Positions 1-64,000 of a stretch of DNA of 64,000 nt are shown here, in pieces; the stretch's first letter is position 1; each line of letters starts with the position of its first letter. Below the pieces are notes generated by a model. It had not been told where the DNA came from. It made no database searches and worked only from the letters and a program-made list of their open reading frames with translations. Where the stretch lies: assembly GCA_964016885.1 (NCBI GenBank), contig OZ024757.1, positions 2,790,001 to 2,854,000 on the forward strand. The letters are read 5' to 3'. This DNA comes from Eledone cirrhosa. Its lineage: Eukaryota. Made by a program: the position numbers and the translations under genes.

Positions 1-206
1 CTGTGTCTGCTCCAAATTTTGACCAATCCTCTTGACAACTACAATCTTCCCATATAAGGAAGTACCCCTTGAAAAGTACCCCGGCTATTTATTTACCAGA
101 CTAAAAAAACTCTTACTTTAGTCCAGAAATAGCCGTCGAAACGGCTTGAGCTTTGCCGTCGGGATCATACTTTTTCATATATATATATATTATTCTTATT
201 ATTACT

Positions 207-408
207 CGGTGGATTGGCAGTATCGGTAGAGGGTCGAACGCCATGCTTTCCAGCATAGTTACGTCCCTTTACGATCTGAGTTCAAAATCCCGCCGAGGTT
301 GACTTTGCCTTTCATCCTTACGGGGTCGATAAAATAAAGCACCAGTAATGCACTGGGTAATTGCTGGCCTTGTGCCTAACGTAGAAACAATTAACGTAGA
401 AACAATTA

Positions 409-410
<2 letters not shown>
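207..410 (+). mobile_element. tRNA-derived SINE (family S1), copy 1
   Basis: A-box-like TGGCAGTATCGG, B-box-like GAGTTCAAAATCC and central GCCTTTCATCCTTACGGGGTCGATAAAAT (resembles the Meta/MESC SINE domain, from memory). Tail CCTTGTGCC..AGAAACAATTATT carries a local duplication. Near-identical to 1578-1767 and similar to 28799-29013. Confidence 0.85.

Positions 411-498
<88 letters not shown>
411..498. repeat. (TA)n microsatellite
   Basis: Direct reading. Confidence 0.98.
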
Positions 499-499
<1 letters not shown>

Positions 500-919
500 C
501 CGATTTTTCATTCACTTGTTAATTCGTATTTGACTCGAGATATGTTGGTTGAGTACTTATAGAATCTCGACCCCTACCATCACGGAAATTTCTGAACCAG
601 TGGCCAATCAGTTGACGGTACTTTGGTGACCCGGAGGGATATCAGTTACTACTGTCACATGTTGCATTTACAGCCATAGCCAGCAGAGAAGGGAATCGAA
701 TCCTGTCGATTGATTGGTTATTGATTAGGCGAAACTCGCTGATGAATCCACATGCGCCGATTGTGTATTGTTGCATAATAAATGCAGACAATGGATACTA
801 TAGACTTTCAAAACAAATAAGCGAAGGAAGGAACGCTGCCATGGTTATCAATTTTAAAGGTTCGCAAATAGTAAAGCGAACTCCTTTTTATTGGCAGCAT
901 GGCCCTCCCAAAGTATAGC

Positions 920-922
<3 letters not shown>

Positions 923-951
<29 letters not shown>
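923..951. repeat. (TA)n microsatellite
   Basis: Direct reading. Confidence 0.95.
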
Positions 952-954
<3 letters not shown>

Positions 955-1197
955 GTAATCTGAGTTTTTCGAATATTAATAATAACATTCGATTCGTCTG
1001 CAATTATGCAAACAAGCCTCAATTTATAGCCATGTCAGTAGAATGAACACTTCACTCTTGCACTTGCGTTAGCATGCGAACAGAACTGCAGACACTAATG
1101 TTTCTGGGTTTCACCCTTCATCAGTACAGCTCACTGTTGACCTGCAAAACTGTCAGAGCTAGTGAAAATATATGCTATTTTCAAAAATACACAGTGA

Positions 1198-1297
1198 CTG
1201 ATTGGCCTGATTTGTATATTAGCAGACTGGCTGATCAGTCAGATCTGCATATTAGCTGATCCACTGATCAGCCAGATTTGCATATCAGCAGACTGGC
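1198..1297. repeat. 33-bp minisatellite, 3 units
   Basis: Units start CTGAT at 1198, 1231 and 1264; consensus about CTGATCAGCCAGATTTGCATATTAGCAGACTGG. Confidence 0.85.
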
Positions 1298-1577
1298 ATG
1301 CGAGCGATAAATGGCCGGTTTTGCCAAATTCAAATAATAAAGAAAATTTCGCTCTACATGGCTGAATAAATGTAATCTGAGTTTTTCGAATATTAATGAT
1401 AACATTCGATTCGTTTGCAATTATGCAAACAATCCTCATTTTTATAGCCATGTCAGTAGAATGAACACTTTATTCTTGCTCTTGTGTTGGCATGTGAACA
1501 GAACTGCATTCTACTGACATAGCTATAAAATTGAGGCTTGTTTGCATAATTGCAAACGAATCGAATGTTATTATTAA

Positions 1578-1767
1578 ATGTGGATTGGCAGTATCGATAG
1601 AGGGTCGGATGCCATGCTTTCCAGCATAGTTACGTCCCTTAACGATCTGAGTTCAAATCCCGCTGAGGTTGACTTTGCCTTTCATCCTTACGGGGTCGAT
1701 AAAATAAAGTACCAGTAATGCACTGGGTAATTGCTGGCCTTGTGCCAAAAGTAGAAACAATTATTAA
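1578..1767 (+). mobile_element. tRNA-derived SINE S1, copy 2, with 8-bp TSD
   Basis: Same head, central domain and tail as 207-410. Flanked by ATTATTAA at 1570-1577 and 1760-1767; removing it restores the host repeat exactly. Confidence 0.9.
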
Positions 1768-2003
1768 TATTCGAAAAACTCAGATTACATTTATTGTATT
1801 CAGCCATGTAGAGCGAAATTTTCTTTCTATATATATATACACACAGATGAATTTATGCTTTATAGTTTGTCATTTGTTGATATCGATTACTCCTCGAATA
1901 TGAGTAAATTCTCTGTCCATTCAGTTAATATATATCTGCAGGTTGTTCCGTGGATTTTGGGTGCACATTTCTGACAATAAATTTTGACACATGTTGATAA
2001 TCC

Positions 2004-2134
2004 TTGTTTTTCCTGAAGAGATGAGGTAGATAAACTGATTTACTATCATATTTACATCAACAATGAAATTATTTTCGTTGCTAATTATGGAATAATTCTA
2101 TATTTAACTAATCGAAACATTTGTTGGAAAACAA
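2004..2134 (+). ncRNA. Type I hammerhead ribozyme motif
   Basis: Stem I TTGTTTTTC(2004-12)/GGAAAACAA(2126-34); core CTGAAGA 2013-19; stem II GATGAGGTAGATA/TATTTAACTAATC; GAAA 2114-17; near-palindromic stem III ACATTTGT; GUU cleavage triplet ending at 2125. Confidence 0.7.
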
Positions 2135-2207
2135 ACAATTTCGAATCGATTGATATCTTTGCTTGACTTTCTATATATATATACACACACATATATATAT
2201 ATATATG

Positions 2208-2308
2208 CAGGGTGTCCTCAAAAATGTATACACACTTCAACAGCATTCTAATAAATATTGCCTGTACACGAAATCAAAGTGCCTACACATTTTCTGGGAG
2301 ACACTCTG
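2208..2308. mobile_element. Tc1/mariner-type MITE remnant
   Basis: Imperfect ~30-bp terminal inverted repeats CAGGGTGTCC..AAAATGTATACACACTT and AAGTGCCTACACATTTT..GACACTCTG; TA on the right and TG on the left, inside a TA-rich tract. Confidence 0.65.
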
Positions 2309-2360
2309 TATATGTATGTATATACATATATATGTATTATATATATATATATATAAGTAT

Positions 2361-2498
2361 AAAGTCTCATTTTCAGCTGAGTATACTGGAGCAACGTGAA
2401 ATAAAGTGTCTTGCTCAAGAATACAACACACAACCCAGGAATCGAACCCACGACATTATGATCGCAAGTCCAACACCCTTACCACTTGGCCACACACC
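2361..2498 (-). mobile_element. tRNA-derived SINE (family S2, CORE/V-like domain), 3'-truncated
   Basis: The minus strand reads GGTGTGTGGCCAAGTGG (A box), GGGTTCGATTCC (B box), then TTCTTGAGCAAGACACTTTA..TTGCTCCAG..CTCAGCTG. Confidence 0.8.
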
Positions 2499-2533
2499 AT
2501 ATATATATTATATATATATATACATATACATAT

Positions 2534-2615
<82 letters not shown>

Positions 2616-2630
2616 CATATATATATATAC

Positions 2631-2716
<86 letters not shown>
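2499..2716. repeat. Interrupted (TA)n/(TACA)n microsatellite
   Basis: Direct reading. Confidence 0.97.
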
Positions 2717-2727
<11 letters not shown>

Positions 2728-3018
2728 TCAAATGATTACAATTTTTTACAATTTGGCTTCGTTTATTACTGCTATATATATTTTGGTGACAGCCATCTTT
2801 GGCTGTGACCTCTTCAGGCAGTCCGAATTAGTGTGGTAGAGACGAGTACAGATGTTGTTGAGGTGTATAACTTTGTCAATACTCTGATATGCCCAGTTCC
2901 TGATTGGGTTGTTATTTCACTGAGGAACTGGAATCAAGATGGCTGTCACCGAAATATATATAGCAGTAATAAACGAAGCCAAATTTTAAAAAATTGTAAA
3001 CATTTGACTTATTTATTT
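2717..3018. mobile_element. Inverted-repeat element carrying a hammerhead motif (Penelope-like terminal remnant)
   Basis: 2717-2799 is the imperfect reverse complement of 2936-3018. The left arm extends into a full hammerhead fold. Confidence 0.65.
2768..2822 (-). ncRNA. Minimal type I hammerhead ribozyme motif with G12->A substitution
   Basis: Minus strand: ACTGC-CTGAAGA-GGTCACAGCC(aaagat)GGCTGTCACC-AAAA-TATATA-TA-GCAGT. The inverted copy at 2951-2954 keeps canonical GAAA. Confidence 0.75.
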
Positions 3019-3115
3019 TACTCCATTACTCCGGAGTAACCAAACCAACCTGCGCACTTCGTCGAGTGCTCCAATCTGCATACTAAGGTGTTGGTATACA
3101 ACCAACATATACTCA

Positions 3116-3146
<31 letters not shown>

Positions 3147-3430
3147 AGTGTTTATTAGCAACATATCTCTCCCCCACCCAAAGTATAAGAATTTTTACTT
3201 AATTTATTTATATGTCGACATAAATGAGATACCAGTAATATATTGGGATTCAATTCAAACCCCTATAAATTATTCTATATACAACCCGGTCATTTAAAGG
3301 TCATTTTCGCCCTTTATGTGAGAAGTTGTGGACCCCATATTCCCGGCTTGATTCCCTTCCTGTTGCCATCCATTTTAGTTACCAATATGTAACAATACGG
3401 TGTAATTCTTCTACAAAACACTCTCAATGA

Positions 3431-3508
3431 GGGCGGTGGATTGGTAGAATCGATAGAGCAACGGACACCCTGCTTTGTGGCAGAGAGTTACGGCCCTTTG
3501 CGTTCTGG
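3431..3508 (+). mobile_element. SINE S1 5' head fragment
   Basis: GGCGGTGGATTGGTAGAATCGATAGAGC..GGCCCTTTGCGTTCTG matches the head of 28799-28870; it stops before the B box. Confidence 0.75.
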
Positions 3509-3625
3509 GAAAGTTTCCTTTGTTTCTTTTTTTTTGTTACATCCGTTGTTTTTGTTTTATACTCATTTTTATAAGCAGAAATCCACATTGTACCGTCCTG
3601 TACCACCCTCTACCGTCCAGTACCG
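3505..3625 (+). mobile_element. Tx1-like 3' UTR fragment
   Basis: TTTTGTTACATCC..GCAGAAATCCACATTGTACCGTCCTGTACC matches the 3' UTRs at 12190-12300, 15660-15815 and 28615-28720; followed by (ATT)n. Confidence 0.7.
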
Positions 3626-3672
3626 TTATTATTATTAATATTTTTTTATTTTTATTATTTTCTTTCATTATT

Positions 3673-6600
3673 GTTTCTGAGATATATGGCGAGTGTTTTC
3701 CTGACACCTAGGGCAAATAAATTCACAGTGTGCATTGGTAAGCGCATTGATTATAATTTAAAAAAAAAACAGTATACATATATACACATGTGCATATGTA
3801 AATACAAGGAGGGATATCAATCTTACAGAGATAGTGCTCTTCTCAATACGTGTGCAGTACCAGTCAAAACAAATTTTTGCACCTCGTGCAAACCAGGAAT
3901 CATTCACAAATATTGTTCTGTTCCTTTCTTGATCATTCCCAGTCCTCCCACAATCACTGGTATTGTAACGGCCTTGAGGTGCCACATTTTCTCAATTTCA
4001 ATAAGCAGATCTTTATATTTTCGTAGCTTGTCAAACTCCTTTGCCGCGATATTGTGATCACATGGGATGTTCATATCTATCAATAAACAAACCTTGTTAC
4101 GTTGATCTTTTACAATGATGTCAGGTCTATTTGGTTTTATGGTCTTGTCAGTATGTTCAGGAAAGTCCCAGAGAATTGTTACTTTTTCTCCTTCAGTTAC
4201 AGCCTCAGGGTGATGGTTGTACCACTTGTCTCCATCTTTGATTTTGTAATGCCGACATATTACCCAGTGTAGATATTGGCCAACTCTGTCATGTCTATAT
4301 TTGTATTCTAAAACTTTACATCCGGAGACTAAATGATCCACTGTTTCAACCCCAGCGTTGCAGAATCGGCACTTTGGGTTTATTCCGTTTCTCATTACAT
4401 TGGCCTGGTAATTACGAGTCAATAAGTTTTGATCTTGGGAAGCTAAGATGTAGCCTTCACTCTCCGCCTTTAGCCCTGAACTACGTAGCCACTGATGGGT
4501 GTGCTTTTGGTCAACATCCGCTTGTTTACTACGGGCCACATATTTGTCATGCAGAGGTTTCTGCTCCCAATTTGATACTAATTGTCCTTGCCATTTTGCT
4601 TTTGCAAGTGATTTTATGTGTCTAGCAGCATTAGTTGCATCAGTTTCTTTAGTCTGTACAGCCTGGGTATCAAGCATGAGATCAGTAGCATATTTCTTGC
4701 TCTCCTTCAAGATAGAATGAAGCTTCTTACTTCTCTCATGCTTTTCAACAAGTTTCAGCATACAGTCGTTAGTTGTTTCAAGGTATTTGGCCAGTCCAAT
4801 GATGGTGGTCTTGTAAGCAGGTTCAAATTGGATCAGGCCACGGCCTCCCTGAGTTCTAGGAAGGTAAAGACGATCCACATCTGCTGTTGGGTGGTGCATC
4901 CTATTACAGGTCAGTAGCTTAGGGACTTTGGTGTCGATTCTTTTGATTTCACTCATATTCCAGTTCAACACACCGAAGCTATAAGTGACATCTGGGACTG
5001 TCAAGGAATTTATGGCTAGCACCTTGTTACGAACGTTTAGTTCTGATCTCAGAACTGCACGTACTCTCCTGTAACATTCTTTCCTTATCCTCTCTTTCAT
5101 ACTTGCATGCTGTATACCAGAGCCCTCATTAATCCCTAAGTATTTATAGGTTTGTTCCTGCTCAAGTTCCTTTATGATTGTTTCAGCATCCAATTCAACT
5201 GAGTCTGAGTTGACAAGCTTCCCCTTCTTGAAAGTGGCTTTTGAAAACTTGTCAAGTCCAAACTCCATCCTGATGTCATCGCTAAACGTTTTTACTGTCC
5301 GCAAAAGGCCTTCCAGTTCGTCATTATCTTTGCAATATCGCTTCAAATCATCCATATAAAATAGGTGGCTTATTTTGTTGTTGTCAATTCTATAACCGTA
5401 CCTTGTTCTATTAAGCTCGGATGTAAGGGGTATTAAAGCTATGCAGAAAAGCAAGGGTGAAAGTGAGTCACCCTGGAACATACCACAGTTGATGTTTATA
5501 TTCCTAGAGCACAGTACTCCAGTGGAATGAGACAATTGGAGATTTGTGTTCCATAATGACATATTGTGCTTCAGGAAGTTTGAGATCACAGGTGATATTT
5601 TGAAGATGTCCAGTGATTTCAGAATCCATGAGTGTGGTATGCTGTCAATGGCTTTTTTATAATCGATCCATGCAGAACTGAGATTTCTGTGTTTATTATG
5701 ACAGCTCTGAAGGATCATACGATTAATCAAAAGTTGATCTTTGCAACAATATGAACCCCGTCGGCACCCTTTTTGTTTAATGGGGAAAAGATTGTTCTCC
5801 TCCAAAAACACGTATGCTTTTTCCATGAGATTAATAGTTTATAAGTGGTGGAAAAGCATGTTATGGGCCGCAAGTTTTTTTTATCTTTGGTTTCGTTGTT
5901 CTTTGGTAGAAGGTAGGTAATGCCACTTGCTATCCAATCAGGTGTATTTTTTGGATCTTTCATAATTCCATTAAACAGCTTGACCAATATATTGTGAGTG
6001 CACGGGAGTGAGGAAAGCCAGAAATATGGCACCCTGTCTCTACCAGGAGATTTCCATTTATGAGATTTATTGAGTGCTGTCCTTAAGTCCGCTATAGAGA
6101 TGTTTCCCCACGCCTGTTCTAAATTTTTGTATGATATTTCAAGGCGACTAATCCAATCTACATTAGTATTATATGTCTTCTCATCACTTCAAATCTTACT
6201 CTAAGAAGTTTTCAACTTCTTATATGGACGGGACGGGGGGGGGGGGGGGGGGGTCATCAATAATTATTTTTTCCTTCCCTACTTCTCTATAAAATGACTT
6301 AGCATTGGATGAGAACAACTTATTTTGCCTGTAGAAGTTGTTTCACTTCTCGAATCTACGAATTCGTTGGGCTTTTACTTGGACTTTTTGTTTCAGAGAT
6401 TCTTTTGTTGAAACTATTGCTTCTCTAGAAGACAGTCCATATTTTCTCTTTAGCTTTCTTACCTTCTTGGATCTTATATCATTTCCAGCGGTTAACTCAC
6501 TCAATAAAGATATTTCTCCTCTCATTACGTCGATCTCCTTTTCGCTTCTACTCCTCCAAATTGGTTTACCTCGAAGGTTCGACTTCTTTTGTTTTTTTTG

Positions 6601-7130
6601 GTGGTAAACAACTTGTTTCAATTACTTTAGCAGATGCACAAATGATTTTATTTAGCTCAGTAAGATCAGGTTCTAGTTCTTCTATGATTTCTTTTGTTAC
6701 AGAATTACCAATCATTATTTGTTTTCTATTTTGGATTGTATTTTGGAGTTTTTGAAGTGGTTCTCTATCATTTATACTACAATGTCTTACTACTGCAAGC
6801 TCATTCAGTATTTTTTGCTTTAATTCCTTCATAGTCTTCCTGTGTTCTTCAGCAGATGTTTGGTTTTAAATTACCGTTTCTAAGTCCCTCTCCTGGCTAT
6901 TTTCAGCGGGTTCAATAGGGCTTCTCATTTCTACAAACCTATTTGTGATTTGGTCAGATGGAGGTCTTTCTTCAGTTCTTTCATAATTTATATTTATGTC
7001 ATTCTACACAGCCTGCTTGATCGCAGTTAGTTCAGTGTCTGTGAGTCTATTATTTCTGAAGACATACCTCCTTACACTTGCCAATTTATTTCCATCCATA
7101 TCACGTCTGCTAGCTTGATTCCGAGGTTTT
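3673..7130 (-). mobile_element. R4/Dong-clade non-LTR retrotransposon, family 1 (D0), decayed and slightly 5'-truncated
   Basis: RT motifs QGDSLSPLLF and FYMDDLK; CCHC finger CRFC..HLVSGC; RHD; RLE motif RPDIIVKD..ID; flanked by (ATT)n on both sides. Confidence 0.9.
3823..7126 (-). pseudogene. Disrupted RT-RLE polyprotein of D0
   Basis: ORF pieces 6566-6832, 6343-6621, 5727-6032 and 3904-5826. Premature stop at 3904; the C-terminus ..GTAHVLRRALSL* ends at 3823. Several stops and frameshifts, and a poly-G run at 6235-6253. Confidence 0.85.
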
Positions 7131-7154
7131 ATTATTATTATTATTATTATTATT
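7129..7154. repeat. (ATT)n target microsatellite
   Basis: Separates the D0 5' end from the Tx1-A 5' end. Confidence 0.97.
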
Positions 7155-7344
7155 GAATGCCATGGTTGACGGAGGCTCGGCTCTGTAACAATTGTAAATT
7201 GTTTAAAACTTGAACCAAATTGTAGATAAAAACACCCTCCTCCTCGTGAGAGGGGTCTGTCTGCCCGTTATTTGGCCCTTCGGGGTTAAATAACCGCTTA
7301 TTGGGGTTTTGTGCCCAATATTCATTTTAAACCAAAAAACAAAC

Positions 7345-9479
7345 ATGGCTACAAAAAAGAATTTTCACAAGTCACTCCCACTCATTCCGTCTTCTTCTTC
7401 CTCAATCGTCACTACACCAGAGAGAAGATTGTCTCTCTCCCTCACTTCTCTAAATGTGGTGTCGCCTCTTTCGCAAGCGACGCCATTAAAGAAAAAGTAA
7501 AATATAGTTTCTGGTAGCTTTCACCAAGAGAATGTGCATTCCGTGGAACATTTCTCCACGACGACGACAACGACGAAAAATGTGTGCGGTAAATACGGAA
7601 AGCCATTTCATTCGTCTGACGTCATGAAGAATAGCAGCAGCCGTAATAACAGCAGCAGCAGCAGTGACAAGGAAAACACTAGTAGCAGCCGCAACAACAT
7701 CAGAAGCAGCATAAAGAACAACAGCAGCAGCAGCAACAGCAACAACAACAGCAGCAGCAGCAAAACAACAACCACAGCAACAGCGGTGGCGGCGATCGTA
7801 GTACCAGCAGCAACAACAAAAGTAACAGCAGCTCTGACGACAACAACAACAACAAGAAAGAAAAACCAATCTCGTTTGCAGGTATCGCAAAGAACCTGGA
7901 AACCATCCTCATAACAAATGAGGAATTACAGCAAGCAAAGAAGATGGTGACGAAAACCGGTCACCGAGCAATCTGCAAGGTAGCCGAAAAACCTTTCGAA
8001 ACCCAACAATACTGTACGGTCACGTACCGTACAGTAAGCACAACATCACGTAGGGTTAAAAGAGCCACAGAGGCTCAAATACAAAAAGCCTTAGGGTCTG
8101 TGTGGCAGCGGAAAACGCACATCACCCGAGGCAAGAAATATGCCACCGTGGACGTGCTTTTTGCCACACCCAGGAGACAAAGGCTCAATCCTTAGTGACC
8201 ATAAGGAGCGAGGAAATGGTGTTGGTGCCCTCCTACTGCGGGCAAAAATTTGAGAGGGTCAAACTGATCCACGTCCCCCCGGGATGGCCCCTTCTTGGCT
8301 GGCCGCGTCTGTCCTCGTCGGAATCGAGGACAAAACAACTGTACTGCAAGTACAGAAAAAAGTACGAGAAGATTGGGTCGGCACCTCCATTGAGATGTTA
8401 ATTCAAAACCAGGAGTGCATCGAAGCTATCCCGGATGTGATAGACTTCGATAACGGCACTGAACTGCCCATAAGTGTTGAGGGCAAACGCCCGAAATGTT
8501 TCGCTGTGGGTCGAAGACTCACCTCAGGGCCTTCTGCAATGAGAAGAACCTGAGAAAGGAGAAAACCACCCTCCTTCCGAAACCGGCTCCACTGCTACCA
8601 GCAACAGGACAAGCGGCAAGCAGGAAGGATAGGTCCGTGGCACCCATACCCACGCCACGGAAATCAAGAACAACAGCAGCAGTGGAAGTATTAACAACAA
8701 CAACAGTAATACCAACTGCAGCTGCAACAGAGACTCCAGTGCAACCATCACCAGCAAGAACAAGAGAAAGTGGAGCTGGTACCCCTCCCCGACCTCACAA
8801 AATCGGACATGGAGTGTGAGGTGGGAGAGGGATGGCAAAAGGTCGCAAGAAGGCACAAACGCAGAAGCAGCGCATCGTCGCCTTCGAAAAGGGAGGGAAG
8901 AAATGAAAAAAGGGTAAAGGCTACTGCAAAGAGACTTACAGCAGCAACACCACCAACACCATCATCACTCACACTAGCACCACCATCACCACCGGCGGCA
9001 ACCCCACCGCCAACAACAACAACACCTTCAACACCACCACCACAAGCACCAACATCGCAAACACAACAACAAAACACACACACCCAGCAACAACGACAAG
9101 AAAATAGCAGAACCACGACCCACCCCCAGAAAAAGAAATGCACGGCAATAAATACACACAACAAGAAACTAATGACTTACATAATTGAACACACAGACAT
9201 TTCACAGCACGACTACATAATACCAGCACCAATCAAAATACCAACGAACATAAGACTGTTAAGAATAGCACAGAAACAATACACAAACATTAAATAAAAT
9301 TCCCCAACGCAGTTGATGATTTCAGAGACCTAGGAGGGACACTCAACCGGAGAGTATATTCGGATATACTCACAGAAGAGCCGACGACCAGCCGAAGGGA
9401 CGATTCAACGGTCCCTTCACCAGACGATCAAGTGGAAAGGGATGGAGAAAGCATCCTTCCTCTACGAGAAGTAAGGTAA
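7345..9479 (+). pseudogene. Tx1-A ORF1 (nucleic-acid-binding protein with CCHC zinc knuckle), disrupted
   Basis: MATKKNF start; S/N/T-rich repeats; knuckle C-x2-C-x4-H-x4-C (KCFRCGSKTHLRAFC) broken by a frameshift; stop at 7498 and several frameshifts. Confidence 0.8.
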
Positions 9480-9512
9480 GTGGTTTTCCCATCTTTTCCA
9501 CTCTATTTCAAC

Positions 9513-12082
9513 ATGACCTCACTCAGAATAAGCAGCATAAATGCGCGTGGCTTGGGGTCGTCATGGAAGCAGGTCCACCTGCTCAACGACCTCAAGTCAC
9601 TAAACATAGATGTAGTGACCATCAGCGAGACCAGAATCTCCGAAGCACGGGCCTTCATACCGATCTTCGGCAGCTACGATGTGTACGCATCTCCCATCCG
9701 TCCTGCAGCGGGGGGAGGTGTTGCTGTGCTTTTTCGGAGAGGTTTGGATCTCGCCATACAGGCCATCTTCCTGGACCCAGAAGGTAAGTTGATGGTGCTG
9801 GACGTGACCAGCGGAGACGGGCAAGCTTTCAGGTTAGTGGCCGTCTATGCCCCGACAGGAGCAGGGCGGCCTGATTTCTTCCGGCGTCTGGAGACCTTTC
9901 TAGGAACATCCCGCTCTTTAGTGTTACTGGGAGCTGGAACGGGATCTTAGATGCACGCTAGGACTGTGTGGGATTAGCGGATAGGGGAGGAGGGTACAAG
10001 AGCCCCACCAACCTGCTCAGGCGTTTTGAACTGTCTGACAGGTACCGATTGGATTTCCCGAATAGGCCAATGTGGACTTGGACAAACCTTATCGGGTCAT
10101 CCAGATCATATCTAGATAGAGTATTTTGTAGGGAAATAGATAGGTCTAGCATAGGCTGTCCACAATTCAAGATAGTCAGCTACACGGACCACAAATTCGT
10201 GATCCGTGTGCTAGACTTAGGCTTCATAGACGAGGACCCGGCTACTGGAAGCTAAACGCGTCCTTACCAACGCGCAAGGCCTACAGAGACCGGATTAGCG
10301 AACTAGTTAAGCGAGCGTTGACGGTGGCCATCGTCAACAACAAGTAGTGGTTTGCTCTGAAAAGAGCGATTAGGATAGAGTCCATTAGGTTTAGTAAGGC
10401 TTTAGCTATAGAGAAAAATAGAGCAGAGGGAGAACTAGTTAGAAAATTAGACGAGGCGCTTAGCAAAGGCATCGCGACCGACGTACTTGCGGCGAAATTG
10501 GCCCGTGACCAATTCTTAAATGCAAAGCACGAAGGCTGCGTTGTCAGAGCCAGGGTGCGTGCTCTCAGAAACGATGGGATGAACGCCGTTCAATGGGCCC
10601 GCGTGGTGGAGGCGCGTCGTGATAACAAAGCCACGATCAGGTCTTTGGTGGACCACGACGGGCGCATGCTACTCGATTCCGGGCAAATGTGTGAAGCTTT
10701 TCAGCGACACTTCGCTCAGCTGTTCGGGGGTAGTGGCGGGCCGAATAGAGGGATGGACTTTAGTGTCTACCTGGACGGACTGCTGCGGTTCTCTAAGAAA
10801 ATACGAAGCGGTACACTAAGAGAATACGAAGCGGTGACAGGAGCAATGATCAACCAGGAAAAGTCAGTGGGCCTGCAGCTCGGCACCTAGAGAGGCAAGT
10901 CTATGCCGTCCAACAGCGTCGTCGGGCGCTGGACGGACGGACCGGTTAAATTGCTAGAGGTCTGGTTCGGTCCGGACCTCCAGACGGACAAAAACTGGGA
11001 CGAGGTGACGAGCAGGGTGGAGAGGAAGCTATCCCCGAAAGGTCGAGCGGAGGTGGCTAACGCGTACATCGCGTCCGTCATCAACTACCGCCTGGTCGTC
11101 GTGCCTTGTCCTAAGCCCCGCCTGACTGCGCTGGAGCGTTTGCTCTTTCGCTTTTTGTGGAAGGGACGCGCTCCGATGGTCAGGCGGTCCATATGCTGTC
11201 AACACCCGCTACGTGGAGGGCTGGACATGCCGTGGCTGATGATGCGCAGACACGCGCTCAGGCTACGACATCTCCACCTCTTCCTCGACGGTGATCAGGT
11301 GTGGTCGCCGTTTGCTAGACGCGTCTTTCCTCAGCTCGTCTCCTTGACGGAGCTGCAGTCCTGGGTCAAGCGAAGACCGAGAGGGAGCGCTTGGAGACTG
11401 GAATTACTTCAGGCGCTCACAGCCCTCGACCAATCGGGAAATGTGATCGGTGGAAACTCCACCTCAGCGTTCTATAGAGGATTAGTGGAGGGGAAGAGCG
11501 ACGACGTACTTGGGGAAACTCTAGGCGTCGATGAAAATCAACTAGCCAATCTCTTCGGAAGAACTTTCGGGCCTGGGCCTATGGACAACTTCCAGAAATC
11601 CCTGGCATGGCAGTGTTACTGAGGAGCTTTGCCAGTTCGGGATAAACTCTACAGGTATGGAGGTGCCGTCAGCCGGGCATGTCCGAGATGCGCGCAAGGC
11701 GACGAAACCGTCCTGCACGCACTCGTCCAATGTCCGAGCATTGCTGACCTGTGGTTTTATTTCGAACACCTGCTGTCGCGTGTAGGACGGATCCAGCTAC
11801 CAGCTGAGTCCATCGTGAGGATTGCCCCGCCCTCTTCCTTTAGCCGGGAAGGGCAGGCAGTTTTTTCTGGCGAAAGAGATAGTCTGGTGGACACGTTTGA
11901 AAGGGCTGAAGACGAGCACTTACCTCTTCGGTGATGCCCTGATTAACTTTTTCAAATTTCATTTGAAAAGGAAAATCAGGGTAGAGAGGGAAGTGCTCTC
12001 TTCCCAGCATTTTGTTGAAAGATGGGTGAGAGAAGCAAGAATGGCCCGAGTGAATGGGCCTCCTCTGAGTATGTGTCTGTAA
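9513..12082 (+). pseudogene. Tx1-A ORF2 (APE endonuclease-RT-zinc finger), RT core deleted
   Basis: MTSLRISSINARGL, YLDRVF, TDHKFV and C-terminal CPRC..H..C. About 826 bp including QGCPLS and YADD are missing at ~10793 relative to copy B. Confidence 0.88.
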
Positions 12083-12346
12083 ATTAAAGGTGGAAAACTG
12101 GGAGAGGGCACTTGCTCTGGTGGTCAGGGTCACCGTGGCTTTTTTAATTGGCTTTCTCGACGATGGCCCTCGGAAGTCTCCCCCCTATTGGGGAATATTT
12201 CCATTGTTCTATTATTACATCCTCTGCTTTTTTTTTTTTTTACACGCAGAAATGCCCATTTGTACCGTCCTGTATTGTCCTGTACTGTCCTTAATGTCTA
12301 CTTTGTGTAAACCCTTGTGGTTAATAAAGAAAGCATTATTATTATT

Positions 12347-12404
12347 GTTCTTTCAGTCTCAGTCATTGATGTTATTTAACTGGAAAGTTTGTTGAAATGA
12401 ATAT
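12347..12404. repeat. 58-bp duplication of the Dong family-2 3' end (probable left TSD of Tx1-C)
   Basis: 57/58 identical to 15902-15959; both copies are preceded by (ATT)n. Confidence 0.8.
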
Positions 12405-15400
12405 GGGCCTGAAATTATCGATAACATCCCTCTTGTTCGGATACTTTCTCAGCAACACCACCGCTCCCCGGCTCACAAAACTGGGAATGCTCCCGTTCTG
12501 CTGCCAGTTGCAGTAGACGTCTGCTAAGAGGTCACCGAACAAGTCTGGCATAAATGCATAAAGCTCGTAGGGCAGACCATCCAAACCTGGCGATTTACCC
12601 CTCGTGCAGTTAACCATCGCTTCCCATATTTCACCGGCTGTTATTAGCTTTTCGCAACACTGTGCTGCGGTCGTCGAGAGCCGAGGCAGTCCGTCGAGGT
12701 ATGCACTGAAGTCCATGCCCCGATCCGCGCCGCCGCTGCTCCCGAAAGTTCAGCAAAGTGCTGCTGAAAAGCAACACGCACCCGTTTTGGTCAGACAAAG
12801 ATCGATTTGTGGCTTTGTTGCCATGTCGCGCCTCTGCCACCCGGGCCCATTGGACGGCTTTTGTCCCCTCGTGTTTCAGAGCACGCGCTCTAGCTCTGAC
12901 AACGCAGCCTTCGTGTTTTGCGTTGAAGAATTGGTCGAGTGCCAATCTCGCCGCAAGCACGTCGGTTGCGATGCCTGTCCTAAACGCCTCTTCTAGCTTT
13001 CTGACTAGCTCTCCCTCTACTCTATTTTCCTCTATCACTACTCCTTTGCTAAACCTAATCGACTCTACTTTAATTGCCCTTTTCAGAGCGAACCACCACC
13101 TGTTGTTGACGGCCGCTCCCGTCAACGCCCGCTTAACTAATACGCTAATCCGGTCTCTGTAGGCTTTGCGCGCCGGGAAAGACGCGTTCATCTTCCAGTA
13201 ACCGGGCCCTTGTCTATGAAGTCTGTCTATGTCGATCTCACAGATCACAAATTTGTGGTCTGTGTAGTCGACTATTTTAAATTGTAGACAACTTATACTA
13301 GCCTTATCTAGTTCCCTGCAGAATAACCTCTAGAGATACAATCTGGATGACCCGATGCGGTTTGTCCCATGTCCACATTGGCACATTCGGGTGATCCAGT
13401 CGATACCTGTCAGACAGTTCAAAACGTCTGAGCAGGTTGGTGAGGCTCTTGCACCCTCCTCCCCTATCCACCAGCCCCACATAATCCCAGCGTGCATCCA
13501 AGATACCGTTCCAGGCGCCCACTAACACTAAAGAGCGGGACGTTCCAAGAAAGTTCTCTAGACGTCTGAAGAAATCTGGCCGTCCTGTCCCTGTCGGGGC
13601 ATAGACGGCTACTAGCCTGAAAGCATTGCCTTCGGTGCCGGTCACGTCTAGCACCACCGACTTACCTTCTGGGTCCAGGAAGATGGTCCGTAAGGCGAGA
13701 TCCAAGCCTCTCTGAAAAAGGACGGCAACCCCTCCCCCCGATATTGGACGGCTGGGAGATGTGTACACATCGTAGCCGCCGAAGATCGGTGCGAAGGCTC
13801 GTGCTTCGGAGATTCTGGTCTCGCTGATGGCCACTATATCTATGTTTAGTGACCTGAGGTCGTTGAGCAGGTGACCCTGCTTCCAAGATGACCTCAGGCC
13901 ACGTGCATTTTTACTGCCTATTCTGAGTACGGCCATGTTGGATGAGAAACGGGGCAAGTGAGAAAGGGTCACTTACCTTGATCGTGTGGTGAAGGGACAG
14001 TAGAACCGTCTCTTTGGCTGGTCATGGGTGTTTCCAAGAGGATGTCAGTGTATATCCTCTTGGTAACCGACCCTCTGAAGTCTCCAACTGCGTTGGGGAA
14101 TTTTTGTTTTAAAAGTGTGTACTGTTCTATTGAGATTTCAATGATGCTTATGTTTGTCGGGAGAGTTCTTGGTGTTGGTGGGGTGTAGTAGTTTTTTCTG
14201 TGATGTCTGTGTGCTGCTTTATATATTGTATGAGTTCTTTATTTGTCATGTTTATGGCTGTGTACTTTTTGGGGGGAGGGGGATTTTATTGCTGTTTTCT
14301 TCTTGTTGCTGTTTGGTGTGTGTGTTTTGTTTTGTTTGCGTTGTTGGTGTTTTTGGTGATGCTGGTGGTGGTGTGGTAGTTGTTGGCGGTGGTGCTTGTG
14401 GTGGTGATGGTGATGGTGGTGGTGTTGCTGAAAGTTTCCTTGCTGCCTTTACCCCTCTTTGTGTGCCTTCGCTTTTGGAGGGCAAAGCTAAGGGTTTTTT
14501 TGTTTTTTGTTTTTTTGTGGCAGACCGTTTGCCACTTCACTCCCGCCTCAAACTCCATGTCGTATCCCGTGTCGTCTGGGAGGGTATGTTCTCCACGGCT
14601 GTTGGTGGTGGTAGTGGAGCCCTCTCCGGCAATTTTGTTGCTGGTGCAGCTACTGCAAATGTAGCTGCTGGTGTTGCCGCCACTGATGCTGCTGCTTTAG
14701 TTGTCCGTGGCCTTGGTACGGGTGCCATGGACGTTGCCCTCCTACTCACCGTGGAAGGGGCTTCTGCGTTTGTTTCCTGCCCTGCTCTTGGTAGCAGCGG
14801 ACCAGGTATTGGAAGGAGAGGGACCTTCTTCTTCGCTGTCTTCTGCGGGCAAAAAGCCCTGAGGTGACCCTTTGACCCACAGAGATAACATTTTGGCCGT
14901 CTTCCTTCTACGCTTATAGGGAGTTGAAGTCCTTCCTCGATGTCTATGATATCGGGGATAGCGTCGATACATTCCTGGTCAGTTTGTATAAGCATTTGCA
15001 TGCCTATACCTGACCAGTTCTCTTCTATTTTCTCTGCTTTCAGCATGGTCGTCCTGTCCTCGATTCCAGCAAGGACAGACGCGGCCAGCCAAGGTATGGG
15101 CACGTCGGGTGGGACCTGGGTCACTTTGACCCTCACAATTTTCTGTCCGCAGTAGGAGGGCACCAAGACTATCTCCTCACACTTTAGGGTTTCCAAAGAG
15201 TAAGACTTCGCTTCTTGGGGGCTGGCAAAAAGTACGTCTACTGTGGCGGTTATCGACTGAGTCCATTGTGCAGATGGTTTCGCCGTCTTCCTTCGAGGAG
15301 GAAGGGCAGGCGGTTTTCCTCTGCCTTTTGGCCATGGCGAAAGAGATCGTGTGGTGGACAAGGGTGAAAGGGTTAAAGACAGATACTTTCCTCTTCGGCG

Positions 15401-15857
15401 AATCCCTAATTAACTTTTTCAAGTGAAACTTGAAGAGGAAAATCAGGGTGGAGAGGTAAGCGCTGCCTTCTAGCAAGTTTGTTGAAAGGTGGGTGAATGT
15501 AGCGAGAATGGTCCGAGTGAACGGGCTCTGAATATACGCTTGTAGTTTTAGTTTGAGAAATGGAAAAATTGAGAGAGGGCGTTTGCCCTGGTGGTCAGGG
15601 TGGCCGTGGTCTTTTGTGTGGTTTTCGCCACAAGTAACCCTCGGAGGTTTCCCCCCTATTGGGGAATTTTTCATTGTTTCAATTTTCATTTTTATTGTTT
15701 ATATATATATATATGTTTCTATGTCGTTTTCTTTTTCTTTTCTTATATAAATAATAAAAATCTTTACACGAACAAAACCCACATCGTACCGTCCTGTACC
15801 GCCCTGTGCCGTCTGTAATGTTTTTCTTGATGTCAGCCCTTGTGGCCAATAAAGAAA

Positions 15858-15859
<2 letters not shown>
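12405..15859. mobile_element. Tx1-clade LINE copy C (divergent subfamily), 5'-inverted
   Basis: 12402-15248 on the minus strand carries the ORF1 C-half (KCYLCGSKGHLRAFC) and ORF2 from ATG 13936 through APE to the RT start (NFRPI). 15247-15859 on the plus strand carries the ORF2 C-terminus (AMAKEIVWWTR) and a 3' UTR ending AATAAAGAAATC(ATT)n. Confidence 0.88.
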
Positions 15860-15889
<30 letters not shown>

Positions 15890-15901
15890 GTTATTATTAT
15901 T
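15860..15901. repeat. (ATT)n tract
   Basis: Direct reading. Confidence 0.97.
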
Positions 15902-18060
15902 GTTCTTTGAGTCTCAGTCATTGATGTTATTTAACTGGAAAGTTTGTTGAAATGAATATCAAGCCACTACCTGCAGCCTCAAATATTCAGGACGTATCGG
16001 AGGGTTCTTGCTGTTCCCAGCAAGCATGCCTTTTGAAGCGTTCCAAAAAGCGTGAATAATTAGCCACAAGGACCGACATGTAGGGGACAATACAAAGACA
16101 GGGACAGTGGGGGTTTACAATAAGGTCGAGTAAAAGTGCACAATGGCAAGACTAATTTAAAGACCAAAAGGCGGGGCGGGGCCAATTTTCTTTAACCATC
16201 CTTGGAAACTCATTGAGATAGTACCTAGTGCGCCTAAGACAATCGGGACCACTTTGACCTCATGGCAGTTCCAAATCCTTTTTACCTCCCACTTTAAGTC
16301 CTGGTATCGGTTAATTTTCTCCCTCTCCTTCTCTTGCATTCTCGTGTCGAATGGGCAGGCTACATCCACAATCAGGCACGATCTTTTTCTCTTGTCCAAA
16401 ACCACCAGGTCAGGTCTATTGTGTTCCAGTTTCTTGTCCGTCTGTATCCTAAAATCCCACAGCACCCTCAGCTGATCGTTTTCCATCACCGACTCTGGCT
16501 TATGCTCATACCACTTCTCAGAATATGGTAAATTGTTTACTTTGCATAGGTGCCAGTGGATCACCCTGCCCATCACATCATGTCTCCAGCCTTTATAGTG
16601 AGTCTGGGCTAGCTGTTTACACTCGGATACAATGTGAGCCACAGTCTCCTCTCTCCACAGATGCTCCACAGTGGGATAGCCTCCTCCTTGTAAATATGGT
16701 GTTTAAGGCACTTCGTTTTGAGGGCCTGCTCTTGCGGAGCCATTAGCATTCCTTCTGTAGCCTTTTTAAGGTCTCCTCTTTTCAACCAGTTCCTTGTCTG
16801 TGGATCTCTAAATTCAGTTTTCTCAAAGAAGGCACTATGAAGGGATTTTTCATGAAGGTTGCTCTTTCTCCTTGTTGGTATTTCCTCCTTGGACATCCCC
16901 TGGTCTATTGTCCTCTCCTTCAGTACAATTCTGAGCATTGGCTCCCTACTATCACTCACGTATTTGTGTAGGTTGTTTTTCTCAATCTGAACACAGTCCT
17001 CTATGCTGATAAGACCTCTTCCACCTTCAGTTCTCCTTAAGTAGAGTCTATCGACATCACTCCTTTTGTGGAACATGTTGTAGATAGTCAATAGCTTCCT
17101 AGTCTTCCTTTCCATTTCTTTTTGTTCAGCAACATTCCATCTCAGAATTCCCGCACTGTACCTAATAATAGACACAGCTCGGGAATTTACTGCACTTATG
17201 GCATTCCTACTGTTCAGATGTGACTTTAGTACGCCCCTTACTCTCCGAATGTATTCAGATCTTATCAGTTCCTTCATATTTTTGTTCTTGATGTCATCAG
17301 CCTCCATAACACCTAAATATTTGTATCCCTCTTCAGCATCAATTTCCTTTATCATCTCACCTGTTGGTACCTGGATTCCGTTGCTTCTGCTCAATTTACC
17401 CCTCTTCATCACAAGGACTCCACACTTAGTAATACCAAATTGCATACATATATCATTGCTGAAAATACGGACAGTGTCAACAAGCACATCCAACTTCCTC
17501 TCACTCTTCCCGAAGAGCTTAAGATCGTCCATGAAGAGGAGGTGATTGATGGTAAGCTCTCCCTTTCCCAACTTGTATCCTGCTCTCACTTTTCGCAGTA
17601 AAATGGTCAGGGGGATTAGGGCAAGGACAAACAACAGAGGGGACAGACTATCTCCCTGGAAGATACCTCTCGTGATCCTCACACCTCCCAATGATTCTCC
17701 AGCTGATGTTAACTCTGTTTTCCAGGACTTCATACTTTTGCTCAACAACTGTCTGATGTTATCTGCCACCTTGAAGATCTCTAGGCTTTTGGTTATCCAA
17801 GAATTAGGTACCATGTCTAATGCCTTTTTGTAGTCTATCCATCCCAAGGCAAGACCAGTGTGTCTCCTCCTGCAATTCCTCATAACATCTTATCAATAAG
17901 TAGCTGGTCTTTTGTACCACGGCATCCTTTCTGTTCGTCCGGTAACAAGTTGTTTATGTGGAGGTGATGGTAGATTTCCTCAGACACAATGCTTGTTAAC
18001 AGTTTCCACATTACGGACAGACATGTGATAGGTCTATAGTTGGCAACATCATTACCCTTG
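15902..18060 (-). mobile_element. R4/Dong family 2 copy D1, 5'-truncated, frameshifted
   Basis: ORFs 16609-17883 (QGDSLSPLLF, LFMDDLK) and 16157-16669 (RHD, RPDLVVLD..DVACP); homologous to D3; stop at 15979. Confidence 0.92.
16055..16163 (-). mobile_element. Short Tx1-like 3' tail inserted into D1
   Basis: Absent from D2 and D3. The minus strand ends CTGTCCC..TGTC..CCTTGTGGCTAATTATT, like the Tx1 tails. Flanked by an imperfect 12-bp repeat CCAAAAAGCGTG/CCAAAAGGCGGG. Confidence 0.6.
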
Positions 18061-18061
18061 G

Positions 18062-18086
18062 TATTATTATTATTATTATTATTATT
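18062..18086. repeat. (ATT)n tract
   Basis: Direct reading. Confidence 0.97.
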
Positions 18087-19012
18087 GTTCTTTGAGTCTC
18101 AGTCATTGATGTTATTTAACTGGAAAGTTTGTTGAAATGAATATCAAGTCACTACCTGCAGCCTCAGATATACAGGACGTATCGGAGGGTTCTTGCTGTT
18201 CCCAGCAAGCATGCCTTTTGAAGTGTTCCAAAAAGTGGGGCGGGACCAATTTTCTTTAACCATCCTTGGAAACTCTTTGAGATAGTACCAATCGGGACCA
18301 CTTTGACCTCATGGCAGTTCCAAATCCTTTTTACCTCCCACTTTAAGTCCTCGTATCGGTTAATTTTCTCCCTCTCCTTCTCTTGCACTGTCGGGCCGAA
18401 TGGGCAGGCTACATCCACAATCAGGCACGATCTTTTTCCCTTGTCCAAAACCACCAGGTCAGGTCTATTGTGTTCCAGTTTCTTGTCCGTCTGTATCCTA
18501 AAATCCCACAGCACCTTCACCTGATCGTTTTCCCTCACCGACTCTGGCTTATGCTCATACCACTTCTCAGAATGTGGTAAATTGTTTACTTTGCATAGGT
18601 GCCAGTGGATCACCCTGCCCATCACATCATGTCTCCAGCCCTTATAGTGAGTCTAGGCTAGGTGTTTACACTCGGATACAATGTGAGCCACAGTCTCCTC
18701 TCTCTCTCCACAGATGCTACATAGTGGGCTAGCCTCCTCCTTGTAAATATGGTGTTTCAGCCACTTCGTTTTGAGGGCCTGCTCTTGCGCAGCCATTAGC
18801 ATTCCTTCTGTAGCCTTTTTAAGGTCTCCTCTTTTCAACCAGTTCCATGTCTGTGGATCTCTGAATTCAGTTTTCTCAAAGAAGGTACCATGAAGGGATT
18901 TTTCATGAAGGCTGCTCTTTCTCCTTGTTGTTATTTCCTCCTTGGACATCCCCTGGTCTATTGTCCTCTCCTTCAGTACAATTCTGAGCATTGGCTCCCT
19001 ACTATCAGTCAC

Positions 19013-19017
<5 letters not shown>
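18087..19017 (-). mobile_element. R4/Dong family 2 copy D2, heavily 5'-truncated (zinc finger and RLE only)
   Basis: ORFs 18653-19012 and 18164-18625; CSICGEREETVAHIVSEC; 5' junction shares TATT with the (ATT)n tract. Confidence 0.92.
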
Positions 19018-19071
<54 letters not shown>

Positions 19072-19083
19072 GTTATTGTTATT
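19014..19083. repeat. (ATT)n tract with GTT variants
   Basis: Direct reading. Confidence 0.97.
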
Positions 19084-22000
19084 CCTTGAATCTCAGTCAT
19101 TGATGTTGGTTAACTGGAAAGTCCGTTGGATTGAATATCAAGCCACTACCTGCAGCCTCAGATATTCAGGACGTATCGGAGGGTTCTTGCCGTTCCAAGC
19201 AAGCATGCCTTTTGAAGCGTTCCAAAAAGCGTGAAGGGGCCGATTTTCTTTAACCATCCCTGGAAACCTTTGGAGATAGTCCCCAGTGCGCCTATGACAA
19301 TCGGGATCACTTTGACTTCATGGCAGTTCCAAATCCTTTTCACCTCCCACTTTAGGTCCTGGTATCGGTTAATTTTCTCCCTCTCCTTCTCTTGCACTCT
19401 CGTGTCGAACGGGCAGGCCACATCCACAATCAGGCACGATCTTTTTTCTTTGTCCACAACCACCAGGTCAGGTCTATTGTGTTCCAGTTTTTTGTCCGTC
19501 TGTATCCTAAAATCCCACAGCACCTTCACCTGACTGTTCTCCATCACCGCCTCTGGCCTATGCTCATACCATTTCTCAGAATGTGGTAGATTGTTTACTT
19601 TGCACAGGTGCCAGTGGATCACCCTGCCCATCACATCGTGTCTCCAGCCCTTATAGTGGGTCTGGGCTAGGTGTTTACACTCGGACACAATGTGAGCCAC
19701 AGTCTCCTCTCTCTCTCTCCACAGATCCAGCACAGTGGGCTAGCCTCCTCCTTGTAGATATGGTGCTTCAACCACTTCGTTTTGAGGGCCTGCTCCTGCG
19801 CAGCCATTAGCATTCCTTCTGTAGCCTTTTTGAGGTCTCCTCTTCTCAACCAGTTCCATGTCTGTGGATCTCTAAATTCAGTTTTCTCAAAGAAGGTACT
19901 ATGAAGGGATTTTCCCTTAAGGCTGCTCTTCCTCCTTGATGTTATTTCCTCCTTGGATATCCCCTGGCCTACTGTCCCCTCCTTCAGTACAGCTCTGAGC
20001 ATTGGCTCCTTACTATAGGTCACGTATTTGTATAGGTTGTTTTTCTCCATCTGAACACAGTCCTCTATGCTGATAAGACCTCTTCCACCCTCAGATCTCC
20101 TTAGGTAGAGTCTATCGACATCACTCCTCTTGTGGAACATGTTGTAGATAGTCAATAGCTTCCTAGTCTTCCTATCCATTTCTTTTTGTTCAGCAACATT
20201 CCATCTCAGAATTCCCGCACTGTACCTAATAATAGACACAGCTCGGGAATTTACTGCGCTTATGGCATTTCTGCTGTTTAGATGTGACTTCAATACGCTC
20301 CTTACTCTCCGAATGTATTCAGTTCTTAACAATTCCTTCATTTTTTTTTTTTTGTTCTTTATGCCATCAGCCTCCAGAACGCCCAAATACTTGTATCCTT
20401 CCTCAGAGTCAATTTCCTTTATCATCTCACCTGTTGGTATCTGGATCCCGTTACTTCTGCTCAACCTACCCCTCCTCATCACAATGACTCCACATTTACC
20501 AATACCAAACTGCATACATATATCACTGCTGAAAATACGGACAGTGTCAACAAGCACATCCAACTCCTTCTCACTTTTCCCGAAGAGCTTAAGATCGTCC
20601 ATGAAGAGGAGGTGATTGATGGTAAGCTCTCCCCTTCCCAACTTGTATCCTGCTCTCACTTTTCGCAGCATAATGGTCAAGGGCATCAGGGCAAGGACAA
20701 ACAACAGAGGGGACAGGCTATCTCCCTGGAAGATACCTCTCTTGATCTTCACGCTTCCCAAGGATACTCCAGTTGATGTCAACTCTGTCTCCCAGGACCC
20801 CATACTCCTGCCCAGCAACTGTCTGATGTTATCTGCCACCCTGAAGATCTCCAGGCTTTTGGTGATCCAGGAATGAGGCACCATGTCAAATGCCTTTCTG
20901 TAGTCTATCCATCCCATGGCAAGATCAGTGTGTCTCCTCCTGCAATTCCCCATTACCATCTTATCAATAAGCAACTGGTCCTTTGTACCACGTGACTTCT
21001 TTCGGCATCCTTTCTGTTCGTCCGGCAACAAGTTGTTTGTGTGGAGGTGATGGTAGATTTCCTCAGACACAATGCTCGTCAACAGTTTCCACATTACGGG
21101 CAGACATGTGATAGGTCTATAGTTGGTAACATCATTACCCTTGATTCGGTCTTTCATTATCAGAACTGTGGTACCTTTTGTCAACCACTCTGGCACCTCA
21201 CCCGACACCAAGCAGTCATTGAACATGGCCGTCAGCTTCGGGTGGAGGGATGTTAAATGTTTAATCCAATACCCCTGCACACCATCTGGGCCTGGTGATT
21301 TCCAGTTGGTTAGTTTTTTGGCTTGCCCCTTAAGAGTTTCAACTGTGATACTCAAATCAGTCTGTTGCTGTGCCTGCTCACCGATCTCCCTCTGTACTGT
21401 CTCAATCCACCCTGCCTGGGCATTGTGTCTAACATCCTGCTCCCATATTCCTCTCCAGAATGTTTTAGCTTGTTCCGCCCCAGGGATCAAGTCGTTGCCT
21501 CTTTCTTTCCCCTCAAGCTGTCCAAACAGCATCTTCTGGTTGTTGTCGAACATGCGGTTCTGTTTATACTGACTGACTCTGTTCTCGTATCGCCTGATTT
21601 TGGCACTCTTTGCTACAATGCGTTGCTTCAATTCCTCTATGATAATATTTAGCCTTTTACTCCTAGTTTTGTATTTTATTTCCAGTCTATTTTTAGTGCC
21701 TATGTTTTTTAGTGTCCCATTCAGTAGTGACTCAAGCTTTCCTATGTCATTTCTCATTTCCCCGATTTGCCCACTCAGTCGCTTCTTCCACCACGGCTCT
21801 GCTCTTTCTTGTCTGTTGTTTCCTCTCGCTTTTATACCAAGTAGTTTCCTCACCGTATTTGCTGTTGCTTTGAGGATATTGTTGCACTGGTGAAGACTCC
21901 TCGCCTCAAGGTATGGGATGACTTTGTTTACCTTAGCTGTTGTTTCTTTTAACTTTTTCCTGTCTACAAATCTTAGGTTCATAGGTCTCCCACTATCATT

Positions 22001-22681
22001 GTTCAACTCATCTACCACTAAATTTAGGATGTCAACCGAATCTTGTCCTAGCCCCTCAGCATTCATCTCCTCAGTGGCCGTATCTCTGTTCCAGGTATTA
22101 TTTATCTCAGTATTCAGATCATTGTCTGCTTCGGGTGGTTCCTCCGTTCTCAGGACCTCCTCACCTTCATTTCCCGCCGGCTCGCTTGTCTGGCATACTA
22201 CACCCGCCATCTCCAAGCCATTCTCTCTGCTCAGTTCCTCCAGTTCCAGCTCGCTTATCCACCCATTAGTTCTTATTACCCGAGCCTGCCCGGCCAATTT
22301 TTGTTCATCTAATTTAAATAAACCAATCTCGTTCCAGATGTTATGCATCCGTCTCCTGTAGCCCCTCTCCTTGGGGTTACTTTTCAGGTAGCATTGCATA
22401 ACAGTTCTATTCAATTCTTTCGTCCAGTTGGTTCTGGCCCCTTTCCTTCTTCTTCTTCCTCCAACATCAGCAGTATTTGGTTGACAGTCAGGTTCCGGCT
22501 GCTGAGCCAGGGGGCACCTGTTGGGTGAGAGTCTGTCACATGACGTTCTAGTCTCCATTTCACCGTTATTCGAACTGTTTATGTTCGATATTTAAACACT
22601 CTTATCGAGGATTGGCGAATGTATGTTTACATAGCCATCTGTGGATCCGCCATCCCACTTGGCCCTTGTGTGGCATTATCA

Positions 22682-22682
<1 letters not shown>
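19084..22682 (-). mobile_element. R4/Dong family 2 copy D3, apparently near full length
   Basis: About 120-nt 5' leader, one long ORF and a short 3' UTR; (ATT)n on both sides. Confidence 0.93.
19158..22558 (-). CDS. Dong/R4 polyprotein: N-terminal Myb-like domain, reverse transcriptase, CCHC finger, restriction-like endonuclease (one frameshift near 19710)
   Basis: 963-aa ORF (WTKELNRTVMQCY..GYRRRMHNIW; NYRPITCL; QGDSLSPLLF; LFMDDLK) joins the 19158-19733 ORF (RHD; RPDLVVVD..DVACP..EKINRY) across a (GA)n slip. Confidence 0.88.

Positions 22683-22747
<65 letters not shown>
22682..22747. repeat. (ATT)n tract, ~22 units
   Basis: Lies between the D3 5' end and the Tx1-B 5' end. Confidence 0.98.
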
Positions 22748-22963
22748 GAATGCTATGGTTGACGGAGGCTCGGCTCTGTAAGGTATTGTAAATTTTGAAC
22801 GCTATAACAATTGTAAATTGTTTAAAACTTTAACGAACTTCTAGACAAAAACACCCTCCTCCTCGTGAGAGGGGTCTTTCTGCCCGTTATTTGGCCCTTC
22901 GGGGTTAAATAACTGCTTATTGGGGTTTTGTGCCCAATATTTATTTTAAACAAAAAAAACAAC

Positions 22964-25050
22964 ATGGCTACGAAAAAGAATTTTAATAGGTCACTCCCAC
23001 TCATTCCGTCTTCTTCTTCCTCAATCATCACTACAGCAGAGAGAAGATTATCTCTCTCCCTCCCTTCTTTAAATGTGTCTCTCTCCCTCCCTTCTCTTTC
23101 GCAAGCGACGACAAAAAAAAAAGTCTCGTGCAAAGCGTGCAAGATTTCTCCACGACGACGACGACAACGACGAAACAGGTGTGCGGGAAATACGAAAACC
23201 CAGTTCATTCGTCTGACGTCAGGAATAATAGCAGTAGCAGCCGTAATAACAACAGCAACAGTGACAATGAAAACAACAGTAGCAGCCGCAACAGCATAAA
23301 CAACAACAGCATTAGCAGCAGCAACACCAACAACAACCACAGCAACAGCGGCGGAGGCAGTAGTCGTAGTACCAGCAGCAACAACAAAAGTAACAGCAGC
23401 TCTGACGACAACAACAACAACAGCAGCAAAGAAAAACCAATCTCATTTGCAGGTATTGCGAAAAACCTGGAAACAATCCTCATAACAAATGAGGAATTAG
23501 AGGAAGCGAAGAAGATGGTGACAAAGACTGGACACCGAGCAATCTGCAAGGCAGCGGAAAAATTTTTCGAAACCCAACAGCACTGTACGGTCACGTACCG
23601 TACAGTAAGTACAAAATCCCGTAGGGTTGAAAGAGCCACAGAGGCTCAAATACAAAAAGCCTCGGGGTCTGTGTGGCAGCGGAAAACGCACATCACCCGA
23701 GGCAAAAAATATGCCACCGTAGACGTACTTTTTGCCACACCCCAGGAGGCAAAGGCTCAATCCGTAGTGACCCTAAGGAGCGAGGAAATGGTGTTGGTGC
23801 CCTCCTACTGCGGGCAAAAAATTGTGAGGGTCAAACTGACCCACGTCCCCCCCCGGGATGGCCCCTTCTTGGCTGGCCGCGTCTGTCCTCGTCGGAATCG
23901 AGGACAAAACAACTGTACTGCAAGTACAGAAAAAAGTAAGAGAAGATTGGGTCGGCACCTCCATTGAGATGCTAATCCAAACCAACCAGGAGTGCATCGA
24001 AGCTATCCCGGATGTGATAGACTTCGATAACGGCACTCAACTGCCCATAAGTGTTGAGGGCAAACGCCCGAAATGCTTTCGCTGTGGATCGAAGACTCAC
24101 CTCAGGGCTTTCTGCAACGAGAAGACCCTGAGAAAGGAGAAAACCCCTTCCGAAACCGGCTCCACGGCTACCAGCAACAGGACAAGCGGCAACAAGGAAC
24201 GATAGGTCCGTGGCACCCATACCCACGCCACGGAAATCAAAAACAGCAGCAGCAGTGGAAATACTAACAACAACAACAGCAATACCAAATGCAGCTGCAA
24301 CAGAGACTCCAGTGCAAACATCACCAACTACAACAAGTTAAAGAGTGGAGCTGGTACCCCTCCCTGACCTCACAGAATCAGACATGGAGTGTGAGGTGGG
24401 AGAGGGATGGCAAAAGGTCGTAAGAAGGCACAAACGCAGAAGCAGCGCATCGTCGCCTTTGAAAAGGGAGGAAAGAAATGAGAAAAGGGTAAAGTCTACT
24501 GCAAAGAGACTCACAGCAGCAACACCATCAACACCATCACCACCCACACTAGCACCACCATCACCACCGGCGACAACCCCACCGCCAACAACACCTTCAA
24601 CACCACCACCACAAGCACCAACATCGCAAACACAACAACAAAACACACACAGCCAGCAACAACGACAAGAAAATAGCAGAACCACACCCCACCCCCAGAA
24701 AAACAAATGCACGGCAATAAATACACACAACAAGAAACTAATGACTTACATAATTGAACACACAGATATTTCACAACACGACTACATAATACCAGCACCA
24801 ATCAAAACGCCAACTAACATAAGACTACTAAAAATAGCACAGAAACAATACACAAACATTAAAACGAAAATTCCCCAACGCAGTTGGTGATTTCAGGGAC
24901 CTAGGAGGAACTATCAATCGAAGAGTATATTCGGACATACCCATAGAAGAGCCGACGACCAGCCGAAGGGACGATTCAACGGTCCCTTCACCAGACGATC
25001 AAGTGAAAAGGGATGTAAAAACCATCCCTCCTCTACGAAAAGTACGGTAA
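22964..25050 (+). pseudogene. Tx1-B ORF1, frameshifted
   Basis: Pieces 22928-23299, 23128-23967, 23858-24205 and 24345-24890, plus the FPNAVGDFR..PLRKVR* tail ending at 25050; CCHC knuckle KCFRCGSKTHLRAFC at ~24074. Confidence 0.82.
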
Positions 25051-25085
25051 GTGGTCTTTCCCATCTTTTCCACTCTATTTTAAAC

Positions 25086-28000
25086 ATGACCTCACTCAGA
25101 ATAGGCAGCATAAATGCGCGTGGCTTGGGGTCGTCATGGAAGCAGGGTCACCTGCTCAACGACCTCAGGTCACTAAACATAGATGTAGTGGCCATCAGCG
25201 AGACCAGAATCTCCGAAGCACGGGCCTTCGCACCGATCTTCGGCGGCTACGATGTGTACGCATCTCCCAGCTGTCCTGGATCGGGGGGAGGAGTTGCTGT
25301 GCTTTTTCGGAGAGGTTTGGATCTCGCCATACGGGCCATCTTCCTGGACCCAGAGGGTAAGCTGGTGGTGCTGGACGTGACCAGCGGAGACGGGCAAGCT
25401 TTCAGGCTAGTGGCCGTCTATGCCCCGACAGGAGCAGGGCGGCCTGATTTCTTCCGGCGTCTGGAGACCTTTCTTGGAACGTTCCGCTCTGTAGTGTCAG
25501 TGGGCGACTGGAACGGGATCTTAGATGTACGCTGGGACTGTGTGGGATTAGCGGATAGGGGTGGAGGGTGCAAGAGCCTCACCAACCTGCTCAGGCGTTT
25601 TGAACTGTCTGACAGGTACCGATTGCATTTCCCGAATGTGCCAATGTGGACTTGGACAAATCGCATAGGGTCATCCAGATCATATCTAGATAGAGTATTT
25701 TGTAGGGAAATAGATAGGTCTAGCATAGGCTGTCCACAATTCAAGATAGTCAGCTACACGGACCACAAATTCGTGATCTGTGTGCTTGACTTAGATAGGC
25801 TTCATAGACGAGGACCCGGCTACTGGAAGCTAAACGCGTCCTTACCAGCGCGCAAGGCCTACAGAGACCGGATTAGCGAACTAGTTAAGCGGGCGTTGAC
25901 GGGGGCCATCGTCAACAACAAGTGGTGGTTTTCTCTGAAAAGAGCGATTAGAATAGAATCCATTAGGTTTAGTAAGGCTTTAGCAATAGAGAAAAATAGA
26001 GCAGAGGGAGAACTAGTTAGAAAATTAGACGAGGCGCTTAGCAAAGGCATTGCGACCGACGTGCTTGCGGCGAAATTGGCCCTTGACCAATTCTTCAATG
26101 CAAAGCACGAAGGCTGCGTTGTCAGAGCAAGGGTGCGTGCTCTCAGACACGAGGGGACGAAAGCCGTTCAATGGGCCCGAGTGGCGGAGGCGCGTCGTGG
26201 CAACAAAGCCACGATCCGGTCTTTGGTGGACCACGACGGGCGCATGCTACTCGATCCCGGGCAAATGTGTGAAGCTTTTCAGCGACACTTCGCTCAGCTG
26301 TTCGGGGGCAGCGGTGGGCCGGGTCGAGGGATGGACTTTAGTGTCTACTTCGACGGACTGCCGCGGCTCTCGGCCACTGAGGCGAAGTGTTGCGAAAAGC
26401 CGATAACAGCTGCTGAAGTAAGGGAGGCAATGACTGGCTGCACAAGGGGTTAAATCGCCTGGTTTGGATGGTCTGCCCTATGAACTTTACGTACAGATGC
26501 CAGACTTGTTCGGAGGCCTCTTGGCGGACGTCTACTGCAACTGGCAACAGAACGGGAGAATTCCCAGTTCTGTGAGCCGAGGAGCGGTGGCACTGCTGAG
26601 AAAGGATCCGAACAAGGGGGATAACATAGATAATTTCCGGCCCATAACTCTGCTAAACACAGAGTTCAAGATTTTGGCCAAGGTGCTAGCAAAGAGGTTG
26701 GCGCTTGTCGTTGGTGGTCTGGTGGGAGAGGCGCAGACATCCGCCATTCCCGACAGATCCATCCACGACAACCTCCACCTCATGCGATACATCGTAGAGA
26801 GGGTAGCTAGGGAACCTGGCACGGGTGGCTCCTTGATCAATTTAGATCAGTCGAAAGCTTTCGATAGGGTCGACCATCGTTACCTAGCGGCAGTCCTGAG
26901 GGCGGCTGGCTTTGGGCCCGTCTTCAGAGGCTGGATCACTGCCATGCACAGCGACATCTGCTCTGTGGTGAGAGTGAACGGTCACCTGTCGGAACCGTTC
27001 AACATCATGCGCTCGGTCCGCCAAGGATGTCCCCTCTCGTCCCTCTTGTACGTATTGACTCTCGAGCCATTACTGCACAAACTGGAGACGTTGAGGGGCG
27101 TCCCGCGCGAACTAGGATGCGGAAGATCCGTGTCAGCATATGCGGACGATGTCACCGTAGTGGTGTCGAACGCCAAACACATCGAGGCGATCGGCACTAC
27201 ACTAAGAGAATACGAAGCGGTGACAGGAGCAATGATCAACCAGGAAAAGTCAGTGGGCCTGCAGCTCGGCACCTGGAGAGGCAGGTCCATGCCGTCCAAC
27301 AGCGTCGTCGGACGCTGGACGGACGGACCGGTTAAATTGCTAGGGGTCTGGTTCGGTCCGGACCTCCAGACGGACAAAAATTGGGACGAGGTGACGAGCA
27401 GGGTGGCTTCTCTCACCCATAAATGGGCGGAGAGGAAGCTATCCCTGAAAGGTCGAGCGGAGGTGGCTAACGCGTACATCGCGTCTGTCATCTGCTACCG
27501 CCTGACCGTCGTACCTTGTCCTAAGCCTCGCCTGACTGCGCTGGAGCGTTTGCTCTTTCGCTTTTTGTGGAAGGGACGCGCTCCGATGGTCAGGCGGTCC
27601 ATCTGTTGTCAACACCCGCTACGTGGAGGGCTGGGCATGCCGTGGCTGATGATGCGCAGGCACGCGCTCAGGCTAGGACATCTCCACCTCTTCCTCGACG
27701 GTGATCAGGTGTGGTCGCCGTTTGCTAGACACGTATTTCCCCAGCTCGTTTCCTTGACGGAGCTGCAGTCCTGGGTCAAGCGAAGACGACCGAGAGGGAG
27801 CGCCTGGAGACTGGAATGTCTTCAGGCGCTCACAGCCCTCGACCAATCGGGCAATGTGATCGGTGGAAACTCCACCTCGGCGTTCTATAGAGGATTAGTG
27901 GAGGGGAAGAGTGACGACGTACTTGGGGAAACTCTAGGCGTCGACGAAAATCAACTAGCCAATCTCTTCGGAAGAACTTTCGGGCCAGGGCCTATGGACA

Positions 28001-28509
28001 ACTTCCAGAAATCTCTGGCCTGGCAGTGCTACCGAGGAGCCTTGCCAGTTCGGGATAAACTCTACAGGCATGGAGGTGCCGTCAGCCGGGCATGTCCGAG
28101 ATGCGCGCAGGGCGACGAAACCGTCCTGCACGCACTCGTCCAGTGTCCGAAAATTGTTGACTTGTGGGTTTATGTCGAACACCTGCTGTCGCGTTTAGGA
28201 CGGATCCGGCTATCATCTGAGTCCATCGTGAGGATTGCCCCGCCCTCCTCCTTTAGCTGGGAAGGGCAGGCAGTTTTTATCTGTCTGGTGGCCATGGCGA
28301 AAGAGATAGTATGGTGGACACGTTTGAAAGGGCTGAAGACGAGCACTTACCTCTTCGGTGATGCTCTGATTGACTTTTTAAAATTTCATTTGAAAAGGAA
28401 AATCAGAGTAGAGAGGGAAGTGCTCTCTTCCCAGCATTTTGTTGAAAGATGGGTGAGAGAAGCAAGAATGGCCCGAGTGAATGGGCCTACTCTGAGTATA
28501 TATCTGTAA
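25086..28509 (+). CDS. Tx1-B ORF2: APE endonuclease, reverse transcriptase, C-terminal zinc finger (single frameshift at ~26450)
   Basis: 455-aa and 681-aa ORFs: SINARGL, GDWN, YLDR, TDHK; NFRPITLLN, DQSKAFDRV, QGCPLS, YADD; CPRCAQGDETVLHALVQC. One extra T in AGGGGTTAAATCG. Confidence 0.9.
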
Positions 28510-28756
28510 ATTAAAGGTGGAAAACTGGGAGAGGGCACTTGCCTTGGTGGTCAGGGTCATTGTGGCCTTTTACTGGGCTTTCTCCACAAATGTCCCTCCG
28601 AAGTCTCCCCCTATTGGGGAATTTTTCATTGTTATTTTTTGTTACATCCTCTGTTTTTGTTTTTTACACGCAGAAATGCCCATTAGTACCGCACTGTATT
28701 GTCCTGCACTGTCCTTAATGTCTACTTTATGTAAACCCTTGTGGTTAATAAAGAAA

Positions 28757-28758
<2 letters not shown>

Positions 28759-28798
<40 letters not shown>
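28759..28798. repeat. (ATT)n tract
   Basis: Direct reading. Confidence 0.98.
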
Positions 28799-29013
28799 GG
28801 TTTGGCAGTATCGGTAGAGCGTCAGACGCCATGCTTTGCGGCATAGAGTGAGGGCCCTTTGCGTTCTGAGTCCAAATCCAGCCGAGGTTAGCTTTGCCTT
28901 TCATCCTTACAGGGTCGATAAAATAAAGTACCTGTAATACACTGGGGTCGTTTAAATCGACTTTCCCCTCCCCGAAATTGCCGGCCTCTTGCCTAAATCA
29001 GAAACATTATTAT
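28799..29013 (+). mobile_element. tRNA-derived SINE S1, copy 3
   Basis: TGGCAGTATCGGTAGAGC..GAGTCCAAATCC..GCCTTTCATCCTTACAGGGTCGATAAAAT..AGAAACATTATT. Confidence 0.88.
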
Positions 29014-29334
29014 AAACAATTCTGGGCAGAATATTAAAAAAAATTAATTTAATTAAAATATTTGGGTTTTTTTTTACATTTTAAATATAGAAAATATTTC
29101 GATTTTTATCAATAATGTTATTTAATTAACTAATCACTACTTCTAACCTAATTAAAATTCTTCATTAGTTCAACATTTCAAACTGTTAACACTGAACGAT
29201 TCGTGGTTTTTATTGTCGAAGAATTTAAATTAAATTAAAATTAAAAATTAATGAAATTGAAGAATTCTTGTAATATCTGAAAATTTCAAAATACGAAAGA
29301 CGACAATATTATAAATATTTTAGTAGTTTTAAGG

Positions 29335-29652
29335 TAGCGTCCGATAGAGGGCGTTGTAGTAGTGGCTAGAACGTCCGATAGATGGCGTTGTTGTAGTGGT
29401 TAGAACGTCCGATAGAGGCCGTTGTAGTAGTTGTTGTAGCGTTCGATAGAGGGCGTTGATGTAGGTGTTGTAGCGTCCGTTAGAGGGCGTTATAGTAGCG
29501 GTTAGAACGTCCGATAGAGGGCGGTGTAGTAGTGGTTAGGACGTCCAATAGCGGGCGTTGAGTTAGTTGTAGCGTCCGATAGAGGGCGTTGTAATAGTTG
29601 TTATAGTGGGCGGTGTAGTAGTGGTTACAACGGCCGATAGAGGACGTTGCAG
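29335..29652. repeat. GC-rich ~32-34-bp minisatellite, 10 units, with CTCF-like core
   Basis: Unit about TAGAACGTCCGATAGAGGGCGTTGTAGTAGTGGT. Confidence 0.9.
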
Positions 29653-29754
29653 TCGATCTCATCTCTAGCTCCCAACTCCACCGACGTCCATTTTCTTTTC
29701 CTTTTATACTTTCAAGATAATATAAAGGATCACAATTCTAATACGGGGACACTC

Positions 29755-30178
29755 TCCCCCCTCTCTCTCTCTCTCTCACTCTCTCTCTCTCTCTCTTTCC
29801 CCCATTCTCTTTCTCTCTCATTCTCTCTCTTTCTTTCTCTCTCTCTTTCTTTCTCTCTCTCTTTCTCTCTCTTTCTTTCTCTCTTTCTTTCTCTTTCTCT
29901 CTCATTCTCTCTCTTTTTCTCTTTCTCTGTTTCTCACGCTCCTGCTTATTCTTTCTTTCTCTTTCACCCTCTCTTTCTTTCTCTCATGCTCCCTCTTATT
30001 AACTCGTGCTCTTTCTCTTTCTCTCTCTCTCACGCCCCCTCTTATACTCTCTTTATAATTCTCTCTCATTCTCTCTCTCTCCTTCTCTCCCCCTTTCTCT
30101 CACCCCACCCCCTTACTCTCTCACGCCCCTCTCACTCTCCTCCTCTCTCACTCCCCCTCTCCTTCCCCACTTTCTCTC
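29755..30178. repeat. (CT)n/CTTT polypyrimidine low-complexity tract
   Basis: Direct reading. Confidence 0.95.
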
Positions 30179-30236
30179 TGAAGATGTTAACACCTGCCTT
30201 ATGTAACTCAGTATTCTCTGCTGAAACTCGATATTA

Positions 30237-30488
30237 TCTTCTTCTTCTTTTTCTTCTTCTTCTTGAGAGTGTCATGGCGGCAGAGACCTCAAACCCTCCT
30301 TCCAGCAGGTCCTGTCAGAAGCAACCATCGCCAACTGATCCGGCTGGATCCCCAAGTGAGACCAGCTAAGCTCATGGATGTTATCCAACCAACTTATTCA
30401 GTGTCTACTCCTGGGTCTTTCTGTCCAGCGATTCTTTCCTAAGATATTTAAACCACATGTCTATAGTATCAGAGCTGTGATCTCTCAA
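30237..30488 (-). mobile_element. RTE-clade LINE 3' end (Rex3/Expander-like C-terminus) with (GAA)n tail
   Basis: The minus strand translates RPRSRH*ISWLDNIHELSWSHLGIQPDQLAMVASDRTCWKEGLRSLPP*, matching the RTE C-terminal pattern RPRGRP..RW.D.I....W..LGI......VA.DR..W......LPP. (TTC)n at 30237-30264. Confidence 0.8.
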
Positions 30489-33400
30489 TCCAGAGATACT
30501 TTCCTGAGACATTCTAACCACATGTCTGTAGTATCAGAGCTGTGATCTCTCAATCCAGAGATACTTTCCTGAGACATTCTAACCACATATCTGTAGTATC
30601 AGAGCTGTGATCTCTCAATCCAGAGATACTTTCCTGAGAAATTCTAACCACATATCTGTAGTACCAGAGCTGTGATCTCTCAATCCAGAGTTTCTTTCAT
30701 GATACATTCTAACCACATATCTGTAGTATCAGAGCTGTGATCTCTCAATCCAGAGATTCTTTCATGAGACATTCTAACGACATATCTGTAGTATCAGAGC
30801 TGTGATCTCTCAATCCAGAGATTCTTTCATGAGACATTCTAACCACATGTCTGTAGTATCAGAGCTGTAATCTCCCAATCCAGCGATTCTTACCTCAGAG
30901 ATTCTAACCACATGTCTATAGAATCATAGCTGTGATCTCGCAATTCAGAGATCCTTTCCTCAGACATTCTAACCAGATGTCTGTAGTGTCAGAGCTGTGA
31001 TATCTCAAACCAGAGATTCTTTCCAGAGACATTCTAACCACATGTCTGTAGTATCAGAGCTGTGATCTCTCATTTCAGAGATTCATTCCCAAGACATTCT
31101 AACCACATGTCTATAGTATCAGAGCTGTGATCTCTCAATTCAGAGATTCTTTCCTGAGACATTCTAACCAAATGACAATAGTATCAGAGCTGTGATCTCT
31201 CAATTCAGAGATTCTTTACAGAGACACACTAACCACATGTCTGTAGTATCAGAGCTGTGATATCTCAATGCAGAGATTCTTTCCTGACACATTCTAACCA
31301 CATGTCTATAGTATCAGAGCTGTGATCTCTCAATTCAGAGATTCTTTCCTGAGGCATTCTAACCACATGTCTAAAGTATCAGAGCTGTGATCTCTCAATT
31401 CAGAGAATCTTTCCTGAGACATTCAAACCACATGTCTATAGTATCAGAGCTGTGCTCTCTCAATTCAGAGATTCTTTCCTGAGGCATTCTAACCACATGT
31501 CTAAAGTATCAGAGCTGTGATCTCTCAATTCACAGATTCTTTCCTGAGGCATTCAAACCACATGTCTGTAGTATCAGAGCTGTGATCTCTCAATTCAGAG
31601 ATTCTTTCCTGAGACATTCTAGCCACATGTCTATAGTATCAGAGCTGTGATCTCTCAATTCAGAGATTATTTCCTGAGACATTCTAACTACATGTCTGTA
31701 GTATCAGAGCTGTGATCGCCCAATCCAGCGATTCTTACCTCAGAGATTCTAACCACATGTCTATAGAATCATAGCTGTGATCTTGCAATTCAGAGATCCT
31801 TTCCTCAGACATTCTAACCACATGTCTGTAGTGTCAGAGCTGTGATATCTCAAACCAGAGATTCTTTCCAGAGACATTCTAACCACATGTCTGTAGTATC
31901 AGAGCAGTGATCTCTCATTTCAGAGATTCATTCCCAAGACATTCTAACCACATGTCTATAGTATCAGAGATGTGATCTCTCAATTCAGAGATTCTTTCCT
32001 GAGACATTCTAACCAAATGACAATAGTATCAGAGCTGTGATCTCTCAATTCAGAGATTCTTTCCAGTGACACACTAACCACATGTCTGTAGTATCAGAGC
32101 TGTGATCTCTCAATTCAGAGTTTCTTTCCTGAGACATTCTAAGCACATGTCTATAGTATCAGAGCTGTGATCTCTCAATTCAGAAATTCTTTCCTGAGAC
32201 ATTCTAACCACATATCGGTAGTATCAGAGCTGTGATCTCTCAATTCAGAGATTATTTCCTGAGACATTCTAACTACATGTCTGTAGTATCAGAGCTGTGA
32301 TCTCTCAATTTAGAGATTCTTTCCTGAGACATTCTAAACACATATCTGTAGTATCAGAGCTGTGAACTCTCAATTCAGAGTTTCTTTCCTGAGACATTCT
32401 AAGCACATGTCTATAGTATCAGAGCTGTGATCTCTCAATTCAGAAATTCTTTCCTGAGATATTCTAACCACATATCGGTAGTATCAGAGCTGTGATCTCT
32501 CAATGCAGAGATTCTTTCCTGACACATTCTAACCACATGTCTATAGTATCAGAGCTGTGATCTCTCAATTCAGAGATTCTTTCCTGAGGCATTCTAACCA
32601 CATGTCTAAAGTATCAGAGCTGTGATCTCTCAATTCAGAGAATCTTTCCTGAGACATTCAAACCACATGTCTATAGTATCAGAGCTGTGCTCTCTCAATT
32701 CAGAGATTCTTTCCTGAGGCATTCTAACCACATGTCTAAAGTATCAGAGCTGTGATCTCTCAATTCACAGATTCTTTCCTGAGGCATTCAAACCACATGT
32801 CTGTAGTATCAGAGGTGTGATCTCTCAATTCAAAGATTCTTTCCTGAGACATTCTAACTACATGTCTGTAGTATCAGAGCTGTAATCTCCCAATTCATAG
32901 ATTCTTTCCAGAAACATTCTAACCACATGACCATAGTATCAGAGCTGTGATCTCTCAATTCAGAGATTCTTTCCAGAGACATTCTAACCACATGTCTATA
33001 GTATCAGAGCTGTGATCTCTCCATTCAGAGATTCTTTCCTGAGACATTCTAACCACATGTCTGTAGTATCAGAGCTGTGATCTCTCAATTTAGAGATTCT
33101 TTCCTGAGACATTCTAACCACATGGCTGTAGTATCAGAGCTGTGATCTCTCAATTCAAAGATTCATTCCTGAGATAATTCTAACCCCATATCTATAGTAT
33201 CAGAGCTGTGATCTCTCAATTCAGAAATTCTTTCCTGAGACATTCTAACCACATATCGGTAGTATCAGAGCTGTGATCTCTCAATGCAGAGATTCTTTCC
33301 TGACACATTCTAACCACATGTCTATAGTATCAGAGCTGTGATCTCTCAAATCAGAGATTCTTTCCTCAGGCATTCTAACCACATGTCTAAAGTATCAGAG

Positions 33401-36400
33401 CTGTGATCTCTCAATTCAGAGATTCTTTCCTGAGACATTCAAACCACATGTCTATAGTATCAGAGCTGTGATCTCTCAATTCAGAGATTCTTTGCTGAGG
33501 CATTCTAACCACATGTCTAAAGTATCACAGCTGTGATCTCTCAATTCGGAGATTCTTTCCTGAAACATTCAAACCACATGTCTGTAGTATCAGAGGTGTG
33601 ATCTCTCAATTCAAAGATTCTTTCCTGAGACATTCTAACTACATGTCTGTAGTATCAGAGCTGTAATCTCTCAATTCATAGATTCTTTCCAGAGACATTC
33701 TAACCACATGACCATAGTATCAGAGCTGTGCTCTCTCAATTCAGAGATTCTTTCCTGAGACATTCTAAACACATGTCTGTAGTATCAGAGCTGTGATCTC
33801 TCAATTCAGAAATTCTATCCTGAGATATTCTAACCACATATCGGTAGTATCAGAGCTGTGATCTCTCAATGCAGAGATTCTTTCCTGAGACATTCTAACC
33901 ACATGTCTATAGTATCAGAACTGTTTTCTCTCAATTCAGAGATTCTTTCCTGAGACATGCTAACCACATGTCTAAAGTATCAGAGCTGTGATCTCTCAAT
34001 TCAGAGATTCTTTCCTGAGACATTCAAATCACATGTCTGTAGTATCAGAGGTGTGATCTCTCAATTCAAAGATTATTTCCAGAGACATTCTAACTACATG
34101 TCTGTAGTATCAGAGCTGTGATCTCTCAATTCAGAGATTCTTTCCAGAGACATTCTAACCAAATGTCTATAGTATCAGAGATGTGATCTCCCCATTCAGA
34201 GATTCTTTCCTGAGACATTCTAACCACATGTCTATAGTGTCAGAGCTGTGATCTCTCAATTCAGAGATTCTTTCATGAGACATTCTAATCACATGGCTGT
34301 AGTATCGGAGCTGTGATCTCTCAATTCAGAGACTCTTTCCTGAGGCATTCTAACCACATGTCTGTAGTATCAGAGCTGTGATCTCTCAATTCAGAGATTC
34401 TTTCCTGAGACATTCTAGCCACATGTCTATAGTATCAGAGCTGTGATCTCTCAATTCAGAGATTCTTTCCTGAGACATTCTAACCACATGGCTGTAGTAT
34501 CAGAGCTGTGATCTCTCAATTCAAAGATTCTTTCCTGAGATAATTCTAACCATATATCTATAGTATCAGAGCTGTGATCTCTCAATTCAAAGATTCTTTC
34601 CAGAGATATTCTTACCACATGTCTGTAGTATCAGAGCTGTGATCTCTCAATTCAGAGATTCTTTCCTGAGACATTCTAACCACATGTCTGTAGTATCAGA
34701 GCTGTGATCTCTCAATTCAGAGATTCTTTCCTGAGACATTCTAGCCACATGTCTATAGTATCAGATCTGTGATCTCTCAATTCAGAGATTCTTTCCTGAG
34801 TGATTCTAACCACATGTCAGTAGTATCAGAGGTGTGATCTCTCAATTCAGAGATTCTTTCCTGAGACATTCTAACCAGATGTCTGTAGTATCAGAGCTGT
34901 GATCTCTCAATTCAGAGATCATTTCCTGAAACATTCTAACTACATGTCTGTAGTATCAGAGCTGTGATCCCTCAATTTAGAGTTTCTTTCCTGAGACATT
35001 CTAAGCACATGTCTATAGTATCAGAGCTGTGATCTCTCAATTCAGAAATTCTTTCCTGAGATATTCTAACCACATATCGGTAGTATCAGAGCTGTGATCT
35101 CTCAATGCAGAGATTCTTTCCTGAGACATTCTAACAACATGTCTATAGTATCAGACCTGTTTTCTCTCAATTCAGAGATTCTTTCCTGAGACATTCTAAC
35201 CACATGTCTAAAGTATCAGAGCTGTGATCTCTCAATTCAGAGATTCTTTCCTGAGACATTCAAACCACATGTCTGTAGTATCAGAGGTGTGATCTCTCAA
35301 TTCAAAGATTCTTTCCTGAGACATTCTAACTACATGTCTGTAGTATCAGAGCTGTGATATCTCAATTCAGAGATTCTTTCCTGACACATTCTAACCACAT
35401 GGCTGTAGTATCAGAGCTGTGATCTCTCAATTCAAAGATTCTTTCCTGATATAATTCTAAACACATATCTATAGTATCAGAGCTGTGATCTCTCAATTCA
35501 AAGATTCTTTCCAGAGATATTCTTACCACATGTTTGTAGTATCAGAGCTGTGATCTCTCAATTCAGAGATTCTTTCCTGAGACATTCTAACCAGATGTCT
35601 ATAGTTTCAGAGCTTTGATATCTCAATTCAGAGATTCTTTCCTGAGACATTCTAACCACATGTCTATCGTATCAGAGCTGTGATCTCTCAATTCAGAGAT
35701 TCTTTCCTGAGACATTCTAACCACATGGCTGTAGTATCAGAGCTGTGATCTCTCAATTCAAAGATTCTTTCCTGAGATAATTCTAACCACATATCTATAG
35801 TATCAGAGCTGTGACCTCTCAATTCAAAGATTCTTTCCAGAGATATTCTTACCACATGTCTGTAGTATCAGAACTGTGATCTCTCAATTCAGAGATTCTT
35901 TCCTGAGACATTCTAACCACATGTCTGTAGTATCAGAGCTGTGATCTCTCAATTCAGAGATTCTTTCCTGAGACATTCTAGCCACATGTCTATAGTATCA
36001 GAGCTGTGATCTCTCAATTCAGAGATTCTTTCCTGAGTGATTCTAACCACATGTCAGTAGTATCAGAGGTGTGATCTCTCAATTCAGAGATTCTTTCCTG
36101 AGACATTCTAACCAGATGTCTGTAGTATCAGAGCTGTGATCTCTCAATTCAGAGATTCTTTCCTGAGACATTCTAAACACATGACAATAGTAACAGAGCT
36201 GTGATCTCTCAATTCAGAGATTCCTTCCAGAGACACACTAACCACATGTCTGTATTATCAGAGCTGTGATCTCTCAATTCAGAGTTTCTTTCCTGAGACA
36301 TTCTAAGCACATGTCTATAGTATCAGAGCTGTGATCTCTCAATTCAGAGATTATTTCCTGAGACATTCTAACTACATGTCTGTAGTATCAGAGCTGTGAT

Positions 36401-39400
36401 CTCTCAATTTAGAGATTCTTTTCTGAGACATTCTAACCACATATCTGTAGCATCAGAGCTGTGAACTCTCAATTCAGAGTTTCTTTCGTGAGACATTCTA
36501 AGCACATGTCTATAGTATCAGAGCTGTGATCTCTCAATTCAGAAATTCTTTCCTGAGACATTCTAACCACATATCGGTAGTATCAGAGCTGTGATCTCTC
36601 AATGCAGAGACTCTTTCCTGACACATTCTAACCACATGGCTGTAGTATCAGAGCTGTGATCTCTCAATTCAAAGATTCATTCCTGAGATAATTCTAACCC
36701 CATATCTATAGTATCAGAGCTGTGATCTCTCAATTTAGAAATTCTTTCCTGAGACATTCTAACCACATATCGGTAGTATCAGAGCTGTGATCTCTCAATG
36801 CAGAGATTCTTTCCTGACACATTCTAACCACATGTCTATAGTATCAGAGCTGTGATCTCTCAAATCAGAGATTCTTTCCTGAGGCATTCTAACCACATGT
36901 CTAAAGTATCAGAGCTGTGATCTCTCAATTCAGAGATTCTTTCCTGAGACATTCAAACCACATGTCTATAGTATCAGAGCTGTGATCTCTCAATTCAGAG
37001 ATTCTTTCCTGAGGCATTCTAACCACATGTCTAAAGTATCACAGCTGTGATCTCTCAATTCAGAGATTCTTTCCTGAAACATTCAAACCACATGTCTGTA
37101 GTATCAGAGGTGTGATCTCTCAATTGAAAGATTCTTTCCTGAGACATTCTAACTACACATCTGTAGTATCAGAGCTGTAATCTCTCAATTCATAGATTCT
37201 TTCCAGAGACATTCTAACCCCATGACCATAGTATCAGAGCTGTGATCTCTCAATTCAGAGATTCTTTCCAGAGACATTCTAACCACATGTCTATAGTATC
37301 AGCGCTGTGATCTCTCCATTCAGAGATTCTTTCCTGAGACATTCTAACCACATGTCTGTAGTATCAGAGCTGTGATCTCTCAATTCAGAGATTCTTTCCT
37401 GAGACATTCTAACCACATGGCTGTAGTATCAGAGCTGTGATCTCTCAATTCAAAGATTCTTTCCTGAGATAATTCTAACCACATATCTATAGTATCAGAG
37501 CTGTGATCTCTCAATTCAAAGATTCTTTCCAGAGATATTCTTACCACATGTCAGTAGTATCAGAGCTGTGATCTCTCAATTCAGAGATTCTTTCCTGAGA
37601 CATTCTAACCACATGTCTGTAGTATCAGAGCTGTGATCTCTCAATTCAGAGATTCTTTCCTGAGACATTCTAGCCACATGTCTATAGTATCAGAGCTGTG
37701 ATCTCTCAATTCAGAGATTCTTTCCTGAGTGATTCTAACCACATGTCAGTAGTATCAGAGGTGTGATCTCTCAATTCAGAGATTCTTTCCTGAGACATTC
37801 TAACCAGATGTCTGTAGTATCAGAGCTGTGATCTCTCAATTCAGAGATTCTTTCATGAGACATTCTAAACACATGACAATAGTAACAGAGCTGTGATCTT
37901 TCAATTCAGAGATTCCTTCCAGAGACACACTAACCACATGTTTGTAGTATCAGAGCTGTGATCTCTCAATTCAGAGTTTCTTTGCTGAGACATTCTAAGC
38001 ACATGTCTATAGTATCAGAGCTGAGATCTCTCAATTCAGAGATTATTTCCTGAGACATTCTAACTACATGTCTGTAGTATCAGAGCTGTGATCTCTCAAT
38101 TTAGAGATTCTTTTCTGAGACATTCTAACCACATATCTGTAGTATCAGAGCTGTGAACTCTCAATTCAGAGTTTCTTTCCTGAGACATTCTAGTCACATG
38201 TCTATAGTATCAGAGCTGTGATCTCTCAATTCAGAGATTATTTCCTGAGATATTCTAACTACATGTCTGTAGTATCTGAGCTGTGATCTCTCAATTTAGA
38301 GATTCTTTCCTGAGACATTCTAACAACATATCTGTAGTATCGGAGCTGTGATCTCTCAATTCAGAGTTTCCTTCCTGAGACATTCTAAGCACATGTCTAT
38401 AGCATCAGAGCTGTGATCTCTAAATTCAAAAATTCTATCCTGAGATATTCTAACCACATATCGGTAGTATCAGAGCTGTGATCTCTCAATTCAGAGATTC
38501 TTTCCTGAGACATTCAAACCACATGTCTGTAGTATCAGAGGTGTGATCTCTCAATTCAAAGATTATTTCCTGAGACATTCTAACCTAATGACAATAGTAT
38601 CAGAGCTGTGATCTCTCAATTCAGAGATTCTTTCCAGAGACATTCTAACCACATGACCATAGTATCAGAGCTGTGATCTCTCAATTCAGAGATTCTTTCC
38701 AGAGACATTCTAACCCAATGTCTATAGTATCAGAGATGTGATCTCCCCATTCAGAGATTCTTTCCTGAGACATTCTAACCACATGTCTGTAGTATCAGAG
38801 CTGTGATCTCTCAATTCAGAGATTCTTTGCTGAGACATTCTAACCACATATCTATAGTGTCAGAGCTGTGATCTCTCAATTCAGAGATTCTTTCCTGAGA
38901 CATTCTAATCACATGGCTGTAGTATCAGAGCTGTGATCTCTCAATTCAGAGACTCTTTCCTGAGGCATTCTAACCACATGTCTAAAGTGTCAGAGCTGTG
39001 ATCTCTCAATTCAGAGATTCTTTCCTGAGACATTCAAACCACATGTCTGTAGTATCAGAGCTGTGATCTCTCAATTCAAAGATTCTTTCCTGAGATAATT
39101 CTAACCACATATCTATAGTATCAGAGCTGTGATCTCTCAATTCAAAGACTCTTTCCAGAGATATTCTTACCACATGTCTGTAGTATCAGAGCTGTGATCT
39201 CTCAATTCAGAGATTCTTTCCTGAGACATTCTAACCACATGTCTGTAGTATCAGAGCTGTGATCTCTCAATTCAGAGATTCTTTCCTGAGACATTCTAGC
39301 CACATGTCTATAGTATCAGAACTGTGATCCCTCAATTCAGAGATTCTTTCCTGAGTGATTCTAACCACATGTCAGTAGTATCAGAACTGTGATCTCTCAA

Positions 39401-42400
39401 TTCAGAGATTCTTTCCTGAAACATTCTAACTACATGTCTGTAGTATCAGAGCTGTGATCCCTCAATTTAGAGATTCTTTCCTGAGACATTCTAACCACAT
39501 ATCTGTAGTATCAGAGCTGTGATCTCTCAATTCAGAGTTTCTTTCCTGAGACATTCTAAGCACATGGCTGTAGTATCAGTGCTGTGATCTCTCAATTCAG
39601 AAATTCTTTCCTGAAATATTCTAACCACATATCGGTAGTATCAGAGCTGTGATCTCTCAATGCAGAGATTCTTTCCTGAGACATTCTAACCACATGTCTA
39701 AAGTATCAGAGCTGTGATCTCTCAATTCAGAGATTCTTTCCTGAGACATTCAAACCACATGTCTGTAGTATCAGAGGTGTGATCTCTCAATTCAAAGATT
39801 CTTTCCTGAGACATTCTAACTACATGTCTGTAGTATCAGAGCTGTGATCTGTCAATTCAGAGATTCTTTCCAGAGACATTCTAACCACATGACCATAGTA
39901 TCAGAGCTGTGATCTCTCAATTCAGAGATTCTTTCCAGAGACATTCTAACCACATGTCTACAGTATCAGAGATGTGATATCTCAATTCAGAGATTCTTTC
40001 CTGACACATTCTAACCACACGTCTATACTATCAGAGCTGTGATCTCTCAATTCAAAGATTCTTTCCTGATATAATTCTAACCACATATCTATAGTATCAG
40101 AGCTGTGATCTCTCAATTCAAAGATTCTTTCGAGAGATATTCTTACCACATGTTTGTAGTATCAGAGCTGTGATCTCTCAATTCAGAGATTCTTTCATGA
40201 GACATTCTAACCACATGTCTGTAGTATCAGAGCTGTGATCTCTCAATTCAGAGATTCTTTCCAGAGACATTCTAGCCACATGTCTAAAGTATCAGAGCTG
40301 TGATCTCTCAATTCAGAGATTCTTTCCTGAGTGATTCTAACCACATGTCAGTAGTATCAGAGGTGTGATCTCTCAATTCAGAGATTCTTTCCTGAGACAT
40401 TCTAACCACATGTCTACAGTATCAGAGAAGTGATCTCTCCATTCAGAGATTCTTTCGTGAGACATTCTAACCACATTTCTGTAGTATCTGAGCTGTGATC
40501 TCTCAATTAAGAGATTCTTTCCTGAGACATTCTAACCACATGGCTGTAGTATCAGAGCTGTGATCTCTCAATTCAAAGATTCTTTCCTAATATAATTCTA
40601 ACCACATATCTATAGTATCAGAGCTGTGATCTCTCAATTCAAAGATTCTTTCGAGAGATATTCTTACCACATGTTTGTAGTATCAGAGCTGTGATCTCTC
40701 AATTCAGAGATTCTTTCCTGAGACATTCTAACCACATGTCTGTAGTATCAGAGCTGTGATCTCTCAATTCAGGGATTCTTTCCAGAGACATTCAAGCCAC
40801 ATGTCTATAGTATCAGAGCTGTGATCTCTCAATTCAGAGATTCTTTCCTGAGTGATTCTATCCACATGTCTGTAGTATCAGAGGTGTGATTTCTCAATTC
40901 AGAGATTCTTTCCTGAGACATTCTAACCAGATGGCTATAGTTTCAGAGCTTTGATCTCTCAATTCAGAGATTCTTTCCTGAGACATTCTAACCACATGTC
41001 TATAGCATCAGAACTGTGATCTCTCAATTCAGAGATTCTTTCCTGAGACATTCTAACCACATGGATGTAGTATCAGAGCTGTGATCTCTCAATTCAAAGA
41101 TTCATTCCTGAGATAATTCTAACCCCATATCTATAGTATCAGAGCTGTGATCTCTCAATTCAGAAATTCTTTCCTGAGACATTCAAACCACATGTCTGTA
41201 GTATCAGAGGTGTGATCTCTCAATTCAAAGATTCTTTCCTGAGACATTCTAACTACATGTCTGTAGTATCAGAGCTGTAATCTCTCAATTCATAGATTCC
41301 TTGCAGAGACATTCTAACCCCATGACCATAGTATCAGAGCTGTGATCTCTCAATTCAGAGGTTCTTTCCAGAGACGTTCTAACCACATGTCTATAGTATC
41401 AGAGCTGTGATCTCTCCATTGAGAGATTCTTTCCTGAGACATTCTAACCACATGGCTGTAGTATCAGAGCTGTGATCTCTCAATTCAAAGATTCTTTCCT
41501 GAGATAATTCTAACCACATATCTATAGTATCAGAGCTGTGATCTCTCAATTCAAAGACTCTTTCCAGAGATATTCTTACCACATGTCTGTAGTATCAGAG
41601 CTGTGATCTCTCAATTCAGAGATTCTTTCCTGAGACATTCTAACCACATGTCTGTAGTATCAGAGCTGTGATCTCTCAATTCAGAGATTCTTTCCTGAGA
41701 CATTCTAGCCACATGTCTATAGTATCAGAACTGTGATCTCTCAATTCAGAGATTCTTTCCTGAGACATTCTAACCACATGTCTGTAGTATCAGAGCTGTG
41801 ATCTCTCAATGCAGAGATTCTTTCCTGAGACATTCTAACCACATGTCTATAGTATCAGAACTGTTTTCTCTCAATTCAGAGATTCTTTCCTGAGACATGC
41901 TAACCACATGTCTAAAGTATCACAGCTGTGATCTCTCAATTCAGAGATTCTTTCCTGAAACATTCAAACCACATGTCTGTAGTATCAGAGATGTGATCTC
42001 TCAATTCAAAGATTATTTCCAGAGACATTCTAACTACATGTCTGTAGTATCAGAGCTGTGATCTCTCAATTCAGAGATTCTTTCCAGAGACATTCTAACC
42101 AAATGTCTATAGTATCAGAGATGTGATCTCCCCATTCAGAGATTCTTTCCTGAGACATTCTAACCACATGTCTATAGTGTCAGAGCTGTGATCTCTCAAT
42201 TCAGAGATTCTTTCATGAGACATTCTAATCACATGGCTGTAGTATCGGAGCTGTGATCTCTCAATTCAGAGACTCTTTCCTGAGGCATTCTAACCACATG
42301 TCTGTAGTATCAGAGCTGTGATCTCTCAATTCAGAGATTCTTTCCTGAGACATTCTAGCCACATGTCTATAGTATCAGAGCTGTGATCTCTCAATTCAGA

Positions 42401-45400
42401 GATTCTTTCCTGAGACATTCTAACCACATGGCTGTAGTATCAGAGCTGTGATCTCTCAATTCAAAGATTCTTTCCTGAGATAATTCTAACCATATATCTA
42501 TAGTATCAGAGCTGTGATCTCTCAATTCAAAGATTCTTTCCAGAGATATTCTTACCACATGTCTGTAGTATCAGAGCTGTGATCTCTCAATTCAGAGATT
42601 CTTTCCTGAGACATTCTAACCACATGTCTGTAGTATCAGAGCTGTGATCTCTCAATTCAGAGATTCTTTCCTGAGACATTCTAGCCACATGTCTATAGTA
42701 TCAGATCTGTGATCTCTCAATTCAGAGATTCTTTCCTGAGTGATTCTAACCACATGTCAGTAGTATCAGAGGTGTGATCTCTCAATTCAGAGATTCTTTC
42801 CTGAGACATTCTAACCAGATGTCTGTAGTATCAGAGCTGTGATCTCTCAATTCAGAGATCATTTCCTGAAACATTCTAACTACATGTCTGTAGTATCAGA
42901 GCTGTGATCCCTCAATTTAGAGTTTCTTTCCTGAGACATTCTAAGCACATGTCTATAGTATCAGAGCTGTGATCTCTCAATTCAGAAATTCTTTCCTGAG
43001 ATATTCTAACCACATATCGGTAGTATCAGAGCTGTGATCTCTCAATGCAGAGATTCTTTCCTGAGACATTCTAACAACATGTCTATAGTATCAGACCTGT
43101 TTTCTCTCAATTCAGAGATTCTTTCCTGAGACATTCTAACCACATGTCTAAAGTATCAGAGCTGTGATCTCTCAATTCAGAGATTCTTTCCTGAGACATT
43201 CAAACCACATGTCTGTAGTATCAGAGGTGTGATCTCTCAATTCAAAGATTCTTTCCTGAGACATTCTAACTACATGTCTGTAGTATCAGAGCTGTGATAT
43301 CTCAATTCAGAGATTCTTTCCTGACACATTCTAACCACATGGCTGTAGTATCAGAGCTGTGATCTCTCAATTCAAAGATTCTTTCCTGATATAATTCTAA
43401 ACACATATCTATAGTATCAGAGCTGTGATCTCTCAATTCAAAGATTCTTTCCAGAGATATTCTTACCACATGTTTGTAGTATCAGAGCTGTGATCTCTCA
43501 ATTCAGAGATTCTTTCCTGAGACATTCTAACCAGATGTCTATAGTTTCAGAGCTTTGATATCTCAATTCAGAGATTCTTTCCTGAGACATTCTAACCACA
43601 TGTCTATCGTATCAGAGCTGTGATCTCTCAATTCAGAGATTCTTTCCTGAGACATTCTAACCACATGGCTGTAGTATCAGAGCTGTGATCTCTCAATTCA
43701 AAGATTCTTTCCTGAGATAATTCTAACCACATATCTATAGTATCAGAGCTGTGACCTCTCAATTCAAAGATTCTTTCCAGAGATATTCTTACCACATGTC
43801 TGTAGTATCAGAACTGTGATCTCTCAATTCAGAGATTCTTTCCTGAGACATTCTAACCACATGTCTGTAGTATCAGAGCTGTGATCTCTCAATTCAGAGA
43901 TTCTTTCCTGAGACATTCTAGCCACATGTCTATAGTATCAGAGCTGTGATCTCTCAATTCAGAGATTCTTTCCTGAGTGATTCTAACCACATGTCAGTAG
44001 TATCAGAGGTGTGATCTCTCAATTCAGAGATTCTTTCCTGAGACATTCTAACCAGATGTCTGTAGTATCAGAGCTGTGATCTCTCAATTCAGAGATTCTT
44101 TCCTGAGACATTCTAAACACATGACAATAGTAACAGAGCTGTGATCTCTCAATTCAGAGATTCCTTCCAGAGACACACTAACCACATGTCTGTATTATCA
44201 GAGCTGTGATCTCTCAATTCAGAGTTTCTTTCCTGAGACATTCTAAGCACATGTCTATAGTATCAGAGCTGTGATCTCTCAATTCAGAGATTATTTCCTG
44301 AGACATTCTAACTACATGTCTGTAGTATCAGAGCTGTGATCTCTCAATTTAGAGATTCTTTTCTGAGACATTCTAACCACATATCTGTAGCATCAGAGCT
44401 GTGAACTCTCAATTCAGAGTTTCTTTCGTGAGACATTCTAAGCACATGTCTATAGTATCAGAGCTGTGATCTCTCAATTCAGAAATTCTTTCCTGAGACA
44501 TTCTAACCACATATCGGTAGTATCAGAGCTGTGATCTCTCAATGCAGAGATTCTTTCCTGACACATTCTAACCACATGGCTGTAGTATCAGAGCTGTGAT
44601 CTCTCAATTCAAAGATTCATTCCTGAGATAATTCTAACCCCATATCTATAGTATCAGAGCTGTGATCTCTCAATTCAGAAATTCTTTCCTGAGACATTCT
44701 AACCACATATCGGTAGTATCAGAGCTGTGATCTCTCAATGCAGAGATTCTTTCCTGACACATTCTAACCACATGTCTATAGTATCAGAGCTGTGATCTCT
44801 CAAATCAGAGATTCTTTCCTGAGGCATTCTAACCACATGTCTAAAGTATCAGAGCTGTGATCTCTCAATTCAGAGATTCTTTCCTGAGACATTCAAACCA
44901 CATGTCTATAGTATCAGAGCTGTGATCTCTCAATTCAGAGATTCTTTCCTGAGGCATTCTAACCACATGTCTAAAGTATCACAGCTGTGATCTCTCAATT
45001 CAGAGATTCTTTCCTGAAACATTCAAACCACATGTCTGTAGTATCAGAGGTGTGATCTCTCAATTGAAAGATTCTTTCCTGAGACATTCTAACTACACAT
45101 CTGTAGTATCAGAGCTGTAATCTCTCAATTCATAGATTCTTTCCAGAGACATTCTAACCCCATGACCATAGTATCAGAGCTGTGATCTCTCAATTCAGAG
45201 ATTCTTTCCAGAGACATTCTAACCACATGTCTATAGTATCAGCGCTGTGATCTCTCCATTCAGAGATTCTTTCCTGAGACATTCTAACCACATGTCTGTA
45301 GTATCAGAGCTGTGATCTCTCAATTCAGAGATTCTTTCCTGAGACATTCTAACCACATGGCTGTAGTATCAGAGCTGTGATCTCTCAATTCAAAGATTCT

Positions 45401-48400
45401 TTCCTGAGATAATTCTAACCACATATCTATAGTATCAGAGCTGTGATCTCTCAATTCAAAGATTCTTTCCAGAGATATTCTTACCACATGTCAGTAGTAT
45501 CAGAGCTGTGATCTCTCAATTCAGAGATTCTTTCCTGAGACATTCTAACCACATGTCTGTAGTATCAGAGCTGTGATCTCTCAATTCAGAGATTCTTTCC
45601 TGAGACATTCTAGCCACATGTCTATAGTATCAGAGCTGTGATCTCTCAATTCAGAGATTCTTTCCTGAGTGATTCTAACCACATGTCAGTAGTATCAGAG
45701 GTGTGATCTCTCAATTCAGAGATTCTTTCCTGAGACATTCTAACCAGATGTCTGTAGTATCAGAGCTGTGATCTCTCAATTCAGAGATTCTTTCATGAGA
45801 CATTCTAAACACATGACAATAGTAACAGAGCTGTGATCTTTCAATTCAGAGATTCCTTCCAGAGACACACTAACCACATGTTTGTAGTATCAGAGCTGTG
45901 ATCTCTCAATTCAGAGTTTCTTTGCTGAGACATTCTAAGCACATGTCTATAGTATCAGAGCTGAGATCTCTCAATTCAGAGATTATTTCCTGAGACATTC
46001 TAACTACATGTCTGTAGTATCAGAGCTGTGATCTCTCAATTTAGAGATTCTTTTCTGAGACATTCTAACCACATATCTGTAGTATCAGAGCTGTGAACTC
46101 TCAATTCAGAGTTTCTTTCCTGAGACATTCTAGTCACATGTCTATAGTATCAGAGCTGTGATCTCTCAATTCAGAGATTATTTCCTGAGATATTCTAACT
46201 ACATGTCTGTAGTATCTGAGCTGTGATCTCTCAATTTAGAGATTCTTTCCTGAGACATTCTAACAACATATCTGTAGTATCGGAGCTGTGATCTCTCAAT
46301 TCAGAGTTTCCTTCCTGAGACATTCTAAGCACATGTCTATAGCATCAGAGCTGTGATCTCTAAATTCAAAAATTCTATCCTGAGATATTCTAACCACATA
46401 TCGGTAGTATCAGAGCTGTGATCTCTCAATTCAGAGATTCTTTCCTGAGACATTCAAACCACATGTCTGTAGTATCAGAGGTGTGATCTCTCAATTCAAA
46501 GATTATTTCCTGAGACATTCTAACCTAATGACAATAGTATCAGAGCTGTGATCTCTCAATTCAGAGATTCTTTCCAGAGACATTCTAACCACATGACCAT
46601 AGTATCAGAGCTGTGATCTCTCAATTCAGAGATTCTTTCCAGAGACATTCTAACCCAATGTCTATAGTATCAGAGATGTGATCTCCCCATTCAGAGATTC
46701 TTTCCTGAGACATTCTAACCACATGTCTGTAGTATCAGAGCTGTGATCTCTCAATTCAGAGATTCTTTGCTGAGACATTCTAACCACATATCTATAGTGT
46801 CAGAGCTGTGATCTCTCAATTCAGAGATTCTTTCCTGAGACATTCAAACCACATGTCTGTAGTATCAGAGGTGTGATCTCTCAATTCAAAGATTCTTTCC
46901 TGAGACATTCTAACTACATGTCTGTAGTATCAGAGCTGTAATCTCTCAATTCATAGATTCCTTGCAGAGACATTCTAACCCCATGACCATAGTATCAGAG
47001 CTGTGATCTCTCAATTCAGAGGTTCTTTCCAGAGACGTTCTAACCACATGTCTATAGTATCAGAGCTGTGATCTCTCCATTGAGAGATTCTTTCCTGAGA
47101 CATTCTAACCACATGGCTGTAGTATCAGAGCTGTGATCTCTCAATTCAAAGATTCTTTCCTGAGATAATTCTAACCACATATCTATAGTATCAGAGCTGT
47201 GATCTCTCAATTCAAAGACTCTTTCCAGAGATATTCTTACCACATGTCTGTAGTATCAGAGCTGTGATCTCTCAATTCAGAGATTCTTTCCTGAGACATT
47301 CTAACCACATGTCTGTAGTATCAGAGCTGTGATCTCTCAATTCAGAGATTCTTTCCTGAGACATTCTAGCCACATGTCTATAGTATCAGAACTGTGATCT
47401 CTCAATTCAGAGATTCTTTCCTGAGACATTCTAACCACATGTCTGTAGTATCAGAGCTGTGATCTCTCAATGCAGAGATTCTTTCCTGAGACATTCTAAC
47501 CACATGTCTATAGTATCAGAACTGTTTTCTCTCAATTCAGAGATTCTTTCCTGAGACATGCTAACCACATGTCTAAAGTATCAGAGCTGTGATCTCTCAA
47601 TTCAGAGATTCTTTCCTGAGACATTCAAATCACATGTCTGTAGTATCAGAGATGTGATCTCTCAATTCAAAGATTATTTCCAGAGACATTCTAACTACAT
47701 GTCTGTAGTATCAGAGCTGTGATCTCTCAATTCAGAGATTCTTTCCAGAGACATTCTAACCAAATGTCTATAGTATCAGAGATGTGATCTCCCCATTCAG
47801 AGATTCTTTCCTGAGACATTCTAACCACATGTCTATAGTGTCAGAGCTGTGATCTCTCAATTCAGAGATTCTTTCATGAGACATTCTAATCACATGGCTG
47901 TAGTATCGGAGCTGTGATCTCTCAATTCAGAGACTCTTTCCTGAGGCATTCTAACCACATGTCTGTAGTATCAGAGCTGTGATCTCTCAATTCAGAGATT
48001 CTTTCCTGAGACATTCTAGCCACATGTCTATAGTATCAGAGCTGTGATCTCTCAATTCAGAGATTCTTTCCTGAGACATTCTAACCACATGGCTGTAGTA
48101 TCAGAGCTGTGATCTCTCAATTCAAAGATTCTTTCCTGAGATAATTCTAACCATATATCTATAGTATCAGAGCTGTGATCTCTCAATTCAAAGATTCTTT
48201 CCAGAGATATTCTTACCACATGTCTGTAGTATCAGAGCTGTGATCTCTCAATTCAGAGATTCTTTCCTGAGACATTCTAACCACATGTCTGTAGTATCAG
48301 AGCTGTGATCTCTCAATTCAGAGATTCTTTCCTGAGACATTCTAGCCACATGTCTATAGTATCAGATCTGTGATCTCTCAATTCAGAGATTCTTTCCTGA

Positions 48401-51400
48401 GTGATTCTAACCACATGTCAGTAGTATCAGAGGTGTGATCTCTCAATTCAGAGATTCTTTCCTGAGACATTCTAACCAGATGTCTGTAGTATCAGAGCTG
48501 TGATCTCTCAATTCAGAGATCATTTCCTGAAACATTCTAACTACATGTCTGTAGTATCAGAGCTGTGATCCCTCAATTTAGAGTTTCTTTCCTGAGACAT
48601 TCTAAGCACATGTCTATAGTATCAGAGCTGTGATCTCTCAATTCAGAAATTCTTTCCTGAGATATTCTAACCACATATCGGTAGTATCAGAGCTGTGATC
48701 TCTCAATGCAGAGATTCTTTCCTGAGACATTCTAACAACATGTCTATAGTATCAGACCTGTTTTCTCTCAATTCAGAGATTCTTTCCTGAGACATTCTAA
48801 CCACATGTCTAAAGTATCAGAGCTGTGATCTCTCAATTCAGAGATTCTTTCCTGAGACATTCAAACCACATGTCTGTAGTATCAGAGGTGTGATCTCTCA
48901 ATTCAAAGATTCTTTCCTGAGACATTCTAACTACATGTCTGTAGTATCAGAGCTGTGATATCTCAATTCAGAGATTCTTTCCTGACACATTCTAACCACA
49001 TGGCTGTAGTATCAGAGCTGTGATCTCTCAATTCAAAGATTCTTTCCTGATATAATTCTAAACACATATCTATAGTATCAGAGCTGTGATCTCTCAATTC
49101 AAAGATTCTTTCCAGAGATATTCTTACCACATGTTTGTAGTATCAGAGCTGTGATCTCTCAATTCAGAGATTCTTTCCTGAGACATTCTAACCAGATGTC
49201 TATAGTTTCAGAGCTTTGATATCTCAATTCAGAGATTCTTTCCTGAGACATTCTAACCACATGTCTATCGTATCAGAGCTGTGATCTCTCAATTCAGAGA
49301 TTCTTTCCTGAGACATTCTAACCACATGGCTGTAGTATCAGAGCTGTGATCTCTCAATTCAAAGATTCTTTCCTGAGATAATTCTAACCACATATCTATA
49401 GTATCAGAGCTGTGACCTCTCAATTCAAAGATTCTTTCCAGAGATATTCTTACCACATGTCTGTAGTATCAGAACTGTGATCTCTCAATTCAGAGATTCT
49501 TTCCTGAGACATTCTAACCACATGTCTGTAGTATCAGAGCTGTGATCTCTCAATTCAGAGATTCTTTCCTGAGACATTCTAGCCACATGTCTATAGTATC
49601 AGAGCTGTGATCTCTCAATTCAGAGATTCTTTCCTGAGTGATTCTAACCACATGTCAGTAGTATCAGAGGTGTGATCTCTCAATTCAGAGATTCTTTCCT
49701 GAGACATTCTAACCAGATGTCTGTAGTATCAGAGCTGTGATCTCTCAATTCAGAGATTCTTTCCTGAGACATTCTAAACACATGACAATAGTAACAGAGC
49801 TGTGATCTCTCAATTCAGAGATTCCTTCCAGAGACACACTAACCACATGTCTGTATTATCAGAGCTGTGATCTCTCAATTCAGAGTTTCTTTCCTGAGAC
49901 ATTCTAAGCACATGTCTATAGTATCAGAGCTGTGATCTCTCAATTCAGAGATTATTTCCTGAGACATTCTAACTACATGTCTGTAGTATCAGAGCTGTGA
50001 TCTCTCAATTTAGAGATTCTTTTCTGAGACATTCTAACCACATATCTGTAGCATCAGAGCTGTGAACTCTCAATTCAGAGTTTCTTTCGTGAGACATTCT
50101 AAGCACATGTCTATAGTATCAGAGCTGTGATCTCTCAATTCAGAAATTCTTTCCTGAGACATTCTAACCACATATCGGTAGTATCAGAGCTGTGATCTCT
50201 CAATGCAGAGATTCTTTCCTGACACATTCTAACCACATGGCTGTAGTATCAGAGCTGTGATCTCTCAATTCAAAGATTCATTCCTGAGATAATTCTAACC
50301 CCATATCTATAGTATCAGAGCTGTGATCTCTCAATTCAGAAATTCTTTCCTGAGACATTCTAACCACATATCGGTAGTATCAGAGCTGTGATCTCTCAAT
50401 GCAGAGATTCTTTCCTGACACATTCTAACCACATGTCTATAGTATCAGAGCTGTGATCTCTCAAATCAGAGATTCTTTCCTGAGGCATTCTAACCACATG
50501 TCTAAAGTATCAGAGCTGTGATCTCTCAATTCAGAGATTCTTTCCTGAGACATTCAAACCACATGTCTATAGTATCAGAGCTGTGATCTCTCAATTCAGA
50601 GATTCTTTCCTGAGGCATTCTAACCACATGTCTAAAGTATCACAGCTGTGATCTCTCAATTCAGAGATTCTTTCCTGAAACATTCAAACCACATGTCTGT
50701 AGTATCAGAGGTGTGATCTCTCAATTGAAAGATTCTTTCCTGAGACATTCTAACTACACATCTGTAGTATCAGAGCTGTAATCTCTCAATTCATAGATTC
50801 TTTCCAGAGACATTCTAACCCCATGACCATAGTATCAGAGCTGTGATCTCTCAATTCAGAGATTCTTTCCAGAGACATTCTAACCACATGTCTATAGTAT
50901 CAGCGCTGTGATCTCTCCATTCAGAGATTCTTTCCTGAGACATTCTAACCACATGTCTGTAGTATCAGAGCTGTGATCTCTCAATTCAGAGATTCTTTCC
51001 TGAGACATTCTAACCACATGGCTGTAGTATCAGAGCTGTGATCTCTCAATTCAAAGATTCTTTCCTGAGATAATTCTAACCACATATCTATAGTATCAGA
51101 GCTGTGATCTCTCAATTCAAAGATTCTTTCCAGAGATATTCTTACCACATGTCAGTAGTATCAGAGCTGTGATCTCTCAATTCAGAGATTCTTTCCTGAG
51201 ACATTCTAACCACATGTCTGTAGTATCAGAGCTGTGATCTCTCAATTCAGAGATTCTTTCCTGAGACATTCTAGCCACATGTCTATAGTATCAGAGCTGT
51301 GATCTCTCAATTCAGAGATTCTTTCCTGAGTGATTCTAACCACATGTCAGTAGTATCAGAGGTGTGATCTCTCAATTCAGAGATTCTTTCCTGAGACATT

Positions 51401-54400
51401 CTAACCAGATGTCTGTAGTATCAGAGCTGTGATCTCTCAATTCAGAGATTCTTTCATGAGACATTCTAAACACATGACAATAGTAACAGAGCTGTGATCT
51501 TTCAATTCAGAGATTCCTTCCAGAGACACACTAACCACATGTTTGTAGTATCAGAGCTGTGATCTCTCAATTCAGAGTTTCTTTGCTGAGACATTCTAAG
51601 CACATGTCTATAGTATCAGAGCTGAGATCTCTCAATTCAGAGATTATTTCCTGAGACATTCTAACTACATGTCTGTAGTATCAGAGCTGTGATCTCTCAA
51701 TTTAGAGATTCTTTTCTGAGACATTCTAACCACATATCTGTAGTATCAGAGCTGTGAACTCTCAATTCAGAGTTTCTTTCCTGAGACATTCTAGTCACAT
51801 GTCTATAGTATCAGAGCTGTGATCTCTCAATTCAGAGATTATTTCCTGAGATATTCTAACTACATGTCTGTAGTATCTGAGCTGTGATCTCTCAATTTAG
51901 AGATTCTTTCCTGAGACATTCTAACAACATATCTGTAGTATCGGAGCTGTGATCTCTCAATTCAGAGTTTCCTTCCTGAGACATTCTAAGCACATGTCTA
52001 TAGCATCAGAGCTGTGATCTCTAAATTCAAAAATTCTATCCTGAGATATTCTAACCACATATCGGTAGTATCAGAGCTGTGATCTCTCAATTCAGAGATT
52101 CTTTCCTGAGACATTCAAACCACATGTCTGTAGTATCAGAGGTGTGATCTCTCAATTCAAAGATTATTTCCTGAGACATTCTAACCTAATGACAATAGTA
52201 TCAGAGCTGTGATCTCTCAATTCAGAGATTCTTTCCAGAGACATTCTAACCACATGACCATAGTATCAGAGCTGTGATCTCTCAATTCAGAGATTCTTTC
52301 CAGAGACATTCTAACCCAATGTCTATAGTATCAGAGATGTGATCTCCCCATTCAGAGATTCTTTCCTGAGACATTCTAACCACATGTCTGTAGTATCAGA
52401 GCTGTGATCTCTCAATTCAGAGATTCTTTGCTGAGACATTCTAACCACATATCTATAGTGTCAGAGCTGTGATCTCTCAATTCAGAGATTCTTTCCTGAG
52501 ACATTCTAATCACATGGCTGTAGTATCAGAGCTGTGATCTCTCAATTCAGAGACTCTTTCCTGAGGCATTCTAACCACATGTCTAAAGTGTCAGAGCTGT
52601 GATCTCTCAATTCAGAGATTCTTTCCTGAGACATTCAAACCACATGTCTGTAGTATCAGAGCTGTGATCTCTCAATTCAAAGATTCTTTCCTGAGATAAT
52701 TCTAACCACATATCTATAGTATCAGAGCTGTGATCTCTCAATTCAAAGACTCTTTCCAGAGATATTCTTACCACATGTCTGTAGTATCAGAGCTGTGATC
52801 TCTCAATTCAGAGATTCTTTCCTGAGACATTCTAACCACATGTCTGTAGTATCAGAGCTGTGATCTCTCAATTCAGAGATTCTTTCCTGAGACATTCTAG
52901 CCACATGTCTATAGTATCAGATCTGTGATCTCTCAATTCAGAGATTCTTTCCTGAGTGATTCTAACCACATGTCAGTAGTATCAGAGGTGTGATCTCTCA
53001 ATTCAGAGATTCTTTCCTGAGACATTCTAACCAGATGTCTGTAGTATCAGAGCTGTGATCTCTCAATTCAGAGATCATTTCCTGAAACATTCTAACTACA
53101 TGTCTGTAGTATCAGAGCTGTGATCCCTCAATTTAGAGTTTCTTTCCTGAGACATTCTAAGCACATGTCTATAGTATCAGAGCTGTGATCTCTCAATTCA
53201 GAAATTCTTTCCTGAGATATTCTAACCACATATCGGTAGTATCAGAGCTGTGATCTCTCAATGCAGAGATTCTTTCCTGAGACATTCTAACAACATGTCT
53301 ATAGTATCAGACCTGTTTTCTCTCAATTCAGAGATTCTTTCCTGAGACATTCTAACCACATGTCTAAAGTATCAGAGCTGTGATCTCTCAATTCAGAGAT
53401 TCTTTCCTGAGACATTCAAACCACATGTCTGTAGTATCAGAGGTGTGATCTCTCAATTCAAAGATTCTTTCCTGAGACATTCTAACTACATGTCTGTAGT
53501 ATCAGAGCTGTGATATCTCAATTCAGAGATTCTTTCCTGACACATTCTAACCACATGGCTGTAGTATCAGAGCTGTGATCTCTCAATTCAAAGATTCTTT
53601 CCTGATATAATTCTAAACACATATCTATAGTATCAGAGCTGTGATCTCTCAATTCAAAGATTCTTTCCAGAGATATTCTTACCACATGTTTGTAGTATCA
53701 GAGCTGTGATCTCTCAATTCAGAGATTCTTTCCTGAGACATTCTAACCAGATGTCTATAGTTTCAGAGCTTTGATATCTCAATTCAGAGATTCTTTCCTG
53801 AGACATTCTAACCACATGTCTATCGTATCAGAGCTGTGATCTCTCAATTCAGAGATTCTTTCCTGAGACATTCTAACCACATGGCTGTAGTATCAGAGCT
53901 GTGATCTCTCAATTCAAAGATTCTTTCCTGAGATAATTCTAACCACATATCTATAGTATCAGAGCTGTGACCTCTCAATTCAAAGATTCTTTCCAGAGAT
54001 ATTCTTACCACATGTCTGTAGTATCAGAACTGTGATCTCTCAATTCAGAGATTCTTTCCTGAGACATTCTAACCACATGTCTGTAGTATCAGAGCTGTGA
54101 TCTCTCAATTCAGAGATTCTTTCCTGAGACATTCTAGCCACATGTCTATAGTATCAGAGCTGTGATCTCTCAATTCAGAGATTCTTTCCTGAGTGATTCT
54201 AACCACATGTCAGTAGTATCAGAGGTGTGATCTCTCAATTCAGAGATTCTTTCCTGAGACATTCTAACCAGATGTCTGTAGTATCAGAGCTGTGATCTCT
54301 CAATTCAGAGATTCTTTCCTGAGACATTCTAAACACATGACAATAGTAACAGAGCTGTGATCTCTCAATTCAGAGATTCCTTCCAGAGACACACTAACCA

Positions 54401-57400
54401 CATGTCTGTATTATCAGAGCTGTGATCTCTCAATTCAGAGTTTCTTTCCTGAGACATTCTAAGCACATGTCTATAGTATCAGAGCTGTGATCTCTCAATT
54501 CAGAGATTATTTCCTGAGACATTCTAACTACATGTCTGTAGTATCAGAGCTGTGATCTCTCAATTTAGAGATTCTTTTCTGAGACATTCTAACCACATAT
54601 CTGTAGCATCAGAGCTGTGAACTCTCAATTCAGAGTTTCTTTCGTGAGACATTCTAAGCACATGTCTATAGTATCAGAGCTGTGATCTCTCAATTCAGAA
54701 ATTCTTTCCTGAGACATTCTAACCACATATCGGTAGTATCAGAGCTGTGATCTCTCAATGCAGAGATTCTTTCCTGACACATTCTAACCACATGGCTGTA
54801 GTATCAGAGCTGTGATCTCTCAATTCAAAGATTCATTCCTGAGATAATTCTAACCCCATATCTATAGTATCAGAGCTGTGATCTCTCAATTCAGAAATTC
54901 TTTCCTGAGACATTCTAACCACATATCGGTAGTATCAGAGCTGTGATCTCTCAATGCAGAGATTCTTTCCTGACACATTCTAACCACATGTCTATAGTAT
55001 CAGAGCTGTGATCTCTCAAATCAGAGATTCTTTCCTGAGGCATTCTAACCACATGTCTAAAGTATCAGAGCTGTGATCTCTCAATTCAGAGATTCTTTCC
55101 TGAGACATTCAAACCACATGTCTATAGTATCAGAGCTGTGATCTCTCAATTCAGAGATTCTTTCCTGAGGCATTCTAACCACATGTCTAAAGTATCACAG
55201 CTGTGATCTCTCAATTCAGAGATTCTTTCCTGAAACATTCAAACCACATGTCTGTAGTATCAGAGGTGTGATCTCTCAATTGAAAGATTCTTTCCTGAGA
55301 CATTCTAACTACACATCTGTAGTATCAGAGCTGTAATCTCTCAATTCATAGATTCTTTCCAGAGACATTCTAACCCCATGACCATAGTATCAGAGCTGTG
55401 ATCTCTCAATTCAGAGATTCTTTCCAGAGACATTCTAACCACATGTCTATAGTATCAGCGCTGTGATCTCTCCATTCAGAGATTCTTTCCTGAGACATTC
55501 TAACCACATGTCTGTAGTATCAGAGCTGTGATCTCTCAATTCAGAGATTCTTTCCTGAGACATTCTAACCACATGGCTGTAGTATCAGAGCTGTGATCTC
55601 TCAATTCAAAGATTCTTTCCTGAGATAATTCTAACCACATATCTATAGTATCAGAGCTGTGATCTCTCAATTCAAAGATTCTTTCCAGAGATATTCTTAC
55701 CACATGTCAGTAGTATCAGAGCTGTGATCTCTCAATTCAGAGATTCTTTCCTGAGACATTCTAACCACATGTCTGTAGTATCAGAGCTGTGATCTCTCAA
55801 TTCAGAGATTCTTTCCTGAGACATTCTAGCCACATGTCTATAGTATCAGAGCTGTGATCTCTCAATTCAGAGATTCTTTCCTGAGTGATTCTAACCACAT
55901 GTCAGTAGTATCAGAGGTGTGATCTCTCAATTCAGAGATTCTTTCCTGAGACATTCTAACCAGATGTCTGTAGTATCAGAGCTGTGATCTCTCAATTCAG
56001 AGATTCTTTCATGAGACATTCTAAACACATGACAATAGTAACAGAGCTGTGATCTTTCAATTCAGAGATTCCTTCCAGAGACACACTAACCACATGTTTG
56101 TAGTATCAGAGCTGTGATCTCTCAATTCAGAGTTTCTTTGCTGAGACATTCTAAGCACATGTCTATAGTATCAGAGCTGAGATCTCTCAATTCAGAGATT
56201 ATTTCCTGAGACATTCTAACTACATGTCTGTAGTATCAGAGCTGTGATCTCTCAATTTAGAGATTCTTTTCTGAGACATTCTAACCACATATCTGTAGTA
56301 TCAGAGCTGTGAACTCTCAATTCAGAGTTTCTTTCCTGAGACATTCTAGTCACATGTCTATAGTATCAGAGCTGTGATCTCTCAATTCAGAGATTATTTC
56401 CTGAGATATTCTAACTACATGTCTGTAGTATCTGAGCTGTGATCTCTCAATTTAGAGATTCTTTCCTGAGACATTCTAACAACATATCTGTAGTATCGGA
56501 GCTGTGATCTCTCAATTCAGAGTTTCCTTCCTGAGACATTCTAAGCACATGTCTATAGCATCAGAGCTGTGATCTCTAAATTCAAAAATTCTATCCTGAG
56601 ATATTCTAACCACATATCGGTAGTATCAGAGCTGTGATCTCTCAATTCAGAGATTCTTTCCTGAGACATTCAAACCACATGTCTGTAGTATCAGAGGTGT
56701 GATCTCTCAATTCAAAGATTATTTCCTGAGACATTCTAACCTAATGACAATAGTATCAGAGCTGTGATCTCTCAATTCAGAGATTCTTTCCAGAGACATT
56801 CTAACCACATGACCATAGTATCAGAGCTGTGATCTCTCAATTCAGAGATTCTTTCCAGAGACATTCTAACCCAATGTCTATAGTATCAGAGATGTGATCT
56901 CCCCATTCAGAGATTCTTTCCTGAGACATTCTAACCACATGTCTGTAGTATCAGAGCTGTGATCTCTCAATTCAGAGATTCTTTGCTGAGACATTCTAAC
57001 CACATATCTATAGTGTCAGAGCTGTGATCTCTCAATTCAGAGATTCTTTCCTGAGACATTCTAATCACATGGCTGTAGTATCAGAGCTGTGATCTCTCAA
57101 TTCAGAGACTCTTTCCTGAGGCATTCTAACCACATGTCTAAAGTGTCAGAGCTGTGATCTCTCAATTCAGAGATTCTTTCCTGAGACATTCAAACCACAT
57201 GTCTGTAGTATCAGAGCTGTGATCTCTCAATTCAAAGATTCTTTCCTGAGATAATTCTAACCACATATCTATAGTATCAGAGCTGTGATCTCTCAATTCA
57301 AAGACTCTTTCCAGAGATATTCTTACCACATGTCTGTAGTATCAGAGCTGTGATCTCTCAATTCAGAGATTCTTTCCTGAGACATTCTAACCACATGTCT

Positions 57401-60400
57401 GTAGTATCAGAGCTGTGATCTCTCAATTCAGAGATTCTTTCCTGAGACATTCTAGCCACATGTCTATAGTATCAGAACTGTGATCCCTCAATTCAGAGAT
57501 TCTTTCCTGAGTGATTCTAACCACATGTCAGTAGTATCAGAGCTGTGATCTCTCAATTCAGAGATTCTTTCCTGAAACATTCTAACTACATGTCTGTAGT
57601 ATCAGAGCTGTGATCCCTCAATTTAGAGATTCTTTCCTGAGACATTCTAACCACATATCTGTAGTATCAGAGCTGTGATCTCTCAATTCAGAGTTTCTTT
57701 CCTGAGACATTCTAAGCACATGGCTGTAGTATCAGTGCTGTGATCTCTCAATTCAGAAATTCTTTCCTGAAATATTCTAACCACATATCGGTAGTATCAG
57801 AGCTGTGATCTCTCAATGCAGAGATTCTTTCCTGAGACATTCTAACCACATGTCTAAAGTATCAGAGCTGTGATCTCTCAATTCAGAGATTCTTTCCTGA
57901 GACATTCAAACCACATGTCTGTAGTATCAGAGGTGTGATCTCTCAATTCAAAGATTCTTTCCTGAGACATTCTAACTACATGTCTGTAGTATCAGAGCTG
58001 TGATCTGTCAATTCAGAGATTCTTTCCAGAGACATTCTAACCACATGACCATAGTATCAGAGCTGTGATCTCTCAATTCAGAGATTCTTTCCAGAGACAT
58101 TCTAACCACATGTCTACAGTATCAGAGATGTGATCTCTCCATTCAGAGATTCTTTCCTGAGACATTCTAACCACATGTCTGTAGTATCAGAGCTGTGATA
58201 TCTCAATTCAGAGATTCTTTCCTGACACATTCTAACCACACGTCTATACTATCAGAGCTGTGATCTCTCAATTCAAAGATTCTTTCCTGATATAATTCTA
58301 ACCACATATCTATAGTATCAGAGCTGTGATCTCTCAATTCAAAGATTCTTTCGAGAGATATTCTTACCACATGTTTGTAGTATCAGAGCTGTGATCTCTC
58401 AATTCAGAGATTCTTTCATGAGACATTCTAACCACATGTCTGTAGTATCAGAGCTGTGATCTCTCAATTCAGAGATTCTTTCCAGAGACATTCTAGCCAC
58501 ATGTCTATAGTATCAGAGCTGTGATTTCTCAATTCAGAGATTCTTTCCTGAGTGATTCTAACCACATGTCTGTAGTATCAGAGGTGTGATTTCTCAATTC
58601 AGAGATTCTTTCCTGAGACATTCTAACCAGATGTCTATAGTTTCAGAGCTTTGATCTCTCAATTCAGAGATTCTTTCCTGAGACATTCTAACCACATGTC
58701 TATAGTATCAGAGCTGTGATCTCTCAATTCAGAGATTCTTTCCTGAGACATTCTAACCACATGGCTGTAGTATCAGGGCTGTGATCTCTCAATTCAAAGA
58801 TTCTTTCCTGAGATAATTCTAACCACATATCTATAGTATCAGAGCTGTGATCTCTCAATTCAAAGATTCTTTCCAGAGATATTCTTACCACATGTCTGTA
58901 GTATCAGAGCTGTGATCTCTCAATTCAGAGATTCTTTCCTGAGACATTCTAGCCACATGTCTAAAGTATCAGAGCTGTGATCTCTCAATTCAGAGATTCT
59001 TTCCTGAGTGATTCTAACCACATGTCAGTAGTATCAGAGGTGTGATCTCTCAATTCAGAGATTCTTTCCTGAGACATTCTAACCACATGTCTACAGTATC
59101 AGAGAAGTGATCTCTCCATTCAGAGATTCTTTCGTGAGACATTCTAACCACATTTCTGTAGTATCTGAGCTGTGATCTCTCAATTAAGAGATTCTTTCCT
59201 GAGACATTCTAACCACATGGCTGTAGTATCAGAGCTGTGATCTCTCAATTCAAAGATTCTTTCCTAATATAATTCTAACCACATATCTATAGTATCAGAG
59301 CTGTGATCTCTCAATTCAAAGATTCTTTCGAGAGATATTCTTACCACATGTTTGTAGTATCAGAGCTGTGATCTCTCAATTCAGAGATTCTTTCCTGAGA
59401 CATTCTAACCACATGTCTGTAGTATCAGAGCTGTGATCTCTCAATTCAGGGATTCTTTCCAGAGACATTCAAGCCACATGTCTATAGTATCAGAGCTGTG
59501 ATCTCTCAATTCAGAGATTCTTTCCTGAGTGATTCTATCCACATGTCTGTAGTATCAGAGGTGTGATTTCTCAATTCAGAGATTCTTTCCTGAGACATTC
59601 TAACCAGATGGCTATAGTTTCAGAGCTTTGATCTCTCAATTCAGAGATTCTTTCCTGAGACATTCTAACCACATGTCTATAGCATCAGAGCTGTGATCTC
59701 TCAATTCAGAGATTCTTTCCTGAGACATTCTAACCACATGGATGTAGTATCAGAGCTGTGATCTCTCAATTCAAAGATTCATTCCTGAGATAATTCTAAC
59801 CCCATATCTATAGTATCAGAGCTGTGATCTCTCAATTCAGAAATTCTTTCCTGAGACATTCTAACCACATATCGGTAGTATCAGAGCTGTGATCTCTCAA
59901 TGCAGAGATTCTTTCCTGACACATTCTAACCACATGTCTATAGTATCAGAGCTGTGATCTCTCAAATCAGAGATTCTTTCCTGAGGCATTCTAACCACAT
60001 GTCTAAAGTGTCAGAGCTGTGATCTCTCAATTCAGAGATTCTTTCCTGAGACATTCAAACCACATGTCTGTAGTATCAGAGGTGTGATCTCTCAATTCAA
60101 AGATTCTTTCCTGAGACATTCTAACTACATGTCTGTAGTATCAGAGCTGTAATCTCTCAATTCATAGATTCCTTGCAGAGACATTCTAACCCCATGACCA
60201 TAGTATCAGAGCTGTGATCTCTCAATTCAGAGGTTCTTTCCAGAGACGTTCTAACCACATGTCTATAGTATCAGAGCTGTGATCTCTCCATTGAGAGATT
60301 CTTTCCTGAGACATTCTAACCACATGGCTGTAGTATCAGAGCTGTGATCTCTCAATTCAAAGATTCTTTCCTGAGATAATTCTAACCACATATCTATAGT

Positions 60401-63400
60401 ATCAGAGCTGTGATCTCTCAATTCAAAGACTCTTTCCAGAGATATTCTTACCACATGTCTGTAGTATCAGAGCTGTGATCTCTCAATTCAGAGATTCTTT
60501 CCTGAGACATTCTAACCACATGTCTGTAGTATCAGAGCTGTGATCTCTCAATTCAGAGATTCTTTCCTGAGACATTCTAGCCACATGTCTATAGTATCAG
60601 AACTGTGATCTCTCAATTCAGAGATTCTTTCCTGAAACATTCTAACTACATGTCTGTAGTATCAGAGCTGTGATCCCTCAATTTAGAGATTCTTTCCTGA
60701 GACATTCTAACCACATATCTGTAGTATCAGAGCTGTGATCTCTCAATTCAGAGTTTCTTTCCTGAGACATTCTAAGCACATGGCTGTAGTATCAGAGCTG
60801 TGATCTCTCAATTCAGAAATTCTTTCCTGAAATATTCTAACCACATATCGGTAGTATCAGAGCTGTGATCTCTCAATGCAGAGATTCTTTCCTGAGACAT
60901 TCTAACCACATGTCTAAAGTATCAGAGCTGTGATCTCTCAATTCAGAGATTCTTTCCTGAGACATTCAAACCACATGTCTGTAGTATCAGAGGTGTGATC
61001 TCTCAATTCAAAGATTCTTTCCTGAGACATTCTAACTACATGTCTGTAGTATCAGAGCTGTGATCTATCAATTCAGAGATTCTTTCCAGAGACATTCTAA
61101 CCACATGACCATAGTATCAGAGCTGTGATCTCTAAATTCAGAGATTCTTTCCAGAGACATTCTAACCACATGTCTACAGTATCAGAGATGTGATCTCTCC
61201 ATTCAGAGATTCTTTCCTGAGACATTCTAACCACATGTCTGTAGTATCAGAGCTGTGATATCTCAATTCAGAGATTCTTTCCTGACACATTCTAACCACA
61301 CGTCTATACTATCAGAGCTGTGATCTCTCAATTCAAAGATTCTTTCCTGATATAATTCTAACCACATATCTATAGTATCACAGCTGTGATCTCTCAATTC
61401 AAAGATTCTTTCGAGAGATATTCTTACCACATGTTTGTAGTATCAGAGCTGTGATCTCTCAATTCAGAGATTCTTTCCTGAGACATTCTAACCACATGTC
61501 TGTAGTATCAGAGCTGTGATCTCTCAATTCAGAGATTCTTTCCAGAGACATTCTAGCCACATGTCTATAGTATCAGAGCTGTGATTTCTCAATTCAGAGA
61601 TTCTTTCCTGAGTGATTCTAACCACATGTCTGTAGTATCAGAGGTGTGATTTCTCAATTCAGAGATTCTTTCCTGAGACATTCTAACCAGATGTCTATAG
61701 TTTCAGAGCTTTGATCTCTCAATTCAGAGATTCTTTCCTGAGACATTCTAACCACATGTCTATAGTATCAGAGCTGTGATCTCTCAATTCAGAGATTCTT
61801 TCCTGAGACATTCTAACCACATGGCTGTAGTATCAGGGCTGTGATCTCTCAATTCAAAGATTCTTTCCTGAGATAATTCTAACCACATATCTATAGTATC
61901 AGAGCTTTGATCTCTCAATTCAAAGATTCTTTCCAGAGATATTCTTACCACATGTCTGTAGTATCAGAGCTGTGATCTCTCAATTCAGAGATTCTTTCCT
62001 GAGACATTCTAGCCACATGTCTAAAGTATCAGAGCTGTGATCTCTCAATTCAGAGATTCTTTCCTGAGTGATTCTAACCACATGTCAGTAGTATCAGAGG
62101 TGTGATCTCTCAATTCAGAGATTCTTTCCTGAGACATTCTAACCACATGTCTACAGTATCAGAGATGTGATCTCTCCATTCAGAGATTCTTTCGTGAGAC
62201 ATTCTAACCACATTTCTGTAGTATCTGAGCTGTGATCTCTCAATTAAGAGATTCTTTCCTGAGACATTCTAACCACATGGCTGTAGTATCAGAGCTGTGA
62301 TCTCTCAATTCAAAGATTCTTTCCTAGAATAATTCTAACCACATATCTCTAGTATCAGAGCTGTGATCTCTCAATTCAAAGATTCTTTCGAGAGATATTC
62401 TTACCACATGTTTGTAGTATCAGAGCTGTGATCTCTCAATTCAGAGATTCTTTCCTGAGACATTCTAACCACATGTCTGTAGTATCAGAGCTGTGATCTC
62501 TCAATTCAGAGATTCTTTCCAGAGACATTCTAGCCACATGTCTATAGTATCAGAGCTGTGATCTCTCAATTCAGAGATTCTTTCCTGAGTGATTCTATCC
62601 ACATGTCTGTAGTATCAGAGGTGTGATTTCTCAATTCAGAGATTCTTTCCTGAGACATTCTAAGCAGATGTCTATAGTTTCAGAGCTTTGATCTCTCAAT
62701 TCAGAGATTCTTTCCTGAGACATTCTAACCACATGTCTATAGCATCAGAGCTGTGATCTCTCAATTCAGAGATTCTTTCCTGAGACATTCTAACCACATG
62801 GCTGTAGTATCAGAGCTGTGATCTCTCAATTCAAAGATTCATTCCTGAGATAATTCTAACCCCATATCTATAGTATCAGAGCTGTGATCTCTCAATTCAG
62901 AAATTCTTTCCTGAGACATTCTAACCACATATCGGTAGTATCAGAGCTGTGATCTCTCAATGCAGAGATTCTTTCCTGACACATTCTAACCACATGTCTA
63001 TAGTATCAGAGCTGTGATCTCTCAAATCAGAGATTCTTTCCTGAGGCATTCTAACCACATGTCTAAAGTGTCAGAGCTGTGATCTCTCAATTCAGAGATT
63101 CTTTCCTGAGACATTCAAACCACATGTCTGTAGTATCAGAGGTGTGATCTCTCAATTCAAAGATTCTTTCCTGAGACATTCTAACTACATGTCTGTAGTA
63201 TCAGAGCTGTAATCTCTCAATTCATAGATTCTTTGCAGAGACATTCTAACCCCATGACCATAGTATCAGAGCTGTGATCTCTCAATTCAGAGGTTCTTTC
63301 CAGAGACGTTCTAACCACATGTCTATAGTATCAGAGCTGTGATCTCTCCATTGAGAGATTCTTTCCTGAGACATTCTAACCACATGGCTGTAGTATCAGA

Positions 63401-64000
63401 GCTGTGATCTCTCAATTCAAAGATTCTTTCCTGAGATAATTCTAACCACATATCTATAGTATCAGAGCTGTGATCTCTCAATTCAAAGACTCTTTCCAGA
63501 GATATTCTTACCACATGTCTGTAGTATCAGAGCTGTGATCTCTCAATTCAGAGATTCTTTCCTGAGACATTCTAACCACATGTCTGTAGTATCAGAGCTG
63601 TGATCTCTCAATTCAGAGATTCTTTCCTGAGACATTCTAGCCACATGTCTATAGTATCAGAACTGTGATCTCTCAATTCAGAGATTCTTTCCTGAAACAT
63701 TCTAACTACATGTCTGTAGTATCAGAGCTGTGATCCCTCAATTTAGAGATTCTTTCCTGAGACATTCTAACCACATATCTGTAGTATCAGAGCTGTGATC
63801 TCTCAATTCAGAGTTTCTTTGCTGAGACATTCTAAGCACATGGCTGTAGTATCAGAGCTGTGATCTCTCAATTCAGAAATTCTTTCCTGAAATATTCTAA
63901 CCACATATCGGTAGTATCAGAGCTGTGATCTCTCAATGCAGAGATTCTTTCCTGAGACATTCTAACCACATGTCTAAAGTATCAGAGCTGTGATCTCTCA
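30424..64000. repeat. 65-bp satellite array with higher-order structure (~516 monomers, open at window end)
   Basis: Consensus ATTCTAACCACATGTCTGTAGTATCAGAGCTGTGATCTCTCAATTCAGAGATTCTTTCCTGAGAC; period 65 (66 in the GATAATTC/TATAATTC variants); no interruptions seen. Confidence 0.98.

What the first reader, a model, noticed from the sequence alone, without database searches (positions are those of the whole stretch)
30237..64000. Birth of a satellite from LINE coding sequence, caught in situ next to its apparent parent
Seen: the reverse complement of the 65-bp monomer reads att gag aga tca cag ctc tga tac tac aga cat gtg gtt aga atg tct cag gaa aga atc = IERSQL*YYRHVVRMSQERI. The first monomer (30424) runs directly, on the same strand and across a small deletion, into an RTE C-terminus (RPRSR..WLDNI..LGI..DR..W..LPP) and a (GAA)n tail. 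Established: RTE/Rex3-like ORFs have the order LRIERSQLRWFGHL.RM...R then RPRGRP..RW.D. Inference: a 65-bp internal piece of this RTE copy was tandemly duplicated, with CGA->TGA and GGA->AGA decay fixed before amplification, and grew to more than 33 kb. The parent's 3' end still anchors the array.
Basis: partly seen in the sequence, partly recalled or inferred. Interest (0 to 1): 0.9.

Follow-up and report, generated by a model that had tools for sequence, protein, structure and literature searches.

The report
Satellite recolonising its parent LINE fossils
A 65-base piece of a dead jumping gene is repeated about 8,700 times inside one old copy of that gene here, and at least 150 other copies hold such repeats, likely because the repeat is copied into them by DNA repair rather than being born here.

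Summary
The 65-bp monomer is a piece of the C-terminal coding region of an RTE/Rex3-like LINE. The array runs about 563 kb (about 8,660 monomers), and its far end continues into the 5' half of the same LINE, in frame and collinear. No target-site duplication was found. But this is not a unique birthplace. About 150 LINE copies show the same edge anatomy, heavily concentrated on C25 and C27, and C28 holds a larger, 1.3-Mb array. In 33 small arrays the monomers share one haplotype and lie 2.3% from it, while their host LINE flanks are 7.6% diverged and form no subfamily. On C25, 4 of 4 sampled copies with the full target carry an array. Best reading: the unit arose by tandem duplication at a short microhomology. 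It then likely spread into resident LINE fossils by homology-directed repair or circle reintegration, and a few arrays grew in place, as here. A minority of loci look locally born. LINE-derived satellites and interlocus spread are each known; their combination at this scale was not found in ten paper searches.

The parts
30237..30264 (-). (GAA)n 3' tail of the host LINE copy
   Evidence: same tail in other copies
30265..30430 (-). 3' end of a decayed RTE/Rex3-like LINE (end of the ORF), with a 25-bp deletion between 30420 and 30419
   Evidence: 87.5% identical to the LINE majority over 255 aligned bases, most of the last monomer included; P0001 residues 1000-1047
30431..30495 (-). terminal monomer: satellite-like at its start, with four substitutions of its own in its 3' third
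30431..64000 (-). 65-bp satellite array; 515 monomers in the window, 6.6% from the shared consensus. It continues beyond the window to G000:C18:3,383,852 (about 563 kb, one 1.7-kb interruption seen), where the 5'-truncated upstream half of the same LINE (C18:3,383,853-3,384,141) joins the first monomer in frame
   Evidence: upstream half 87.3% to the LINE majority over 338 aligned bases, first monomer included, and P0001 residues 876-986

Best explanation
A 65-bp piece of an RTE/Rex3-like LINE reading frame is repeated about 8,660 times inside one old LINE copy here, and about 150 other copies show the same anatomy; the repeat likely arose by slippage at a short microhomology, was likely copied into resident LINE fossils by homologous repair, and then likely grew in place. 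Every fossil that holds the segment offers a 65-bp landing pad about 90% like the satellite. A break repaired from an ectopic array and re-annealed out of register, or a reintegrated satellite circle, would add n monomers in frame between the two halves. Unequal exchange would then enlarge a few arrays to 0.5-1.3 Mb. The window's array is an old, much enlarged member; it is probably neither the only birthplace nor the donor of the young C25 arrays. Shown: origin from the LINE, position inside LINE copies, young shared monomers in old unrelated hosts, chromosome clustering. Inferred: the repair pathway, the direction of transfer and the order of events.
For: (1) In 33 small TACAGAC-type arrays, monomers lie 2.3% (non-CpG) from one shared consensus while host 3' flanks lie 7.6% from the LINE majority; monomer below flank in 31 of 33, Wilcoxon p 1e-9. 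(2) Host flanks differ pairwise by 14.3%, like plain copies (15.7%), closest pair 4.9%, and form no clade: 19 label changes against 19.1 shuffled, 56 tips. (3) The array haplotype is in 0 of 31 plain copies and 3 of the 100 listed. (4) 37 of 98 5' edges and 21 of 62 3' edges lie on C25 (29 Mb, 1% of the genome); 0 of 150 plain copies lie on C25-C27. In 400 kb of C25 taken at even or round positions, 4 of 4 copies with the whole target carry an array, and copies lacking it do not. (5) The first monomer starts with a LINE allele and switches to satellite alleles in 6 of 14 loci that keep a 5' LINE flank and at the C18 far end. 29 of 98 hosts (my count of the listing) have C at position 4 but a T junction, against 9 with a C junction. 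(6) A 64-bp deletion variant fills two different LINE copies 2.4 Mb apart on C28. (7) Nearer arrays on C25 share more variants: rho 0.24, p 0.0065, n 20. (8) The LINE family looks dead: nearly all of the best 150 copies carry stops.
Against: No empty-versus-filled comparison of one locus was obtained (searches were inconclusive), so insertion is not seen directly. Exact patterns favour young arrays, and the satellite consensus was built from the arrays it is compared with. 4 of the 9 loci carry host-specific alleles in every monomer, as local birth predicts; 8 arrays of another haplotype have consensuses of their own. Same-chromosome arrays were not more alike than arrays on different chromosomes (p 0.40). 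The C25 sample is small, and one of its 4 arrays was already known. No TSD ties the two C18 halves to one insertion. The C18 monomers (7.0% non-CpG near the edge) are about as diverged as their host (7.8%), which birth at C18 also predicts.
Confidence: 0.68

Rival explanations
1. The C18 copy is the true parent: the 65-bp unit was first duplicated here, grew here, and all other arrays descend from it.
For: Both LINE halves flank the array. Its monomers are about as diverged as the host. It holds the ancestral T33 allele in 43% of monomers, against 3-4% in other arrays of this type.
Against: About 150 loci share the anatomy. Host edge alleles are rare in the array. Arrays on C1 and elsewhere keep older alleles. 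Arrays at C18:4.15 Mb and on C9 are more diverged, 11.3% and 10.5%. Only 17 of 214 distinct small-array monomers occur in the 267 kb read.
Confidence: 0.08
2. Each array arose on the spot by slippage at the same microhomology, and the arrays were made alike later by conversion between loci.
For: 4 of 9 loci look wholly local. A 6-bp microhomology at 65-bp spacing exists in up to 42 of 1048 single-unit matches. The same LINE region has spawned units of 49, 83, 93, 99 and 123 bp.
Against: One junction dominates: 98 loci against none with the LINE-majority G at position 2 followed by TG among 12 alternative-junction hits. 29 hosts carry a junction allele that is not their own. No special fold marks the segment: z -1.1 to +0.8 in four stretches. 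This model still needs exchange between loci.
Confidence: 0.15
3. A LINE subfamily that already carried the tandem array was retrotransposed, as with tandem repeats carried inside Helentrons, and some copies then expanded.
For: The arrays lie in 5'-truncated, tailed copies, several truncated within a monomer. The satellite junction is also present in contigs of two or three related organisms, so it may be as old as the LINE's activity.
Against: Hosts form no subfamily and no near-identical pairs. Monomers are about three times younger than their flanks. Arrays cluster on C25 and C27 where plain copies do not.
Confidence: 0.09

Closest known systems
LINE-derived satellites: PROsat (L1 ORF2), Pvc20, chicken HinfI (CR1), common cetacean satellite (PMC9659126 and PMC6947457, passages seen)
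   Same: The monomer is homologous to LINE sequence, in some cases to ORF2.
   Different: Those passages report homology to L1 or CR1. Here the whole monomer is one in-register ORF segment of an RTE-like element, and the arrays still sit between both halves of many host copies.
Rsp-like spreading into 1.688 clusters in Drosophila (PMC7403614, passages seen)
   Same: Young near-identical repeats appear at many loci along one chromosome, in older resident repeats; interlocus conversion or circle reintegration is proposed.
   Different: There the target is another satellite, entered through a 4-7-bp microhomology. Here it is the satellite's own parent LINE, with 65 bp of homology and in-frame junctions, and some arrays reach 0.5-1.3 Mb.
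CRM1TR and CRM4TR of maize (PMC3648361: abstract, passages and section 13 seen)
   Same: Tandem repeats wholly derived from a retrotransposon. The authors suggest the second locus may have come from conversion by recombination with a CRM1 sequence.
   Different: LTR element, LTR/UTR region, few loci, little movement between loci. Here: LINE coding region, at least 150 loci, extensive sharing.
Satellite-like repeats carried by Helentrons in oyster (PMC7492417, search listing only) and the TE-incorporated repeat model (PMC10048060, passages seen)
   Same: Short arrays dispersed inside copies of a mobile element, some growing into long satellites.
   Different: There the spread is ascribed to transposition; here the hosts are old, unrelated and apparently dead.
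Rex3 and RTE-like non-LTR retrotransposons (PMC6274825, passages seen)
   Same: Endonuclease + RT + C-terminal domain, stop codon close to GAA repeats. The 120 listed proteins are 44-63% identical to a host-family segment; most named ones are from fish.
   Different: The GATG/GATC tail named as the Rex3 signature was not seen. The placement in the RTE clade rests on recalled motifs and on these neighbours, not on a tree.

Membership tests
RTE-like (Rex3-related) non-LTR retrotransposon | AP-endonuclease and RT in one ORF, without LTRs | tested here: met
   Met in relatives: 3 of 4 scanned proteins have Exo_endo_phos and RVT_1. The host copies seen hold only the 3' part; one segment gave a weak RVT_1 match, E 0.093.
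RTE-like (Rex3-related) non-LTR retrotransposon | monomer and both flanks collinear with the region after the RT domain | tested here: met
   P0001 residues 876-986, 968-987 and 1000-1047
RTE-like (Rex3-related) non-LTR retrotransposon | dispersed, 5'-truncated copies with a simple-repeat 3' tail | tested here: met
   1048 exact single-unit matches
RTE-like (Rex3-related) non-LTR retrotransposon | target-site duplication | tested here: inconclusive
   Best match 7 bp, far from the boundary, at the C18 host; the copy is about 12% decayed.
RTE clade | placement in an RT tree with named clade references | not tested
   No named reference elements were on hand.
Rex3 proper | (GAA)2 followed by a GATG/GATC tandem tail | tested here: not met
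   Tails are GAA-based, with or without a short spacer, in the 27 aligned rows; the feature is.
satellite DNA | long head-to-tail array of one monomer | tested here: met
   563 kb on C18 and about 1.3 Mb on C28
satellite DNA | higher-order repeat | tested here: inconclusive
   Best lags 50-87 monomers, distance 0.092-0.096 against a median of 0.114-0.118
satellite DNA | heterochromatic or centromeric location | not testable with these tools
   No chromatin data.
tandem repeats dispersed by transposition of their carrier | carriers form a subfamily whose flanks are as young as the arrays | tested here: not met
satellite spread by interlocus recombination (Rsp-like type) | young shared monomers inside older, unrelated homologous residents, with chimeric edges | tested here: met
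satellite spread by interlocus recombination (Rsp-like type) | empty ancestral allele or circular intermediates | tested here: inconclusive
   Contigs of relatives did not span a locus; circles could not be tested.

The most novel reading that the evidence does not exclude
A satellite born from LINE coding sequence acts as an enzyme-free homing sequence. It uses the thousands of dead copies of its parent as landing pads, sweeps one chromosome region after another to near saturation, competes with sister satellites from the same LINE segment (64, 93, 99, 123 bp) for those pads, and now and then blows a pad up to a megabase. Dead transposon families would then predetermine where new satellite blocks can appear.
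Probability: 0.5. Interest if true: 0.8.

Novelty: new variant of a known kind. Interest (0 to 1): 0.62.

Why it matters
How a new satellite reaches new loci is a long-standing open question, usually answered by transposition or circles without direct markers. Here each array keeps both halves of a datable host copy, so array age, host age, junction position and distance can be read at over a hundred loci, from 2 to about 20,000 monomers, in one genome. That makes spread by recombination directly testable against spread by transposition. It also warns that a satellite lying beside its apparent parent element is no proof of birth at that place.

Tried and rejected
TSD search at the C18 host: nothing convincing. 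Hairpin explanation: four stretches fold no better than shuffles. C18 as donor of the C25 arrays: rejected on variant spectra. A second large array among the young C25 type: the region at 2.91-2.98 Mb proved to be five separate small arrays; the large one is the 64-bp array on C28, whose 3' end stops at a run of N. Orthologue tests: no relative's contig covered the unique C18 flank at 88% likeness. At the intronic locus L153 a contig of organism B matches the next exon-like stretch (19 differences in 220 bases) but does not align into the LINE tail, and its letters there were not shown; no conclusion is drawn. No RNA holder was listed. Pfam found nothing on the 154-residue C-terminal piece. 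Rows dropped: 51 of the 62 loci were fetched; 48 entered (left out: L102, a duplicate of L101; L105, a partial unit; L155, mixed periods). The 98 loci were mostly read from the listing only. Of 12 alternative-junction hits, 10 were viewed and 3 proved to be plain copies. On C1 the first 380 Mb gave 100 plain matches and no 5'-edge match, but two arrays at 2.9 and 30.5 Mb were missed by that pattern. No earlier findings of this scan matched. PMC12054243 and PMC12692304 (passages) added nothing specific. No supplements were read. The host organism was not identified; one paper search used a guessed animal group.

Full report
Observation. The window lies at G000:C18:2,790,001-2,854,000 in a 3.0-Gb assembly. 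A 65-bp array fills 30426-64000. The array continues for about 563 kb, about 8,660 monomers; 267 kb were read in full and 11 points were sampled in between. Beyond its far end lies the upstream part of the same LINE, in frame with the first monomer. Both halves are 87% identical to the majority of other copies, and the 3' half lacks 25 bp. No target-site duplication was found.

The parent element. A 154-residue piece of another copy finds 300 longer proteins; the 120 listed are 44-63% identical, nearly all with an RT domain. Three of four scanned have endonuclease plus RT in one chain. The far half, the monomer and the window half map in order to residues 876-986, 968-987 and 1000-1047 of the best hit. 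The label RTE/Rex3-like rests on these neighbours and on recalled motifs; no tree was built, and the Rex3 signature tail (PMC6274825, passages) is absent. The family looks dead: nearly all of the best 150 copies have stops and none has an open frame above 472 residues.

Not a unique birthplace. One exact junction word occurs 14,998 times in the genome. An edge pattern joining the tandem junction to the LINE 3' continuation finds 62 loci; the matching 5' pattern finds 98; 10 are shared. Copy numbers in the 48 loci analysed run from 2 to over 70. C28 carries an array of about 1.3 Mb of a 64-bp variant that begins inside another LINE copy, and an 8.7-kb array of the same variant fills a third copy 2.4 Mb away. 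Arrays on C1 at 2.9 and 30.5 Mb keep the CGA codon in 55-100% of monomers.

Young arrays in old hosts. 34 of the 48 loci carry one haplotype (TACAGAC type), with local consensuses 0-2 bases from a shared one. Leaving out C18, monomers lie 2.3% from it and host 3' flanks 7.6% from the LINE majority, CpG sites excluded; monomers are closer in 31 of 33. Host flanks differ from each other by 14.3%, plain copies by 15.7%, and the hosts do not group in a tree: 19 changes against 19.1 shuffled. The haplotype is in 0 of 31 and 3 of 100 plain copies. A retrotransposed subfamily would give related flanks as young as the arrays; purely local birth would give each array its host's alleles. Neither fits this class.

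Geography. 37 of 98 and 21 of 62 edges lie on C25, and 19 and 9 on C27; none of 150 plain copies lies on C25-C27. In 400 kb of C25 taken at even or round positions, 4 of 4 copies with the full 65-bp target hold an array; a copy with 39 bp of target has the satellite allele but no 65-bp array, and two fragments without the target have none. One of the four was already known. In a 70-kb stretch chosen for its hits, 5 of 5 copies were filled, and the four with 5' flanks differ by 16-26%. Nearer arrays on C25 share more variants (rho 0.24, p 0.0065), but arrays on one chromosome are not more alike than those on different ones (p 0.40).

Edges. In 6 of 14 loci that keep a 5' LINE flank, the first monomer starts with a LINE allele and switches to satellite alleles at varying points; the C18 far end does the same. 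By my count, 29 of 98 hosts have C at position 4 followed by a junction with T, against 9 with their own C. Many loci have lost the host alleles at both ends, which fits gap repair better than one crossover, though later homogenisation could do the same (inference).

Against this reading. Four of those 9 loci carry host-specific alleles in every monomer, and 8 arrays of an older haplotype have consensuses of their own. Up to 42 of 1048 single-unit matches hold a 6-bp microhomology at 65-bp spacing. So the duplication may have arisen more than once. The same LINE region has also given units of 49, 83, 93, 99 and 123 bp. Exact patterns favour young arrays. No empty orthologous site was seen. The 65-bp junction is also in contigs of organisms B and C, and thinly D, so the satellite may be about as old as the LINE's activity.

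The window's array. Its monomers lie 6.6% from the shared consensus throughout, and several of its own variants occur at both ends, 500 kb apart: it likely grew in place, long ago. It keeps the ancestral T33 in 43% of monomers but not the host's edge alleles, and only 17 of 214 distinct small-array monomers occur in the part read. It may be an early member; it is unlikely to be the donor of the C25 arrays, and nothing singles it out as the parent.

Mechanism. Shown: LINE origin, position between both halves of many unrelated copies, young shared monomers, clustering. Inferred: birth by slippage at a short microhomology; transfer by homology-directed repair from an ectopic array, or by reintegration of circles; growth by unequal exchange. 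I put this at 0.68, repeated local birth with later conversion at 0.15, retrotransposition at 0.09 and birth at C18 at 0.08.

Comparison. Satellites homologous to LINE ORFs are known (PMC9659126, PMC6947457; passages). Spread of a young satellite into older resident repeats by interlocus conversion or circles is described for Rsp-like and 1.688 (PMC7403614; passages). Transfer of a retrotransposon-derived repeat by recombination with its parent was suggested for one maize locus (PMC3648361; section 13). Arrays inside mobile elements are usually ascribed to transposition (PMC10048060, passages; PMC7492417, listing only). Ten searches showed no report of a LINE-born satellite filling over a hundred fossils of its parent; the library lacks most subscription journals and no supplements were read. 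Verdict: real, a new variant of a known kind, and a good test bed for how satellites spread.

Noticed in passing
L308, G000:C25:16,060,500-16,063,700: A different 49-bp array of about 60 near-identical copies, from the next LINE segment, inside one LINE copy and carrying that copy's own alleles: a better candidate for birth in place than the window's array.
   Followed up: partly
G000:C22:12.558 Mb, C24:8.185 and 8.631 Mb, C26:19.888 Mb; L169, L213: A 123-bp tandem family from the same LINE region, at several loci on small chromosomes.
   Followed up: partly
L006:1085-1470 (C15) and L025 (C11); L212 (C23): 99-bp arrays with the same junction in two unrelated LINE copies, and a 93-bp array.
   Followed up: partly
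G000:C28:119,699,963-121,006,300: About 1.3 Mb of a 64-bp variant, with about 8% monomers of the window's type mixed in; its 3' end stops at a run of N.
   Followed up: partly
G000:C18:2,944,500-2,946,200: A 1.7-kb insertion interrupts the C18 array; not classified. It could help date the array.
   Followed up: no
L271, G000:C1:195,674,525-195,674,590: A single-unit LINE copy that carries the full satellite haplotype: a possible conversion without gain of copies, or a collapsed array.
   Followed up: partly
L153:4015-4870 (G000:C25:16.798 Mb): A LINE copy with a 10-monomer array appears to lie in a short intron between two exon-like stretches; a related organism has the downstream stretch.
   Followed up: partly
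G000:C1:2.915-2.949 Mb and 30.531-30.558 Mb; C1:417.444-417.496 Mb; C18:4.146-4.156 Mb: Further arrays of at least 10-52 kb; the first two share a distinct subfamily that keeps the CGA codon.
   Followed up: partly
window 29338-29603 and 29752-30176: A 34-bp minisatellite and a CT-rich tract lie just outside the LINE tail.
   Followed up: no
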